From an uncultured delta proteobacterium (lineage in GTDB: Bacteria > Desulfobacterota > BSN033 > UBA1163): a DNA stretch of 64,000 bases. How positions within the stretch are numbered: the first letter of the stretch is position 1; the number at the start of each line of letters is the position of its first letter. The position numbers and the translations under genes were made by a program. The notes under the pieces were generated by a model. It worked only from the letters and a program-made list of their open reading frames with translations. It was not told the DNA's origin and ran no database searches. Positions 1 to 64,000 of this stretch are shown one piece after another. The DNA is taken from NCBI GenBank assembly GCA_963708295.1, contig CAVPSJ010000004.1, positions 1,024,001 to 1,088,000 on the forward strand, given 5' to 3'.

Positions 1-595
1 AGTACTGTTTAAGATAGGTATCGAAAGAGAACCCCATGACGGAAAACCAGGGAATGCCAAAGATTCCGATGACTCCTCCGGTGAGGGAAGTGGATTCCCG
101 GACGACGACCAAAAAGATTTCCCCAAACCCCAGTGTCGCCAATGCCAAGAAATAGCCCTTCAGTTTGAGGATGGGTCTGCCGATCAAATGGGCGATCAAG
201 GCCGCCGAAAGGGCCGAAGCCCAGAAAGCCAGAAAGGTTGGAACGGCATAACGGGTGGTGAGGATGGCTGTGGTATAGGCGCCGATTCCAAAGAAAGCAG
301 CGTGCCCTAAAGAGATCTGCCCCGCGTATCCCATAAAGAGACTGAGTCCCAACGCCAGGATGGCGTAGATCCCGGCCAATACCATGAGGTGGTGAAAGTG
401 CGAATCAGACCAGATCAGGGGCGCCAGACAGATCGCCGCAAGATAAAAGATGTCCTTCTTTTTGAAATCTTTCTTATGATAGAGATAGGGATCGGGTGCG
501 ATGAGCGAGATGAACCACAGGGGCACCAGATAGAAGAGGTCCCGTTTTCTAAACTGGGTTTGTGGCGCTTTCGCTGTTTGAGAAGACACGGTCAT
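1..595 (-). CDS. livM: Branched-chain amino acid ABC transporter permease LivM (partial, runs off window start)
   Basis: Manual minus-strand translation from ATG at 595 gives LAGIYAILALGLSLFMGYAGQISLGHAAFFGIGAY, a LivM signature; lies downstream of livH. Confidence 0.88.
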   Translation of the reverse strand, partial: MTVSSQTAKAPQTQFRKRDLFYLVPLWFISLIAPDPYLYHKKDFKKKDIFYLAAICLAPLIWSDSHFHHLMVLAGIYAILALGLSLFMGYAGQISLGHAAFFGIGAYTTAILTTRYAVPTFLAFWASALSAALIAHLIGRPILKLKGYFLALATLGFGEIFLVVVRESTSLTGGVIGIFGIPWFSVMGFSFDTYLKQY

Positions 596-730
596 GTGTA
601 AAGTTCCAATTTCCAAATCCCAAATTCCAAATAATGTCCAAATCCCAATTTCAAACGACTACCCCTCATTTTTCCCCTCTGCCTCCGGAGACTGTGTTCA
701 CAATCAACGAAAAACCACATCCGGCGCAAA

Positions 731-895
731 GGCAGGGTAGGCGGCCAGGTGACGAAGCTTTAGAGCGGAAACCTTTTAAGAGTCAATTACCGGGCTGCAA
801 GCCCTGAAAAAGATTGCATTTGGAACGAGCATGATTACCCATATCTCTATAATGACCGCATTCTAAAGCTGAGGAACCTGACTGTCTACCCTGCC
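731..895. repeat. Element bounded by ~38-bp imperfect inverted repeats (MITE-like or structured RNA)
   Basis: ggcagggtaggcggccaggt...agctttaga (731-768) is the reverse complement of tctaaagct...acctgactgtctaccctgcc (856-895), with a few mismatches. Confidence 0.6.
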
Positions 896-905
896 CAAAC
901 CTTTT

Positions 906-1796
906 CTACCATCGGCGGCTGTCGATAAAAGGCGACCCCAAGATCCCTTTGGGTCGGAAATAGAGAATGAGCAATAAAATCACGAAAGCAACCCCATCCT
1001 TGTATCCCGAAGGGATAAAGGCCAGACTTAACGATTCCACAATCCCGAGGGCAAAGCCTCCAAGAATAGCGCCGCTATTCTTACCCCAGCCTCCCAGAAC
1101 GGCGGCGATAAAGCCCTTCAGCCCCAAGAGTGCCCCGGAGCTATAGCTTGTGAAGAAGACGGGGGTGATCAGGATCCCGGCAAAGGCCCCTACTCCGGCG
1201 CTCACTCCGAACGCTAAGAAGACCATGAGGTTTCTTGATATGCCCAGGAGATCGGCCCCGAGGGGGTCGGTTGAACTTGCCTCCATGGCCTTTCCCAATA
1301 AGGTTCGATGCGAGAGGAGATAGAGAAAGATCAGCATTATAAAAGTGGACAACAAGACCCAGAGACTCTGCGGGGAAACAGAGATTTTCGCGATCTGAAG
1401 AGGTCCTTCACTGGAAAAAGGAGGAAGGGTTTTAGGCAGCGTTCCAAAGATAAGTCCACTCGTGCTGCTGAGGAAAATCGAAGCCCCGAGCGTAGCCATG
1501 ATCAGGATGAGAACGGAAGCCTTCCGCAAGGGATAGAGGATTGAAAGATGCATCGCAAAGCCGATCAACACAACCATCAGGATGGCGATCAGAGCGGCTA
1601 AAGGGTAGGGGAGCCTTAAACCATTCAGGAGGAAAAAGGTAAGGACTCCTCCCAACATCACAAACTCCCCCTGGGCGAAATTGATGATTTGGGAAGCCCT
1701 GGAGATGGTCACGAATCCTAAGGCCACCAGGGCATAGATGGCCCCAATCGTGATACCGGAGAAAAGGAGTTGAGGAATGTAGGTCCAAAAGTCCAT
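906..1796 (-). CDS. livH: Branched-chain amino acid ABC transporter permease LivH
   Basis: GITIGAIYALVALGF...INFAQGEFVMLG and LKGFIAAVLGG motifs; hydrophobic throughout. Confidence 0.92.
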   Translation of the reverse strand: MDFWTYIPQLLFSGITIGAIYALVALGFVTISRASQIINFAQGEFVMLGGVLTFFLLNGLRLPYPLAALIAILMVVLIGFAMHLSILYPLRKASVLILIMATLGASIFLSSTSGLIFGTLPKTLPPFSSEGPLQIAKISVSPQSLWVLLSTFIMLIFLYLLSHRTLLGKAMEASSTDPLGADLLGISRNLMVFLAFGVSAGVGAFAGILITPVFFTSYSSGALLGLKGFIAAVLGGWGKNSGAILGGFALGIVESLSLAFIPSGYKDGVAFVILLLILYFRPKGILGSPFIDSRRW

Positions 1797-1812
1797 GAAG
1801 TCGACGGGCCAC

Positions 1813-1850
1813 AAAAAAGGGTGAGACTGTTCATGACAGGCTCACCCTTG
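1813..1850 (-). terminator. Intrinsic terminator or stabilising hairpin between the binding-protein gene and livH
   Basis: Minus strand AAGGGTGAGCCTGT-catga-ACAGTCTCACCCTT followed by a T run. Confidence 0.7.
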
Positions 1851-1889
1851 TGATTTACCATATAACTTACGCTGCCTTCAACTCGAATC

Positions 1890-3077
1890 TCATTCGAGTC
1901 CGGGGAACTTGATGCGCTTAAACTTCCCTCCTTCGATTCGAATGAATACCATGTCCCTTTTGCTTAAACCATCATGGTCGGTGGGGCCGTAATTGTAAAT
2001 TCCATGACACGCCTTAAGGTCCTTCGTTTTTTCAAGGGCATCTCTGAATGTCTCCCGGGTCACCTTTCCCCGGCACCGCTTCAGCGCATCGTAAACGAGG
2101 GCGATCGCATCATGGCCATGGCCCGAGAACTGGTCAATTCCCATGCCGTAACGTTCCTTCATCCGCTTATCGAAATCAAGAATGACGGGCCGGATCGGAT
2201 CATTTTCATCAAGCTGATCAGGCACGACCGGCTTTCCAGCACCAAACTCCACCCCTTCCATGGCTTGTCCGCCCAAGGCAAGAATGAAGCCGAATCCGAA
2301 GCCATGGGTTCCGAGAATGGGAGTCTTGACCCCCAGGGTTCTCAAGTTCTTGCAGACGATCGGGCCGGGTGGACCGGCGGTACAGGCATAGAAGGCGTCC
2401 ACTTCTTCTTTCTCAAGGATCGGTTTGAGTTTGATGAGCTGGGGGGTCATATCGATATCCGTCGGCTGATGGGTTTCCTTGGAGATAATGACTTTCATCC
2501 CCTTTTCCTCACCGAAACGTTTATAAAGCTCAGCCAGGCTTTGGGCCAGCGGCCAGGCACCGTGGAAAACGAGCACCTTTTTGTATTTCCTGGCCAGAGA
2601 AAGGTCGACCAACTTCTGGGAGACGATCGTATCGCTCTGGGCGATATTGAAGGCCCATTTCTGTTTCAGCTTCCGCATCATCGGATTCGATGGGCAGATG
2701 ATGAGGTTGGTGATCTTTTCTCTTTCGGCGATGGCTCTGCTTGCTCCCTGTAAGTTGTCTTCAAACGGACCGATGACGGCCAGGATCTCCTTGTCCCGGG
2801 TAAATTTGGTGATATTCGAAGCCACCCTTCCGACATCGAAACCATTGTCCTCGAAAATCAGCTCGAGAGGATGTCCATCGACGCCGCCTTCCTTGTTGAT
2901 CTTCTCTACCTCGAGCGTCATGGCACCCTTCAGGAGTTTGGTCACCTCGGCCCACGGTCCGCTGAATTCAAGGTTGACTCCGATCTTATAGGGGGATTTC
3001 TCGGCGACGTAAGCCGGAGAAACCCAGACCATGAGAATCGAGGTTAGAATTGATACGAGAAAAACCATCTTTTTCAT
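1890..3077 (-). CDS. ABC transporter substrate-binding protein (LivK/LivJ-like)
   Basis: Signal peptide; YKIG...INKEGGVDGHPLELIFEDN; YNYGPTDHDGL; adjacent to livH/livM. Confidence 0.9.
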   Translation of the reverse strand: MKKMVFLVSILTSILMVWVSPAYVAEKSPYKIGVNLEFSGPWAEVTKLLKGAMTLEVEKINKEGGVDGHPLELIFEDNGFDVGRVASNITKFTRDKEILAVIGPFEDNLQGASRAIAEREKITNLIICPSNPMMRKLKQKWAFNIAQSDTIVSQKLVDLSLARKYKKVLVFHGAWPLAQSLAELYKRFGEEKGMKVIISKETHQPTDIDMTPQLIKLKPILEKEEVDAFYACTAGPPGPIVCKNLRTLGVKTPILGTHGFGFGFILALGGQAMEGVEFGAGKPVVPDQLDENDPIRPVILDFDKRMKERYGMGIDQFSGHGHDAIALVYDALKRCRGKVTRETFRDALEKTKDLKACHGIYNYGPTDHDGLSKRDMVFIRIEGGKFKRIKFPGLE

Positions 3078-3102
3078 CGAATAACCTCCTTAAATTTAAG
3101 AG

Positions 3103-4125
3103 CTACAGATATTTCTGGATCAGGATCTCAGCGATCTGGACGGCGTTCAGTGCCGCACCCTTCCGGATATTGTCCGCAACGATCCACATGTTGATGCCGT
3201 TGGGGATCGATTCATCCTCGCGAATCCTTCCGACAAAGGTTTCATCCTTGCCTGCCGCATGGATGGCCAAAGGATATTCGAACTTCTTGGGATCGTCCAC
3301 GACCACGACTCCCGGAGCCTTTGAGAGAATCTTCCTTACCTCGTCCGCTTTCAACTTCTTTTCGGTCTCAATATTGACCGATTCCGAATGGCCGTAAAAG
3401 ACGGGGACCCGGACGGTCGTTGCGGTCACGCGGATCGAATCATCCTCCATGATCTTCTTCGTCTCATTGACCATCTTCATCTCTTCTTTGGTGTAGCCGT
3501 TGTCGAGGAAGACGTCGATGTGGGGAAGACAATTAAAGGCGATTTGATGCGGATAGACCTCTTTCTTGACCTCCTGCTGGTTATAAATCGCAAGGACCTG
3601 GGTTTCCAATTCTTTGATCGCTCGCTTTCCCGTTCCTGAAACCGCCTGGTAGGTGGAGACCACCACTCTCTTGATCCGGGCGGCATCATGAAGAGGCTTC
3701 AGCGCAACCACCATCTGGATGGTTGAGCAGTTGGGGTTGGCGATGATATTCTTTTTCGGGTACTGGGCGATGGCATGGGCGTTGACTTCCGGGACCACCA
3801 GAGGAACTTCAGGGTCCATGCGAAAGGCGCTCGTATTGTCGATCACCACACAGCCTGCCTGTCCGGCAATGGGAGCAAACTTTTCACTGACCGAACCCCC
3901 TGCCGAGAAGAGACCGATATCGACGCCCGCGAAGGAGTTTTCGTCCAACATTTCCGCCGTATAAGACTTCCCTTTAAACTCCAACTTTGTTCCCGCGCCC
4001 CGTGTTGAGGAAAGAAGCTTCAGCTTATCTACTGGAAAGTTTCTCTGCTCCAGAGTGGCAATCATTTCGTTTCCCACCGCACCGGTGGCCCCTACGACAG
4101 CAACGTTATACTTCTGTTTCTTCAT
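3103..4125 (-). CDS. asd: Aspartate-semialdehyde dehydrogenase
   Basis: VAVVGATGAVG, IANPNCSTIQ, VRVPVFYGHSE, DNIRKGAALNAVQIAE; GGAGG RBS before ATG 4125. Confidence 0.97.
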   Translation of the reverse strand: MKKQKYNVAVVGATGAVGNEMIATLEQRNFPVDKLKLLSSTRGAGTKLEFKGKSYTAEMLDENSFAGVDIGLFSAGGSVSEKFAPIAGQAGCVVIDNTSAFRMDPEVPLVVPEVNAHAIAQYPKKNIIANPNCSTIQMVVALKPLHDAARIKRVVVSTYQAVSGTGKRAIKELETQVLAIYNQQEVKKEVYPHQIAFNCLPHIDVFLDNGYTKEEMKMVNETKKIMEDDSIRVTATTVRVPVFYGHSESVNIETEKKLKADEVRKILSKAPGVVVVDDPKKFEYPLAIHAAGKDETFVGRIREDESIPNGINMWIVADNIRKGAALNAVQIAEILIQKYL

Positions 4126-4331
4126 ACGATCCTCCAACTTTAAACGAACAGGGATGCTCCTTTCGAACACCCCTGTTCTCTAGATACCGCCTCGTATCTA
4201 CAATTATAAATAGGAGAAAAAAGGGGATGTTGTCAAGAGGGAGATTGATTTCCGGACAACTTTTTTTGGTTCAAGGAATCAAGTCCTTACCTCTTCCGCA
4301 GCGCTCCAGGGAAAAGAATTTTTGGGCAAAA

Positions 4332-4823
4332 CTAGTCCAGATCCAGGTTCACTTTACACTGATTACATTTTACAGCGCCCCGGAAGACTTTATTGCCGCA
4401 TTCAGGACAAATATAGCGGGCTTCTTCATCTTGAATCCATTTTTCAGTACCCACCTCTCGCCAATACGGAATAGCCCGCAAAATAACCTTTTTGCCAACA
4501 GCCATGGGAAAATGTTCAATGTGCTGACAAGGAAATTGATCGCACTGATGGCATCCGGTGTAACCTTTCTCTCGTGTGCAGGCCCTGATCTCACACTGTC
4601 GGCAATGCATAAACTGCTCATCGGATAAGCAGCCGCGGCACTTGATATCTTCTATCGAGAGGTTTTCACTATTGGGAAGAATCCCTTTGCCGGGAACTTT
4701 TCCCCTGTAAAGATTGACTAAAGCCTCCTTGAATTTCTGATTATGATCGCGGTGTGCGATATAGATGGCACAGACTCCGCAATAAAGACCACAAGGAGCA
4801 ATCAAATCCGGATTGATCTTCAT
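4332..4823 (-). CDS. DUF3795-like Cys-rich protein (probable second cassette)
   Basis: IAPCGLYCGVC, KCRGC, CRQCEIRAC, GCHQCDQFPC and a C-terminal CPECG...CNQC; begins just after attC GTTAGTA; stop is followed by degenerate GCCCAAA. Confidence 0.8.
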   Translation of the reverse strand: MKINPDLIAPCGLYCGVCAIYIAHRDHNQKFKEALVNLYRGKVPGKGILPNSENLSIEDIKCRGCLSDEQFMHCRQCEIRACTREKGYTGCHQCDQFPCQHIEHFPMAVGKKVILRAIPYWREVGTEKWIQDEEARYICPECGNKVFRGAVKCNQCKVNLDLD

Positions 4824-4855
4824 AGCGCTAATTCCTCCTGATTTACCATCTTCTC

Positions 4856-4943
4856 ATACTAACGCTATAGAGCCAAGCCGACCGGCCACAGATGCTGACG
4901 AAAAGCACAGAGCTATCGTGGGTCGGCTTCAGTGACTTATAGG
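4856..4943 (-). other. attC-like integron recombination site
   Basis: Minus strand CCTATAAG-TCACTGAAGCCGAC...GTCGGCTTGGCTCTATAGC-GTTAGTA, directly after the stop of 4947..5222; imperfect palindrome. Confidence 0.75.
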
Positions 4944-4946
4944 GTC

Positions 4947-5222
4947 TCAGTTTTCCTCTCCATATATTTCCAGGTCATCAAATCTTGTTGGAAACTTCCC
5001 CCATTTCCTAAAATCAGATTCCGTGAGATTTTTGTACTTTTCTGTTTCGGTATGTCTCACATTCCAAGCGGTGTTTAGGTGATGATATGCATGTCTGAGG
5101 GAAAGCTCCAGCTCCACCTCGGCTGGTTTTTTAGTCGAGGCTATCTGCAATTCCAATTCTTCTAGCTCTTCTCGGGCCTCCTTGATGTTCGACAATATTA
5201 TTTTCCAATTTAGTTTCTTCAT
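4947..5222 (-). CDS. Hypothetical protein (gene cassette)
   Basis: 91-aa AT-rich ORF; 5' boundary TTATAGG is complementary to CCTATAA in the downstream attC. Confidence 0.75.
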   Translation of the reverse strand: MKKLNWKIILSNIKEAREELEELELQIASTKKPAEVELELSLRHAYHHLNTAWNVRHTETEKYKNLTESDFRKWGKFPTRFDDLEIYGEEN

Positions 5223-5268
5223 GGTTTACCTATAATAATAATTAGATTGCAGGTTGTAATTTCCTAAA

Positions 5269-5297
5269 ATCCTATACATACTGGTTGGTTTTGTCAA
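5269..5297 (-). promoter_or_regulatory. Sigma-70-type promoter facing the cassettes
   Basis: TTGACA-N17-TAGGAT on the minus strand. Confidence 0.6.
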
Positions 5298-5331
5298 ACA
5301 AATTTCTCCAGAATTTACAATGATTCAACTG

Positions 5332-5516
5332 GCCACTCAATTATTAGTCAATCCATATTCATGTAGACACTGAAGACCAAATCCCTCCTTCCCTCCCTTT
5401 GCGAAAGGGAGGAATTACCCCTCTTTGGCAAAGAGGGGCAAGGGGAGATTTTCTGAAGCGTATGTCTTCCTTATTATGGACTCCTTAGTAAGTGGCTCAG
5501 AGATTTGGAGGCGTTC
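5332..5516. repeat. REP/MITE-like palindromic element
   Basis: Nested hairpins ctccctttgcgaaagggag and cccctctttggcaaagagggg inside imperfect terminal repeats (gccact...tccata / tatgga...agtggc). Confidence 0.6.
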
Positions 5517-5562
5517 TCTTAGAGGAATAACTATGTGGACGGAACTATGGTTTATGCCCGTC

Positions 5563-5982
5563 TTAAGGGTACTGTAAATCGAAGGCATTCCGAATTAGTT
5601 CAATTTCTTCCCTCGCAGGGGGAAGGAGGATGGCCACGACATCAAACCTTGCTTTTATATCTTCAAGTTTCTTCTCTTTGAGGAAATAGAGTGCCACTTT
5701 GGACAGTTGCCTCTGTTTAAATGGAGTGACCGCCAGTTGGGGAGGACCGAAGGCCATCGATGTCCTGGTTTTCACCTCGACGAAGACCAGGGTATCCTTC
5801 TCTTTGGCAATGATGTCCATCTCGCCCATCTTGCAGACATAATTCTGTTCAAGAATGCGATAGCCCTTCTTCTTCAAGAATCGAAGGGCCTTCTCCTCGC
5901 CCGTTTTGCCAAGTTCCTTCTTTTCTCTCCGTGGCTCGTGCCCGTGATCCGTGTCCGTAGCTAATCCTTTCTTATCTTTCAA
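5563..5982 (-). CDS. yraN: YraN family (UPF0102) putative endonuclease
   Basis: LGKTGEEKALRFL, GEMDIIA, LVFVEVKTR, ARFDVVAI; downstream of rnhB. Confidence 0.93.
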   Translation of the reverse strand: MKDKKGLATDTDHGHEPRREKKELGKTGEEKALRFLKKKGYRILEQNYVCKMGEMDIIAKEKDTLVFVEVKTRTSMAFGPPQLAVTPFKQRQLSKVALYFLKEKKLEDIKARFDVVAILLPPAREEIELIRNAFDLQYP

Positions 5983-6018
5983 CTGCCCACTGCTTACTGC
6001 CTACTGGTAGCTGATTGA

Positions 6019-6648
6019 TTATAAGTACTCCTTCACTCCTCGAAAGGTCTTGCGGTGGAGCTCGCAGACGCCGAATCTTTCAATCGCCCGTTGATGTTCC
6101 CTGGTGCCGTAACCCTTGTGCCTGGCAAAATTATACTGAGGGTACTTCAGATGACATTCCGACATCATTTGGTCCCGGGTGACTTTGGCTATGATGGAAG
6201 CGGCCGCAATGGAGTTGCAGAGCCGATCGCCTTTTCGGATGGGTTTCTGAGGAATGGGGAGTTCAAGACCACCCTGGGAGCCGTCGATCAGGATAAAATC
6301 GGGAGGGGAGGGGAGGTTTTCGATGGCCAGGGCCATGGCTTTTAACGTGGCCTGGAGAATATTGATGCGATCGATCTCCTCCTGGCCGATCACGCCGATG
6401 CCTACTCCTTCGGCCTCTTCAAAGATCGTTTTGTAAAGCTGCTCCCGTTTTTTTGATGGAATTTGTTTTGAGTCAAAAAGCTTCTCTGTGATGCCTTCCT
6501 GAGGCAGGATCACTGCTGCAGCGACAACCGGTCCGGCGAGGGGCCCCCTCCCAACCTCGTCCACACCGGCGATCCGATGATAACCCCGACGAGAATACAT
6601 CTTCTCGAAATAGTCCATGGGCTGGGGTGGTAGATCTGGGAAGAGCAT
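6019..6648 (-). CDS. rnhB: Ribonuclease HII
   Basis: IAGVDEVGRGPLAGPVVAAA, DSK, IAAASIIAKVTRD, HKGYGT. Confidence 0.97.
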   Translation of the reverse strand: MLFPDLPPQPMDYFEKMYSRRGYHRIAGVDEVGRGPLAGPVVAAAVILPQEGITEKLFDSKQIPSKKREQLYKTIFEEAEGVGIGVIGQEEIDRINILQATLKAMALAIENLPSPPDFILIDGSQGGLELPIPQKPIRKGDRLCNSIAAASIIAKVTRDQMMSECHLKYPQYNFARHKGYGTREHQRAIERFGVCELHRKTFRGVKEYL

Positions 6649-6741
6649 AACAAACAAAGTAGGCAGTGAGCAGTAAGCAGAACAAAATTACGGATTGGAT
6701 CTCCTGCTGCCTACTACATTCTGCCTTCCGCATTCTGATTG

Positions 6742-7095
6742 TTAAGCGACTTTTTTCTTTTCTCCTCGAATACGAGCTGCTTTTCCCTTCAGGCCCCGAA
6801 GGTAGAAAAGCTTAGCCCTTCTTACCTTGCCCCGGTTGATCACGTCGATACGATCGACCCGGGGGGAGTGGGCGGGGAAAATCCTCTCAACGCCGACCCC
6901 GTAAGAGATTTTCCTCACGGTGAACGAAGATCGAATGCCTCCCTTCTTCTTGCGAATGACCACTCCTTCGAAGGGCTGTATTCTTTCCTTCTCTCCCTCA
7001 ACGATCTTTACATGGACCCTTATGGTATCACCCACCCTGAAGTCCGGGAGATCTGTCCTTAACTGTTCTCTTTCAACTGCTTCCATCAGGTTCAT
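6742..7095 (-). CDS. rplS: 50S ribosomal protein L19
   Basis: [38 protein letters not shown]. Confidence 0.98.
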
Positions 7096-7206
7096 CTTCT
7101 TCTCCTCCTACGCTTGATCAAACCCGCAGAGAGCAAAGCGCATAGCGCAAAGCGAAAAAAATAAGAAATTGAAACTCTATGCTCTATGTCCCATGGGCCG
7201 TACTTT

Positions 7207-7773
7207 TTAGATTGTTCTGTCCCCTAACAACCGGTCCAAAATGATGGCCACTGCCGAGCGCACTGAAAGGTGATTATACCCTTTTCCTTCTATCGGCGCC
7301 AGAACATAATCGGAATCGTCCCTGACCTGCTGCGTTAAACCCCATCCTGTCCCAAACAGAATGAAATAGGGCGTGGTTTCATCTTTCAATAACTTTCTGA
7401 AAAAATCGAAATCAATGCCTTTGGGATGAGGCGAGGCCCCTGTGGCCACTCTTTTCACTCTTTTCTGCCAGAGATCGGAGATCGTTCGATCGGCTTCGTC
7501 AATGGTCCGTGAGACGTGGACGAGAGACAGAGACTCCTTTCGGGTCGGATTGTAAACCGACCCAAAGCCTTCTACCCAGTGTCGAATGATCCTTTCCGCT
7601 AACTGAACCTGGCTTTCTAGAGGGGTGATGATGAAAAACCCTCCTATTCCGAACGTCTTGGCACAACGGGCAATATCATGAATATCAAAGTTGGTGACGG
7701 CGGTGGCTACGATTTCCTTTCTTTTGTCATAAACCGGATGGTGGACCAGTCCGATATAAAGATTAGAACTCAT
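7207..7773 (-). CDS. SPOUT-class RNA methyltransferase (family found after trmD)
   Basis: LVHHPV, TAVTNFDIHDIAR, FGTGWGL, YNHLSVRSAVAIILDRL. Confidence 0.88.
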   Translation of the reverse strand: MSSNLYIGLVHHPVYDKRKEIVATAVTNFDIHDIARCAKTFGIGGFFIITPLESQVQLAERIIRHWVEGFGSVYNPTRKESLSLVHVSRTIDEADRTISDLWQKRVKRVATGASPHPKGIDFDFFRKLLKDETTPYFILFGTGWGLTQQVRDDSDYVLAPIEGKGYNHLSVRSAVAIILDRLLGDRTI

Positions 7774-8557
7774 TCTTATCCTTCATCCGCATCGCGCAAT
7801 CCGCACTCGGCATTCCGCCATGATCTTGTGAATGAAGAGCTTCCTCCAGGAGCCCTTTCTCCTCGTCGGTGAGACTGGCCTTCGCTAAAAGATCCGGCCG
7901 TCTCGACGAGGTTCGCTTGATGGCCTCCTGTCTCCTCCAGAGAGAAATCGCTGAGTGATTTCCCGAAAGCAGCACTTCCGGAACGCGACGTCCTCTGAAA
8001 TCTACAGGGCGCGTGTACTGAGGATATTCCAGAAGGGAGTTGAAAAAGGAATCATCTTCTGCCGAGCGGTCGGACCCCAAAACTCCGGGGATAAATCTTG
8101 AGACTGCGTCGATCAGAACCATCGCTGCCAGTTCCCCTCCTGTCAGGACATAGTCCCCGATCGAGATCTCCTCGTCGATGAACTCTTTCGCCCTTTCGTC
8201 CACCCCTTCGTATCGGCCACAAAGAAGGACAAGATGGGGCCGGGTGGAAAGCCTCCTGGCCAGATCCTGATCGAGAGGTTTTCCCTGGGGAGTCAAATAA
8301 ATGGTCCAGGCGGATCGATCTTGTGACTTGACGGACTCGATAGCCCGGGCGATGGGCTCCACTTTCATCACCATGCCCTGGCCTCCTCCATAAGGGGCAT
8401 CATCTACCACCTGATGTTTATCCAGCGCGAAGTTACGGATATTAACGGTTTGAATCTGGATAAGTCCTTTTTCGACGGCCTTTCCCAGGATGCTTTCCTG
8501 AAGCGGGGAAGAAAACATGTTGGGAAAGAGGGTAAGCACGTTAAATTTCATCCTCAT
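7763..8557 (-). CDS. trmD: tRNA (guanine37-N1)-methyltransferase
   Basis: VLTLFP, DDAPYGGGQGMVMK, CGRYEGVDER, SIGDYVLTGGE, LLSGNH. Confidence 0.98.
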   Translation of the reverse strand: MRMKFNVLTLFPNMFSSPLQESILGKAVEKGLIQIQTVNIRNFALDKHQVVDDAPYGGGQGMVMKVEPIARAIESVKSQDRSAWTIYLTPQGKPLDQDLARRLSTRPHLVLLCGRYEGVDERAKEFIDEEISIGDYVLTGGELAAMVLIDAVSRFIPGVLGSDRSAEDDSFFNSLLEYPQYTRPVDFRGRRVPEVLLSGNHSAISLWRRQEAIKRTSSRRPDLLAKASLTDEEKGLLEEALHSQDHGGMPSADCAMRMKDKNEF

Positions 8558-9068
8558 TCTCCCACAGGCCCTCCATTCGGACGACCTTCATCACCCTTTC
8601 CTTGAGATTAATGCTCTGGATGACCCCTTCTATCGCCGGGAGAAAGATTTCTCCCCTTTTCCCTTCGACCACATAGACGTCATTGGCTCCCGTAGGAATG
8701 ATTTCCTTCACCTTTCCGATCCTTTTACCTTCCTGCGTCTCAACCTCCATTCCCAGGAGGTCGGCCCAATAATACTCTCCTTCTTCTAATTCAGGGAGGG
8801 CTTCCTTCTTGACGAAAATCTCTTTTCCGATGAGGGGCTCTGTCTCTTCAATCTTCTCGATGCCCCTCAATCGAAGGATGAGGCGACGTGGCTGGGTAAC
8901 GACTTCTAAAATTTCATAGGGTTCCAGCCCCCTCGTTTCGTTCTGGATAAAGATCTCCCGATAAGAAAAAAAACGGCGGAGGTCGTCTCCAAAGTACTCC
9001 ACCTTCATCTTCCCCTTGACCCCGTGGGGTTTGACTACCCTGCCAATGGGGAAAAGATTTTTCTCCAT
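8541..9068 (-). CDS. rimM: 16S rRNA processing protein RimM
   Basis: IGRVVKPHGVKG, EGEYYWADLLG, TGANDVYVV; operon position. Confidence 0.96.
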   Translation of the reverse strand: MEKNLFPIGRVVKPHGVKGKMKVEYFGDDLRRFFSYREIFIQNETRGLEPYEILEVVTQPRRLILRLRGIEKIEETEPLIGKEIFVKKEALPELEEGEYYWADLLGMEVETQEGKRIGKVKEIIPTGANDVYVVEGKRGEIFLPAIEGVIQSINLKERVMKVVRMEGLWENEDEI

Positions 9069-9194
9069 AGACCTTTATTGAGATTTCCGAAAAAGTCCGG
9101 AAATCTCTGATCCCATTGAGTAGAAACCGATGACACGGGGATGAAATTTATTGAGACTTCGGGAAAATCCGTGTCATCCGGAGGGCAGGCCTTC

Positions 9195-9431
9195 TTATTC
9201 GATGATCTCTAAAACGGAACGTTTCCCCACATTCGCTGAGACAGCGCCCAGGATGACCCGGATGGCCCGGGCCGTCCGGCCCTGTCTTCCGATCACCTTC
9301 CCCAAATCTTCCTTGGCCACCGAAAGTTCAATCACAGAAGTCTTTTCACCTTCAATCTCAGACACCTTGACTTGATCCGGATGATCGACCAATGCCTTGG
9401 CAATATACTCCACCAGCTCCTTTGCGCTCAT
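9195..9431 (-). CDS. khpA: KH-domain RNA-binding protein KhpA
   Basis: [28 protein letters not shown]; between rpsP and rimM. Confidence 0.93.
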
Positions 9432-9501
9432 GACCCCACCTCCACTTTTCGCATCAGTCCCGAAGAGATTCATGGTCAGCAAGGATTTTGGAAAAGGCGG
9501 C

Positions 9502-9771
9502 TTATTCGGTCTTCCCTTCAGCCGGCTTCTTTGAAATTCCAGATCGAATCAAAAGTTGACGAACGGTCGGGGTGGGCTGAGCTCCCTTTCTCAGCCACTC
9601 CCTCGCCTTTTCTTCCTTAAACCGAACCTCCACCGGATCCTTCTTGGGATCGTATGTTCCCACCTGCTCAATAAATTTACCACTCCTGGCAGCCCGGCGA
9701 TCCGAAACCACAATTCGGTAATAGGGGGTTTTCTTCCCTCCAAATCTCATCAATCTCATGGATGCAGCCAT
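9502..9771 (-). CDS. rpsP: 30S ribosomal protein S16
   Basis: [30 protein letters not shown]. Confidence 0.97.
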
Positions 9772-9907
9772 ATCGTTTCTTACCACCTCCTTTGGTTGAA
9801 ATTGGAATATTGGAATGATGGATTAGAAATCATCTGCCAGTGACAGATCTTGAATGGACCCATTATTCCATTGTTCCATTATTCCACCGTTCCAGTAAAT
9901 GTGACGA

Positions 9908-11248
9908 TCACGAAAAGAACGGGGCCCGGCCTCTTCCGAACCCTTTCTCTCCCATTTTAGCAAACTGCTTCATCATCTTTCGAGCCTGGGCGTACTGTTT
10001 GAGAAGCCGGTTGATCTCCTGGACGCTCGTCCCACTTCCCCGGGCAATCCTCAATCTCCGACTCCCGTTGATGATCTGATAATTGGCCCGTTCTCTTGGG
10101 GTCATAGAATTGATGATGGCTTCCACCCTACCCAATTCCTTCTCGTCGAAATCGAGCCCCCCCATCCCCTTCATCTTTTTCGGAAGTCCCGGGATCATTC
10201 CCAGGATCGATTCCAAAGACCCCATCTTCCGAACCTGTTGGATCTGGTCCCGAAAATCTTCCAGGGTAAAGGAATCTTTTCGGATCTTTTTCTCCAGCTC
10301 CTTTGCCGTTTTCTCATCGAAGGCGGCCTCTGCCTTCTCAATCAGGGTAAGGACGTCTCCCATCCCCAGAATTCTCTGGGCCATTCGATCGGGATGAAAA
10401 GGTTCCAGAGCGTCCAGCTTTTCTCCCACTCCCATAAATTTGATGGGTTTTTGTGTGACGGATTTAATCGAAAGAGCAGCTCCCCCCCGTGCGTCTCCAT
10501 CCATTTTGGTCAGAACGACTCCGTCAATGCCCAGACGGTCATTAAAATTCTTTGCGATGTTAACCGCGTCCTGCCCGGTCATCGCGTCGGCGACCAGGAG
10601 TACCTCTCTCGGCTTAATCTGAGCCTTGATCTCCCGCAGTTCGAGCATGAGGGCCTCATCGATATGCAGCCTCCCGGCGGTATCGATGAGCATCAAATCG
10701 TAACCTCCCTTCAGGGCAACGTCCCGCGCCTTCAAACAGATGTCGATCGGCGTTTGAGACGCTTCGGGACGATAGAAATCAACCTTTAACTCTTCTCCTA
10801 ATTTCTGCAACTGGTCGATCGCTGCGGGCCGGTAAACGTCAGCGGGAACGAGATAAGGTCTTTTTTTCTTTTCCTGAAAGTATCGGGCCAGTTTACCGGC
10901 GGTGGTCGTCTTTCCACAGCCGTGGAGGCCGACCAGCATAATTGGAACAGGAGGGCTTCCTGAAAGCTGAATTTTCTGCTCTTCGGCGCCCATCAAGGAG
11001 GTCAACTCTTCTCTTACAATCTTGATCAATTGCTGAGCGGGCGTCAGACTTCCCATCACTTCCTGGCCGACCGCTCTTCCCTGGACCTGCTGAATAAAAT
11101 CCTTGACGACCTTGAAATTGACATCCGCCTCCAGGAGGGCAATCCTCACCTCCTTCAGGGCTTCCTGAATGTTCTCCTCCGTCAACTTTCCGTGGCCTCT
11201 CAGCTTTTTGAAAACCGAATCTAATCTTGCCGAAAGATTTTCAAACAT
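9908..11248 (-). CDS. ffh: Signal recognition particle protein
   Basis: ALLEADVN, GCGKTTT, DTAGR, TKMDGDARGG, RILGMGD; Met-rich M domain. Confidence 0.98.
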   Translation of the reverse strand: MFENLSARLDSVFKKLRGHGKLTEENIQEALKEVRIALLEADVNFKVVKDFIQQVQGRAVGQEVMGSLTPAQQLIKIVREELTSLMGAEEQKIQLSGSPPVPIMLVGLHGCGKTTTAGKLARYFQEKKKRPYLVPADVYRPAAIDQLQKLGEELKVDFYRPEASQTPIDICLKARDVALKGGYDLMLIDTAGRLHIDEALMLELREIKAQIKPREVLLVADAMTGQDAVNIAKNFNDRLGIDGVVLTKMDGDARGGAALSIKSVTQKPIKFMGVGEKLDALEPFHPDRMAQRILGMGDVLTLIEKAEAAFDEKTAKELEKKIRKDSFTLEDFRDQIQQVRKMGSLESILGMIPGLPKKMKGMGGLDFDEKELGRVEAIINSMTPRERANYQIINGSRRLRIARGSGTSVQEINRLLKQYAQARKMMKQFAKMGEKGFGRGRAPFFS

Positions 11249-11466
11249 GCTTTAACTCCGAAAAGAATACAAATATCTTATTTTATTAATTTTTTTTCAA
11301 ATTGTCAAATTGCCTGATTCTCAAGCCGCCGTGAACCTCTGGGGATTTCTGATCTGTCACCCAACCTCCGCACCCGTAAGGGGCAGACTCCAACCAAAGT
11401 CGTGTAAGGTCGAATGGTTACGCTTCCGTTCTCACCCCGCAGAGACTGGATCTGAAAATTTTCGGA

Positions 11467-11868
11467 TTACAGTCCCTTGATGAATTTCCATTCCCTGCCC
11501 TCTTTCTTCAAAAAGAGGACCTCCTTACCGGAATAATGATTCTTTTTCTCTCCTTTTTCTACCTCCAAGTAGAATTGCTGAATAACGGTTGAAGTATCTC
11601 CTTCAATTTGGACAGATCGGTCCCAGCTGGAGTAGGTAATCCGATCGAAGGTTTTGAAATAGCCTTCAATCCGCTCTTGAAGCCGGTAAACGTCTTCCTC
11701 CTTATCCTGATAGGCCTTGGAGATGCAAGAGAGGTAAAGAGAGAGGTCCTTTTTCTGAAGGGCCTCTTGCCTTCGATTCAAAATTTGATAGATTTTTTCT
11801 TCTTCAGAAATCTGGCAGGCGAGGAGGAAAAGAACGGGGAGGACAAGCGGGAGGAACCGTTTTATCAT
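11467..11868 (-). CDS. Lipoprotein, probable NTF2/SnoaL-like fold
   Basis: Lipobox LLAC; helix-then-strand pattern ending LKKEGREWKF; overlaps the upstream stop (ATGA). Confidence 0.65.
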   Translation of the reverse strand: MIKRFLPLVLPVLFLLACQISEEEKIYQILNRRQEALQKKDLSLYLSCISKAYQDKEEDVYRLQERIEGYFKTFDRITYSSWDRSVQIEGDTSTVIQQFYLEVEKGEKKNHYSGKEVLFLKKEGREWKFIKGL

Positions 11869-13598
11869 TTCAACTTTTGAATTTCTCCGGGCAGGACCTT
11901 CACCTTGCCCCGTCCGCTCGGCCCTCCTTTTACCTCGACGCGATTCTTATCGATATCGAAGATGATTTCATCTCCTAAAACGAGATTATCTCCCTCTGAA
12001 ACTTTCGGATCACCCGTCAAAACCATTTTTTGCTCAAGGTTGTAAAAAACCGCCTTCTGGCAATGAGCGACTCGGAGCCCCTGTTGGATTTTCACATTTC
12101 CCCCGGCAGTCACCCGCTCGACTCCCTTACCGTCTTCAATGGTTACGATTTCTAAAGAATCAGCATAGATGACGATGTCTTTTTGTCGAGCAATAACATT
12201 CCCTTTGAAAATGACCAAATTTTCCTTCCAGCGGGCTTCCACGTTGTCGGAGGTGACGTCGATGGGTTGGCTCTTATCGGCGGAGATCGCAAGATTAGAC
12301 GTGGTCGTCTCCGGAGCAGCCTTCTTCTGGACGCCTATTTTCTCTCCGGAAGGCGCCGAAGTGGCAGGGAGCGCCGCCACCCTTTTCTCCTCGTCAGGTT
12401 TCACTTCTATTCTGGACGCGGTGTCGGCAGAAAGGGAAGGAGGGGGAAGCTGCGCTCGATCTTCCTTCATCGGCTCCACCGGTGGCACGGGTTCTGATTT
12501 ATTCGCTTCCTCGACGGGAGGAACGGCCTGAGCTCGACCTTCCTGAATGGGTTCAATGGCCAGCGGTGAAGCTGATTTCTTCTTTTCTTCTTCTCTTGGA
12601 GGATTTGCCTGGATCGGATCGTCCGGAATGGCGGGGGAGATCGATCTTTCGCTCTCCTTCCTCAAGTCACTCTTTTTCTCCTCCTTTAGAGAAACAGGCT
12701 GTTTTCCTTCTTCATCGAATTTGATCCAGGAAATCTTCCCCGGATCGATCGCAGCGGCCTCGTCTTTTTTGCCGGCCCCTTCGGTTTTGCGGTGAGAGGC
12801 CTCGATTTTCGCCAGGTCTTTATCGAGCATCTCCCTGGCTTCTTTGGTGTAGGAGCTCTTGGGATATTCGGTGACCATTCTCGTGAAGGCGGCTTCGGCC
12901 TTTTTCCATTGATCGAGTTCAATATAACTCTTTCCTAAGAGGTAGAGGGTTTTATCCTCTTCAGGGGTTTTAGGGAATTTCTCCAACAATCTCTCAAAAC
13001 GGGGGACAGCCGCTTCAAACCTTCCTTGCTTATAATAGAAATTCCCGATGTAGAATTCATGGTCAGCCAACCGGTTTTTGCAAACGCCAATTTTTTCCCT
13101 TGCCTTCTCGGTAAAGAGGCTGGGAGGATAGCCGGCGATGAGATATTCAAAACTGGAAAGGGCTTTTTTCGTGGGTGTCTGATCCCGATCCAGGGTGAGC
13201 ATCTGATTGAAATGAGACATCCCGATTTGAAACTGAACATAAGGGATCTCTTCATGGCTGGGATGGGTCTTCTTGAACTCTTCATAGGCCGCAATCGCTT
13301 CTACAAATTCCTTTTTCAAGAAATGGCAATCGCCGACCTTCAACTCGGCCAAAACGGTATAAGGAGGGCTATCCGGAAAGCTCGACTTCAACTCTTCGAA
13401 TTTCTTCTGGGCATCGATATAATCTCTTTTATTGAATCGAGCCAATCCTTCTCGATAGAGGGTTTCGGGGTTTCCCTCAATCTTGAGATCTTTCCCTTTT
13501 CCACCGCATCCAAAAAGCAGGGAGACCGTGATGGGCAGCCAGACCAGCCGCTTCAAAAAAGTGCTCTTTTTCATATAAAAAGTTTCCAAAAGTTCCAT
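11865..13598 (-). CDS. bamD: BamD-like lipoprotein fused via a long P/E/K-rich linker to an LptA/OstA domain
   Basis: Lipobox LFGC; TPR region with YEEFKKTHP, DRDQTPTKKA, LADHEFYIGNFY; C-terminus PIDVTSD..FKGNVIARQ..IYADSL..AGGNVKI..LTGDPKV..GRGKVKVLP. Confidence 0.85.
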   Translation of the reverse strand: MELLETFYMKKSTFLKRLVWLPITVSLLFGCGGKGKDLKIEGNPETLYREGLARFNKRDYIDAQKKFEELKSSFPDSPPYTVLAELKVGDCHFLKKEFVEAIAAYEEFKKTHPSHEEIPYVQFQIGMSHFNQMLTLDRDQTPTKKALSSFEYLIAGYPPSLFTEKAREKIGVCKNRLADHEFYIGNFYYKQGRFEAAVPRFERLLEKFPKTPEEDKTLYLLGKSYIELDQWKKAEAAFTRMVTEYPKSSYTKEAREMLDKDLAKIEASHRKTEGAGKKDEAAAIDPGKISWIKFDEEGKQPVSLKEEKKSDLRKESERSISPAIPDDPIQANPPREEEKKKSASPLAIEPIQEGRAQAVPPVEEANKSEPVPPVEPMKEDRAQLPPPSLSADTASRIEVKPDEEKRVAALPATSAPSGEKIGVQKKAAPETTTSNLAISADKSQPIDVTSDNVEARWKENLVIFKGNVIARQKDIVIYADSLEIVTIEDGKGVERVTAGGNVKIQQGLRVAHCQKAVFYNLEQKMVLTGDPKVSEGDNLVLGDEIIFDIDKNRVEVKGGPSGRGKVKVLPGEIQKLK

Positions 13599-13782
13599 AA
13601 TTATGATAGGAAGGGCTTAGGATGTCAACACAAAAATCCCTTTTGAGAGCGGGGGGAACTGGCCAAAAGGGCTTCTGGATAAAGCATCTTTTGCCTTGAA
13701 TTTAGAGCAGAAAATCTTTAAGATAACATTAAAAACCTTATCTTCATGCTCAAGGAAAATCCGAGGAAAGCGAGAAAACCCG

Positions 13783-14949
13783 ATGAAGATTGAGACAGCC
13801 AAAAGAATTGATCAAATCCCCCCTTATCTTTTTGCAGAGATTGATAAGAAGAAAGAGGAGATGCGGAAGAAGGGGACAGACATCATTGACCTGGGGATTG
13901 GGGACCCGGACCTCCCCACTCCCAAACCGATTATTGAACGGTTAAAAAAGTCGTCGGAAGATCCTAAAAACCATCGGTATCCATCCTATGAAGGAATGAT
14001 CGAGTTCAGAACAGCGGTGGCCCAATGGCTCAATAAAAGGTTTGGTGTCAAATGCAGCCCTCAGTCGGAGGTCCTTGCCCTGATCGGTTCGAAGGAAGGC
14101 ATCGCTCATATTCCTCTTGCCTTCGTTAACCCGGGAGATTACGTATTGGTCCCAAGTCCGGGATACCCTGTTTACCGTGTTTCGACACTTTTTGCGGGAG
14201 GAACCCCCTATTTTTTGCCTCTTCGTAAAGAGAATGGCTTTTTGCCCCGACTTTCAGAAATTCCCGAATCGATCGCCCAAAGAGCGAAACTGCTTTTCAT
14301 CAACTACCCCAATAACCCCACCTCCGCCATCGCTGAGAAACCCTTCTTCGAAGAGGTGGTCGCCTTTGCCCGGCGCTACCAGATCATTGTGTGCCATGAC
14401 GCGGCCTATTCCGAGGTGGCTTTTAGCGGCTATCGTCCCCTCAGTTTCTTTGAGGTCGAGGGAGCGAAAGAAGTCGGGATCGAATTCCACAGCCTCTCAA
14501 AGACTTTCAATATGACGGGGTGGAGAATCGGATTTGCGGTGGGATGCTCTGAAATCATCTCTGTTCTGGGAAGGGTGAAGACCAATATCGACTCCGGCGT
14601 TTTCCAGGCCATCCAGGAAGCCGGGATCGCCGCTTTGAATCACTTTGATACCCCGCTCCCTGAAATTATTAGAATCTATGAGGGACGACGGGATGTGATG
14701 GTGAAGGGGCTACGGGGGATCGGGTTGGAAGTGGATCAACCCAAGGCAACCTTCTATCTCTGGATTCGGATTCCGAAAGGATATACCTCTGCCCAATTCG
14801 CCTCGCTCTTGCTTGAGCGTGGAGGGATCGTGGCCACTCCTGGAAATGGTTTTGGAGAGGAGGGAGAAGGCTACATCCGGATGGCTCTTACCGTCGATGA
14901 GAAAAGGCTGGAAGAAGCGATCGAAAGACTCAAGAAGATCAAGTTCTGA
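13783..14949 (+). CDS. dapL: LL-diaminopimelate aminotransferase
   Basis: IPPYLFAEID, DLGIGDPD, IGSKEG, NYPNNPT, FHSLSKTFNMTGWRIG. Confidence 0.9.
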   Translation: MKIETAKRIDQIPPYLFAEIDKKKEEMRKKGTDIIDLGIGDPDLPTPKPIIERLKKSSEDPKNHRYPSYEGMIEFRTAVAQWLNKRFGVKCSPQSEVLALIGSKEGIAHIPLAFVNPGDYVLVPSPGYPVYRVSTLFAGGTPYFLPLRKENGFLPRLSEIPESIAQRAKLLFINYPNNPTSAIAEKPFFEEVVAFARRYQIIVCHDAAYSEVAFSGYRPLSFFEVEGAKEVGIEFHSLSKTFNMTGWRIGFAVGCSEIISVLGRVKTNIDSGVFQAIQEAGIAALNHFDTPLPEIIRIYEGRRDVMVKGLRGIGLEVDQPKATFYLWIRIPKGYTSAQFASLLLERGGIVATPGNGFGEEGEGYIRMALTVDEKRLEEAIERLKKIKF

Positions 14950-15050
14950 GGGATTTCCCTTTCACCCATCCAACCGATGGAGCACAGTCATTCATCATTT
15001 TCCTTTTCGTCTTTTTGCTAGACCCCCGACGAAGAATCCGGAGGGACACC

Positions 15051-16373
15051 ATGGAAAACCTTTTTTATGATGCCTTTCTGATAGCGATCCTCATTCTCAT
15101 GAATGGCTACCTGGCCGGGACAGAAATTGCGGTGGTGACGGCGAGGAAGAGCACCATTAAACAGCTGGCCGAAAGCGGGAAGAGAAGTGCGAAGATTTTT
15201 CTAAAACTAAAAGAGGAACCCGATCGGTTTCTGGCGACCATCCAGATCGGCATCACGGGAGTGGGTGTTCTGGCTTCCGCGGTCGGTGGCGCGGCAGCCG
15301 TCAAGGTCATTAAACCCGCCCTTCAGACGGTCCCCGTCGAAACCATTTCGCTGGCTGCCGAACCCATTTCCATCGTGATCGTGGCCGTCGTGATTACGTA
15401 TTTTACCGTGATCTTTGGGGAACTGGTGCCCAAGTCCGTTGCGTTGATGCATCCTGAAAACTTCGGTCTGTGGACGGCGAGAAGCATCGATATCTTTGCA
15501 AAGATCAATTCCATTTTCGTGAAAGTGCTCACCTTCAGCACCTCCCTCGTGCTCAGCCCCTTCGGCAGGAAACCCTTCACCGAGAGAGCGTACATTACCG
15601 AGGAAGAGGTGAAACTCTTAATAAAAGAGGGAGGGAGACACGGGGTCTTCGAGCCGGCAGAGGAAAGGATCCTCCAGAGCGTTTTTGAATTTACCGACAT
15701 GTCGGTCAAAGAGGTGATGGTCCCCGATATGCGGATGGTGGCCATCCAGATCGATCGGTCTCCCCGGGAGATCCTTTCCATCATCGAAGAGGAACAATTC
15801 TCCCGATATCCGGTCTTCGGGAGAGAGCTGAACGACATCAGGGGAATCCTCAACGCGAAAGACTTCCTGACCCTCTTTGGAAAAACAGGCCAGGTGGATG
15901 TCCGAAAGATCATTCGCGCCCCTTTTTTTATCCCCGAGACGATGAAAATCAGTCTCCTCTTAAGGGAGATGCAGAGGAGAAGAATTCATATGGCCCTGGT
16001 GGTCGATGAATATGGCGGGGTCGCAGGGCTGGTCACGATGGAGGATCTGGTAGAAGAGATCATCGGAGAGATCCGGGACGAGCATGACATCGAAAGCCCT
16101 GTGGTCCAGCTTTCGGATGGAACCCTGCTGATCGACGCATCGATCAGTCTGAAGGATTTAAAGGAGGACTATCATGTTCCCCTTCCGGAGTCTCCGGACT
16201 ATGACACCCTCGGCGGTTTCTTGATGGCCGCACTCCAAAAAATTCCCCAAGCCGGCGACATGGTCGAAATCGAAGGGAAGCGGTTGAAAATTGTTGAAAT
16301 GGTCGGCCAGCGAATCTCCAAAGTCAAACTGGAAAAGCTTCCCGAACCCGTCGAAGGACCCCCGAGCGCATAA
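15051..16373 (+). CDS. Hemolysin-family CNNM/CBS/CorC protein
   Basis: FLATIQIGIT, GELVPK, FSRYPV, VVDEYGGVAGLVTMEDLVEEIIGEI, YDTLGG. Confidence 0.92.
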   Translation: MENLFYDAFLIAILILMNGYLAGTEIAVVTARKSTIKQLAESGKRSAKIFLKLKEEPDRFLATIQIGITGVGVLASAVGGAAAVKVIKPALQTVPVETISLAAEPISIVIVAVVITYFTVIFGELVPKSVALMHPENFGLWTARSIDIFAKINSIFVKVLTFSTSLVLSPFGRKPFTERAYITEEEVKLLIKEGGRHGVFEPAEERILQSVFEFTDMSVKEVMVPDMRMVAIQIDRSPREILSIIEEEQFSRYPVFGRELNDIRGILNAKDFLTLFGKTGQVDVRKIIRAPFFIPETMKISLLLREMQRRRIHMALVVDEYGGVAGLVTMEDLVEEIIGEIRDEHDIESPVVQLSDGTLLIDASISLKDLKEDYHVPLPESPDYDTLGGFLMAALQKIPQAGDMVEIEGKRLKIVEMVGQRISKVKLEKLPEPVEGPPSA

Positions 16374-16435
16374 CGACAAGTGTATCGTTCCGTTAAGAAA
16401 CGGAACGCTCGAAGTCGAAATCGGAGAGAAAAGAA

Positions 16436-16705
16436 ATGGATTGGAAGATTTTTCTTACCACTTTCGGAACAATTTTCCTTGCCGAACTGGGTGACAAGAC
16501 ACAGTTGGCGGCCATCATGATGACTTCCAAGACAAAACTTCCCTGGTCGGTATTTGCCGGGGCCGCTCTCGCTCTGTGCCTCGTCACACTGATTGGAGTT
16601 CTCTTCGGTGAGGGTCTGATCGCCGTCATCCCCGGGAATATTCTCAAGAAGGGGGCTGCGTTAGCCTTCGTCGTCATCGGGGTATGGATGTTCTTCAGCA
16701 AATAG
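16436..16705 (+). CDS. TMEM165/GDT1 (UPF0016) single-repeat cation transporter
   Basis: IFLAELGDKTQL motif; 3 TM segments; 89 aa. Confidence 0.9.
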   Translation: MDWKIFLTTFGTIFLAELGDKTQLAAIMMTSKTKLPWSVFAGAALALCLVTLIGVLFGEGLIAVIPGNILKKGAALAFVVIGVWMFFSK

Positions 16706-16850
16706 CCTCCAGCTACATCACAACTTTACCACATAAAGAAGATTCACCGATTTTTTCACGAACAATATAAAGACAGGAGACTCTGTCCGGGATGGAGACC
16801 TAGGAGACCACATTATTTGATCTGTCCGAGCCCTTTGACAGCCACGGTGA

Positions 16851-16947
16851 GTATGACGCTCAGGCTGAGCTGTGGTGGGCCGCAGCGAGAAACGCAAACT
16901 GAGACGGTCTGATATAAGAACAAGCCGTTAGCTCCAGCCCGTTAGGC
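16851..16947 (-). other. attC-like site (degenerate R')
   Basis: Minus strand GCCTAAC-GGGCTGGAGCT...AGCTCAGCCTGAGC-GTCATAC, 3 nt after the stop of 16951..17373. Confidence 0.7.
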
Positions 16948-16950
16948 AGC

Positions 16951-17373
16951 CTAATAGCTACGACACCCTTTAAAGTTGCACATCTTATTATTTGTTTTTG
17001 TTGAGCCACAACTGAAATATAGTTCTCCTGTCCGCCATGATCTTTTTGCATATACATAAGGATACCCACATTTTGGGCAAGAGCCAGTAGCTATCTGACC
17101 TTTAAAATCTGGGCGAGAATAGGGTGTTTTCGCGCTAGTATTAACCTCATTTTCCTTGTCGGGCGAAATTATCAAATAATCACTTTTCCCTTTGTACATT
17201 CCAATACTAATTCTTGCAATATAATAAAACACATAAAGAACCGCCATAATTATGACAATTTGAACAATGCGATACCAATTCGCGCTCGAATATTTTTCAA
17301 AATATTTCTCAAAATCTTTCCCAAATAATATCTCTAGAGCTTTTATTAGAAGGTTGATAATAAAATGGATCAT
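16951..17373 (-). CDS. Membrane protein with C-terminal zinc ribbon (gene cassette)
   Basis: TM helix, then CPKCG...YFSC...CNF; AT-rich; bounded by GTTCGGCAG and CTGCCTAAC. Confidence 0.75.
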   Translation of the reverse strand: MIHFIINLLIKALEILFGKDFEKYFEKYSSANWYRIVQIVIIMAVLYVFYYIARISIGMYKGKSDYLIISPDKENEVNTSAKTPYSRPDFKGQIATGSCPKCGYPYVYAKRSWRTGELYFSCGSTKTNNKMCNFKGCRSY

Positions 17374-17405
17374 TGTATGAATTGGTCCCTATAATTAATT
17401 TATCT

Positions 17406-17541
17406 GCCGAACGAAAAGGCTTACCGGGAGCCGGATTTATCCGGCTAAGGCCCGATGATTTCTGCGAACCGCCCATTGCGGACCCGCATGATGGGTGGTG
17501 TGGGGAGGGACGGCTAACTACCGTCCCTTACCCGATTGGGC
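17406..17541 (-). other. attC site interrupted by a group II intron remnant
   Basis: R'' GCCCA 2 nt after the stop at 17544; R' GTTCGGC at 17412-17406; internal hairpin agccggataaatccggct. Confidence 0.7.
17466..17536 (+). mobile_element. Group II intron (class C) 3' end, domains V-VI only
   Basis: GAACCGCCCATTGCGGACCCGCATGATGGGTGGTGTGGGGAG (DV), GGGACGG-ctaacta-CCGTCCC-TTACCCGAT (DVI and AT end). Confidence 0.88.
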
Positions 17542-17543
17542 CG

Positions 17544-18716
17544 TCAATTCCGTTTCTCAAATGCAGAACATGGGCACGATTCTTTATGTTCGATTTTAAT
17601 GACTTCTTTTCCTTTAGCATCTATAGTCAATTTCTTAGCTGAATTCGTATAACCTTTGGTTTCCGGATCTTTAACCCAATAGTTCCATAGAATATAACCT
17701 TCTTTAGTTACAATGACTGGGTACCATTCCGCCTCATCACCTTGTTGGAGACAAGGTAAATAGTCATGAACTTCAATTATCAGGTTTTGCTTTTTGTTCT
17801 CTACATTCAACTTCCATAGTTGTCGACTGGACTTTTTGGTTCTAAAAAAATAAATTGAATCTCCGTCTGATGACCACGCAGGGTATTCTCCACTAATTTT
17901 GATTATTGATTGTCCTGTCTTTGTACTGAAAACCTTAATTTCTTCTGGCTTATGATAATAACTAGTATGCCAAAAAAACTTACAATTAGGACTAAATATT
18001 GCCATGCCTCCAGGTAACTTGAAAACAGAACCGGATGAATTTATAAAATAAATATTATCACTTTCTTTTTCTTCTGAATCCCATTTTTCTTCCCAAGAAA
18101 GTTCTATATTAGGACAATCTTTTCCTAAAGGCCATCCGCTAACGCCAAAACATTTTTCTTTGGAAGAATGTTCATTTTGAGGTTCCATTATACAATCGTC
18201 GGAATAGCAATATATCCCTTTAAGAGGAATCTCTTGAATTTTGCCTTCTTTGATGTTTGTAGACCATGCTTTGATAACACTATAGTCAGACTTATTTATA
18301 AGAGCGAAGATTGGATTCTTGAAACCATTATATTTTAGATCATGGTCCTTACTATCCCCGACTTTAATTTTTTGATTATTATTGAGACTTACTTTTATGA
18401 CGTCGATTACCTTACGGTTACAGACCAACCATAAGTAATGTTCCTTACTGCTTTTAACATGCAAAAGGTCAAACACCAATTGATCAATAGGCTCTCCTTT
18501 TTTACCAATAATATGCTTAATAACAAATTGATGTTCAATCCCATGATACCTTTTGGGCAATCTAGATTTTTGAAATAATTCATTATATTCTATTATCGTA
18601 CCAATGATGTTGGAAACATCTTGATCTGCTGTTTCTGCAGCAACGCATATATTAAAAAATAATAATGAATATAAAAATAAGGAATAACTCGATAACATCA
18701 AAAGATTTCTCCTCAT
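17544..18716 (-). CDS. Secreted hypothetical protein, possible C-terminal beta-propeller/TolB-like repeats (gene cassette)
   Basis: Signal peptide; very AT-rich; YPAWSSDGDSIYF resembles a PD40-type repeat. Confidence 0.7.
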   Translation of the reverse strand: MRRNLLMLSSYSLFLYSLLFFNICVAAETADQDVSNIIGTIIEYNELFQKSRLPKRYHGIEHQFVIKHIIGKKGEPIDQLVFDLLHVKSSKEHYLWLVCNRKVIDVIKVSLNNNQKIKVGDSKDHDLKYNGFKNPIFALINKSDYSVIKAWSTNIKEGKIQEIPLKGIYCYSDDCIMEPQNEHSSKEKCFGVSGWPLGKDCPNIELSWEEKWDSEEKESDNIYFINSSGSVFKLPGGMAIFSPNCKFFWHTSYYHKPEEIKVFSTKTGQSIIKISGEYPAWSSDGDSIYFFRTKKSSRQLWKLNVENKKQNLIIEVHDYLPCLQQGDEAEWYPVIVTKEGYILWNYWVKDPETKGYTNSAKKLTIDAKGKEVIKIEHKESCPCSAFEKRN

Positions 18717-18834
18717 AACACCACCTATGTTTACACTACTAAGATTTAGTATCCATAACTCAAAGCCACAATAAACAGAATGTTTTGTAAAAAATCATAG
18801 AGTGTCTCCGCCATTAGCGCCGCGCGCAGCGCGG

Positions 18835-18852
18835 CGCTAACAATTAATAGAC
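18835..18852 (-). other. attI-like cassette insertion junction
   Basis: GTCTA-TTAATT-GTTAGCG; same spacing recurs at 5233-5247 and 51029-51043. Confidence 0.5.
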
Positions 18853-19237
18853 GAATTTCGTAGTTGCTTGGAATCGAGTCCTCAAGTTCCAGCTTTTTAC
18901 CAGTTTTAGGCGCTTTTGTATAGGAAATTGTACATAATTGTTGATTCTATTTCGTGTTTTCCCCGTAATAGCATGAAATACGAACTTCGCATAACATCGG
19001 ATTTTTGGCAAACTTAGGGGTCATGATTAAGAAATATGCTTCAACCTCAGTTTCAAGACTCCTGTTTTCTCGTTTCCTAGTCGCTGCAAAAAATGGGCCT
19101 TTTTATGCTCACAACAAGGAAAAAGAAGGTGAGAAATTTGGAATCACGACTTCAGGAAGGGGTATTTGGGCAGGAGTTCGGCGGGAAAACAAATCGCACT
19201 TATTTGAGAAACTGAAGCACGTTCCCCGGGACTGCTC

Positions 19238-20500
19238 TTATGTCTCGTTTCGACCGAACTTACGGTTCGCCTGGGCCCGCCGCTGCCGCTGGAAGCTACC
19301 GTCAGCTATTTCCTTGAAGATGACCTTTTTGAAAAGTTCGAACATCCTGTAAGGCTGGGGTTTCTCCCGGTAGAAGATTTCCCATGCCTCGTCGCATAAC
19401 TGCTCGAGGCGCTCCGGGCTCATGTGTTTTGGCTGGAAGACGACCTTGTCGCAGGTGTAGTCGTCCCAGTTGTAGGAAAGGATTCGTCCCTCCGCCTGCA
19501 GGTCTGCGAAGGCCCGAGTGTGTGGAAAGGGGGTCAATACGCTGAACTCGGCCAGGTCCAATTCTATCTCCAGGAGAAAGTCGACGATGCGGCGGATATC
19601 GTCTTCCGTATGGCGGTCGAGGCCCAGGAGAATTGCTCCCTCCACGCCGATCCCGAAGTCGCGGTAGCGCTTAACCCGGTCGCGAATAAAATCCGAGGTA
19701 TCGAAGATTGCCTGATAGACAAACCACGCCCCGGCCTGGGCCGCCAGATCAAGGACTTCATCGTCGTCCTCGATGGGGTGACAGCACCACTTCTTTTTCA
19801 AAGGAATCATTTCACGGAAGAGCTGTTTTTCCCATGCCTTGTCCTGAGCCAGGGAGTTGTCAACGATGTACAGGCGGCTGTTGTCGATGGCGGCCAGCTC
19901 CTCCAGGACCTTCTCGAGAGGGCGGGGCCTGAACTCCTTTCCTCCCACGAAGCTCATGCAGCACGGGTAGCAGTTGAACCGGCATCCCCGCGAGGCATGT
20001 AAAAGATCGACCATCTGGATTCCTTTGTAATTGTAAAGCTGCCGTTTAAGGATATCCCGCCGGGCCGTGCCGACCGAAGCGATAGGCGGAAAATCCGTCA
20101 GGTAGTCGTAGACCTTCCGGAGCCGGTTATTTCGAAAATCATCCAGGACCTGTTCCATCCGTCCTTCCGCCTCCCCGAGGAAGACGGCGTCGGCGTGAAG
20201 GGACGTCTCTTCGGCGTGAAGCATCGTTGCAATGCCGCCGAAGATGACCTTCAACCCCCGCTTGCGGTACTCGTCTGCAATTTCCCAACCCCGTTTCACC
20301 TGGCTCGTCAGCATCATCGAAATCCCGACCAAATCCGCCTGATCGTTGAAATCGATTGTCTCCAGGTTCTCATCGACGAAGGTAATGTCCACCCCTTCGG
20401 GCATTGTCGCAGCAAAGACGACGGGACCGTGGGGGGGAAGATGGAACTCCGTCTGGCGTCTGAGTTTCTTCCATTTCGGGTAGATGAGTTTGAACTTCAT
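19238..20500 (-). CDS. B12-binding-domain radical SAM protein
   Basis: VIFGGIAT, DAVFLGEAEG, SRGCRFNCYPC (CxxxCxxC), LTPFPHT. Confidence 0.9.
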   Translation of the reverse strand: MKFKLIYPKWKKLRRQTEFHLPPHGPVVFAATMPEGVDITFVDENLETIDFNDQADLVGISMMLTSQVKRGWEIADEYRKRGLKVIFGGIATMLHAEETSLHADAVFLGEAEGRMEQVLDDFRNNRLRKVYDYLTDFPPIASVGTARRDILKRQLYNYKGIQMVDLLHASRGCRFNCYPCCMSFVGGKEFRPRPLEKVLEELAAIDNSRLYIVDNSLAQDKAWEKQLFREMIPLKKKWCCHPIEDDDEVLDLAAQAGAWFVYQAIFDTSDFIRDRVKRYRDFGIGVEGAILLGLDRHTEDDIRRIVDFLLEIELDLAEFSVLTPFPHTRAFADLQAEGRILSYNWDDYTCDKVVFQPKHMSPERLEQLCDEAWEIFYREKPQPYRMFELFKKVIFKEIADGSFQRQRRAQANRKFGRNET

Positions 20501-20645
20501 AATATCTTACGAAATCCCTCCAGCTTACGCCGTCGAAAATTATTGAACGGAGATTTTCAGGACGTACTTAATACCTTTTTGGCTATTGTCTGTCGAGTGG
20601 GGCATCATCTTTTCCCCCGATCCCCCCATCTCCTTATCTCCCCAC

Positions 20646-22065
20646 TCAAGAAGCCTCCTGCTGCCCTCCTACCACCAGCTCAGGAATCCTTAACGTGGGC
20701 TGGGCATCGGCGACCGGAACGCCCTGGCCGTCTTTTCCACAGGTTCCGATCCCGAACCCGAGATCATTTCCGACCATATCGATATCTTTCAGAACCTTGG
20801 GTCCGTTGCCGATCAGTGTCGCACCGCGGACGGGTTCTCCGATACTTCCTTTTTCGATCAGATATCCCTCATTCACCTCAAAAATAAAGTCTCCATTGAC
20901 CGTGTTGACCTGCCCGCCGCCCATCTTCTTTACGAATAATCCCTTCTCTACGGAATGAACAATCTCTTCCGGTTTCATCTTCCCCGGAAGGACCATCGTG
21001 TTGCTCATCCTGGGAATGGGTTTGTCCTGGTAAGATTCTCTTCTTCCGTTACCGGTTGATTCCACCCCGTCCTCCAGCGCCGTGAGCCGATCATAGAGAT
21101 ACCCCTTCAAAACTCCTCCTTCCACCAGGATGGTTCTCCGGGAGGGCACCCCCTCGTCATCAAAGGAGTAGGACCCTCTTCGCTGAGGAAGGGTGGGGTC
21201 GTCGACAACATTGATGATAGAGGAAGCGACCGCCTCTCCGACCTTCTTGGAATAGACGGAGAGACCCTGCTGGGCAAGGTCCGCCTCCAGTCCGTGGCCG
21301 ATCGCTTCATGGATCATCGTTCCCCCTGCATCGCTCGACAAGATCACCGCCATTTTCCCCATCGGGGCCTTTCTGGCGGAAAGCATCAGGAGAGATCTCC
21401 GGGCGGCCACTTGTGCCACCTCCTCCGGAGGATGAAGATCGAAGAGCTCGAAGCCCATCGTTCCTCCCGCCGGTTCATACCCGGTTTGAACCACATCCCC
21501 TTTTGCAGAAACGACCTGAACAGTGAATACTGTTCCCACTCTCTCTCCCTCGACGAAAAGCCCCTCCGAATTCGAGATGGAAAGCCTCTGATTCACATCC
21601 CGATAGAGGACCCTGACCTGTTGAACATGGGGATCGAATCTCCGGGCGACATCGTTGGCTCGTTTCACGATGGAAACCCTTTCTTCCATCGAAAGTTTCT
21701 CTGGGTTTTTTCGAATCGGAGAAGGGGAACCGGAAACCGGAAAAGACGAAAGTGCCGGTCGTTTTGACTGAGCAAGACCGATGGTCTTTCCCCCTCCCCC
21801 CTCTTTCGCGGACCGGCTTATCCTTCTTGCCAAATCCAACAGGGATTCCTTTGAGAGGTCGGTTGTGAAACCATAAAACGTTTTTCTGTTGAAGAGGATT
21901 CGAAGTCCCACCCCTCTATCCAGGCCCGAGACCACCTTCTCAATTCGATCCTCTTCACAAGTGATGACCACCGAATGGGTTTGTTCAAAAAAGAGATCTG
22001 CAAACTCCCCTCCCTCCCGGAGGGCCTCATGCAGTATTTCTTGGTATGGAATGGTCTACGATCAC
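20646..22065 (-). CDS. tldD: TldD/PmbA family metalloprotease (apparent frameshift near the 5' end)
   Basis: IHEAIGHGLEAD, FDDEG, STGNGRRE, PRMSNT, CGKDGQ; GTG at 22065 with RBS is 1 nt out of frame with the body. Confidence 0.9.
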
Positions 22066-22105
22066 ATTTCCTCCTGCCCCACAGAATAAATCACCAAGGG
22101 ATTCA

Positions 22106-22435
22106 TCAAAAGCCCGAAATCCGAATGTCGAAATCCGAAACAAATCCAAAATTCAAAGAGTCGGATTTATGGACAAAGCATGTCATTTGACATTTGGATT
22201 TTGGGCAATTGTGCTTCGGATTTAGGACAATTGGTTCAATGGTCATTTCCTTCCGCAGCCCTTCTAAGACCTCTTCCAAGTCTTTTTCCCATCCCGGGGC
22301 CACCATCAACTCCACCACCGCTTCGTAGGGATCCTTGGTCCTCACTACAGCCATTCCCTCATAGGATTCGAGGATGAATTTGAAATACGCGATGTCTTCA
22401 CGGCGCAATCTGAAATATTTAGACTGAGTGTCCAT
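22106..22435 (-). CDS. DUF4911-like small protein
   Basis: REDIAYFKFILESYEGMAVVRT motif; the C-terminal tail reads through heptamer repeats. Confidence 0.75.
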   Translation of the reverse strand: MDTQSKYFRLRREDIAYFKFILESYEGMAVVRTKDPYEAVVELMVAPGWEKDLEEVLEGLRKEMTIEPIVLNPKHNCPKSKCQMTCFVHKSDSLNFGFVSDFDIRISGF

Positions 22436-22436
22436 G

Positions 22437-22485
22437 CCCCCTCACTCTTCCCCTCTCCCCACTGGGGAGAGGGCGGGGTGAGGGG
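22437..22485. repeat. REP-like palindrome
   Basis: cccctcac...ccctctcccc-act-ggggagaggg...gtgagggg. Confidence 0.65.
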
Positions 22486-22817
22486 AATCGAGCCGAGTAT
22501 CAAAAATGTTTCTGCATTTGTAATAGTACACTCCTGTTCCTCATTTTCGCAACCCTTATTGCAGTTCTAAGACTTTTGAAGTCCGGTCTGCTCATTTCGT
22601 GAAATTGGAGATTGCGTCCTGATCGATGGGAGACGGGTATAGCTGGGCAGGATTCAAGGGAAAACCTGTTTCAGGAATCCTGCGCGGCCATCCTGTTGCC
22701 CGCGCACGGGCCGTGAGCCCGGAGGGGATTTGCCCCATCGCGGTCGAGAAAGAACTGGACGAGGGCAAGTGCTCCCATCTTGACACCCTTACCCTTTTGA
22801 ATGGACAATGAATAAAT

Positions 22818-26232
<3,415 letters not shown>

Positions 26233-26298
26233 TATGGTAAATAACATCGAGTTCATTCTCATCGGAGGGAGAGGTCCGTTAACAGAAAGATCCGCAGG

Positions 26299-27210
26299 AT
26301 GGTGACGATGGCGAAGAAGATGATATTCCTATGGATTTTACTTTTTCTGGCTGTTTCGTTTTCGGGCTGTCAGAAACCAGAGGAAAAGGGGCTGGGGGAA
26401 AAAGATCTGGTAAAGATCGAGGATATTTCCATCTCCATGGAAGAATTTCAGCAGATGCTGGAAAGACAACCCCTGGAAGGGAAGATGAAGCTGTTAAGCC
26501 AGAAGGGGACGAGAGATTTTCTTGAAAATTATGTCATCCCTCGAGAAGTCCTCTATCAGGAAGCTAAGAAGAACGGCTTGGATAAGAATAAAGAAATTCT
26601 GGCCAAGATCGACGATGCAAGAAGGGCCATTCTCATCGACGCCCTTCTCGAAGAGGCATTGAGAAAGACAGGGGAGGTCTCGGAAGAGGAGATTCAACGA
26701 TATTATAAGGATAACCCGACCCTCTTTACGGAGCCCCAGGAGATAAAGATACGTCACATTGTTGTCAATACGGAGCCCGCTCTGAAAGAGGTGGTGACAA
26801 AGCTCTCGAACGGTGAAAGTTTTGAGAAGTTAGCCTCCACCTATAATATCGGTCATTTCAAGGAGGACGGGGGAAATCTCGGCTACATTCGCCGTGGGCA
26901 GTTGGCCCCTCCCTTTGCTCAGTTTGAAGAAGCCGCCTTTTCCCTCAGGAAAAGGGGGGAGATCAGCGAAGTCGTCAGCACGCCCTATGGGTATCATATC
27001 CTCCGATTGGAAGATCTGCGGGGCAGCGCCTTGAAGCCCCTGAATCGGGTCAAGGAAAGGATTCGCTTTTTCCTCCAGCCGAAAAAGAAACAGGAGGCCT
27101 ATCTCGAATATGTGAAGGAAGCAAAATCGAAAACCAAGATTCTCATCAATGAGAAGCTCTGGGCTGAAGAAGAGAAAAAAGAGGCGAAGCCGGCGGAAGG
27201 CAAGAAATGA
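26299..27210 (+). CDS. PpiC-type peptidyl-prolyl isomerase lipoprotein
   Basis: Lipobox FSGC; RHIVV, GGNLGY, FEEAAFSL, YGYHIL. Confidence 0.9.
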   Translation: MVTMAKKMIFLWILLFLAVSFSGCQKPEEKGLGEKDLVKIEDISISMEEFQQMLERQPLEGKMKLLSQKGTRDFLENYVIPREVLYQEAKKNGLDKNKEILAKIDDARRAILIDALLEEALRKTGEVSEEEIQRYYKDNPTLFTEPQEIKIRHIVVNTEPALKEVVTKLSNGESFEKLASTYNIGHFKEDGGNLGYIRRGQLAPPFAQFEEAAFSLRKRGEISEVVSTPYGYHILRLEDLRGSALKPLNRVKERIRFFLQPKKKQEAYLEYVKEAKSKTKILINEKLWAEEEKKEAKPAEGKK

Positions 27211-28136
27211 AGCGATCTTTTATCCTTTTTACCTTAGGCCTCTTCTTGTCTTTCCTCGTGGGATGTAACCCGTGGGGAGCAGGACTGCCCGATCATATTA
27301 TCGCCCAAGTCAATGAGGAGCAAATACCCGTTGAAGAATTTGACCGGGAATTTAAGGAGTTGATCTTAGAATCGGATAAGGACGCAAAAGGAACCGATCT
27401 CGGGAACCTGAGACGGGTGTGTCTCGATCAGATCATCGAGCGCAAGATTCTTGTCCAGGAGGCCCGACGTTTGGGCGTCAAGGTTTCTCCGGAGGAGCTG
27501 AATCAGGCCATTGTCGATATCGAAACCGATTATCCCGAAAAGGGATTTGGGGAGAAGTTGGGCCTCAAGGGCGTGACCCTCGAGGAATGGAAAGCTCGAC
27601 TGGAAGAAAGGATGTTGGCGGAGAAAGCCATCCGGGGGAGCTTCCGTACCCAGGAAAAAATCGACGAGAAGGAAGCTCTTCAATATTATGAGGATCATCG
27701 GTCCTCATTTCAAATTGAACAGAAGGTGAGGGCACGTCAGATCGTTGTGGCGGATGGGGAAGAGGCGATTCAGATTCTGAAACGACTGAAAAAAGGGGAA
27801 CCCTTTGAGAAGGTGGCCAGGGAAAAGTCGCTGGGACCCGAGAGAGTTCAGGGGGGAGATTTGGGTTATTTCAGCCAGGGGGAGAAGCCCTCTGAATTCA
27901 ATCATGTTTTTAGTATGGAGGTGGGAGCGGTCAGTGGAGTGATCAAGAGTCCTTACGGTTATCATATTTTTAAGCTGGAGGGGAAAATCGAGCCCAGGGA
28001 GGTTCCCTTTTCGGAAGCCCGGTTAGAGATTCTGCAAGCCCTTGGGCAAAAGAAAAGCGAAGAAAATTATCAGAAGTGGTTCAAAAACCTCAAAGAAAAG
28101 GCGAAGGTGAAGGTCAACAAGAAATGGTTCAAATGA
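27207..28136 (+). CDS. PpiC-type PPIase with SurA N-terminal domain, lipoprotein
   Basis: LVGC; RARQIVV, GGDLGYF, SPYGYHIFK. Confidence 0.9.
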   Translation: MKRSFILFTLGLFLSFLVGCNPWGAGLPDHIIAQVNEEQIPVEEFDREFKELILESDKDAKGTDLGNLRRVCLDQIIERKILVQEARRLGVKVSPEELNQAIVDIETDYPEKGFGEKLGLKGVTLEEWKARLEERMLAEKAIRGSFRTQEKIDEKEALQYYEDHRSSFQIEQKVRARQIVVADGEEAIQILKRLKKGEPFEKVAREKSLGPERVQGGDLGYFSQGEKPSEFNHVFSMEVGAVSGVIKSPYGYHIFKLEGKIEPREVPFSEARLEILQALGQKKSEENYQKWFKNLKEKAKVKVNKKWFK

Positions 28137-28155
28137 GAAAGGGAGCAGAGAGGGC

Positions 28156-29118
28156 ATGAAAAGGGTCTTTTCCCTATTGGGAGTCATTCTTTTCTTATGC
28201 GGATGGACCCCGTTCTGTGAAGCCGTCGTGGACCGCGTCGTGGCCGTGGTTAATAAAGAGATTATCACGCTCTCCGAAGTCGAAAAGCGGATGCCCCAGT
28301 TGAGAGAAGAGATCATGAACGGGGATCGTTTAGAGAAGCAGGAACGAATGCAGGCCCTCTGCGGACAGGTGTTGGAGAGGCTGATTGAGGAGAAACTGAT
28401 TGACCAGGAAGCGAAGAAGTCCGGAATCAAAATTTCCAACAAAGAAGTCGAGGCAGCCTTGGAGGAAATCAAGCGCCGAAATAGCGCCACCCAGGAGGAT
28501 TTGGAGAAGGCGTTAGCCGTTGAAGGGCTGACGGTAGAGACCTATAAGAAACAGGTCGAGAAAAGCATCCAGCGACAGAGGTTGATCAGCTTGTCGGTAA
28601 AGGTTGAAGAGAAACCTGGAGAAAAAGAGTTGAGGGAATTTTATCAAAGGAATATCAGCCGCTATCGAACCAACGAAACCTATCGACCCGCCCAGATCCT
28701 CTTCGCCATTCGGAGAGGGGCAACACCGGAGGAGATTCAGGAGATCAGGAAGAGGTGTCAGAATGTCTTAGAAAGGATCAAGAAAGGAGAGGATTTTGGG
28801 GAAATGGCTCTTCTGTATTCAGAGGATCCCTCAAATAAGGACCGTGGGGATTTGGGCTATTTTAGGAGGGGAGAACTCCTCCCTGTCTTTGAAAGAGAGG
28901 CGTTGCGCCTCAATGTGGGAGAGGTGAGTGGAATTATTCGAACAGACTTCGGTTTCCATATTATTAAACTTCTTGATCGAAAGGGAACGGACCCTCTCCC
29001 TTTTGAGGAGGTTTTGGAAAGAGTAAAAGCAGACTATTATGAGGGTGAAATGGAAAAGGCATTCAAGCAGTATCTCAGCACTTTAAAAGAGAAAGCCGTC
29101 ATCGAAATCAAACTCTGA
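28156..29118 (+). CDS. surA: SurA-like chaperone/PPIase
   Basis: VVDRVVAVVNKEIITLSE, GDLGYF, GFHIIKL. Confidence 0.85.
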   Translation: MKRVFSLLGVILFLCGWTPFCEAVVDRVVAVVNKEIITLSEVEKRMPQLREEIMNGDRLEKQERMQALCGQVLERLIEEKLIDQEAKKSGIKISNKEVEAALEEIKRRNSATQEDLEKALAVEGLTVETYKKQVEKSIQRQRLISLSVKVEEKPGEKELREFYQRNISRYRTNETYRPAQILFAIRRGATPEEIQEIRKRCQNVLERIKKGEDFGEMALLYSEDPSNKDRGDLGYFRRGELLPVFEREALRLNVGEVSGIIRTDFGFHIIKLLDRKGTDPLPFEEVLERVKADYYEGEMEKAFKQYLSTLKEKAVIEIKL

Positions 29119-29322
29119 CCGGAACCCAGATCGGTCTAGGCCTCCTTTAGCCGAACTCCGGACAGCCTAGGATAACCCAAAACAGGACCACCGCTACAGC
29201 GACGCTCAAGATAATGTTAAACAAAATGTCCTTGAGAATGGTTGTCTGCATCGCTCTTCGATGAAGGAACCCGCTTCTGGTTCGCCCCCCATCCGGACGA
29301 AGTGGAAAACGCCGCCGGGCGG

Positions 29323-29982
29323 TTATTCCAATCTCTTCTCGTACTCTCCTTGTTTCTGATTGACTTGAACGGCATAGTTCAAATTCGGATGCGCAGCATT
29401 TTCACCGTTGTTATAATCCGTCAGGGTCTTGGCCATTCTCGCTTTATGATTGGTTAAGTGCTTATTTTGATCGTAGAAATCCTTGAGAATCTCGCATCCT
29501 ATCGTGATATTCAGATACGGATCGGTCATCGCCCTCCGATCCACGTTCAGATTAAGCTTGACCACGTACGCGTCCCATTTGAAAGGCATAATCTGCATCA
29601 GTCCCTGAGCACCTTTGGATGATCTGGCATTGGGATAGAATTCGGATTCCTGGTGGATCACGGCCATAATCAGTGACAACGGCAGGTCCAGTTCTCTTGA
29701 TTTCTTGACGATCGCCTCTGCAATATCGAGCCCCTGGCCGAGGCTGTACCCCTTGGTTCTCAGGATCCCATAAAGCTTATCCTTGATGCGATACTCCTCG
29801 ATGATCTGCATGACATCGGAGTAAGAGGGCACCGTATTCTTTTTCTCAAGGGCAACCGTCGCCAGAACTGCGATGGCGATCATATAGACCAGGTTTACAA
29901 CGACAAATCGGAAAATCCATTTTCTTCGAATCTTTATGAACCTTTCCTTTAAAACAACTCCGGAGTTGGATTTCTCTCCCAT
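29323..29982 (-). CDS. Membrane-anchored lytic transglycosylase (SLT domain)
   Basis: AVIHQES, GAQGLMQI, DPYLNI..G, YNNG; N-terminal TM helix. Confidence 0.9.
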   Translation of the reverse strand: MGEKSNSGVVLKERFIKIRRKWIFRFVVVNLVYMIAIAVLATVALEKKNTVPSYSDVMQIIEEYRIKDKLYGILRTKGYSLGQGLDIAEAIVKKSRELDLPLSLIMAVIHQESEFYPNARSSKGAQGLMQIMPFKWDAYVVKLNLNVDRRAMTDPYLNITIGCEILKDFYDQNKHLTNHKARMAKTLTDYNNGENAAHPNLNYAVQVNQKQGEYEKRLE

Positions 29983-30501
29983 AACCTCGCACTCCTCGTT
30001 TAATGGAATTTTCTTTGCAATAGACTGATGCAGTCTAAGAGTTCGGTCCGTCCGATGCCTTTTCTAACCCACGCATCTTGAAAAGATCCCTTCATGGTAG
30101 TCTATAAGCTCCAAGTTCCATGCCAATACTGTATTTTTACATGAACTCAGCCAGGTTACCCTCATTTTTATCCAAATACATAAAGGGCCTCCATAGAAAA
30201 GGAACCCTTTTTCTCTTTTTTCCTGTTTCCTTTCCTCATTTTCTTGGGAGAGCTGAAATTGTTTTCGCCTCATATGTCTTCATTCGTGATCAGGTTTCTT
30301 TAGGAATTCTGAGATATCCCTGAGTGCTTTGAGTACTGCCCTGGTCTGGGTTAGTAAGGTAAGATAGGAGGAAAACAAACGCGGACTGTGGCCAGAGGAC
30401 GATCTGTTTCTCGCTATTGAGACCGGGGGAACGGGAACAAACGGCGAGTGGGCTGTTTCGGGTGCAAGGACTCGCTCATGCTTCTACCCACCCCTCTTTC
30501 C

Positions 30502-31053
30502 TCAGTTTTGTCTTCCCGAAGCCTTGCGAAGGTCGCTGAGAAAGTCGGGAGGAATCTTATAGCCTAAATCCTGTGCCTTCTTAATATCCACCCAGGATCT
30601 ATCGTACTCCTGCTTCGAGTAATAGGCAACGCCTCGATTAAAGAAGATTTCAGGGTTCTTTGAATCTATCTGGAGAGCTTTGTTGTAATCAGAGATGGCC
30701 TTGTCATACTGACCTTTTTCGATAAAGGCGTTTCCGCGGTTACAGTAGGCTCGGGCCTCCTTTGAATCGATCAGAAGTACCGCACCATAATCGGAGATGG
30801 CCTGATCATGCAGGCCTTTGCGCCTATAAGCAATCCCCCGGTTAAGATAGGCCTCCACGTATTTTGGGCTTAGCTCAAGAGCCTTGTTATAATCCAAGAT
30901 GGCTTGATCGTATTCCCCTTGTTGCAGATGCTGTGTTCCCAGGGTGAAGTAGGCTTCCGCCTGTTGGCTCGGCATCGGACGACTTGATCCGCACGAAAAT
31001 AACATGGGAATGCAAATTGTCATCACGATCCATAAAGCCGTTTTGCCTTTCAT
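30502..31053 (-). CDS. TPR-repeat lipoprotein
   Basis: Lipobox LFSC; four TPRs (AYLNRG...AISDY). Confidence 0.9.
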   Translation of the reverse strand: MKGKTALWIVMTICIPMLFSCGSSRPMPSQQAEAYFTLGTQHLQQGEYDQAILDYNKALELSPKYVEAYLNRGIAYRRKGLHDQAISDYGAVLLIDSKEARAYCNRGNAFIEKGQYDKAISDYNKALQIDSKNPEIFFNRGVAYYSKQEYDRSWVDIKKAQDLGYKIPPDFLSDLRKASGRQN

Positions 31054-31484
31054 GAAGGGGCTCCTTGCACATTGCCAATTTTTCCGTACCCAATATCGAT
31101 CATGGAATAAACTTTACCTCCTTTAACAGAATCTGTCAATCGGTGACAGAAGCTTATCTCCTCCAGTGATCCCGCACACGGCATATCACCGGGTTCCGCC
31201 ATTCCTAAAAGCTCCAAATTTTTTCTCTAAGAGCCCCCGACGGGCCTCCCATACACTCTCTTCTCGTATGTTTTATGGAGAGCTCATCGATTGAAGAAGA
31301 TTGCAAGAGGTTCTATGATTTGATCAAGAGATCCTGGCTTGATCCTGCGTCGGGATTAGGAAAAGGATTGAACAAAAGGGTCGCCATAGCAACGTGGGGC
31401 AAGGACAGTGAATTGGCTGTAAAAGCAGAGCGGAGGGAATGAAGTTGCCGCCGCGGAGCTTTCTTCCGCCGCGAAAAGAGGCCT

Positions 31485-32102
31485 TTAATAGGGAGAAGAA
31501 AAGAAAGTATCAAAGACATCGGCTAAAATCTCATTCATGATTGCCCCTACCCTTTCAGGGGTGGACCTTGCAACCGTGATTTCTTTCTCCATCTCTACAT
31601 TTCGTGTAAAAACCTTGCCTTCACTTTTCACTCCGAGATGAATCACCAATTGAACCGTGGTCTTAATATTTGACCTCAACAGACTTCCCGTCCCCTCCGA
31701 CCAGAATTTCTTGATTTCGATCGTCAACACAGAGTCAGCGTCGATATCTTTGAGAGATTCGGGCGTCGCATCCCAATTTGACACGGATACTGCCTTAACC
31801 CCTAGCCAGGAAAGCGCATCGCCCAAAGACTTTTCAAGCGCTCTTTCCAAAGGCATAGGAAGGGTTTCAAAATGAGTTGCCAGCCCTTGAAGAGGGAAAT
31901 GGATTCCAATGTAAGATTTTTCCTGACGCTCGTCTTTAAAGGGAGCGATCCCGATTCTCGAACCGAGCTTCTGTTGTAGGGAAGGAAATACCCTCTTGGG
32001 TTGATAACGGAGAGGAATGGAGTAGATTTGTGCCTCAGCACAATCAACGGCAAAGAGGATAAGAAAAAGCATCAAAATTGAACGAGTCTTCCACTTTTTC
32101 AC
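31485..32102 (-). CDS. Exported hypothetical protein (YajG-like)
   Basis: Signal peptide; IGIAPFKDER; IEIKKFW. Confidence 0.55.
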   Translation of the reverse strand: MKKWKTRSILMLFLILFAVDCAEAQIYSIPLRYQPKRVFPSLQQKLGSRIGIAPFKDERQEKSYIGIHFPLQGLATHFETLPMPLERALEKSLGDALSWLGVKAVSVSNWDATPESLKDIDADSVLTIEIKKFWSEGTGSLLRSNIKTTVQLVIHLGVKSEGKVFTRNVEMEKEITVARSTPERVGAIMNEILADVFDTFFSSPY

Positions 32103-32201
32103 ACATTGCCTCCTTATTCAAGCCTTCTTCTCATCGGATGGCAATTTTCTAAGATGGAATAGGTGTTTTGTCAAATTTTCGGGAAAAGGAAAGCCGAATG
32201 A

Positions 32202-32513
32202 TCAGCGGTTGGATGGATTTCATCAGCACTAGGAAGAGTTCAGGACCTCGTGTTCGATCCGAGTGGTCGTGTCATCTTCGCGATCATCGGATACTCGACT
32301 TTTAGCTGGAGATTAATCGGGGAGAATTCAGTGGCGGTTCCCTTCAATACGTTGGTTTACGAACGAAAAGCAAAGCATCCACGGGTCATGGTAGATATCC
32401 CTCTGGAGAAATTTAAATCCGCTCCACGGTTCGCGAAAGCTGATTTGACGGATCGTCGACGGGAGGCAGAGATTTACAGATACTTTGGCCAGCAACCTTA
32501 TTGGACGGAATAG
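32202..32513 (+). pseudogene. 5'-truncated PRC-barrel protein
   Basis: GRVQDLVFDPSGRVIFAII...VAVPF...FKSAPRF...IYRYFGQQPYW; in-frame stop upstream and no convincing start. Confidence 0.65.
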
Positions 32514-32580
32514 GAAACGACCGGAAAATAGTTTCGGCCCGGATTGTTAGCGGCGGGATCGGATCGAAGTGAAGCCGGCG

Positions 32581-32961
32581 TTACCTCCAATAGCGGCGAT
32601 AGGGATAGTGGTAAGGATAGTATGGGTACGGATAATAATAAGGATAGGGATAATAATAGGGATACGGATGGGCGTAATAATAGGAGGGGGGTTGCCGACG
32701 GCATTCCGTCCCGACCACTCGATCTTGAGAAAAAGTGAGCACGCAAACAGAATCTGTATTTGAAAAATGGTATTCCCAGGTTTCAACACTCTTCCCGTTT
32801 ACAGTTTTATACGTGATCAGGTCTGTCTTTCCCCACAGGGATACCACTTCTTCTTTCGTCATGTTAGGTTTAATATCTGAAACATGACGGGGGTGACATG
32901 AAGAAGAAATGAGAATAAGAGCCACGAAAAGAGTCAGATAGGCAATGCGTTTTGTTTTCAA
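32581..32961 (-). CDS. SmpA/OmlA-like lipoprotein with a Tyr/Pro-repeat tail
   Basis: ISSSC lipobox; PNMTKEEVVSLWG...ETWEY; C-terminal (YYYPYP)n. Confidence 0.75.
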   Translation of the reverse strand: MKTKRIAYLTLFVALILISSSCHPRHVSDIKPNMTKEEVVSLWGKTDLITYKTVNGKSVETWEYHFSNTDSVCVLTFSQDRVVGTECRRQPPSYYYAHPYPYYYPYPYYYPYPYYPYHYPYRRYWR

Positions 32962-33233
32962 TTCCCTGGTCTCCTTCTTTCACGGAAGCTTCTTGTCTCG
33001 GCCTCTTGATCCAGTGACTCTCTATTCTAATAGTAGTCATAAGATCCATAGAAATCAAGCGAAAATCCTTGCACGGAAGGGTGTACAATGGGTTTACTGC
33101 CTGAAGTCTATTTTGTGGGAAGGATTGGGTTTGACTTGATGTAGGCGTTGTCCTCGGGATTGTAAAGTCTGCTGATGAAAAAGTTGGCCAGGAATACAAC
33201 CTTGAAAAGACAGGCCATCATTTCTTTCGGGCA

Positions 33234-33638
33234 TTACATCATGCCAGTGACGAAAGAAAACACCGTATTCGTTCGCCGTACCCTCCCGTCTCGAACATAT
33301 TCAACGTAACATTCCAGTTTGTTCCTGTCAGGAGGAGCGTAAAGCGGCACGTCGATACTAGCCTCCGATCCATACTCCACATTCGTTGCGCGAATACAGT
33401 GCGGGCTATCCCCTGGCCAAGTGAAACATACCCTGCGAATCTCCGGTTTACCATCTGCCTCAAAAGAGATCGTAACCCGATAAAGTATGCCCACTTTGAG
33501 GTTCCCATTTTCAGGGACGTCCATCCCTAATAGCCTGAGCTCTCCTGGCCCGAGAGGTTCCTTCGGTACCGTGGCGCAAGAAGAAATCGCTAACAGAACA
33601 ACGACACTCATAAGGATAGCAGTCAAAACCCCCTTCAT
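33234..33638 (-). CDS. Hypothetical lipoprotein
   Basis: Lipobox ISSC; GAGG RBS. Confidence 0.75.
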   Translation of the reverse strand: MKGVLTAILMSVVVLLAISSCATVPKEPLGPGELRLLGMDVPENGNLKVGILYRVTISFEADGKPEIRRVCFTWPGDSPHCIRATNVEYGSEASIDVPLYAPPDRNKLECYVEYVRDGRVRRTNTVFSFVTGMM

Positions 33639-33677
33639 ATCCTCATACCTCCCATGAAATGTGATGCTTGGTTAACC

Positions 33678-34190
33678 TTAGCGAATTCTTCCAGGGGTGT
33701 CAATAAGAGAAACAGGATGGTAATAGCCCTCAACCTGACGAATCCAAACCGAAGTCGCACCCAATAAAGGAATACCGATGAACCCCTTCACCTCCAGACG
33801 ATCTGGAGCAGACAGAATCATTCTGCATTTATAGATCTTCCCATTGTCGGGGTTGTAGATGGTTCCCTTCTCCCAAACGTTCTTACCCGTATAAGTAAAA
33901 CCTTCTATGAGTCTTAGTCCAATCAGTGTACGGGACCGCAGATTTGCATTTGGGTTTTCACGGTCGACTACCGGTCTGCCGGCCATGCCCCCATCGTCGT
34001 CAGCCCGGTAAAGCGGTTCTTTCAGCCAGGCAATTCTCCCGCAGTATTTGATGCCGCTCTTGAAAATCTCGATCTTGCATTCGTTTCTTGGGGTGATCCA
34101 TAAACCGACTATTTTATCCTCATCTGCAGCGAAGGTGAACGGGGCCAACAATAGCAAGGTGAACAACAGTGCTAAAATAGCTCTTTTCAT
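33678..34190 (-). CDS. DUF2147 family exported protein
   Basis: IVGLW, DRENPNANLRSR.LIGL, GTIYNPDNGKIY, LEVKGFIG. Confidence 0.9.
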   Translation of the reverse strand: MKRAILALLFTLLLLAPFTFAADEDKIVGLWITPRNECKIEIFKSGIKYCGRIAWLKEPLYRADDDGGMAGRPVVDRENPNANLRSRTLIGLRLIEGFTYTGKNVWEKGTIYNPDNGKIYKCRMILSAPDRLEVKGFIGIPLLGATSVWIRQVEGYYHPVSLIDTPGRIR

Positions 34191-34263
34191 TTTATCGATC
34201 GCTTCTCTGGGATGAGAGGTTTGTTATTCAACAGGGAATTTTGTAAACACAAGTGATTTATCA

Positions 34264-34278
34264 GCAATTTCAATGCCA
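34264..34278 (-). promoter_or_regulatory. Sigma-54 promoter
   Basis: TGGCAT-TGAAA-TTGC, upstream of the DUF2147 gene. Confidence 0.7.
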
Positions 34279-34535
34279 ATAGACCTGATCGAAGCAACTC
34301 CATGATGGTCAAAAGAATTGGCAACAAATGGGGCCTAAATGAGGATAAAAGAAGTGACACTTCTTGCTATAGGGGGCAGAAATTTGGTAAGAAAAGTCCG
34401 AGGGACCTTCAGTAAATCCCAAACCTCTTTTCTTTCCTTCGTTCCAACAATTGCCTTGAATTCGAGAATCTCCAGAGCTGCCCTGCCAAAATCGGCATGT
34501 TTGCGGGAATCATGCTGAATTCTCTATTTTTGTCC

Positions 34536-35366
34536 TCAGTCGCTTCTCCACCGGGTGTTCGGGTAGACCCAACATGTCCCTTTTTCATTAATCCTGATGA
34601 AGATCGATCCGTCGGATCGAGTGCTCAGGACTTTCCGTGGCTCATCATAGCCGACAATTCTACAGCCAGAGGCACGCTTCGAATACCAATCCGTCGCGAC
34701 GGTACTCTGGCCGTCCTTCTCCAGGGACTTGTCAGAGAGGATGCAGAGCAACGGCTTGAATTCCTTCAGGTCAAACAGCGCCTGGCAACAACCTTCCGGA
34801 CGTCCGTGATATGGAACTTTAAACACATTCGTGCCGGAGACAGCGGACACAAAATCCGATTTTTTAAGCAGGTTTTCCCATCCGGATGCGGGAAGGTCCC
34901 CACCGAAAAGAAGCTTCACCCCTTTATAGACAAGGAGGGTTACGGCACTTGCCGTATTGGGGTCTTTGTAGTCGATGTTGTCAGCGAAATAGACAGTATG
35001 GCTGAACCCTCTGCCCGCTTTTACCGCATCATCGTCAGCTTTGATCCTTCCCTTGAGTTCACGGAGTGCAGCAATCTTGACGTGGTCGCTCTTCTTCCGG
35101 CCGATGACTTTATCGTCGAATTTGACAAGGGAAGGGCATCTGAAGGACTTGATGGTCTTCTTGGAGATACCGATGATGTCGTCGAAATGATCTGCGTGGG
35201 GGTGAGAGATTTGGAGTTCTGAAATTTCGCTGATGTTTTTTAGAAAAATGGATGGCACGACTTCGCCAGTTCCTACATCAATGACCAGGTTCTCGCCGGT
35301 GGGAGTAACGGCATAGACGAAGTCACCCTGACTGACGTCGAGAATCGCAACTTCGAGTTTCAACAC
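34536..35366 (-). CDS. Stand-alone ComEC/Rec2-type metallo-beta-lactamase-fold hydrolase
   Basis: LDVSQGD, SHPHADH, N..S, FGGDL, KVPYHG, TRSDGSI. Confidence 0.82.
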   Translation of the reverse strand: MLKLEVAILDVSQGDFVYAVTPTGENLVIDVGTGEVVPSIFLKNISEISELQISHPHADHFDDIIGISKKTIKSFRCPSLVKFDDKVIGRKKSDHVKIAALRELKGRIKADDDAVKAGRGFSHTVYFADNIDYKDPNTASAVTLLVYKGVKLLFGGDLPASGWENLLKKSDFVSAVSGTNVFKVPYHGRPEGCCQALFDLKEFKPLLCILSDKSLEKDGQSTVATDWYSKRASGCRIVGYDEPRKVLSTRSDGSIFIRINEKGTCWVYPNTRWRSD

Positions 35367-35705
35367 CGCGCGTCTCCTTTGTTCTTACGTTGTCCGAACA
35401 ACTGTCTTTGAACGACTTCAACGAAGGTCCATGGTTCGTTTCTAAAAGAACTCTAAACTTATTGGTTAGCAGTGTCAATTGGTTATTCCATGAGGGAGTG
35501 GGCTAAAAAATACTGGATTTCCATCTGTTGCCGCTAAGAAGGGTTAAGTTCAGGGCGAAAGATCGGTATTCAACACCCTATCTATCTGCGGTTCCAGTCG
35601 GCCTTGTTGGAAGGGTCTTGGCTGAATGTTCACGTGAGAAAAAAAGGAGCGTTATTGACTAACCGCAAAAGGGTCGAAACCATGCCAAATCAGGGATGGG
35701 AGACC

Positions 35706-35891
35706 CTAACTCGACCTCTTTTTTTGATTCTTAACCTTCTCGAAAAACAGATCAAGAAGTCTATCCCCTGTCCAAAATCTATTAGGTACGCCTTCCGCTT
35801 CTAAAACAATCGTCCCGTTATTAATTTTCGTTACTCGGTATAGTTGCCCTGTTAATTTTTCCCTATACTTGTCTCCTTGCTCGACCCTCAT
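35706..35891 (-). CDS. Small hypothetical protein (paralog of 35888..36076)
   Basis: Translationally coupled with GGAGG RBS; shares GD..K..L..V..LE..W..LD.FFEK with the upstream ORF. Confidence 0.75.
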   Translation of the reverse strand: MRVEQGDKYREKLTGQLYRVTKINNGTIVLEAEGVPNRFWTGDRLLDLFFEKVKNQKKRSS

Positions 35892-36076
35892 TTAACATTT
35901 CCTCCTTGATATTCTATTTTCTCGAAAAAAGAATCGAGTTCAGCCCCCTGGAGCCACATTCGCGAGTATCCGTTCTGGTCCTCCAGCATGACCATTTTTG
36001 AATCGTCAAATTCCTTTACCGTAAAGAGATCATGGCTAATCTTATTCATTAACGTGTCTCCTTTCATGACGATCAT
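35888..36076 (-). CDS. Small hypothetical protein downstream of the riboswitch
   Basis: AAGGAGGTG RBS; paralogous to the neighbouring ORF. Confidence 0.78.
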   Translation of the reverse strand: MIVMKGDTLMNKISHDLFTVKEFDDSKMVMLEDQNGYSRMWLQGAELDSFFEKIEYQGGNVK

Positions 36077-36110
36077 AAGCGGTTCACCTCCTTAGATTTG
36101 TTCTCGACTT

Positions 36111-36147
36111 AAAATAGAAAGCCCGGGATCGATTCAAATCACGGGCT
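36111..36147 (-). terminator. Intrinsic terminator (riboswitch expression platform)
   Basis: AGCCCG-TGAT...ATC-CCGGGCT followed by TTCTATTTT. Confidence 0.75.
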
Positions 36148-36162
36148 CTGCAAGGATTTTCT

Positions 36163-36244
36163 TCACTCTGGCAACCCGGCCATCCTGAACAGGACCCGTG
36201 GCTTTCCGTCCCCCGATCACTCGAGGTTTGGCTTTGTCAGTATC
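36163..36244 (-). ncRNA. c-di-GMP-I (GEMM-I) riboswitch
   Basis: AAAGCCAAACC-TCGA-GTGA-TCGGGGGACGGAAAGCCACGGGTCCT...GGATGGCCGGGTTGCC matches the GEMM-I consensus, with a GNRA tetraloop. Confidence 0.88.
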
Positions 36245-36264
36245 TGTTGTTGTTTAGGATTTGA

Positions 36265-36279
36265 GCAATAATAGTGCCA
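36265..36279 (-). promoter_or_regulatory. Sigma-54 promoter driving the riboswitch leader
   Basis: Perfect TGGCAC-TATTA-TTGC about 20 nt upstream of the aptamer. Confidence 0.82.
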
Positions 36280-36632
36280 AGGGTATGATGGCTTTATATC
36301 CGAAGAATTATTATGGTTTTTTCTCGAGGGCATAACCTTACCGAAGATTGAGGGTATGACTTTTTGTCGAATGCGTCAAATATGGACCATGAAGACCATC
36401 AGGATTCAGGGGATGGAGCCCGGGCTCGGACCACCGTGACGTTTACTCCTGTTTATTTATTCATGCTGTTATTTCGGTATCTCCGATTTGAATTCTAAAG
36501 CATCAAGACGTGTGCTGATGGTTCTTATTATCTTGCCTAACGGTAAGTCAACAAGAATCCGCCACGACCGAGTTCAGAGATAGGGGAGCGATCAGTAGTG
36601 GAGACAGAATGTCGGTGGCCGAGGTGGCTCGA

Positions 36633-36881
36633 TTATTGGGTGGCTTCACATTGGCCGCTACTAAGAGTTTGCATATAGCACCCTAAGGCAGTGACAAGCC
36701 AATGCAGATGTTCCACCGCAATCTCCCAACCATATTCTCCTGCTTTTGCTTGGGCTTCCTTTAATGTCGTTCCAGGATCAAATTCAATTTTCTCACCCCT
36801 CGGCCCGATTAAAAGAGCGGAGCCATCAAATCTCTGAATCAAGGTAGCCCTTGGTTTTCCATCAAGTAACCTGAAATCCAT
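36633..36881 (-). CDS. Hypothetical protein
   Basis: 82 aa; AGGAGG RBS; sigma-54-like promoter upstream. Confidence 0.65.
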   Translation of the reverse strand: MDFRLLDGKPRATLIQRFDGSALLIGPRGEKIEFDPGTTLKEAQAKAGEYGWEIAVEHLHWLVTALGCYMQTLSSGQCEATQ

Positions 36882-36925
36882 GAGTTCTCGACCTCCTGCT
36901 TCTTATTGTGTTTTCAAAGGGAAAA

Positions 36926-36940
36926 GCAATCCTTATGCCG
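36926..36940 (-). promoter_or_regulatory. Sigma-54 promoter
   Basis: CGGCAT-AAGGA-TTGC. Confidence 0.6.
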
Positions 36941-37246
36941 ATGACTCGATTTATTGTAACTGATCAATTATTAAGGCATGTTTTAAAAACCGGCTATTTC
37001 AGCTAAGACTTAGTGGGAAGAAATGTTCACTAAAGTTCCAAACGTTTTCCCACGAACTCCAAATGTCTGGGTGAAGATTCGTCTAAGGCGATCAAGAGCG
37101 GACACCTGATCTTGAAAAAAGCGTGGACTGATACGACTATTTTATTTATTGGCTGTTTACCAAACCCCGCCGGCTTGTTCCTCTTGCGGATTTTCAATGG
37201 AATGTCACACGGGACAGAGGGAGTTAGAGGGGAAAAGTGGAATTAT

Positions 37247-38671
37247 TCACCGAACATTACCTCTTGCAAGAGAGGCAAATATCCCGAAAAGACAGAGAAC
37301 CGCCAGGGAGGTAAATGCCATTTTTACGCATCTCAAGAAGACCGGATAGTATTCAGGAGTAATTTGAACCTTTCCGATATATACGGAGAATATCAGAATA
37401 ATAATGCCCATGCTTAATACCATTCCGATCACTCGCATCGTTCCAAGCGCCCCTGAAGCGACTCCGTAAAACCTATTCTCGACTGAACTCATCACGGCAT
37501 TCGTATTAGGGGACGAAAAAAATGCGAAGCCAAACCCAAGCAGAATTAAAGTCGCAACGATGAGCCACACGGCTGTGTCTTCATTCAAAAAAATGAACAG
37601 AAAAAGTCCGACGGCTGTCAACGCCATCCCTATCGAAGCGACGATTCGTGGCTCAGTCCTGTCCGACAGCTTACCCGCATAGGGCGAAAAAAAGGCCTGC
37701 ACAATGGGTTGGGATAGCAAAACAAGGCCAGCACTTTCAGGGGTGAGCTTTTTTATATATTGCAGGTAAAGACTTAAAAGGAAGGTGACGGCAAAGGTCG
37801 CGCTATAATGAATCAACGCTGCCAGGTTGGAGAAAGCAAAGACCCTGTTATTTCTAAAGAGGTTTATGTCCAAAACTGGAGTTTCTGTCTTTGTTTCCCA
37901 CTTAACGAATGCTAAAATGCCCAAAACCCCGGGTAGAATCAGCCAAACACCCCGCATCGTCGACAATTGGGAAAAACCATACAGGATCAGCAAAAGGGTG
38001 ATGCTGAAAATAATGGAGCCCCTGAGATCAAATTTCTCTTTTTCTGCCTTGTGCACTTCTCCTTTTAATTTCCAGAAAATGAGAAAAATGACGATCAATC
38101 CCAGAAACACATTTACAGCAAAAATACTTCTCCAACTGAAATGGTGCGTTAGAAATCCGCCTAAGAATGGCCCAGCAGAATTCCCCATATAAACCGCAGC
38201 CAAATTTATTCCCAAAACCTTACCCAGCTCCCTGGAAGGAAACACGGAGGTTAGCATCGCTGCTCCAACACAATAAGTCGCTGCGGCTCCAATGCCCTGC
38301 AGCATTCGAAAGCAAATAAGCATCGTGGCAGAGCTTGAAATAGCGGAACCAACGGACCCAAGGGTAAATATCAGAATGCCATAAGTGAAGATTCTTTTCC
38401 TTCCATAGATATCCGCTATCTTTCCGAAGGGAACAAGGAATATGGCTGAAGATAAAAGATAGGCGGTCGTCACCCAACTGAGCAAAATGGCATCCATCAG
38501 AAATTCTTTTTGGATGGAGGGAAGGGCGATATTGGCAGAAGACACTCCAAAGGGCGAGACAAAGGCAGCTAACGTGGTAACAAGTAAGACAACTTTTTTG
38601 GTTCCGGCGGCATCAACATCTATCGCATCCGTCATCGTTGCTCTGGACAAAGGGTTTCTGAATTTGGACAA
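37247..38671 (-). CDS. MFS drug-efflux transporter (14-TMS, DHA2-like)
   Basis: GKIADIYGRKR, GPFLGG.L...SWRSIF.VN, GKLSDR. Confidence 0.92.
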   Translation of the reverse strand: MSKFRNPLSRATMTDAIDVDAAGTKKVVLLVTTLAAFVSPFGVSSANIALPSIQKEFLMDAILLSWVTTAYLLSSAIFLVPFGKIADIYGRKRIFTYGILIFTLGSVGSAISSSATMLICFRMLQGIGAAATYCVGAAMLTSVFPSRELGKVLGINLAAVYMGNSAGPFLGGFLTHHFSWRSIFAVNVFLGLIVIFLIFWKLKGEVHKAEKEKFDLRGSIIFSITLLLILYGFSQLSTMRGVWLILPGVLGILAFVKWETKTETPVLDINLFRNNRVFAFSNLAALIHYSATFAVTFLLSLYLQYIKKLTPESAGLVLLSQPIVQAFFSPYAGKLSDRTEPRIVASIGMALTAVGLFLFIFLNEDTAVWLIVATLILLGFGFAFFSSPNTNAVMSSVENRFYGVASGALGTMRVIGMVLSMGIIILIFSVYIGKVQITPEYYPVFLRCVKMAFTSLAVLCLFGIFASLARGNVR

Positions 38672-38789
38672 GTCATCCCAGATAACCCAAAGTTGACTTT
38701 CTTGTCAATTTTGTATGAAGAAATTCGATATTTCGCTTCCCGGGCCGTTGAGAATCGAGGGACACTATCGATAGTACAGGAATAAAAGA

Positions 38790-38937
38790 TGGGTCATTGG
38801 GGAGAGATTTGGGGGGCGGTTATTCAGGTGTCACCAGAGTTCTACAGAGGGTTAACGAAAAGATGGTCGAGAATATAAGTTTGAGGAGGCAGGAGGAAAA
38901 GATCGATGACAGAATATTAAATGTCAAGGCTGGCCCC
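38790..38937 (+). mobile_element. Decayed 3' end of a probable Y1/REP-associated transposase
   Basis: IGERFGG..YSGVTRV..RVNEKM..ILNVKAGP; homologous DNA at 57907-58022. Confidence 0.5.
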
Positions 38938-39028
38938 AATCTCCATTCTTGAGTTAGTTTTCTTGCCAACAGCCCGCAAGGACTTGCCCCGGCTAGGGCT
39001 TCGATGGCCCGATAGGTTTCACCGGTAG

Positions 39029-39505
39029 GACCAAACGAACCTTCTCGCATTGAACGCGGCGGTTGAAGCGGCTCGCGCGGGGGCAGCGGGTGCAGGGTTT
39101 GCCGTGGTGGCGGATGAGGTGAGGAATCTGGCAATCCGGGCGGCAGAAGCGGCGAAAAACACATCCGGTTTGATAGAAGATATCGTGAAGAAGATCAGGA
39201 ATGGCGAGAAGTTGGTGGGGGTGACGAGCGAGGCGTTTAGGGAGATTATGGAAAGCTCAGGTAAAGTGGTACGACTGATTGGGGAGATCGCGGGGTCCTC
39301 GCAAGAGCAGTCCGTTGGGATTGATCAGATCAGTCGGGCCGTGAGGGAAATGAACAATTTGACGCAACAGAATGCAGCGGGAGCGGAGGAGTTGGCATCG
39401 ATCATGGCCATGTTTAAAACAAAGCCCGATTCTTCCAATGTCTTCAGTAATCGAAGTAAGGCGGTTAAAACACCAGCGACCCAAGAGATGCAACCTAAAC
39501 CATAA
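39029..39505 (+). pseudogene. Methyl-accepting chemotaxis protein, C-terminal fragment
   Basis: [35 protein letters not shown]; begins abruptly mid signalling domain. Confidence 0.85.
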
Positions 39506-39791
39506 CCCGAAAAACCCGATGGCTCCCCTGTCTTTGACCTGGGATGTTCAATTTCACAGTCCGGACAGATACAGGTTTCCGGGACACAAGTCCTAACCGC
39601 CAGAACCCCAATGTCATCAAGGATTTTTCCCCCTGTCCGTCCCCGTTTTTCAGTGGAACGGATTTTCAAAGGACATCACTTTCCCAGCTGAGAATTCAGG
39701 AAAACGCTCTGAATTTCTTCTTGACAACCTCTCAGGAACTATGATACGGGTGAGGCCACGAGAATGACAGACTAAACACAACGGAAAGGGT

Positions 39792-42026
39792 ATGATGATG
39801 AGCCAAACTCGACGAGAATTTCTAAGAAGCATAGCTCTTGTCGGCTCCTCGGCTGTTCTATTGGATGGTTTTCCAGGAATCCTTCGGAAAGCTTCTGCTG
39901 ATGAGTTGACCGGCCTGACAGCTGAAACGACTGGCTACACGTATTGCGACGGGTGCAATCACGTTCCTAAGTGCGGGATGGTATACTATCGGCGAGGCCC
40001 TGTCATCACCCGCCTGCAATCTCGTACAGATTTCAACTATCCGAATAATACTCTTTGCTCCAAGGGTTATGCGCAGCTCCAGGAGCAATATCACCCGGAG
40101 CGTCTTCGTTATCCTCTTAAGAGGACGACTGCGAAGGGGCAACCCTCGAAATGGGTACGGGTCTCCTGGGACGAAGCCTTAAAGGTGACCGCCCAGAAAT
40201 TGAATGCCATCAAGACCAAATACGGCGCAGAAACGGTCTGTTTCTACACTGGTGATCCAAAAGAGATGCGCCCCCCGCTCCAGCGGTTGAGTTTTTCCTT
40301 CGGCTCGCCTAATTATGGCACGGAGAGCGCGACCTGCTTCAGATCGGTTTCGCTGGCGGGGTTATTGCTTTTCGGGGATACGGTGATGGGAAGTCCGCCC
40401 TCTGCGCAAACGAAGAATTGTTTTATATGGGGTGTTAACCCTGCCTTTTCCGGACCCTATGCGATGAAAGGGCTTCTTAAGGCAAAGACAGGAGGTGTAC
40501 GTTTTTTTATGATCGATCCCCGCAAAACGCCTACTGTTCAAGCCCTGGACGGGGAACACCTTGCTTTAAGGCCGGGGACGGATGGGGCCCTCGCCCTGGC
40601 CATGATACATACGATCATTAATGAAAATCTGTATGACAAAGAATTTGTCACCCAGTGGGTCCATGGATTCGATGAGCTGAAAGAATATGTCAAAGAATTC
40701 CCTCCTGAAAAAGCGGCAAGTATTACGGGGGTGCCTGCAGAAAAAATCATAGGGGCCGCCCGGGCTTTCGCTGACGGACCGAGCACGTTAATGGTGAGCG
40801 CAGCCCCGGTCGTTCACCATACCAACGGCAACCAGAATATGAGGGCTGTGCTCTCCTTGGTTGCCATTACCGGCAACTTCGACCGACCCGGAGGCGTCAC
40901 CGTTCCTCCGCCAGCACTTCTCCCCCCAGACTTCCTCGGGGACCCGGTTTTTTGCAGACGCAACGACCAGCTGCCCAAAATAAGCCGTTTCCGTGCCGAT
41001 TTGGACCTGTACCCCGTATGGGCTGAATTGATCCCTGAGATCCAGATGAACAATCTACCCGAATACGTGGAGAAGGGTAAGATTCGCGGGTTGGTCATGT
41101 TTGGGGGAAATGCGAAGATGTGGCCACAGCCTCAACTTTATCAGAAAGCCATAGGCAAATTGGAGTTCTCCGTTGCTGCCGATTATTTCTACAGGCCCTG
41201 GACCCATGATTACGTCGACATCCTCCTTCCTGCTGCGACGTGTTTTGAGCGGCTGGCCCCGGTGGCCGGGTTTGGACGCAGTATGTACCAGAGGCAGCCC
41301 GTCAAGCCCTTGGGTGAGGCTCGTGAGGATTGGCAGATCATCGCCGATATCGGTGTCGCTTTGGGGATGACCAGTGAATTCTTCGGAGGCAATTTAGAGA
41401 CCTTTGTCAACGAGTCTCTGAAATCAACGGGTATCACGGTGGAACAGCTGAAAAAAGCCCCAGGTTCCATGGTGAACATACCTTTAAGCGAACCTCCGAA
41501 ATCACAAAAGTACGCCCTGGGCCTGCTCCGCAGGGACAAGAAACCGGGGTTCAATACGCCTACGGGTAAAGTCGAGGTCTATTCCACCATTTTGAAAAAG
41601 CACGGATTCGATCCTTTACCCACCTACAAAGAGCCGGTGGAAAGCCCGGTCAGTAAACCGGACATGGCAGGCAAATATCCTCTGGTTTTGATGACGGGCG
41701 CCCGCATTCCTTTCTACACTCACAGCAAATGGCGCGACATCCCCTGGGTCAGCGAGTTTCAGCCCGACCCGGTAGTCAATTTGAATCCTACCGATGCTCA
41801 GCAGCGAGGGATTAAGGAGGGGGATCAAGTCATCATTGAAAACGCCCGTGGCCAGATAAAAGTAAAGGCGCACCTCACGGAGATGGTTACCCAGGGGATG
41901 GTGGACGTGTTCCACGGTTGGCCAAAACAAGACGTCAATACGATGGTTTCCCGCGATTTGGACCCGATATCGGGGTATCCTCCGTACAAAAGCGGCCTTT
42001 GTCAGGTAAAAAAAGTTTCTGCCTAG
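39792..42026 (+). CDS. Tat-exported molybdopterin (Mo/W-bisPGD) oxidoreductase, catalytic subunit
   Basis: TRREFL Tat motif; CDGC..C..LCSKG; HPERLRYPLKR; IDPRKT; RPGTDGALAL; LLPAAT. Confidence 0.93.
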   Translation: MMMSQTRREFLRSIALVGSSAVLLDGFPGILRKASADELTGLTAETTGYTYCDGCNHVPKCGMVYYRRGPVITRLQSRTDFNYPNNTLCSKGYAQLQEQYHPERLRYPLKRTTAKGQPSKWVRVSWDEALKVTAQKLNAIKTKYGAETVCFYTGDPKEMRPPLQRLSFSFGSPNYGTESATCFRSVSLAGLLLFGDTVMGSPPSAQTKNCFIWGVNPAFSGPYAMKGLLKAKTGGVRFFMIDPRKTPTVQALDGEHLALRPGTDGALALAMIHTIINENLYDKEFVTQWVHGFDELKEYVKEFPPEKAASITGVPAEKIIGAARAFADGPSTLMVSAAPVVHHTNGNQNMRAVLSLVAITGNFDRPGGVTVPPPALLPPDFLGDPVFCRRNDQLPKISRFRADLDLYPVWAELIPEIQMNNLPEYVEKGKIRGLVMFGGNAKMWPQPQLYQKAIGKLEFSVAADYFYRPWTHDYVDILLPAATCFERLAPVAGFGRSMYQRQPVKPLGEAREDWQIIADIGVALGMTSEFFGGNLETFVNESLKSTGITVEQLKKAPGSMVNIPLSEPPKSQKYALGLLRRDKKPGFNTPTGKVEVYSTILKKHGFDPLPTYKEPVESPVSKPDMAGKYPLVLMTGARIPFYTHSKWRDIPWVSEFQPDPVVNLNPTDAQQRGIKEGDQVIIENARGQIKVKAHLTEMVTQGMVDVFHGWPKQDVNTMVSRDLDPISGYPPYKSGLCQVKKVSA

Positions 42027-42059
42027 CAAGGATGTTTAAAGAGAGGACGGGATGAGAAT

Positions 42060-42647
42060 ATGTCAAGATATGCGATGGTGATTAAAACGAATCTCTGTAT
42101 CGGCTGCCAGACTTGTTCGGTAGCCTGTAAGATGGAAAATTTAACTCTCCCCGGGTGTAGCCGAACGATCGTTAAAGAGCAGGTCAATGCCCGGTGGAAA
42201 ATCGGAATGTGCATGCAGTGTGAAAAACCGCCCTGTGTCTCCGTCTGTCCGGTGAAAGCCACATGGAAAAATGAACTGGGGATTACGGTCGTGGACCAGG
42301 GAAAATGCATCGGCTGTGGTAAGTGTATGGAAGCCTGTCCTTATGAAGCCAGGCACGTTAATCCAAAGATGGGGTATTTCAAACAGTCGCTTCCCTACGA
42401 GGAGGTTGCTAAGAAGACCAAAGAGAGCCACCGATTTCACATGCAACGAAAAATAGATAAATGCGATTTCTGTTTGCACCGGGTCAAACGCAATGTGCCT
42501 CCCATGTGTGTCGAGGCCTGCACCACCTTCGCCCGGATTTTCGGTGACATGGATGATCCTCAGTCCGAGATTTCTCGGCTCTTGACTCAAGGCGCAAGTC
42601 CCGTAAAGCCCGAACTAGGAACCCAACCCAAAGTCTTTTATCTTTAG
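42060..42647 (+). CDS. 4Fe-4S dicluster electron-transfer subunit (DmsB/NrfC-like)
   Basis: CIGCQTCSVAC, CMQCEKPPCVSVCP, CIGCGKCMEACP, KCDFC; GTQPKVFY. Confidence 0.93.
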   Translation: MSRYAMVIKTNLCIGCQTCSVACKMENLTLPGCSRTIVKEQVNARWKIGMCMQCEKPPCVSVCPVKATWKNELGITVVDQGKCIGCGKCMEACPYEARHVNPKMGYFKQSLPYEEVAKKTKESHRFHMQRKIDKCDFCLHRVKRNVPPMCVEACTTFARIFGDMDDPQSEISRLLTQGASPVKPELGTQPKVFYL

Positions 42648-42648
42648 A

Positions 42649-43308
42649 ATGGAAAACCTCCCCGCCGAAATATTCGAAGTCCGTCCCTCCATTTACGGAG
42701 GGTTAGCGAGTCTTCTATACTCAGAACCTTCTTCGGAAACCCTTGAAAAAGCAGGATATCAACTGGGCCGGGCAGAGGGAGCCGTCGCCCTTTGGAACGA
42801 ACCCGGTCTCGCGGCAAGCGTACAAAATTTCTTGAATGCCCTGGCACGATCCACCCAAGAGAATTTAGCCGTGGATTATGCCGGCTTGTTCCTGGGAGGA
42901 AAAGAAGGTCTTATCTGTCCGTCGGAGTCCAGTTATCTTGAAAACAAAGTCTATGGGGAAGCCACTTTGAAGGTGATAGAGGTTTATGCAAAGCAGGGTT
43001 TTGTCAAAGAGGATGCATTCCATGAACCGGATGATCATATCGCGGTGGAGTGTGCTTTTATGTCCACTCTGGGGTGGGAGTTTATCCAAATGATACATGA
43101 GAAAGGAAGGAATGCCCCTGCTTGCCAGGAGCACGTGAAACGACAGCTCGATTTCCTTAAAGAACATTTACTGAATTGGATCCCCGCCTGGGCAAAGCAG
43201 GTCCAAGATTTCTCGGAAACCGATTTCTATCGATCTCTCGCAGGATTGACTCGGACATGGATCGAGGCAGATCAGCGGCTTCTGGTTCATTTATTGCGCA
43301 CCTCCTAG
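42649..43308 (+). CDS. TorD/DmsD family chaperone
   Basis: DYAGLF, PSESSY, EPDDHIAVE, FLKEHLLNW. Confidence 0.92.
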   Translation: MENLPAEIFEVRPSIYGGLASLLYSEPSSETLEKAGYQLGRAEGAVALWNEPGLAASVQNFLNALARSTQENLAVDYAGLFLGGKEGLICPSESSYLENKVYGEATLKVIEVYAKQGFVKEDAFHEPDDHIAVECAFMSTLGWEFIQMIHEKGRNAPACQEHVKRQLDFLKEHLLNWIPAWAKQVQDFSETDFYRSLAGLTRTWIEADQRLLVHLLRTS

Positions 43309-43535
43309 AATTTGGTCTGAGGCCGATCCCCGTCGCTTCTTTATATTATCTTTGGGCTTGTCAGACCGTGATTCAGAAACCCTTATATCGTCTTCCTCCA
43401 CTGCATAAAGTTCGAGGAGTTTTTGTTCTGCCTCGGTTCTTGGCTTCCAGAAAATCATGCTCTTCTTTTCTCCTTCGATCTTAACCCTGCAAGACCGGTT
43501 TCAGCTGAAATTGGCATTCTCACTAACTCGTAGGA

Positions 43536-43550
43536 GCAATTTAAATGCCA
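43536..43550 (-). promoter_or_regulatory. Sigma-54 promoter
   Basis: TGGCAT-TTAAA-TTGC. Confidence 0.65.
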
Positions 43551-44140
43551 TACTTTGACTGTGCTGGTAACTTACGAAAACCATTTTTGTTTTTCTAAAG
43601 AATATAAACTACCACAAACGCTACACGAACGCTAATGGTGGAAGAGGTTTTCACAAAAGTCCCGAATTACTTTTGTAAAAAGACGAAATAAGTAATTGAA
43701 CTAGGTTGCCGAGGTCTCTGTTTCCCCTCCGGGTCAATAGACTCTCCGTTGTCGAGTCTATCAATAATTTTAGCAAGATAAGGTAAACCGGGAATGAGAT
43801 GCGCTTAAACACTTGAAGGGGCTGCGCGTTCAACTGCAGTTGGTGCAGCGGTTCTTTCACGCCGCAAAAAGAGTATATCTCGTGTCGAAATAAGGTGGTC
43901 TGGCGACCTCACGATGCGGTCATCGCCGATATCAGACAAGCACTCTCCTACGGATACGAGGCCATGTACACCGTTTTCGACCCCACCCCTGACAACCAGG
44001 ATTACTTTGTGGGGCTTTTCAGGCGCATTGAGGGGACTGGGCAGAAGCTTGGCTGGATGCATGAGGCCACCGGCGTGACCTCGAAAGAGTTTGCAGTTGG
44101 CGCGCCTCGTTTTGATGAAATAGGATAAGGGTTGAAATCG

Positions 44141-44491
44141 TTAACCCGATGAGATCAATTTCCTTACACCACACTTTAAGGTTATCTTATCAGGGTTGGA
44201 CGCCCAGGGCCAAAGAGAAGCGTACGTAAGGATATTACCCTCTTGCCTGTAGAAAAAGGATTGTTCATTTCGTAAACCACCGAAGGCATCAACTATCTTC
44301 TGAACTTCTTTCGGCAGATAGGCTTCTTTTCCGGGTTCCTTAACTGCCGGGCCTAAATATTGTTTTAATAAAGAATTGAGCAATTCAAGATCCTTCTCTT
44401 GAAGGACCCCTTCAAGATACTCCGATCCTCTCGAGTTGAGTCTGATTTCTATCAATAGGGTTTTCTTTATCTCTTCAATCATGTTCATCAT
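44141..44491 (-). CDS. Hypothetical protein
   Basis: Coding-like ORF with a distinctive YASLWPW motif. Confidence 0.65.
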   Translation of the reverse strand: MMNMIEEIKKTLLIEIRLNSRGSEYLEGVLQEKDLELLNSLLKQYLGPAVKEPGKEAYLPKEVQKIVDAFGGLRNEQSFFYRQEGNILTYASLWPWASNPDKITLKCGVRKLISSG

Positions 44492-44592
44492 TTTTGCCTT
44501 CACAGAAACTGCTTTGTGATCACCAACATTTTACCTGTTCAACACTCTCCCAGGATACACCTCCGAACGCCTCTCATGCTCCCGCCAATGTT

Positions 44593-44697
44593 TTATGTAT
44601 TGATAGCCTCGGCTATCGCTTTCGCCATCTTCTCGGTATTGCCCCTCCGACTCTAATAAAGGATCGGCACCTTTCTTGAAGATATCTTATCTTTCAT
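44593..44697 (-). pseudogene. Flavodoxin/WrbA N-terminal remnant
   Basis: KVPILY*SRRGNTEKMAKAIAEAI, the FMN phosphate-binding loop, with an internal stop. Confidence 0.7.
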
Positions 44698-44929
44698 CTC
44701 CGAGAATTTTGTTTATCAATCCTAATCTATTCAATCAGGGATAGGGTTGTCAATAAGAATCGGGGAGCAACATCCCCGACACAAATTACTTGATTGGAAA
44801 GGAATTTCCCCAAAATGGAAATTTGGTTCCGCTGATATCAGGATTTCATCATCAGGGTGCCGCATGAAGGATTTCTTAACCGGCTTAAAGTATTCACCCT
44901 TTCTGAAGGAGATCTAAACAAGAAGGGCA

Positions 44930-44944
44930 TGGCATGCGTCTTGC
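44930..44944 (+). promoter_or_regulatory. Sigma-54 promoter
   Basis: TGGCAT-GCGTC-TTGC, upstream of 45021. Confidence 0.7.
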
Positions 44945-45020
44945 TGAAGAATAACAACGCCATCTTCGGAGGCCGTATCTTGCCCGGCTCCGTCAGGTTG
45001 TTTTATTATGGGGATGGAGA

Positions 45021-45653
45021 ATGTCATTACCTATAGGTCACGCAACAATCGGTTTTACTGTCTACAGTTTATTTTGCAGGAATGGATCAAGTTTCGGGCG
45101 ATGGAAGGTTCCACTCGGAATTCTCATTCTTTCCAACCTGCCTGATGTAGACGTTATCCTCGGGATTGTTCTACAAGGAAACGGGAGCGCCTTCCATCGA
45201 GGCCCCACTCACAGCCTGACATTTGCACTCCTTGCCGGATTTCTGGCATCCAGGGTCTGGGACATGCGGTCACAATGGCCGAGGTTGAGCTTCAGAACCT
45301 GCTTCGCACTCATTCTATCGCACATTCTAGCAGACGCTGTTTTCACGAGTTCGCCAGTTTCGTTCTTCTGGCCTGTTAGGGTAAATTGGAGTGGTGGCCA
45401 TAGCGGGTTGAGGCATGTTATCAGTTCAGTTTTATTCGGAAACTATCAAGATGTGACAATCATTTTCGGATGTGCATTCCTTATCCTTCTTCATCGGGCG
45501 CTTTCGGCTCGATTGGGTCGATCACTCGTCCCATGGGACCCTCGCTTCCGATCCTTTACCTCAGGAACCACGTACCCCAAGGTTCCTGTAAAGAACGCTC
45601 TGCATGAACGTCCGTTTCGTCCTCTTTTTCTTCTTTGGACTCTTCCGACATAA
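45021..45653 (+). CDS. Membrane metal-dependent hydrolase (YdjM/YbcI-like)
   Basis: GH, LPDVD, HRGPTHSL, SHILAD, FWP. Confidence 0.88.
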   Translation: MSLPIGHATIGFTVYSLFCRNGSSFGRWKVPLGILILSNLPDVDVILGIVLQGNGSAFHRGPTHSLTFALLAGFLASRVWDMRSQWPRLSFRTCFALILSHILADAVFTSSPVSFFWPVRVNWSGGHSGLRHVISSVLFGNYQDVTIIFGCAFLILLHRALSARLGRSLVPWDPRFRSFTSGTTYPKVPVKNALHERPFRPLFLLWTLPT

Positions 45654-45789
45654 GTCACCCCCTCCATCCTGATAAAGGTGGGTAACGGTAAATCATTCGA
45701 TTCCCATGATCGAGATGAGGGTATACCCCAGCCGGAATGATTGTCATCAAGCTGCCCAATAATGCTCCTATCGAAATTCGTCCTGTCAA

Positions 45790-46236
45790 TTACTGAACCT
45801 TGGTGAAAGTTCCGTCTTTTTTCATAGTGTATATTCCTGGTTTCAATCCAAACGTTTCATTGGAGAATACCTGCTGCGAAACCCCAACGCCTCCCGCTTT
45901 GGCCCCCAGTTCCCCCATGCCCTTTGCAAAAGTCAAAAAAGACGTGGTATCCTGGTTTGAGACGATGCCCGTCAGCATCCCTTCTGTCATTTCCACTTTA
46001 AAGTCATGTTTGGCTAATATCGTGAGAGGCTTTATGTCGTAGGCCTTCTCAAAGTCAGGTGCGGATACCAGCCAACTCGATTTCTCACCGACAAACAAAT
46101 ACATTTTAGGCGGATATACTCTAACGCCATCGGGTTTATTGTTGAGATCTGCGTTCTGGGTTTGAATCGTCGCGCAAGCAGGCACCACTAAAAGAAACGA
46201 AACAACCATAAACCAATGAATAGCCTTTGTCATCAT
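45790..46236 (-). CDS. Hypothetical lipoprotein
   Basis: AAGGAGG RBS; lipobox VPAC. Confidence 0.75.
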   Translation of the reverse strand: MMTKAIHWFMVVSFLLVVPACATIQTQNADLNNKPDGVRVYPPKMYLFVGEKSSWLVSAPDFEKAYDIKPLTILAKHDFKVEMTEGMLTGIVSNQDTTSFLTFAKGMGELGAKAGGVGVSQQVFSNETFGLKPGIYTMKKDGTFTKVQ

Positions 46237-46334
46237 ATCCTCCTTTCTCTTTTCCACCCTCCCCTCCATCAGGTCTAAGGACAGGGGTAGTTGTATAACG
46301 AAACAATCTCTTTTTTTAGTGATTCCATCAATAG

Positions 46335-47285
46335 CTAGAAAACTCTTAATGGGAACTTGGGCTCGATTTCTGCTAAATGTTTGATCGCTGGCTCCAGGGG
46401 TTGAAACCAGGCCCATCCTGCGGGTGATCGCGCCACGATGAGACCGATTGCCTTGGTTTCAGCATAGACAATGCCTCCCGAATCTCCATGTTGCACCGGC
46501 CTGTCAATGACAAAGACGTTACGGAGCGTATACCATCGGTTATTGAGCAACACTTTCACGGCACCGGCGTACGAATGGATATGCCCCTGAAGCAGCCCGG
46601 ACACCCCCAGCATACATTTTACAGACAAGAATGTGTCCAATTGGCTTTGAGGCAGGAAGTCATCCAGCTGAATATTATCTTGAATAATAAATCTATCACG
46701 TTCATCGGATAAGGCATCATCGACCCGGGCAATTGCAATGTCATATTCCATCGCTCCATGGTCATGGGTAGAGTTTTTAAGAGTCGTTGCCCTCAGGGGC
46801 TCGCCACTTTGGCGGTGAATCCGAAGTTCCTGGTTTATAGGTGGGGAATACGCTATATCTCCCGCTACATGGGCACAGGTAAGCGAGAAGAATCGGTTGT
46901 CTCCCGCCACCTTGTTCCGGAAAATTAGGGTAATGGTGCCTTGTTCATTCGGCGCCTGGGTTACCGAGCCTCCACCGCAAGAGAACTCGACGACACCCAC
47001 TTCGATAACATCCGTCTTGATCCGGACGGAGCGATCTACTCCACCGCCTTTTTTTCTACCGCATAGAAAGACGGGTAAGGCTTTATTTGAGGGTAACCCG
47101 CGTAGCTTTTGCACGACAAAAAACTGAATACACACGTCTTCGGTGGGTTGTCCACCACGAAATTTCGTTCCGGCAGAGACGCCCACGACACCGGGACGTT
47201 TCAGATAAATTCGCTCAGCGGCATCCCGTACCCGATCGAGCAACTCCCTCCTTTTTTCCGGATCATTCGCGCTTCGCCGTTTCAT
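46335..47285 (-). CDS. Trypsin-like serine protease with an N-terminal Nal1-like domain
   Basis: LTCAHV (His), YDIA (Asp), GDSGG (Ser); N-terminal GVVGV..G.K...IKTDVIEVG; no signal peptide. Confidence 0.8.
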   Translation of the reverse strand: MKRRSANDPEKRRELLDRVRDAAERIYLKRPGVVGVSAGTKFRGGQPTEDVCIQFFVVQKLRGLPSNKALPVFLCGRKKGGGVDRSVRIKTDVIEVGVVEFSCGGGSVTQAPNEQGTITLIFRNKVAGDNRFFSLTCAHVAGDIAYSPPINQELRIHRQSGEPLRATTLKNSTHDHGAMEYDIAIARVDDALSDERDRFIIQDNIQLDDFLPQSQLDTFLSVKCMLGVSGLLQGHIHSYAGAVKVLLNNRWYTLRNVFVIDRPVQHGDSGGIVYAETKAIGLIVARSPAGWAWFQPLEPAIKHLAEIEPKFPLRVF

Positions 47286-47561
47286 GCTATTCTAGAGGTA
47301 TATCTGGGCAGCCTTCATCAGTCCTTAATCATAGGAAGGCCCTTAAATCCTAAGAAGTCAGATAGAGATACAGGTCTAACTTTTTGACGAGGAGTCAGAA
47401 TTTTGATAGGGAAAACTTTAAAGACCTTTCTCCATCCCCCACCCCCCTCCGGGGGGAGAAAGTCTTGTTGAGATTGTTGGGTTAATGATAAAGGAGACAA
47501 AGCAATTGTCAACGAAAAAATAGGATTGTGAAAAGAATCTTTTTACTTACAAATTTGTGAA

Positions 47562-47714
47562 GCTTGCCGCCCACCCCGTTAAGACGGGGCAGGTACGGTG
47601 GGGCCGTTCGACAGAGCTCACGGCCCTGAGTATGTCGAATGGGCTTCCCGGCAAGGAAGTTTCGTTGATATTGTGCCCCTTGACCCCGCCTACAAGGCAG
47701 GGGTGCCGAGACAC
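47562..47714. repeat. Composite REP-like repeat cluster
   Basis: ccccgttaagacgggg, ttcgacagagctca...tgagtatgtcgaa, accccgcctacaaggcaggggt hairpins. Confidence 0.6.
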
Positions 47715-48297
47715 AATCCGGCCAGACACGGAGAGACAAGCAACGGGTGAGGAGCCAGCGCGGTCATTGGGTGTCTCCACATCTGCCATTTCCAAGATTC
47801 TGCATAGAATAGATCGAGACAGAAGGGTCCAACTTTTGTTGCGCTATCAACTTCTCTGCCAAAACTTAGTTGACTGATTATGAAAAGATGGACAGGAATA
47901 TGAACATCTTCCCATCTTCCTTTTCCATTCATTTCGTGAACGCAACCTCGAAATGGCACATCGCTGTTCCCATATCGACATCCTGCAAACTCACATCTGG
48001 GTATAATTTCGCTAACCCCGGTGTTCTGCTGATGTAAAATTGATAAATATCGATTTCGTACATTTTTCTAAATAGATTCACGACGGAGAGACAATTTTGT
48101 AACCCTAACAAGCCTCCCAATCAAGAAATAATTCGAAAGATAGATTAACTTCCAAATGGTTATCGATTCTTGACTACCTGGCATCATCCTTGCTGCGGAA
48201 TAGTGTTAAAAAAGAGACGCACAGGTCTAAACGACGACAAACCGGAGGCACACCACTGTGAAAGGTGGATCTGAGCAGACCAATGAGGAGGTGGACC

Positions 48298-49152
48298 ATG
48301 GAGAGAGGGAGCTTACATGGATATGCGGCAAACTTAGAACGAACCATGGAGACTATGCATTTGGACCTTGGGGAGGCAATGTATGAACTGCAGGAGTTAT
48401 GCTCACTTATCACCCTAGAGAGGAATGTTCCAGCGGAAACCATCACTGATATTCGCCAAATGTATAAACGAATTCAGGACCAACTCATAAAGATCAGGGG
48501 AGTCAAACAACTCCAGGAGGGAAAATACAGGCAGTACTATCACCGGGACTCTCAGCGAGAAAGAGAGATCACCGAATTTGCATTTTTGGCCAAGAGCTTG
48601 TATTCGAAATTCGAATCCATGTTACAGGAGGTAGGGGCAAAGAGAAAGCTAAGAGATGGGGAAGCAGAATCTAGAGAGGTTCCTCAGCATATCCCGGTTC
48701 AATGGTTCCAATCTAAAGGGAATCAGGTCATGCTTTTAAGAAACCTAAGGGATCTGTACGAACTGAACTATGGAGCCCAGCTTGGCTTGGAGGGAGAGCA
48801 GAGACGAGAGATCATTCGGAATGGGATGCGGAGTATCTCCCTCTTTGCCATGTCAGGAGAGGCGGCATTGATTGACCATCTTCAATCCCGCATGCGATTG
48901 CGAGAATATGATATCAAAGAGCGTTTTGCAAAAGACGAGTGCCGTGGGGCTTTAACCCATTTGAAGGAAATATCTCTTCTAGATGTAGAAAGGGTAATTA
49001 GGCGTTTCACGGGCAGCATTGGCTTTTCAAAAGTGAAATGTTTGCTTCTCAGAATTCAATCTCAGAAGGATCTCGAAAAAGAAATTATAGGGTCAATAGA
49101 GAACATTTTACGCGTGACGGAGGTGGGAGAGATGAGAACGCTATCAGTATGA
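48298..49152 (+). CDS. Hypothetical protein (N-terminal helical/coiled-coil region)
   Basis: GAGGAGG RBS; 284-aa ORF. Confidence 0.75.
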   Translation: MERGSLHGYAANLERTMETMHLDLGEAMYELQELCSLITLERNVPAETITDIRQMYKRIQDQLIKIRGVKQLQEGKYRQYYHRDSQREREITEFAFLAKSLYSKFESMLQEVGAKRKLRDGEAESREVPQHIPVQWFQSKGNQVMLLRNLRDLYELNYGAQLGLEGEQRREIIRNGMRSISLFAMSGEAALIDHLQSRMRLREYDIKERFAKDECRGALTHLKEISLLDVERVIRRFTGSIGFSKVKCLLLRIQSQKDLEKEIIGSIENILRVTEVGEMRTLSV

Positions 49153-49224
49153 AAACCGCTTCCCCCGAGAAGTGTCACTCTACACGTATTTAGAACAGAG
49201 ATTGCCTATTGGAATGGATTGGAA

Positions 49225-49439
49225 TGGAGAGAATAGCCGTGGAGGTCAAGGGAACAGCGATCATAACCATACCCCTCTCCATAAAGGGACGTTTTTGCGA
49301 GGCAGGATTAAAACAATGGATAGGCGCCCTGACGCCGGAGGCCCGTGAGGTTTATCCAGCCTCGGTCTTGGCGAGATCCTGGTATCCCCTGAAAGAGTTC
49401 TTAATCCAACCGCTTCGCAGGATGTGCAACCTAAAATGA
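49225..49439 (+). pseudogene. Truncated hypothetical protein (EVKGT...SWYP family)
   Basis: Resembles the N-terminus of DUF2378-like proteins and ends abruptly. Confidence 0.4.
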
Positions 49440-49685
49440 CTGGTCGAAGAGCCCGGGAAGTAACCTCGCATCCTAGATTCAGTGGCTGCCTAAGAAATGG
49501 GCAGATAGATCAGGTCAGTGGTATCGGAACACACCCCAGAGGCTTACGGTTTCTTTTCAAAAGCTGTAGGGGCATCGTTTTATCCTTCCGTGTAGACGCC
49601 TCTCCCAGAAAATCCCCGCTGAAGACTTCACAAGTCCTCAGTCCAGCATAGGGCATGTCGTTACGTATAGCGGGATGAAAGAGTT

Positions 49686-49743
49686 GAATAACGTTTTAGA
49701 TCAGTGGTGGCTGCACGCCGTCCGCTGGAGTGATTTGCTAGGC
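49686..49743 (-). other. attC site
   Basis: Minus strand GCCTAGC-AAATCACTCCAGCGGACGGC...GCCACCACTGATCTAAAAC-GTTATTC; 58 bp. Confidence 0.8.
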
Positions 49744-49798
49744 GCTCTTTTAGTAAAAATTGCTCTGAGTAAACATTTATCGCATGAGGAAAGCTGCC

Positions 49799-50998
49799 CT
49801 ACCTTATCTTACTAATACGGATCTTATACGAGTCACCTATCTTTTCGATGATCTTGATCTCGATGTTGTTCTTCTTGTCCATGAACTCTCCCTTCCCCGG
49901 CAGGTCGAAGGCAGCACCCTGGAGATTGGGGACAGAGGGGTCTGCACTTATCAGTTTGACCGGTGATTTCCCGTATCTGCATTCTTCAATACTATCGTCC
50001 GCATACATGATCAGAACACCTTTGCCGGGAAGGTAGGGGTCAAAACTGCCAATTGGCTGCCGGTTCTCGACGAGATAAAATTTCGACTCTGTAAGTGGGA
50101 TTTTTATCACGAGCGTTTCTGATGATCCGTCTTCGAGTGGGCCGAGCACAACTTCGCTTACCTTCTTTGGATCCACCACCCGTACCTTTTCTTGGGCAGT
50201 CCAGCCGAGTCTCAACTTAGTCCATGATGATATGCCCGGCGGCGGAATATTCCGCTTGTAGAAATGGCAGGAAAGTGGATCCCAGTAACCCATATTGATT
50301 AGCGCGTCTGCAAAGCCGGTATCTTGTGTGGGATGTTTTGACTGAATGTCATGGTCGTAGAGGCAGGGTAATACTCTTTTTCCAGCACTCACTCCACCCC
50401 AGATATGGGCTATATCATGAAAAAGTGTGCCAAGGTGTGCCTGATAAGTGAAGATCGCAACTCCACCTGGAACAATCTGTCCGCTTTTGGTCTTAAATAT
50501 AATATCCTGTTTCCACCCGAGCATACCCGGAAATCCACAGAGTCCTACCATACCGTATTCTCTGAACTGAGCACCGAGAAACAGGACAACGAAGGAATAC
50601 CTGGAAAAATCATTCTTTTCATCTGCGGCATCAATGGCATTCTGTATAAGTCTTACGACCCGTGACTTGTCGACTTGTAGATTGGCTGGAGAGATAGCGT
50701 ACCGCTTAACGGAATCAGGGAGTCGATGCCACCCTGTGATATCGAAGTCAGTGCATACCTTCCCGTAAGACATTTCGCGTACATAAAAGTCAAGTTTTTT
50801 GAAACGCTCCCTGACAAAGTCTTCATTTACCGGAGGGACAATGTTCGGAAACTCGACAAGAATGACTAGCCCCTTCCTCCTTTCACAAACATCTCCACGT
50901 TGTTCCTTCGGATGGGCACTCACTGTGGGAAAAATTAGCCAAACTATAGCGGCGACAATGAGGCTGGCTATCGCCCTTCTTCTCCGATGGAATTTCAT
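49799..50998 (-). CDS. Secreted M6 (immune inhibitor A-like) metalloprotease-family protein (gene cassette)
   Basis: LVILVEFP, YVREMSYGK, HDIAH, SWTKLRLGW, YLVENRQ, GVLI. Confidence 0.8.
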   Translation of the reverse strand: MKFHRRRRAIASLIVAAIVWLIFPTVSAHPKEQRGDVCERRKGLVILVEFPNIVPPVNEDFVRERFKKLDFYVREMSYGKVCTDFDITGWHRLPDSVKRYAISPANLQVDKSRVVRLIQNAIDAADEKNDFSRYSFVVLFLGAQFREYGMVGLCGFPGMLGWKQDIIFKTKSGQIVPGGVAIFTYQAHLGTLFHDIAHIWGGVSAGKRVLPCLYDHDIQSKHPTQDTGFADALINMGYWDPLSCHFYKRNIPPPGISSWTKLRLGWTAQEKVRVVDPKKVSEVVLGPLEDGSSETLVIKIPLTESKFYLVENRQPIGSFDPYLPGKGVLIMYADDSIEECRYGKSPVKLISADPSVPNLQGAAFDLPGKGEFMDKKNNIEIKIIEKIGDSYKIRISKIR

Positions 50999-51282
50999 GT
51001 CAATTTCTCCTTACTTCTCTTTTTCGCCTACCAGATATTAGACCTAAGAATAATATCTATTATACAATGCCTAGGTTTCGGATAACCTGCTAACATTTAA
51101 AGGATTTCTGTGGCGAAAAACATGGATATCCCCAAATCCAAAGGGCGCGATGGTTTTTTGGGAAGCTTACCAGGCATCCGCGGAGGAAAACAGGGTTCGA
51201 CCCGACCGTTCCCAATTCTCCGTGAACTGGGCAAGCGACTTTGCCAATTTCCGGAGTGCCTTCGTGATCCATTTGCAGTAGT

Positions 51283-51310
51283 AATATACACCTTTTCCTT
51301 TCTTTGTCAA
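51283..51310 (-). promoter_or_regulatory. Sigma-70-type promoter module facing the M6 cassette
   Basis: TTGACA-N16-TATATT; the -10 region is repeated at 52512-52538. Confidence 0.55.
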
Positions 51311-51457
51311 AGTGAAGAGTTCAGGATCAGGAAGTACTAAATGAAATTTCCTTTTCGAGGTTTTTGGAGCAGGTTGATAGTAAGAGTTGGCGGCTTCACC
51401 TAGAAGTCATTACGGACAACCATCGTCAGAAATCGAAGATTACGAGGTTGAAAGCGT

Positions 51458-51517
51458 GTATAACGATCAAACTCAGCCGTCGCTGTACGCAGATCGGCCT
51501 GAAGCGACATGTTGGGC
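51458..51517 (-). other. attC site
   Basis: Minus strand GCCCAAC-ATGTCGCTTCAGGCCGA...CGGCTGAGTTTGATC-GTTATAC; canonical R''/R', 60 bp. Confidence 0.88.
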
Positions 51518-52450
51518 GGCACCCGAGTCGGTCCAGGGAAGTTTCATTAGATCGAGCAAGGCGCGCCCCAAGAGGCCGTAGGGATTGGCGAGCGTCTCGA
51601 GCATCTCGAAGTGATTGTAGCCCTCGCCGACGAGGAGTTGCACCAGCTTCCCTGCCGCTTTTAGCGCCACGGCAAAATCACGCGACTGGCGCTGGAACTC
51701 CGGTGTCTCGAACGTTCCGTAGGCCACGATTACCGGGCAGTTGAGCTTGTCAAGATGACGCTGTGGGCTTAACGCCTGCTCTATCTGGTCGGTGAACTTG
51801 ACGTAGCTGCTGCGCGCCGAGAGGCGCACCGGCTTCAGATCGAACATGCCGCTGCAGCATAACCCGCCCTTCACGGTGTCGGCTGGGAGGTTAAAGTCCT
51901 TCGTCCAGTCGGTGGTGAGGACCACGCCTGTGAGATGCCCGCCCGAAGAGAAGCCGGAAACGTAAAGGCGGTTGGGATCCCCGCCGAAGGTCCGGGCATT
52001 GCGATGCACCCAGGCAACCGCGCGGCGTACCTGATCGGCCATCGACATAAGGCTCCCGCCTGCGTCCTGCACCGTTGTGAAATCGAGCACCACGTAATGC
52101 GCGCCCGCGTGCACAAATAATTCCGCTGGGAAAGCGTAGTCCTTGGCAAGACCGCCACGCCAGGCGCCGCCGTGGATAAAGACGTTGATTGGTGCGTCGG
52201 GGCGCGTCGTCGTGTAGACGTCGAGTGCCTCGATTGGCGTCGGACCATAAGCGTAGCGCCGCGGCGGACCGATCCGCGCGCGTGTCGCCTCGCTGTTCGT
52301 TTCGTAGCGGTCCGTGATTTGCTGCTGGTTAGGCGCGTACACACTCTGGTCGTAGGCATCGTCGAGCTCTTTCTGGTCCATGTCGAGCCACACGCGCGGT
52401 CCCTTAACACGAGGCGCTTGCTGGGTCAGCACCGGTTGCTTCGGAGACAT
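51473..52450 (-). CDS. Alpha/beta hydrolase (arylformamidase-like) running into attC
   Basis: FIHGGAW, GFSSGG nucleophile motif, NHFE; higher GC than flanks. Confidence 0.9.
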   Translation of the reverse strand: MSPKQPVLTQQAPRVKGPRVWLDMDQKELDDAYDQSVYAPNQQQITDRYETNSEATRARIGPPRRYAYGPTPIEALDVYTTTRPDAPINVFIHGGAWRGGLAKDYAFPAELFVHAGAHYVVLDFTTVQDAGGSLMSMADQVRRAVAWVHRNARTFGGDPNRLYVSGFSSGGHLTGVVLTTDWTKDFNLPADTVKGGLCCSGMFDLKPVRLSARSSYVKFTDQIEQALSPQRHLDKLNCPVIVAYGTFETPEFQRQSRDFAVALKAAGKLVQLLVGEGYNHFEMLETLANPYGLLGRALLDLMKLPWTDSGAAQHVASGRSAYSDG

Positions 52451-52670
52451 TCACCTCCTCCTTTCTTCATTAATGAATTATTCTCTGGGGCCGAGACCTA
52501 TCCGCACCGTTCATTTGCGGTTGTAATATACACCTTTTTGCAAAAACGGCCCGTTGATTTCGATGTGAAATATTTCAATAAAAACGAAACACGCTAAACC
52601 GCTCATACAGGAAGGAATGAAGAGATTTAAGAAAACGAGGATGTCTTTACCGTAGTTGTTAACTCCTGTC

Positions 52671-53138
52671 TTAGATCACCTGGAAGAGATAAATGCACGC
52701 TAAATGATATGCCGACAAAACGATGTAGATCGCGGCTGAGACATGCATACCATAAATGCCGATTTTAAAATTCTGGTGAGCGGCAAGAAAACAAGCTATT
52801 AATCCGATACCCAGGGATTTGATGATCATTACAGACTGAAAACCATTCTGGATGATCTGATCCATCAATGGGTTTAATTCGGATCCCCCATTTTCCAGGT
52901 GAATGGTCGTAAAGACAGCATCTAAGGTCGAAAGGACAAAAATTATAAACGTTACAACGATCGTGCGAGGCGAAGGTCGATCCACGTACTGATTGCGTTC
53001 CTCCCCGTCCCTGCGAAAGTTTTTCCTCTGCCCCCCGTATTTAAAAACGGATCGGAGGGACGTCGGATGCGACCGCCTGTCTTGAATGACTCTCTGGTCC
53101 GGGAATCGTGTGTTGAAGAATGAATTCATGGAAATCAT
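52671..53138 (-). CDS. DUF5658-like membrane protein
   Basis: LSTLDAVFT, ELNPLM, IKSLG; N-terminal DRR and YVDR motifs. Confidence 0.78.
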   Translation of the reverse strand: MISMNSFFNTRFPDQRVIQDRRSHPTSLRSVFKYGGQRKNFRRDGEERNQYVDRPSPRTIVVTFIIFVLSTLDAVFTTIHLENGGSELNPLMDQIIQNGFQSVMIIKSLGIGLIACFLAAHQNFKIGIYGMHVSAAIYIVLSAYHLACIYLFQVI

Positions 53139-53183
53139 TCCATCCTACTTTATTTTAAAACGTTATCTCCACGTTTGAAAGCA

Positions 53184-53570
53184 TTACATGTCCGAAAGGG
53201 TACAATCAGGAAGGATTCTCACTCGACAATTTTGATTCGCATCAAGAGACTTGCAAACATCATACGTCGGATTCGTGGGGCAATACTCTGTCTTGCAGGT
53301 CATGTCTCTATAAATCACAAGGGACTCTTTCGATTTTACAACAAGCAGGTGACCATGGTTCCAGAGAGTGCAAGGGCCGCCGTCCCGTATCACCCACACA
53401 TCCAGCATCGTCTGATTCCCGACGGTGATACCCGTCTCACGGCAGGAGTCTTCCTGTGCCAGGGCCGATGGCGGAAAGAAAGTCAGGACAATCACCATAA
53501 GAGCGGGAAGGATAGCCTGAAATGGAATGTTTTTGATGATGAACCGAGTTGACGGGATCATCCCTTTCAT
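53184..53570 (-). CDS. Secreted Cys-rich hypothetical protein
   Basis: Signal peptide ending ALA; seven Cys in the mature part. Confidence 0.7.
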   Translation of the reverse strand: MKGMIPSTRFIIKNIPFQAILPALMVIVLTFFPPSALAQEDSCRETGITVGNQTMLDVWVIRDGGPCTLWNHGHLLVVKSKESLVIYRDMTCKTEYCPTNPTYDVCKSLDANQNCRVRILPDCTLSDM

Positions 53571-53823
53571 CTTTGTAACCTCCGTAGGTCCTTAACTTTT
53601 TCCCTATAAAACTTTACCAAATTGCGGGGGAGGATTCAACCGAAATTTAATGTCGAGATGATCTGGGGGTTGATGATGACCGATGAAATAAACATAAAGG
53701 GCAAGACCGTTTCTGACCTTGCCCTTGAGCTCATTTCATCCTTCCTCCCAGCGACCCTACCAAAAACAGATTGGAGATTAGTACCCCAATATATTAAATT
53801 CATACCTTATAGAAAGAGAAGAG

Positions 53824-55221
53824 ATGGAAAAGCAATTTGGAATTGATCGAACGGTAGGGAGTGTTCCAAGGCATCTTCTGTCCTACACCTTTCCGATGTT
53901 TTTGGGCAACCTGATACAGATCGGTTACAGTCTCGTCAATACCATATGGGTCGGACATTTGGTTGGAGAAAACGCCGTTGGAGCAATCGGGGTCAGCTTG
54001 CCTATCTTTTTTATACTGGTCGGATTTTCAATGGGCATCACCATGGCCACCACGATCCTCGTCTCCCAGTATTATGGCGCAAAGGATTACAAGTCGGTGG
54101 AAAAGGCAGTCAACACGTCATTTTCGCTTTCCATCATTCTCGGATTAGCGTTGAGCGTTGCCGGCATCTTTTCGAGCGATCCCGTTTTAAGACTGATGGG
54201 GACACCTCCGGAAAACTTCACATTAGCTTCAAGCTATCTGAAAATCAGCCTGGCAGGTTTCGTTCTGCTCTATCTGGGGCTTTTGATCAATTCCATCCTC
54301 AGGGGAATCGGTGACACCATAACTCCCCTGGCTTTTATGGCCATCGGCATAGGATTGAATATTATTTTGGATCCTTTTCTGATAGGAGGGTTTGGTCCAT
54401 TTCCAAAACTTGGGCTAAACGGCGCGGCCTATGCAAGCGTGATATCCCAGGCGACCGCTTTCATCATCAGCGTCGTCTACTTGAACCGGAAGAGCCACCT
54501 GGTTGCCTTTCATCCCAAGAGGCTTCTTCTTGACGGGTCCATGTCTTCGATGATTTTTAAAATAGGTCTTCCTGGGATTGTTCAGCAGATGCTTGTCTGG
54601 ATCGGCGCATTGTTTATCACGACCTTTGTCAATTTCTTCGGCAGCGCGGCCACGAATGCCTTCGGCGCGGTTGTGAGAGTGGATATGTTTGCTGTAATGC
54701 CGGCGTTTACGATGAGTATGGCCGTTTCTGCCCTGACGGGACAAAATCTCGGAGCCGGCAAACCCGAGCGGGTGAAGGAAATATTCAAGTGGGGAGTGAT
54801 CATCATCGCTTCCATCACCCTTCTCATTTCGGTGATCGCCGTCTTCTTCTCTGAACTTATCCTGAAGATGTTTGGGCTTGGGGGCGACTTAGCGGTCATG
54901 CGAATCGGCGTCAATTACCTGCGAATTGTGGGGTCTTGTTATGTCTTCTTTGCCGTTGCGTTTATTTCGAACGGCGTCATCAATGGAGCGGGCCATACGA
55001 TCGTCACGATGATCTTTTCACTTTTGTCCTTGTGGTTTATCCGGGTACCGGGCTCGTTGTTTCTGTCACGAAAGACGAGTTTAGGCATTACGGGAATCTG
55101 GATTTCTGTCGCCTTCAGCTTTCTGGTTGTAATGGTGATCAGTCTCGCCTATTACCATTCGGGAGGGTGGAAGAAGGACGTCATCGTCAGGACGCCCCCC
55201 GCGGTTCCAGCGATCCAATGA
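53824..55221 (+). CDS. MATE family efflux transporter
   Basis: VSQYYGA, RGIGDT.TP, NIILDPFLI, GAAYAS, GQNLGA. Confidence 0.94.
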   Translation: MEKQFGIDRTVGSVPRHLLSYTFPMFLGNLIQIGYSLVNTIWVGHLVGENAVGAIGVSLPIFFILVGFSMGITMATTILVSQYYGAKDYKSVEKAVNTSFSLSIILGLALSVAGIFSSDPVLRLMGTPPENFTLASSYLKISLAGFVLLYLGLLINSILRGIGDTITPLAFMAIGIGLNIILDPFLIGGFGPFPKLGLNGAAYASVISQATAFIISVVYLNRKSHLVAFHPKRLLLDGSMSSMIFKIGLPGIVQQMLVWIGALFITTFVNFFGSAATNAFGAVVRVDMFAVMPAFTMSMAVSALTGQNLGAGKPERVKEIFKWGVIIIASITLLISVIAVFFSELILKMFGLGGDLAVMRIGVNYLRIVGSCYVFFAVAFISNGVINGAGHTIVTMIFSLLSLWFIRVPGSLFLSRKTSLGITGIWISVAFSFLVVMVISLAYYHSGGWKKDVIVRTPPAVPAIQ

Positions 55222-55387
55222 ATGAACCTCCCCGATTTCGCAATTGACTAATTTGAGCGTCTTTGGTAGTCTTATCCTCAGCCCCCAACCCTCTCGCATG
55301 AACCTCGACCCCTCGGGGAGAAATGGGTAAGGATCGGTGTCCTCTTTGACGTTGTGGTGAAGAATCTATCCGTGAAAGGTTGACGGG

Positions 55388-57013
55388 ATGGAAGACGATA
55401 CCACAAGCGAAAAGTGCCTGACCGATTTGTTGAGGATTTATTCCATTCTCTTTCTGGTCGTGGGTTACGTTTTTCTTCTCTTCCCCTGGTTTACCCTTGA
55501 AGCGATCGATAGGCTCGGTGAAAGCCCGATTGTTCTTTGGCTCCTCGGCGGAAATCCCCTCTTTAAATGGCTGGGCTGGGAACTGGACCATGAGAGGGTG
55601 AATGCCTTGGGCACCCCTGCCGAATATTTCTGGGTCTTTCTCGGCTTTTCGATGATGATGACGATCGCGGCCTGCAGCTATGTCGCCTCAAAAGACATTC
55701 GAAAGAACAGATCGGTCATCCTCCCCCTCATCCTCTCCAAGCTTGCCTCCTCTCTTTGCGCTTTGACCTTTTATTACTCCAGGGGCATTTTTGCCTATCT
55801 CGTCATTTTCATCACGGATTTTCCCCTTTTCCTCCTGACCCTTTACTTCTATCTGAAGGCTGACACCGGCCGCATTCCTGAAGTTTATCAGTCCTGGAAG
55901 ATTGACAGGGATAAGTACCGGGAGATGTGCCTCGGCAGTGAAAAGACCAGGGTTGCCTGTATCCGTGATGAGGATAAACTCAGGGCATTGGATCGGGTTC
56001 TTCGAGAGACGGGTTTTTGCGACCTTCTGGAAAGAAAATGGAAGGGCTCCGGTAAGAAGAAAGAGGATTTTCTTATTGCGGTGAAGTCAAACTTCATGAT
56101 GACTTATAACAAAATCGATGAAAGCACTTACACGGACCCTGAGCTTGTCGAGCATCTTCTTAACGAACTCCACGATAGAGCGTATACGAATTTAGCGCTC
56201 GTCGAATCGAGAAATACTTATGGCCTCTATTTTGATAAGCGGGGAGTGGCGGAAGTGGCGGACTATGTGGGTTATCGGCATAAAAACTACAGGATTCATG
56301 ATTTGACCGACGAACGGGAAGAGTTTGACTACGGGGGCCCCCTGGGTCGCCATTTTGTGGGACCGACATGGCGGGACGCGGACTTCAGAATATCTTTCGC
56401 TAAGAATAAGACCCATAGTTTTTGTTACTATACGCTCACCCTCAAGAATATCTACGGGACCCTCCCTCTGGAAAACAAGCTTCTTGAATATCACAAGAAG
56501 AAGGAGTTCGACTGGCCGACGATCGAGACGCTTAAGCACTTCCCGGTCCATTACGGAATCATCGATGCCTTCATCAGTGCGGACGGTCCGATGGGCGTCA
56601 TCTCCGATGTGAGGCCGAACCCGACGAAAACCCTCATCGGCGGAGAGAAGATCGTGGCTGTCGATTGGGTGGGGGCGCGAAAGATGGGGTTGAACCCCTT
56701 GAAGAGCCGTTTTATGAGAATTGCCGTCCGCGAGTTCGGCTCTCCCGAAGGGAAAATAGACCTGATCGGGGATGAGTCGCCTTATCGTCCATGGAAGAAT
56801 GTCCATCCCCTGTTGGTGGATATCCTCGCGATGGCGGAAGAGTGGTGGGTGTTCGCCCACAGCTTCATGTCCACGTTCATCTTTGCCGAAGAATATTTTC
56901 CTCGAAAGCCCATGAGCATCGTTTTCAGGTTTTTTCGACGCCTCATTCTACCCATTCTGCCTCTCTTTTTCAGAACTGGGCACAGGCTCCGGAAGTCAAG
57001 AAGGAGGCCGTAG
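55388..57013 (+). CDS. Membrane-anchored DUF362-like protein
   Basis: About four N-terminal TM helices; VKSNFM, YTDPELV, KNKTH...TLTLKNIYG, VAVD. Confidence 0.7.
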   Translation: MEDDTTSEKCLTDLLRIYSILFLVVGYVFLLFPWFTLEAIDRLGESPIVLWLLGGNPLFKWLGWELDHERVNALGTPAEYFWVFLGFSMMMTIAACSYVASKDIRKNRSVILPLILSKLASSLCALTFYYSRGIFAYLVIFITDFPLFLLTLYFYLKADTGRIPEVYQSWKIDRDKYREMCLGSEKTRVACIRDEDKLRALDRVLRETGFCDLLERKWKGSGKKKEDFLIAVKSNFMMTYNKIDESTYTDPELVEHLLNELHDRAYTNLALVESRNTYGLYFDKRGVAEVADYVGYRHKNYRIHDLTDEREEFDYGGPLGRHFVGPTWRDADFRISFAKNKTHSFCYYTLTLKNIYGTLPLENKLLEYHKKKEFDWPTIETLKHFPVHYGIIDAFISADGPMGVISDVRPNPTKTLIGGEKIVAVDWVGARKMGLNPLKSRFMRIAVREFGSPEGKIDLIGDESPYRPWKNVHPLLVDILAMAEEWWVFAHSFMSTFIFAEEYFPRKPMSIVFRFFRRLILPILPLFFRTGHRLRKSRRRP

Positions 57014-57853
57014 ATGGAACAGAACGATAAAAATCTCATTAAGATCCTCGTTCTTTTAGGCCTTTCGGCCCTGCTGCTCGCTTGTGTCGTTCTGGAAGGA
57101 TACACCAGCTCCCTGACCGGTTATGTCATCGCTTTTTTTGCCGCCGTATTGGCCGGCTGCATCGTCACCGCTTTTACGATTTGCACCGAACACCTTATTG
57201 GCCTCATCCTCTTCGGATTTGTCATCGGTTTCTTAACTCAGGCCGTCGGGATCACTTCGGATCTGTGGTGTTACGACCGTACGTTCCTCTTTGCTGCGTT
57301 TTCGTGGTCCCTTGCCGCCGTCACCATGGAAGGGATCTCCAAGGTCATTCGATATAAGTTGAAAAGCCTGAGAGATCCTCCATTGAATGTGCTTATCATC
57401 ATTGCCCTGTTGGGAGTGCTCGTTACCACCCTTGCTTACCAGGATCATTGGAGGTATGCGAGGTATCGCCCCGCTCCTGGAGAATGGGCGGAGAGACAGG
57501 CGTCCCGAATTCAAGGGGAATGCTTCATTCATCAAGAGGTGCCCGGAAAGGGATCCGAACGGTTCAAATCGAAGCTTGAGCCTAATGAACCTTTTTGGAT
57601 CTACTACCTCTCACTGGCGGGCTTTGCCATCCTGATGCAAGCCCGGATCCCTTTTACCGATCTTCTGAGCTTGATATTGGCCGGATGGATCATGGGAGGG
57701 ATCAGTGAATGGTTGGGCGCTACGGCAAAATTATGGCACTTCAGGACAGTCGCCTTTCCCCCGCTCTTTCTTGTCCTCGGATGCTGGCCGCTTGAGTTTC
57801 TGGTCATCCGCGGCCTGGCCACCCGAATGAAGGGATCAGCCATCCTTCAATAG
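57014..57853 (+). CDS. Polytopic membrane protein
   Basis: Two repeated blocks (G...LW.Y/F...W); starts immediately after the upstream stop. Confidence 0.75.
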   Translation: MEQNDKNLIKILVLLGLSALLLACVVLEGYTSSLTGYVIAFFAAVLAGCIVTAFTICTEHLIGLILFGFVIGFLTQAVGITSDLWCYDRTFLFAAFSWSLAAVTMEGISKVIRYKLKSLRDPPLNVLIIIALLGVLVTTLAYQDHWRYARYRPAPGEWAERQASRIQGECFIHQEVPGKGSERFKSKLEPNEPFWIYYLSLAGFAILMQARIPFTDLLSLILAGWIMGGISEWLGATAKLWHFRTVAFPPLFLVLGCWPLEFLVIRGLATRMKGSAILQ

Positions 57854-57906
57854 CCGTTGATTGCGAAAAGAATCTTCAAACGGGAGAAGAGAACCGAGCG
57901 GTCGAC

Positions 57907-58022
57907 GATTCAGGCGTCGCCCGAGATTCACAGAAGGTTGAAGAAAAGATGGCCAGGAATAGAACCTTGAGATGCAAGGTGGATGAGATTGATAACAGAA
58001 TATCAAAGGTCAGGCTGACCCC
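57907..58022 (+). mobile_element. Second decayed copy of the transposase 3' end
   Basis: Colinear similarity to 38821-38937, ending gtcaggctgacccc. Confidence 0.5.
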
Positions 58023-58390
58023 AAGCTCTCCTTTTTAGGCTATGTACCACGGTGGGTGTGGACTGCGGCAAGCCAAAAGGGGTTCATGATTTGGTTCAAA
58101 CACTACCCACTGGGAACCTTGGTAGATCGATTCCTCAAGATAGAGCAAGGGTCGGCCCACGTTGACATATTTCCGTTCGGGATCACTCGAAGAACGACAT
58201 TAAGGTATCAGACCTTCAAATGTGTCTTAAGCAAAACTACTTTGGCAAAAGCCCTAATGGGCATCAATTCGATTTTGTTAGCGTTCACCCTTCCCGCCAA
58301 ATTCCGCGAACCTTAAAGACTTGATCCTGCATTTGCTCCACACTTCAAAAGGCTCTTTTGTCAAGTTCCAAGACCCAGCACCACTTGTTC

Positions 58391-58903
58391 TCATTTTCTA
58401 GTACGGGAGGTCTTTTTCTCAAAATCTTTCCAGAATTTCTCCTCGGACTTCTTCCACAATTCTCCCCAGCGGCCTGAGAAATATCCTTCTAATGCATTCA
58501 TCAGGCGCCCCCAAGTAGATGTACCATCGGAGGATTCCACAATATCTTCTAGGAAAGGAACGATCTCTCCCAGTTTTTCCTTGGGGAGGTAAGCGCGGGC
58601 TCCCATTTCGATGGAACGTTTCAGAGATTTTGGATCGAGGGAGTGGGCTGTCAGCATGGCCGCCGGAAAGTTACGCTTAACCGCCTGGTCCAGGAGTTCG
58701 AAACCGCGGACTCCCATAATATCAAGGATCACCACATCATAGGTCTGAGATTCTAATTGATGGGTGGCTTCCTGATAGGTGGTGGCTTTTTCGATGATAC
58801 ATTTTGGGGCGTATCCCAAGATCTCCTCTTCCAGAACTTCCAAAACATCAGGCTCATCATCTACCGCTAAGATTCTTTTACTGTTCAGAATGGATTCGGC
58901 CAT
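58391..58903 (-). CDS. Single-domain response regulator with a Trp-rich tail (type B)
   Basis: ILAVDDEPD, LDIMG, LTAH, YLPK. Confidence 0.92.
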   Translation of the reverse strand: MAESILNSKRILAVDDEPDVLEVLEEEILGYAPKCIIEKATTYQEATHQLESQTYDVVILDIMGVRGFELLDQAVKRNFPAAMLTAHSLDPKSLKRSIEMGARAYLPKEKLGEIVPFLEDIVESSDGTSTWGRLMNALEGYFSGRWGELWKKSEEKFWKDFEKKTSRTRK

Positions 58904-59036
58904 AAGGATACCTCCTTTTATTCTGCGCCCCTCTATACCCCCGTCGTTCCAATATTCCAGTATTCCATTTTTCCATCAGGAGAATTTGCACCTTCTGACC
59001 GATGATTTCACTCTTCAGCCATCCCATCGGCCTCTG

Positions 59037-59531
59037 CTATTCAAACCTGTGCCATTCTCGCCACCGCAAGCCCGTCTTCTTTTCCCAGTCTGATTCAAAT
59101 TTACTGTCAAAGAACTCTTTCAAATTTTCTAAGAGCCATTTCCACCCGTGGAGATATTCATACCTCAGCACAACCTCCAAGAAGGGAACCACTTCCCCCA
59201 ACTTTTCTTTGGGAAGGTAGGCCCTGGCTCTCATTTCGAAAGACCGTTTTAATGCTTCAGCGCTGAGGGCATGGGCCGTAAGCATCGCCACCCGGAAATC
59301 TCTGCTCACTGCCAATTCCAATAAGTCGAAACCCCGAACGCCCATGATGTCGAGGATCACCACATCATACGTTTGGGACTTCAACTTTTTGACCGCTTCC
59401 TCATAGGTCGTGGCTTTTTCGAATTTACATTTTGGGGCTGCTCCTATAATTTCGTCCTCCAAAACCGTTAAAATATCTGGTTCGTCGTCCACAGCCAGTA
59501 TGTATTTCCCATTTAGAATGGAATCTGCCAT
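59037..59531 (-). CDS. Single-domain response regulator with a Trp-rich tail (type A)
   Basis: ILAVDDEPD, LDIMG, LTAH, YLPK. Confidence 0.92.
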   Translation of the reverse strand: MADSILNGKYILAVDDEPDILTVLEDEIIGAAPKCKFEKATTYEEAVKKLKSQTYDVVILDIMGVRGFDLLELAVSRDFRVAMLTAHALSAEALKRSFEMRARAYLPKEKLGEVVPFLEVVLRYEYLHGWKWLLENLKEFFDSKFESDWEKKTGLRWREWHRFE

Positions 59532-59618
59532 AATCCCCCCCTTATCAGTTTTCTATTTTTATACCTGCCCTATCAGGGGTGTCACGCATTCCCCGCATCC
59601 CGAGCAAATTTTCCGTTT

Positions 59619-59735
59619 ACCCCGTTAGAAATAATGCCCAGATGCCCTGCGGCGAGGTTACCTTTTAAATCATTGCGGCGGGGTTTAATGCCCAGCTCGG
59701 TTTCGAGTCGTAACGACTGGAATTTCTAACAGGGT
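59619..59735. mobile_element. MITE-like element (117 bp)
   Basis: Terminal inverted repeats accccgttagaaat / atttctaacagggt (13 of 14 match). Confidence 0.65.
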
Positions 59736-60254
59736 TTACTTTTTCTTTCTTTTAGCAGAGGTTGTTTGATCAAATTCTTTCCAGAACTTTTCTTCAGATT
59801 TTTTCCAGGACCTCCCCCACCGGGAATCAAAATACCCTTCTAATTTCTTCATCAGGCGACCCCACCCGGGCAGATAATCATATTTCAAAACATCTTCCAG
59901 GAAGGGAACCACTTCTCCTAGCTTCTCCTTCGGAAGATAGGCCCGAGCCTTCATCTCAATGGAACGTTTCAGCGACTGCGGATAAAGCGCATGAGCCGTA
60001 AGCATGGTTACGGTGAGATTTCGCTTTGTCGATAAATTAAGAAGTTCAAAACCCCGGATTCCCATGATATCCAAAATCACGATGTCATAGGTTCGAGACG
60101 CTAATCTTTGGGTGGCTTCGTGAAAGGTCGTGGCTTTTTCTAATTTGCATTTCGGCGCGGCATCCAGGATCTCTTCCTCCAGAACCGCCAAGACATCCGG
60201 TTCATCATCCACTGCCAAAATTCTCTTACCGTTCAAAATAGATTCAGCCATCAC
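59736..60254 (-). CDS. Single-domain response regulator with a Trp-rich tail (type B)
   Basis: ILAVDDEPD, LDIMG, LTAH, YLPK. Confidence 0.92.
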   Translation of the reverse strand: MMAESILNGKRILAVDDEPDVLAVLEEEILDAAPKCKLEKATTFHEATQRLASRTYDIVILDIMGIRGFELLNLSTKRNLTVTMLTAHALYPQSLKRSIEMKARAYLPKEKLGEVVPFLEDVLKYDYLPGWGRLMKKLEGYFDSRWGRSWKKSEEKFWKEFDQTTSAKRKKK

Positions 60255-60308
60255 CCTTTCACCGTCTTCGTCCCCGGAGTTCCCAGAAAAATTGACCGTC
60301 TTGGTGAA

Positions 60309-61658
60309 TTAATCCCGAGGGTGCCTCCACTTCGTCCACTCCTGCCAATTGAGACCTGTCTTCTTCTCCCAATCCGACTCGAAATTACTGTCAAAAAAAA
60401 CCTTCAACTTCTCATAAAGATGCTTCCACCCGGGAACATAGTCATCCGCCAACACATCTTCCAGGAATGGAACGATCTCTCCCAGTTTCTCTTTGGGAAG
60501 ATAGGCCCGGGCTCCCAACTCTACCGACTTCTTCAGAGCTTCTGGCGAAAGGGCATGGGCTGTCAACATGGCAACTCGAAGATTCTTCGTCACCGCTAAA
60601 TCCAACAGGTCAAAGCCGCGAACCCCCATAATGTCCAGGATGACGACGTCATAGTCCGTTGATTCTAACATTCTTACCGCTGTCTCATAGGTGGTGGCCT
60701 TATCCAGTTTGCAGTGGGGACAGGTTGCTGATATCTCCTCTTCGAGAATCTTCAAGACATCCGGCTCATCATCGACTGCCAAAATTCTCTTTCCATCCAG
60801 AATTGATTCCGTCAGGATGCCTCTCCCGGCGTCTTTAGGGGACCGAACCGGAGGAATGCGAACCATAAATCGTGTTCCCACTCCCTCTTGACTCTCCAAT
60901 GTAATTTCTCCTCCCATGGTTTCCACTAAGGCCTTAACCCCCGTGAGGCCTAATCCGAGTCCTGGTAGGTAGCCACGTTTTTCGTTATCCAGCCGGACAA
61001 ATCGCCCAAAAATGACCCCTTGATCCTCCAAGGGGATTCCGATCCCGTCATCCTCCACTGAGACGAGCAAGTCCGCCTCCCCGCTGATCTTCACCTCCAT
61101 GCGCTGTCGGCGGTATTTCATGGCATTGCTCATCAGGTTGCGTAGGATTTGTTGAATCTTCTGTTGATCATGGCAGAAAGGAGACTTGCCATACTTGCCG
61201 GTGATTTCAATAAAGATCCCGTGTTCCTTCAAATCGTTCTGGAACGTTTCCTGATTCTCGGCTTGACTGAGCCCTTCGACGGCATTTGGAATGGCCATCT
61301 CGAGAACATCCAAGAGGGATTCCGCCACCGTTTTTTCAATCAAAAAAAACTCCCTCTCGAATAAACCTTCCTCGGAGCGGAGGATTTCGATCATCTCTTG
61401 GGTTAGATTCTTGGCCCTATAGATGTTCCTCGAAACACGATCTAAAAGGCGCTTCTGCTGATCCGTCAGAGGACCATATCGGTCCACCTTATGGAGAAGG
61501 CTATCCGTGCTGGTGGAAACAATAGACAGAGGTCCTGTGAGGTCATGAATGAACAGGTCGAACAATCGCCATTTTACATCCACAAACTTATCTTCTTGGT
61601 TTTTCTCTGGATTGGTCTTTATTGTATTATTTTTTTCAGGATGTTTTCGCCCAATCAT
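60309..61658 (-). CDS. Soluble hybrid histidine kinase-receiver with no sensor domain
   Basis: IHDLTGPL (H box), NLMSNAMKY, DDGIGI, GLGLGL; C-terminal REC of type A. Confidence 0.92.
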   Translation of the reverse strand: MIGRKHPEKNNTIKTNPEKNQEDKFVDVKWRLFDLFIHDLTGPLSIVSTSTDSLLHKVDRYGPLTDQQKRLLDRVSRNIYRAKNLTQEMIEILRSEEGLFEREFFLIEKTVAESLLDVLEMAIPNAVEGLSQAENQETFQNDLKEHGIFIEITGKYGKSPFCHDQQKIQQILRNLMSNAMKYRRQRMEVKISGEADLLVSVEDDGIGIPLEDQGVIFGRFVRLDNEKRGYLPGLGLGLTGVKALVETMGGEITLESQEGVGTRFMVRIPPVRSPKDAGRGILTESILDGKRILAVDDEPDVLKILEEEISATCPHCKLDKATTYETAVRMLESTDYDVVILDIMGVRGFDLLDLAVTKNLRVAMLTAHALSPEALKKSVELGARAYLPKEKLGEIVPFLEDVLADDYVPGWKHLYEKLKVFFDSNFESDWEKKTGLNWQEWTKWRHPRD

Positions 61659-61937
61659 TTGTTTTCCAACTCAAGAGCCGCCGAAAGGGGCGGGTTCAAT
61701 GAGTCACTGGGCCGTCGGGGGGGAACTTCTACAACGATTCTTACTCACTATGTATAGGTCAACCCTATTTTTCTGTCAAGCAAAAAATGGGGGTCCTGGC
61801 GTCTTCAAAGTATTCAAAATATCTCCCATCGCACAGGACTGAAACCTGAGACGGTTTAAATTCTTGTTGATTATTCAATCCGTTATGATATATTTGCAGG
61901 TGATTTAAAGGATTTAGAGAGGTCTGGAGAATTCCAG

Positions 61938-64000
61938 ATGAACCACTCTGTTAATATTTCCAAAATCACACCTCCGTATTTACCAAACATTTTATATCGA
62001 CCCCGTCTGATCAGTCTGATCGAAGGAAACAAAGACAAGAAGTTAATTCTCATCCTGGGCCAGGCGGCCCAGGGAAAGACGACTTTAGCTGCCTCCTATG
62101 GCAAGACATCGGATATGCCATTCGCATGGGTGAGCTTAGACAAAGACGAATCCGATCCCGCGAGTCTTTTTCAATTAACGGTTCAGTCCCTCCAGCAGGC
62201 CCTGGGGGACATCGATTTTTCGCACCTTCTTTCTCCTCATCCCCCGCAAATCACGGGACCGGGGGAAGAGATTCCTCTTTACCGGGAATGGGTGCAATCC
62301 CTTTTCAAAGAGGTCTCGATTCCGGTTCAGATTGTCATGGACGGTCTGGACCGGCTTTCCACGACGGCTCCTGGATTTAAGTTCCTTCAAGTTTTGGTTG
62401 AAGATTCGCCAGCGAATGTTCACCTGATATTGCTATCCAGAGAAATACCTCCTCCTTTTCTCGAATTTCAACAGCTCAAGATGAGACAGCAAGCGCTGGT
62501 CTTAACCAATGAGGATCTTGCCTTCACCCAGGATGAGATCGAGGGATTCTTCCAAAAAGTTCGTGGGATATCTTTCGACGCTGGTCAATTGAGAAAGATT
62601 CACTCGGCCACTCACGGATGGATCGGGGCGCTGATCTTGTTCGCGGAGTTCCTGCGCCGATTTCAAGGGTCGACCATGGAAAAGTTTATTTCAGAAGATT
62701 TTCCCGGCCATTTTAAGAAAGAAATCTTTCAGTATTTTGGCAAGGAGATCTTTTCCTCCTTGTCGGAGGAAGTTCAGGGATTTCTCATCAGATCCTCTCT
62801 CATCGATCTGATCGAACCCGCTTTCATGAGGGATTTTCTTGGGACGGAAATAGCCGAGGAAATTCTTCGGGAGCATGTGAGAAAAAACCTTTTTGTCCAT
62901 TCGTTTTATGATGAGAAAAGGGGGTGGCTCTTTCAATACCATCACCTCTTCCGAGATTTCCTAAAGGCTAAATTTGTGACGTCGGTGAAGCATAAGGAAC
63001 AGAAGTCTTTGCTCCTCAAAGCAGGGAGTCTTTATGAGCAAAGAGGGGAACTGGAAAATTCAGCGAAATATTTTCTTGAGGCAAACGCCTATCCACAGGC
63101 GGCCCCTGTGATTGCGCGTTTGGGTGTGGATTTGTTGCAGAAAGGAAGAATAGATGATTTGACGAAGTGGCTTCACGCCCTCCCTGACGGTACGATTCAA
63201 GGCAGTCCTTGGCTCTTTTTCTATCTGGCAATGAGCAAACGGTTTCAGGGGGGGAGAGAGAATCTGATCCCCCTTCAGAAGGCCTACACCCAGTTCAAAC
63301 AAAATGGGGATATGAGAGGCACCCTCATCTCTCTTGCACAACTCATCGAGAGCTCCATTCAAACAGGCATCCATCTGACGCCTGTAGAGGGTTTGATCGA
63401 GGAGGGAGAGGCAGCCCTTCAACAGTCGGAGTCGAATGAGTACCCGTACGAGAGGGCCGTCCTCTGGAATTTCGTTGGACTGGGTCGCCTCCTGGGGGAG
63501 GGCGATATTCGCAAAGGGATCTGGGCCTGCCAGAATGGTTACTCGATCGCTAAGGAGTTAAGGAATGCCAGCCTCCAGGCATATGCCTTGTGTTTTTCTA
63601 CCCTTGGTTTTGTTTTGCTTGGCGAATTTTCTCTTGTGGACGAAGGGCTTAAGAAGACTGAAAAAGTCACTGAGAAGTGTGTCCATCCAGAATTCAGGGC
63701 GATAGAACTGATGGTTCGCTGTCTCCTGACAAACCACCGGGGCGAATTTAGTAAGGGAGAGATTCTGGTCGAAAGACTTCAGGAGGAGGTCGATAAACAC
63801 GGGTTCCTTTTTATGGTGCCATGGATATATGAAATTTCAGCATACATCAGAGCGTTTCAAGGAAAATTTTCAGAGGCAGAGAAGATCGGAAAACAATATC
63901 TTAGCGCAGCGATCTCCTTAAAAAATGGCCTCCTTAAGGGATCGGCCTTGAGGTTGTTAGGGCTCATTTATCTCCACGAGAATGATTTTGGGAAAGCCAG
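61938..64000 (+). CDS. MalT-like STAND ATPase transcriptional regulator (partial, runs off window end)
   Basis: Manual translation: SKITPPYLPNILYRPRL, Walker A GQAAQGKTT, WVSLDKDESDP, THGWIGAL, FQYHHLFRDFL, then TPR-like helices. Confidence 0.88.
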   Translation, partial: MNHSVNISKITPPYLPNILYRPRLISLIEGNKDKKLILILGQAAQGKTTLAASYGKTSDMPFAWVSLDKDESDPASLFQLTVQSLQQALGDIDFSHLLSPHPPQITGPGEEIPLYREWVQSLFKEVSIPVQIVMDGLDRLSTTAPGFKFLQVLVEDSPANVHLILLSREIPPPFLEFQQLKMRQQALVLTNEDLAFTQDEIEGFFQKVRGISFDAGQLRKIHSATHGWIGALILFAEFLRRFQGSTMEKFISEDFPGHFKKEIFQYFGKEIFSSLSEEVQGFLIRSSLIDLIEPAFMRDFLGTEIAEEILREHVRKNLFVHSFYDEKRGWLFQYHHLFRDFLKAKFVTSVKHKEQKSLLLKAGSLYEQRGELENSAKYFLEANAYPQAAPVIARLGVDLLQKGRIDDLTKWLHALPDGTIQGSPWLFFYLAMSKRFQGGRENLIPLQKAYTQFKQNGDMRGTLISLAQLIESSIQTGIHLTPVEGLIEEGEAALQQSESNEYPYERAVLWNFVGLGRLLGEGDIRKGIWACQNGYSIAKELRNASLQAYALCFSTLGFVLLGEFSLVDEGLKKTEKVTEKCVHPEFRAIELMVRCLLTNHRGEFSKGEILVERLQEEVDKHGFLFMVPWIYEISAYIRAFQGKFSEAEKIGKQYLSAAISLKNGLLKGSALRLLGLIYLHENDFGKA

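Follow-up and report, generated by a model that had tools for sequence, protein, structure and literature searches.

How integron cassettes come to stand at three separate loci in a stretch of DNA that carries no integrase gene, and whether an integrase could serve them from elsewhere, is the question raised by this region of an uncultured delta proteobacterium. The DNA analysed, referred to as the window, is 64,000 nucleotides long (C4:1024001-1088000). A first-pass annotation had placed three minus-strand instances of one motif at 5247-5229, 18852-18835 and 51043-51025, reading them as attI-like junctions of a distributed integron. The motif was found at each of these positions, and attC-derived sites were identified at all three loci, likewise on the minus strand. 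The motif is not enriched: written as RTCTA-N6-RKTA it occurs 3 times where 1.41 +/- 1.23 occurrences are expected, and a count of 3 or more was reached in 16 of 100 shuffles.

Search for an integrase and for attC sites

The window was correctly described as free of intI. A search with the TIGR02249 profile returned 19 matches genome-wide and none in C4:1024001-1088000, and tblastn of the IntI of a relative against the window gave no match at E <= 0.01. None of the 19 profile matches in the genome was over the cut-off, these being fragments only, in an assembly that is 91.5% complete and whose unassembled part could hold a full intI. Because no over-cut-off intI was found in the genome at this level of completeness, there appears to be no integrase on hand here to serve the sites. 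An IntI C-terminal fragment and six attCs are located 12-16 kb to the left of the window.

Candidate attC sites were scored with R2, a lineage-specific covariance model built from 22 sites, none of them from the window, and distinct from the IntegronFinder model. Covariation in the attC model, computed on 14 training sites rather than on window sites, gave 85.2% of cells paired compared with 76.4% in shuffles (0 of 500 shuffles were as high), with 8 pairs altered on both sides and two bulged columns. Folding of the short attCs was no better than that of shuffles. The sites at 49686-49744 and 51458-51518 pass R2, and that at 4857-4946 has an E of 5.3. The inverted cores of attC have the consensus RYYYAAC in R'' and GTTRRRY in R'. 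The GTT of R' is retained in all four sites, that is, at locus 1, at locus 2 and in both attCs of locus 3. The R'' is canonical in 51458-51518, contains AGC in 49686-49744, has lost AAC at locus 1 and is eroded at locus 2.

A type A head beside yraN

Locus 1 contains an orphan Pc-attI module of a family designated type A (5227-5312, minus strand), which scored 75.3 bits and E 1.7e-22 with the type A model R3, whose training set includes locus 1. The module aligns with copies adjoining full intI in the relatives G013, G021 and G020, and the type A crossover core is GTTCAATAATTGTT. A promoter scan identified a -35 box, TTGACA, at 5297-5292 and a -10 box, TAGGAT, at 5274-5269 on the minus strand. 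This TTGACA-17-TAGGAT arrangement (5297-5269) matches the consensus at 10 of 12 positions and lies within the conserved module, and the locus 1 cassette is probably read from it. A TTGACA promoter had been proposed at two loci; at locus 3, the TTGACA near 51308 is inside a cassette, in a repeated cassette-borne motif.

The crossover triplet at locus 1 is ATT (5236-5234), whereas that of the type A family is GTT. The cassette start, TTATAGG (5235-5229), is complementary over 7 nt to CCTATAA (4943-4937) in its own R'', as had been read earlier, in a register 3 nt off that of the family's R''. The first cassette carries an ORF of 91 aa with no Pfam match (4947-5222, minus strand) and ends in a degenerate attC (4857-4946, minus strand; R2 9.7 bits), with R' GTTAGTA at 4866-4860. 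This attC is 88% identical over 64 nt to an attC in G053 (L154 4459-4546), a bona fide site scoring 41.8 bits in an array of at least nine attCs. The bottom strand of the locus 1 site folds at -16.9 kcal/mol (z -3.1).

Upstream of the head, yraN (UPF0102; 5563-5982) and rnhB (6019-6657), both on the minus strand and identified by Pfam and synteny, are conserved core genes (5563-6657) found next to the type A head in five species. A dispersed REP-like repeat (5339-5495, query positions about 2237-2393), in which hairpins were seen and which has more than 100 matches across the 15 genus genomes, separates yraN from the module. At the other end, a DUF3795 gene (4332-4823, minus strand; Pfam) that has another location in relatives meets the attC at the GTT of its R'. 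In G007, homology of the DUF3795 flank extends to window position 4865, and a GTT is present there too (one junction). Locus 1 is located at a synteny break, with asd, DUF3795 and yraN at three different places in relatives.

A type B head on an insert

Locus 2 contains an orphan attI-side region of a second family, type B (18839-19113, minus strand), detected at 195.7 bits and E 8e-60 with an nhmmer model from which the window row had been left out. Its crossover GTT occupies 18841-18839. The type B crossover core is GTCTATTAATTGTT, and the core at locus 2, CGTCTATTAATTGTT, is identical to that of the copy adjoining a full intI in G013:C108. A perfect 12-bp GC palindrome (18814-18840; -18.3 kcal/mol, z -4.3) starts at the crossover. 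It was rejected as an attC, having the wrong topology (GTT...AAT) and no match to R1 or R2.

The first cassette ORF (17544-18716, minus strand) encodes 390 aa with a weak PD40 repeat match. It is followed by an attC remnant (17402-17465, minus strand; nhmmer 28.8 bits, E 4.3e-8) whose 3' half (17407-17441) is kept through R' GTTCGG and matches the 3' half of an attC subfamily, while the 5' half has diverged. R2 listed no attC at locus 2 at E <= 10, and the remnant aligns with R2-positive attCs elsewhere in the genome. A second candidate cassette ORF of 140 aa (16951-17373, minus strand) has no Pfam match, and a further site proposed here by the first-pass annotation, at about 16855-16948, was backed by no model. 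Locus 2 lies with a B12-binding radical SAM gene on a 4.2-kb segment (16407-20610) that is missing at that place in G010 and G004, where the flanks are within 28 nt and 75 nt of each other, respectively. Unrelated inserts occupy the same place in G008 and G003.

In class 1 integrons, a promoter in the attI1/Pc region is directed into the array, crossover takes place at G|TT, and the first cassette opens with bases complementary to the R'' of that cassette. The heads described here have the same layout of promoter, G|TT and R'' complementarity, but no sequence relation to attI1/Pc, and a simple scan of the type B region at locus 2 found no sigma-70-like promoter.

A headless cassette cluster

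Locus 3 contains two attCs on the minus strand. The first, at 51458-51518 (R2 35.4 bits, E 3.5e-7; R'' GCCCAAC, R' GTTATAC), closes a cassette with an alpha/beta-hydrolase ORF at 51473-52450 (Pfam), and the second, at 49686-49744 (R2 58 bits, E 1.8e-13; R'' CGCCTAGC, with AGC where AAC is canonical, and R' GTTATTC), closes a cassette with an ORF of 399 aa at 49799-50998. The third motif instance (51025-51043, minus strand) is about 430 nt into the cassette that starts at 51464. It was rejected as an attI, being downstream of a strong attC and having no R3 and no type B match at E <= 10. The complementarity of TAGGCG (51030-51025) to CGCCTA (49744-49739) is present as read, although chance alone would yield about 0.11 occurrences of a 6-mer in about 470 nt. 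With two same-strand attCs 1.7 kb apart in a window without intI, 49686-51518 is a CALIN as that class is defined by Cury et al. (PMC4889954). The first-pass annotation of attI-like junctions without an adjoining integrase holds for loci 1 and 2, whose attI are real and carry the crossover cores of two integron families that adjoin full intI in relatives, and fails for locus 3, which matches neither family and follows another attC.

Distribution of the attI families in the genus

Type A copies number 75 and occur in 15 of 15 genus genomes, and 24 type B matches were found in 12 of the 15. A three-row type A model, with the locus 1 row included, found four more copies in this genome (C1, C16 and two on C17), three of them at E 1.4e-30 to 8.3e-8 and the fourth at 0.38. 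This genome has 5 type A and 3-4 type B heads. Orphan attI copies are many here, as had been proposed, and are many genus-wide as well. The type A module stands 250-400 nt from full intI in G013:C87, G021:C300, G021:C399 and G020:C54, and the type B region adjoins full intI in G013:C108, G021:C250 and G011:C108. In a complete integron, attI separates intI from the first cassette.

Mean pairwise identity among 21 type A copies (210 pairs) was 0.64-0.73 over the last 30 nt plus GTT and 0.26-0.35 just beyond; at the crossover itself it was 0.69-0.73, falling to 0.31 directly past it. Most of the 24 type B matches stop at GTT or at most 3 nt past it (query positions 287-290), and homology at loci 1 and 2 breaks at the G|TT crossover. 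Cassette starts are complementary to their own R'' in 8 of 8 cases on C1 of this genome and in 8 of 9 in G008. The yraN-adjacent type A head is common to five species at a mean identity of 0.70, in surroundings where the spacer directly upstream cannot be aligned and identity over the 60 nt downstream is 0.29. The arrays behind it consist of unrelated cassettes with only attC-like stretches in common.

Remnants of IntI are found beside some of these heads. Between yraN and the module, residues 369-428 are present in G007, which retains the full intergenic region out to -301, and residues 403-428 in G014; on C1 of this genome, residues 3-50 are retained next to a type A module. Because two of the five species retain IntI remnants at the yraN-adjacent head, the integrase there appears to have decayed in place. 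The remnants point to decay of once-complete integrons rather than to a designed distributed system.

Origin of the three loci

The window is best explained, with a probability of roughly 0.75, as containing the remnants of at least two sedentary integrons of two families, which lost intI and preserved their heads, and one headless CALIN. What the analysis shows is homology to intI-linked attI, its break at G|TT, the identity of the attCs and the presence of IntI remnants. Locus 1 would be a type A head beside yraN-rnhB, its cassette promoter and attI standing ahead of a single 91-aa cassette, the attC of which, its AAC lost, would have been joined at the R' GTT to DNA located elsewhere in relatives. 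Locus 2 would be a type B attI on a genome-specific 4.2-kb insert, with one or two cassettes behind it whose attCs are eroded, and locus 3 a two-attC CALIN without a head. The heads would represent complete integrons minus intI, through in-place deletion or rearrangement in a presumed order of events. Since no full intI was found in the assembled genome, the arrays are presently likely to be static; given recombination competence, which we infer, a cognate IntI, once supplied, would still be able to use the heads as landing pads.

Several observations count against this explanation. The locus 1 attC, taken by itself, fails the covariance model (E 5.3), the crossover of the locus 1 head is ATT and not GTT with the complementarity out of the family register, and the locus 2 attC was found only as a half site. 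Many separate intI losses would be required for 5 type A and 3-4 type B heads, and no attC was detected downstream of several heads (C16, C17a and C17b of this genome, and 6 of 10 in G010). Tandem heads without an intervening intI, at C17 of this genome, G010 L135 and G013 L147, are unexplained by simple intI deletion, and a full intI may lie in the unassembled part of this genome (91.5% complete).

A working distributed integron is a tentative second explanation. In it, selection would keep the orphan heads as additional sites for landing and expression, and an IntI encoded elsewhere, resident or transient, would fill and empty them in trans. Under it, the two families of heads might constitute standing genome-wide landing and expression sites, with trans exchange when a cognate IntI is present and a one-to-many relation of integrase to heads, a proposal that we consider possible but doubtful. 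Heads far exceed integrases: about 100 heads stand against a handful of full intI genes in the 15 genomes, and of 14 genus relatives only 6 have intI matches at E <= 1e-40, several being fragments. An integrase that remains might plausibly serve the heads in trans. Full intI was not seen in this genome, G010 or G003. The yraN-adjacent head looks conserved and active, with unrelated arrays in five species, but the array differences may predate intI loss, conservation of the module may stem from promoter function alone, and the IntI remnants beside orthologous heads indicate that these were once ordinary integrons. The one fitting configuration is that of G013, where, besides two full intI, there are five orphan type A heads, all of them with an attC behind them at E <= 0.11. 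Homologous ORF-less hairpin cassettes come first at a G008 type A orphan and at a G013 intI-linked type B head, and one cassette gene family occurs on three platforms of this genome at 83-84% identity, but this genome yielded no two near-identical cassettes with G|TT as their bounds.

It is improbable that the three loci are scattered pieces of one ancestral cassette array, as might be suggested by the synteny break at locus 1, the insert carrying locus 2 and the lack of a head at locus 3. For loci 1 and 2 this is contradicted by their separate heads, which belong to different families linked to different intI in relatives, and five species have the locus 1 head in this one position next to yraN. 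That the motif and hairpins are due to chance or are terminators, with no relation to integrons, is very unlikely, since the chance frequency of the degenerate motif, the wrong topology of the locus 2 palindrome and the shuffle-like folding of the short attCs are set against E values of 8e-60, 1.8e-13, 3.5e-7 and 4.3e-8 from models trained outside the window, the R3 match at locus 1 (E 1.7e-22, with locus 1 in the training set) and the four further own-genome copies found by the three-row model (locus 1 row included), which contradict it.

Comparison with known systems

The Xanthomonas chromosomal integron at ilvD is described as an ancestral platform in a conserved place (Gillings et al., as cited in PMC12444791; Microb Genom 2025), with intI repeatedly inactivated or deleted in separate lineages and arrays that vary by lineage (PMC12444791). 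A conserved-place platform, repeated intI loss and lineage-varying arrays are also seen here. The Xanthomonas system as described there is a single locus, whereas here there are two attI families with several heads per genome, and most copies have had intI removed entirely with the promoter and attI still recognisable.

CALIN and SALIN, attC clusters or single attCs without a nearby integrase, are defined from attC alone (Cury et al. 2016, PMC4889954; Loot et al., 10.1101/2022.09.11.507474). Cury et al. state that the attI of most integrons is unknown and hence not searchable, and that 95% of CALINs have no intI pseudogene nearby (PMC4889954). Where the locus 1 attC meets a GTT upstream of DUF3795, the single junction looks like a candidate attC x attG event, in which a cassette is inserted at a GTT in ordinary genomic DNA. 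Unlike CALIN and SALIN as so defined, the clusters at loci 1 and 2 have an identified head (attI, with a promoter in type A) that persists without intI. In Treponema phagedenis, attC sites and cassettes remain after deletion of intI and are regarded as static (PMC3607928); attCs and cassettes have outlasted intI here as well, but the account of T. phagedenis concerns a single remnant without analysis of attI, and here a multi-copy family is found genus-wide. A literature search of papers exclusive of their supplements found none with the terms 'orphan attI' or 'solo attI'.

Implications

These findings bear on how integrase-less cassette clusters originate. Because attI heads are recognisable in this lineage, each cluster can be assigned to one of three origins, namely a decapitated integron, as at loci 1 and 2, a fragment that lacks a head, as at locus 3, or a secondary-site insertion. 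The excess of heads over integrases, together with a head shared by five species and followed by unrelated arrays, provides a concrete system for asking whether orphan attI sites are used in trans. If they are, the integron would be a one-to-many system rather than one of a single integrase per array.

Integron heads at loci 1 and 2

The first-pass annotation had flagged three minus-strand cassette loci by a shared GTCTA-N6-GTTA-like junction. At locus 1, positions 5312-5227 (minus strand) are homologous to DNA adjoining a full intI on contig C87 of the relative G013, where TTGACA is followed by TATAGGAT, then by ...GAAATTAC...TGCAGTTCAATAATTGTT, and then by cassettes. A sequence-only model of this Pc-attI module family (type A), built from ten copies with locus 1 among them, scored 75.3 bits (E 1.7e-22) at 5227-5312, the runner-up in the window scoring 8.3 bits. 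An earlier model of three rows, the locus 1 row included, found further copies in the studied genome (G000) at C1:41142-41263, C16:51882-51978 and C17:52398-52503 (E 1.4e-30 to 8.3e-8), and a fourth at C17:54466-54536 with an E-value of 0.38. The junction ATCTA-ATTATT-ATTA, proposed to be attI-like, corresponds to the type A crossover core GTTCA-ATAATT-GTTA with a G to A change, and the promoter said to face it was recovered by a scan as TTGACA-17-TAGGAT (10/12). In an alignment of 21 type A copies anchored at the crossover (210 pairs), pairwise identity averaged 0.64-0.73 over the last 30 nt plus GTT and dropped to 0.26-0.35 directly afterwards, the pattern that marks a junction made by site-specific recombination. 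By homology, locus 1 appears to be a real integron head, that is, an attI region.

The locus 1 cassette encodes a 91-aa ORF (4947-5222) with no Pfam match, followed by a hairpin at 4857-4946. Covariance models for attC were built from out-of-window sites alone (R1 from 14, R2 from 22); covariation is evident in the training alignment, where 85.2% of cells were paired versus 76.4% in shuffles, none of 500 shuffles being as high. The hairpin scored 9.7 bits with R2 (E 5.3), and shares 88% identity over 64 nt with a site on contig C52 of G053 that scores 41.8 bits and lies within an array of at least nine same-strand attCs. Because TAT replaces the R'' AAC of this homologue, we read 4857-4946 as a genuine but damaged attC. 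The complementarity earlier noted between the bases after the junction and R'' (TTATAGG/CCTATAA) is present at a register 3 nt off that of the family R''; this 7-nt match is suggestive, not proven.

Upstream of locus 1 are rnhB and yraN (UPF0102), and downstream a DUF3795 gene and asd. The three flanking blocks occupy three different places in relatives, and the array is therefore truncated at a synteny break. On the DUF3795 side, homology with G007 reaches position 4865, just inside the R' GTT (4866-4864), and G007 also has GTT there; this sequence pattern is compatible with a join between an attC and a secondary site, at one junction only. A 150-nt dispersed, REP/MITE-like repeat with G/C-rich hairpins lies at 5339-5495 and occurs in more than 100 places in the genus. 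An ORF beside an IntI fragment (extracted locus L001, 2317-3198) looks, from its sequence, like a REP-associated tyrosine transposase.

Locus 2 lies in a 4.2-kb segment (~16407-20610) that is missing from G010 and G004, where the flanks abut within 28 nt and 75 nt, respectively. Two convergent core genes bound this place, which is a variable hotspot: G008 and G003 have inserts of 1.2 kb and 3.9 kb, respectively, with unrelated content, and no type B heads or attCs were found in these two inserts. As a type A head, locus 2 was rejected: its score with the type A model was 6.7 bits (E 0.4), at 18836-18875, and nhmmer found no match. A BLAST search of the genome with the candidate sites gave the first hint of a repeat family at locus 2, and none at loci 1 and 3. 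An initial reading of the locus 2 junction as a chance occurrence was overturned once its flank proved to belong to a second attI family (type B). Homologues of 18837-19112 stand beside full intI in G013:C108 and G021:C250, one more, partial, lies beside G011:C108, and G000 contains another two (C17:551753-552038 and C20:73212-73635). A type B model made without the window row scored 195.7 bits (E 8e-60) at 18838-19113. Since the core CGTCTATTAATTGTT is identical to that of the intI-linked G013:C108 copy, and divergence from this copy starts after the GTT at 18841-18839, the proposed junction GTCTA-TTAATT-GTTA is assigned to the type B crossover core, and locus 2 appears to be a real integron head of the second family.

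A simple scan found no sigma-70-like promoter at locus 2, and R2 listed no attC over it. Directly behind a 390-aa ORF, the stretch 17407-17441 gives a match to the 3' half of an attC subfamily (E 4.3e-8), ends in GTT ahead of the next ORF and aligns with R2-positive attCs elsewhere in G000. The site placed after the second locus 2 ORF (~16855-16948) is supported by no model, and the perfect palindrome at 18814-18840, which starts at the crossover, is not an attC, given its GTT...AAT topology.

Locus 3 and other searches of the window

Two strong attCs, at 49686-49744 (R2 58 bits, E 1.8e-13) and 51458-51518 (35.4 bits, E 3.5e-7), form an integrase-less attC cluster (CALIN) at locus 3. Given the upstream attC, the cassette ending at 49686 begins at the G|TT of that site (51464), and the junction once thought to be attI-like lies ~430 nt inside the cassette and matches neither attI family at E <= 10. 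An attC in 51087-51200 would make this junction a true boundary; no model matched there, and no homology extended past a 27-nt motif. The TAGGCG/CGCCTA match exists as described, and is expected ~0.11 times by chance in that stretch. The TTGACA near 51308, taken for a promoter of the junction, is part of the 27-nt motif (AAAAGGTGTATATTAC..GCAAATG), which recurs in front of the neighbouring cassette ORF and in the vicinity of other G000 attCs. This motif, which may be a cassette-borne promoter, was seen on the minus strand at ~52545-52500 and ~51312-51265, and also at C4:561925, C17:432506, C17:30774, C17:231436, C11:219742 and C14:345001, inside cassettes or close to attCs.

The shared motif itself is not enriched: RTCTA-N6-RKTA occurs 3 times in the window versus 1.41 expected, 16 of 100 shuffles reach 3, and its information comes solely from the two instances that fall on true attI cores. 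A strict AAC...GTT stem scanner found nothing useful even in intI-adjacent arrays and was dropped. Rfam holds no attC family, and its sole match in the window was a c-di-GMP-I-GGC riboswitch aptamer at 36166-36241 on the minus strand (65.1 bits, gathering score 59).

Heads outnumber integrases in the genus

Type A copies number 75 in 15 of 15 genus genomes (E <= 0.01), with 5 in G000, 10 in G010 and 12 in G006, and 24 type B matches were found in 12 of the 15 (E <= 1e-6), the four in G000 including two pieces of one copy. Of the 75 type A copies, a single one (G013:C87) has an intI match next to it; at least three plus-strand copies less than 350 nt from a contig start could not be judged. In the G000 assembly (4.95 Mb, 20 contigs, 91.5% complete; the window is C4:1024001-1088000), the integron integrase family TIGR02249 gave 19 matches, none above the 265-bit cut-off and none inside the window. 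The best, in an 87-aa open frame and spanning model positions 250-315, is at C4:1007421-1007618, 16 kb left of the window. Integron integrases are all the same common in the lineage. Over-cutoff matches were present in 12 of the 41 genomes searched, G000 counted; at E <= 1e-40, 6 of 14 same-genus relatives had intI matches, several being fragments, and G021 and G020 had 6 and 4 matches. Integrases of this lineage (L012/L021 of G013:C87 and other intI loci) have open frames of 345-459 aa, mostly 427-459, versus 315 positions in the family model, the extra ~110 aa being N-terminal; of IntI, contig C1 of G000 retains this N-terminal piece alone.

Another decapitated integron lies at G000:C4:1007421-1012107 (L035 3421-8107), 12-16 kb left of the window, where a minus-strand IntI C-terminal fragment adjoins six attCs on the plus strand. 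Repeated sets of neighbouring tyrosine-recombinase genes with weak TIGR02249 matches, which we presume may be recombinase-in-trio elements, were seen at G000:C8:163966-165589, C12:214-1837 and C5:100290-101922.

At E <= 0.01, R2 found 25 attCs in G000 and 26 in G010, spread over many loci. G010, assembled in two contigs, has its 10 type A heads and IntI only as a 128-residue fragment; a same-strand attC follows within ~2.2 kb at 3 of the 10 heads at E < 0.01 and at 4 at E <= 1, and none was found in that range at the other 6. The G000 C1 head has attCs behind it, and none were found behind the C16 head and the two C17 heads. In G013, which has two full intI, all five type A heads without an adjacent intI (orphan heads) are followed by an attC (E 8e-11 to 0.11), and tblastn found no IntI remnant at any of the five.

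Tandem type A heads, on one strand, 1.2-3.4 kb apart and with no intI between, occur in G000 (C17:52410-54539, L042), G010 (L135) and G013 (L147), the G013 pair having a cassette and then an attC after each head. Two heads of G010 form a duplication that takes in their first cassette and spans -141 to about +400/+500. Homologous ORF-less cassettes that open with a strong hairpin (GTTCGGCGGGGAC...GTCCCCGCCGAAC) occupy the first position at a type A orphan head of G008 (L142 3720-3935) and at the intI-linked type B head of G013:C108 (L022 ~637-700), and occur twice inside a G010 array (L050). One cassette gene is common to three G000 platforms at 83-84% identity; near-identical G|TT-bounded cassette copies were not found within G000, the search giving only paralogues of 83-85%.

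The head beside yraN

A type A head adjoins yraN in five species (G000, G010, G008, G007 and G014), with mean identity among the five of 0.70 upstream of the crossover versus 0.29 downstream. The spacer from yraN to the module is unalignable across the species, and a tblastx comparison past yraN and the module showed nothing common except short attC-like stretches. Behind the head, same-strand attCs were found in G010, G008 and G007, and none in G014 at E <= 1. G007 keeps the intergenic region intact out to -301, plus IntI residues 369-428, and G014 retains residues 403-428 between yraN and the head. From these remnants, a complete integron was probably once present at yraN, and intI was lost in place by deletions that differed between species.

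Probable persistence of heads after integrase loss

The simplest account is that each genome held several sedentary integrons of two families, most of which lost intI while the head stayed. The ancestral state of the lineage would have been multiple integrons per genome, as in present-day G021 and G020. The remnants at C1, at the yraN locus of G007 and G014, and left of the window appear to support decay in place. What Loot et al. (10.1101/2022.09.11.507474) report for attI1, no significant rate of insertion into genomes, argues against a spread of heads by IntI. Decay in place leaves unexplained the tandem heads with no intI between them and the duplication of head and cassette in G010.

Decay of chromosomal integrons and integrase-less clusters have been described in Xanthomonas (PMC12444791) and Treponema (PMC3607928), and such attC clusters, or single attCs, are termed CALIN and SALIN (PMC4889954; Loot et al.). 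Cury et al. (PMC4889954) state that attI is unknown for most integrons and left it unsearched. Our literature searches found no paper using 'orphan attI' or 'solo attI'. The present case is probably one of integron decay in which heads of both families have survived in many copies.

That heads exceed integrases, that the yraN head is conserved beside unalignable spacer DNA, and that the arrays behind it are completely different in five species suggest that heads matter after intI is lost. These three observations fall short of showing cassette movement later than the loss of intI. The cassette families common to several platforms, namely the ORF-less hairpin cassette and the gene at 83-84% identity, point to a probable exchange of cassettes among heads, at a date that they leave unfixed.

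Follow-up and report, generated by a model that had tools for sequence, protein, structure and literature searches.

It is not settled how Gram-negative bacteria, as their outer membrane grows, coordinate the insertion of proteins by BAM with that of LPS by the Lpt machinery. BamD binds the POTRA5 domain of BamA and is needed for OMP assembly. LptA binds LPS and forms the bridge from LptC to LptD, and LptD, the LPS translocon, is also a slow BAM substrate, among the hardest. In a 64,000-nucleotide stretch of DNA from an uncultured delta proteobacterium (the window), one reading frame had been predicted to join BamD to an LptA-like domain. This locus raises two questions: is the joint protein real, and what would an LptA-type domain do on BamD? 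Here, we address both, starting from the domains themselves and ending with the explanations that their combination allows.

BamD and an LptA-type domain in one reading frame

By its sequence, the gene encodes a single predicted outer-membrane lipoprotein in which a BamD half carries an extra LptA-type jellyroll on a flexible, fast-evolving tether. The features are collected in Table 1. Translation probably starts at Met9 rather than at the first ATG, because the promoter-like match ends at 13600, only 2 nt ahead of that ATG. The predicted lipoprotein signal peptide reads MKKSTFLKRLVWLPITVSLLFG-C, and Gly30 and Cys31 of the lipobox are unchanged in 31 homologues.

Table 1. Features of the fusion locus (window coordinates; residues numbered from the first ATG).
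Feature	Position	Strand	Basis or remark
Promoter-like match, sigma-70 type, TTGACA-17-CATAAT	13600..13628	-	11/12 positions; consensus match only
BamD-linker-LptA-type fusion lipoprotein, whole ORF	11865..13598	-	577 aa from first ATG, stop included in coordinates
Likely start Met9 (13574), lipoprotein signal peptide and lipobox LLFG-C (Cys31)	13506..13574	-	sequence
BamD (YfiO) TPR domain, residues ~36-270	12789..13493	-	PF13525, TIGR03302, AF2 helices
Disordered P/E/K/A/S-rich linker with internal repeats, residues ~271-438	12285..12788	-	pLDDT, identity, indels
Short conserved linker motif WIKFDEEGKQPVSL, residues 291-304	12687..12728	-	alignment of relatives
LptA-type beta-jellyroll (OstA) domain and conserved C-terminal tail, residues ~439-577	11868..12284	-	TIGR03002, PF03968, AF2, Foldseek
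NTF2-like (DUF4440) lipoprotein gene, 133 aa, lipobox LLAC	11467..11868	-	profile match; ATGA overlap 11865-11868

The N-terminal half matches Pfam YfiO (PF13525) over residues 43-235 with 148.8 bits (cut-off 25) and NCBIfam TIGR03302 with 229 bits (cut-off 81.4), and its AF2 helices have a pLDDT of about 90. In a profile search, the fusion was the only BamD-class locus of the genome; the other matches were generic TPR proteins, either below the cut-off or multi-repeat. Nearly all genomes searched likewise hold one BamD-class match each, and BamA is encoded in the genome (650 bits). Because the N-terminal half is the cell's sole BamD, it must, as far as sequence can tell, belong to the BAM complex.

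The C-terminal half exceeds the cut-off of the LptA equivalog profile TIGR03002 (85.5 against 71.7 bits, residues 439-568), a profile that gives 87.8 bits for the genome's canonical LptA. In addition, it matches Pfam LptD_N (PF03968; residues 448-552, 66.4 bits), shares 41% identity with the genome's own LptA and has a PDB profile match to LptA (2r19, E=1e-7). In the full-length AF2 model, the pLDDT of the jellyroll is 35-77 from a shallow alignment, and we instead used a domain-only model made from a more diverse alignment (pLDDT 87.2, pTM 0.81). Foldseek searches with this model ranked LptH and LptA above LptD-N and LptC, with TM scores of about 0.80-0.85 to LptH/LptA (4uu4, TM 0.80, rmsd 2.0; 2r1a, TM 0.80/0.85). 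The protein stops 9 residues past the TIGR03002 match, with no LptD beta-barrel behind the jellyroll. In the sequence, the jellyroll sits behind BamD and is not preceded by a separate signal peptide.

Most of what the original prediction had read from the letters therefore stands. The single 577-aa ORF with a lipobox is borne out by the ORF and the domain profiles, the completeness of the BamD-like domain by its TIGR03302 score and coverage (positions 2-224 of 239), and the LptA/OstA nature of the C-terminal domain by the equivalog score and the fold match. The ‘extra TPRs’ also claimed for the BamD half are not established, given the extent of that TIGR03302 match and helices that run to residue ~274. 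It had further been stated that no other lpt gene lies near the fusion, and this holds: canonical LptC, LptA, LptB, LptD and LptE are all encoded apart from it; contig 13 carries lptC-lptA-lptB as well as lptE, and contig 19 carries lptD. A separate lptA, whose presence between lptC and lptB had been left to be checked, is thus found on contig 13. Five genomes from other families that carry the fusion also have the canonical separate set, and no free second LptA was found in the non-fusion sister genomes searched.

Integrity and spread of the fusion

A mis-assembly, a lost stop codon or read-through of two adjacent genes could all produce a joint frame of this kind. Two observations might be taken in favour of such an artefact: the halves lie in different frames in one relative (G019), and the frames are broken at four long-read MAG loci (L106, L107, L109 and L117). 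In these broken cases, however, the halves overlap within the low-complexity linker, a pattern expected of sequencing errors. Moreover, a single frame recurs in hundreds of independent assemblies. Both PF13525 and PF03968 occur in all 120 of the homologues listed (59-95% identity). Within the window's own family (f1), both halves share one frame in 21 of 25 genomes, and 48 of the 51 genomes with a BamD match have a frame of 474-638 aa. The exceptions checked were truncated at contig ends (two) or frameshifted within the linker (G019), and none was a true split.

Continuity through the linker, which the original prediction had wished to see confirmed, is provided by an independent metagenome contig that covers 12035-13700, and linker indels in other metagenomes stay in frame (+3, -9 and -6). 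In sister genomes, bamD and lptA do not adjoin, which also speaks against read-through of neighbouring genes. The original prediction had named two ways in which it might fail, namely that relatives encode two separate genes or that the C-terminal domain does not score as LptA; neither is the case. Taken with the one-frame assemblies, the spanning contig and the in-frame indels lead us to judge the artefact refuted, and we give it practically no chance. Contigs from a metatranscriptome (X20) are at least 88% like parts of the gene and come from relatives; their word share is small, and carry-over of DNA is possible. We do not take these contigs as a sign of expression.

Of 145 genomes sampled from the phylum, 24 carry the fusion, and these belong to 10 of about 77 families. 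The fusion is absent from the remaining 121 genomes, and most families manage without it; the stand-alone BamD of sister families is encoded in frames of 262-387 aa. A tree of the jellyrolls (62 domains, 137 columns) has an unresolved backbone. On the best tree, the fused jellyrolls imply three changes, and the well-supported branches require only one. The AU test for the fused jellyrolls as one clade gave p = 0.286, which neither refutes nor establishes that the fusion arose once.

The tether and the coupled lipoprotein

The linker of about 170 aa consists largely of A (13%), E (14%), K (12%), P (12%) and S (10%), and its pLDDT in the full-length AF2 model is below 50. Inspection by eye revealed no hydrophobic segment in it fit for an internal signal peptide, in agreement with what had been claimed of a P/E/K-rich linker of this length. 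Between genera, the linker is 34-40% identical, against 74-75% for the fused jellyroll, 70-75% for BamD and 66-83% for LptA. Repeats have expanded among homologues, and linker length ranges from 37 to 313 aa among the fusion carriers of the phylum. One short stretch is conserved: in the motif WIKFDEEGKQPVSL, K293, F294, E296 and E297 are unchanged within the family, and the motif is doubled in some relatives. The shortest linkers (37-54 aa) are those of three families (f4, f27 and f61). Because tethers of that length are too short to cross the periplasm, a conserved partner of the jellyroll would have to lie close to the outer membrane.

Downstream, the TGA of the fusion overlaps the ATG of the next gene as ATGA. 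The product of this gene matches DUF4440 (PF14534) with 29.3 bits (cut-off 25.2). The overlap and the match agree with the earlier view of a translationally coupled NTF2-like lipoprotein. It has 677 homologues, the best 120 of which are at least 81% identical, and its nearest Atlas clusters are DUF4440/SnoaL-like only. A PDB profile search with the lipoprotein gave nothing meaningful (best E = 0.42), and a literature search on ‘Cds6’ led only to an unrelated Chlamydia plasmid gene. The NTF2-like module accompanies the fusion in two lineages. Some of f1 has it as a coupled gene, and another family (f26) has it as a fused domain; the modules of the resulting triple fusion are homologous to the lipoprotein in the window. 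We also considered it as a universal partner of the fusion and rejected this, since it is absent beside the fusion at two loci (L016 and L018) and at all loci searched outside f1 and f26; some f1 genera lack it as well. A complex prediction of the BamD domain and the jellyroll domain with the lipoprotein scored 0.00, which counts neither way.

What the tethered jellyroll may do

The explanation we prefer, to which we would give about an even chance, is that the jellyroll is a BAM-tethered LptA paralogue that docks near the outer membrane, on the periplasmic domain of LptD or on the last LptA of the bridge. It would act as LptA does and, near the outer membrane, join its edge to that of another Lpt jellyroll. 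Its likeliest partner would be the periplasmic N-terminal domain of LptD or, again, the last LptA of the bridge, and the pairing would keep BAM beside LptD. The tethered domain may hold or cap the nascent N-terminal domain of LptD while the barrel folds. Alternatively, it may fix mature Lpt bridges next to BAM by their outer end, such that LPS and new proteins would be inserted at the same site. In part of the family, the NTF2-like lipoprotein from the overlapping gene may be a further component. The original prediction had proposed that the fusion could either couple the delivery of LPS to the insertion of OMPs or cap the LptD N-terminal domain during its assembly. This idea appears compatible with all of the findings, and it becomes somewhat more specific because the 37-54-aa linkers would force a partner close to the outer membrane. 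According to PMC13067283, intermediates of LptD folding become stalled on BamD, and LptD assembly is aided by the lipoprotein LptM.

Several points count against the docking explanation. A jellyroll bound to LptD would compete with LptA unless its other edge accepts LptA. In E. coli, BamD is normally much more abundant than LptD, so most tethered domains would be left without an LptD partner. Linkers can reach 313 aa, far more than a role near the outer membrane needs, and the fusion is lacking in most families of the phylum. A bolder form of the docking explanation would have BAM and Lpt hard-wired as one hub, in which the tethered LptA unit of each BAM forms the outer end of the LPS bridge on LptD, the insertion of protein and LPS is spatially coupled, and the NTF2-like protein is a third module in some lineages. 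We hold this form to be possible but doubtful.

The jellyroll might also hold LPS or lipid A beside BAM, feeding folding OMPs or reporting LPS flux, and never join a bridge stably. The retained LptA-type fold and sequence hallmarks would suit such a hand-off or sensing role, as would the attachment to the sole BamD, and one domain per BAM complex would be more in keeping with a general role than with one specific to LptD. However, LPS binding by this jellyroll is a conjecture, and LptA-family domains are known for relay from jellyroll to jellyroll, not for delivery to proteins; we consider hand-off or sensing unlikely. A slim chance remains for a different cargo, with the jellyroll and the NTF2-like module together handling another hydrophobic molecule (e.g. 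lipoprotein acyl chains or another glycolipid). The joining of that module in two lineages points this way, and the reference list of PMC13067283 includes work on Lpt-Lol crosstalk and on a lipoprotein-flipping LptD homologue. Yet most fusion lineages and some f1 genera do without the module, and by its profile score the jellyroll is an LptA equivalog rather than a divergent OstA domain. Slimmer still is the chance that the fusion is an export vehicle, serving only to secure co-expression and export of a second soluble LptA that cleavage of the linker in the periplasm would release. A long, disordered and protease-accessible linker and a jellyroll without its own signal peptide are what such a vehicle would be expected to have, but linkers of 37-54 aa are conserved too, a free-standing paralogue is absent from the sister genomes searched, and export could be had more simply with an ordinary signal peptide.

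Compared with known systems, the architecture is one of known parts newly combined. Like BamD (YfiO) elsewhere, the fusion has a lipobox, passes the curated cut-offs with a TPR domain of full length and is present as one copy in the genome; it differs by the C-terminal disordered linker of about 170 aa and a whole extra folded domain. The jellyroll shares the fold of LptA/LptH (2r19, 2r1a and 4uu4) and passes the equivalog cut-off, but those proteins are soluble, have their own signal peptide and come from lptC-lptA-lptB, whereas the fused jellyroll is tethered to an outer-membrane lipoprotein and encoded elsewhere. With the N-terminal jellyroll of LptD it has in common the Pfam family, the fold and being held at the outer membrane. 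That domain, however, sits on a 26-strand barrel, and the fused one, on the flexible tether of a lipoprotein, is closer to LptA. A functional likeness may also exist to LptM (YifL; named in PMC13067283) and BepA, E. coli accessory factors that tie BAM to LptD maturation. These are separate proteins of no sequence relation, while the candidate LptD-binding module here lies within BamD itself.

The words ‘LptA’ and ‘fused’ each occur 0 times in the available text of PMC13067283, and the literature searched contained no account of a natural BamD-LptA fusion, in line with the earlier statement that no characterised example was known. Strong selection has maintained the fusion to the sole BamD in about ten Thermodesulfobacteriota families, which is genetic evidence that proximity of BAM and Lpt is useful. 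The fusion also makes it possible to test which edge of the jellyroll docks where, whether LptD assembly needs the fused domain and what the NTF2-like module contributes. Annotation pipelines label fusion proteins either ‘BamD’ or ‘LptA’, and either label masks the other half.

Architecture of the fusion protein

Matches above the Pfam and NCBIfam cut-offs bear out the original prediction of a single ORF with a lipobox, a BamD domain and an LptA/OstA domain. In Pfam, YfiO/BamD matches residues 43-235 (148.8 bits) and LptD_N matches residues 448-552 (66.4 bits). The NCBIfam models score 229 bits for BamD (TIGR03302, cut-off 81.4), and 85.5 bits over residues 439-568 for the LptA equivalog (TIGR03002, cut-off 71.7); on the latter model the canonical LptA of the same genome (G000) scores 87.8 bits. 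The prediction had named a C-terminal domain that fails to score as OstA/LptA as a way for the idea to fall; the domain scores as LptA. It shares 41% identity over 135 residues with the genome's canonical LptA (E = 7e-31), and PDB chains of E. coli LptA align along its full length (2r19, E = 1e-7). An AlphaFold2 model of the domain by itself, based on 39 fused and canonical jellyrolls, reached pLDDT 87.2 and pTM 0.81. Its top Foldseek matches are LptH (4uu4, TM 0.80, rmsd 2.0) and LptA (2r1a, TM 0.80/0.85), with LptD N-terminal domains and LptC ranking below. The C-terminal domain is LptA-type.

The N-terminus carries a lipoprotein signal ending LLFG-C (Cys31). Translation probably starts at Met9, because a sigma-70-like consensus match (TTGACA-17-CATAAT) ends 2 bases upstream of the first ATG; an MKK start is seen in many homologues. 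The linker (residues ~271-438) is rich in P/E/K/A/S, is modelled as disordered (pLDDT <50) and shows no hydrophobic stretch by eye, in agreement with the predicted P/E/K-rich linker lacking an internal signal peptide. It also holds a short motif, WIKFDEEGKQPVSL, with four positions invariant within the window's family (f1). The motif consensus, (L/I)(I/V)(K/R)(F/Y)(E/D)EE..(Q/E)P, is single in the window and double in relatives such as loci L018 and L023 and cluster representative P0122, and was not found in families other than f1. This motif may be a docking peptide.

Coordinates of the fusion gene and of other features in the window and its genome
Feature	Position	Strand	Length	Remark
BamD-LptA fusion ORF	window 11865-13598	-	577 aa	
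Probable fusion start	window 13574			Met9
Linker motif	window 12687-12728	-		directly after BamD
NTF2-like lipoprotein gene	window 11467-11868		133 aa	ATGA overlap with fusion stop
Sigma-70-like site 5' of ffh	window 11272-11308	-		TTGACA-17-TAAAAT (11 of 12); consensus match only
Weak BamE-like frame	window 32713-32889 (= G000:C4:1056713-1056889)	-	132 aa	PF04355 19.5 bits (cut-off 23.2)
Second weak BamE-like match	C4:1133329			outside window
Large TPR frame	G000:C13:37860-40538		1006 aa	
lptB-rpoN frame	L001:1975-3318			G000 contig 13, outside window

Integrity, spread and evolution of the gene

A search of 5.8 billion proteins with the fusion returned 612 matches, and both PF13525 and PF03968 are present in 120 of the 120 matches listed (59-95% identity, 508-723 aa). 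Both halves lie in one open frame in 21 of 25 searched f1 genomes, G000 included. In G014 a contig end cuts the fusion inside the linker, and in G019 the halves occupy overlapping frames, a frameshift within the low-complexity linker. This query found no BamD match in G015 (70% complete) or G020 (94% complete). G020 has canonical LptA, and its missing BamD, absent in repeated searches with the same query, may reflect either a gap in the assembly or genuine loss. BamD matches came from 51 f1 genomes in the sample of the whole class, and 48 of these have frames of 474-638 aa, frame length being the sole evidence for fusion in G041-G070; the third short frame (G045) is likewise cut by a contig end.

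The original prediction conceded that relatives might encode separate genes, with an assembly error or a lost stop having joined them. Frames are indeed broken and overlapping in four long-read MAG loci with 'MFD' isolate names (L106, L107, L109, L117), but close relatives are intact, and these breaks resemble indel errors within low-complexity linker sequence. In an independent sediment metagenome (X7), a 2204-nt contig spans 12035-13700 unbroken, from the jellyroll interior through the linker into BamD, and linker indels in other metagenome runs are of +3, -9 and -6 bases. Together with the single frame in many genomes, these observations lead us to reject an artefact. Nor is the fusion a read-through of neighbouring genes, since bamD and lptA lie far apart in checked sister genomes without it.

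Within the class, f1 has the fusion, and stand-alone BamD (frames of 262-387 aa) occurs in f2 (7 genomes) and f3 (5 genomes); G027 has a 560-aa BamD frame extended upstream rather than downstream. An even sample of 151 genomes from the phylum gave a BamD match in 145, and 31 loci with frames of at least 351 aa were scanned with HMMs built from an alignment (A1). Of the 31, 19 encode BamD and jellyroll in a single frame, as does G038, making 20 genomes: f4 (2), f13 (2), f15 (2), f17 (4), f26 (4), f27 (1), f49 (1), f61 (2) and f62 (2). Adding four from f1 (two verified; G065 and G067 by frame length alone) brings the count to 24 fusion genomes out of 145, spread over 10 of about 77 families. Jellyrolls from f15 and f49 are divergent or partial (33-56 bits). 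Among 1.84 billion protein clusters, the 150 best-matching representatives comprise 25 two-domain proteins, 117 with BamD only and 8 jellyroll fragments starting inside the linker. Record and source names assign the carriers, all of them MAGs, to Syntrophaceae, Syntrophus sp., Syntrophorhabdales/-aceae and unclassified 'delta proteobacteria'. Other BamD proteins of 406-768 aa (L063 in G174, L046 in G086, P0191, P0198, P0212, P0218) have C-terminal extensions matching neither the jellyroll nor Pfam (E <= 1e-3), so the phylum holds other uncharacterised BamD extensions.

In the jellyroll tree, fused jellyrolls form well-supported family-level clades on an unresolved backbone, and none is a supported sister of its own genome's LptA. 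A single origin is not rejected (AU test, p = 0.286). Identities between f1 genera (fused jellyroll 74-75%, BamD 70-75%, canonical LptA 66-83%, linker 34-40%) indicate, at the sequence level, purifying selection on both folded halves and a linker behaving as a spacer. Between lineages the linker varies in length from 37 to 313 aa, growing by repeat expansion.

Genome setting and the NTF2-like module

G000 (4.95 Mb) encodes no BamD-class protein apart from the fusion. A large frame of many TPR units repeatedly matches the BamD model; we rejected it as a BamD and regard it as a large TPR protein. The genome also encodes LptE (57 bits) and BamA (650 bits); no BamE match reached the cut-off, and two weak BamE-like matches are tabulated. 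Whether a separate lptA sits in the lptC-lptB locus, a point raised at the outset, is answered by contig 13, which carries kdsD-lptC-lptA-lptB-rpoN (LptC 123.8, LptA 87.8, LptB 339 bits); contig 19 encodes LptD with its own N-terminal jellyroll. With this complete canonical set, the fused jellyroll is therefore an additional paralogue and not a relocated LptA. Canonical LptA, fusion and LptD likewise coexist in each of five fusion-bearing genomes of other families, and in checked sister genomes without the fusion the complement is LptA plus LptD, a second free LptA being absent. At the contig 13 locus (L001), no stop codon separates the lptB frame from rpoN: 27 in-frame residues connect the usual LptB terminus (...YLGDGFEL) to sigma-54 (MALELKQ...PQLQQ). 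Four genomes of other families (L069-L072) have the lptB stop right behind the equivalent motif. A lost stop, an LptB-RpoN fusion or a sequencing error could each explain the G000 frame.

The predicted translationally coupled NTF2-like lipoprotein was recovered, with its start overlapping the fusion stop and a DUF4440/NTF2-like domain (29.3 bits vs 25.2, Pfam). It has 677 homologues, the best 120 nearly all of 133 aa and at least 81% identical. The gene lies directly 3' of the fusion in nine loci (L012-L015, L019-L022, L024) and G019; among the loci examined it is absent in L016, L018 and beside fusions of every other family. Four distant cluster representatives with triple fusions (P0132, P0136, P0137, P0141; 855-1014 aa) and f26 genomes (L042-L044) carry one or two NTF2-like domains (Cds6_C/DUF4440) beyond the jellyroll, and the window's lipoprotein matches the modules of P0132 (E = 1e-6, 9e-5) and P0137 (E = 2e-4, 3e-3). 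The association is thus recurrent in two lineages, not universal. The sigma-70-like site upstream of ffh suggests that the fusion and NTF2-like genes form their own two-gene unit, apart from ffh-rpsP-rimM.

Possible roles at the outer membrane

A subunit of the beta-barrel assembly machine (BAM) has an LptA-type domain tethered to it. Members of the LptA family act by pairing edge to edge with other Lpt jellyrolls, so the fused jellyroll would most likely pair with the N-terminal domain of LptD or with the final LptA in the bridge. Linkers of only 37-54 aa persist in some lineages, from which we infer a partner close to the outer membrane. The jellyroll might act on nascent LptD at BAM, or tie mature Lpt bridges to BAM. 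A 2026 BAM review (PMC13067283) describes LptD as a slow substrate, with intermediates that stall on BamD. Alternatively, the jellyroll could hand off or sense LPS at BAM, it could handle different cargo together with the NTF2 module, or proteolysis could release it as a soluble second LptA.

The fusion bears on the coordination of protein and LPS insertion. Each domain belongs to a textbook family; the novelty lies in joining them. Our literature searches found no paper describing a BamD-LptA fusion, and by term search 'LptA' and 'fused' are absent from PMC13067283. Annotation pipelines name the fusion either BamD or LptA.
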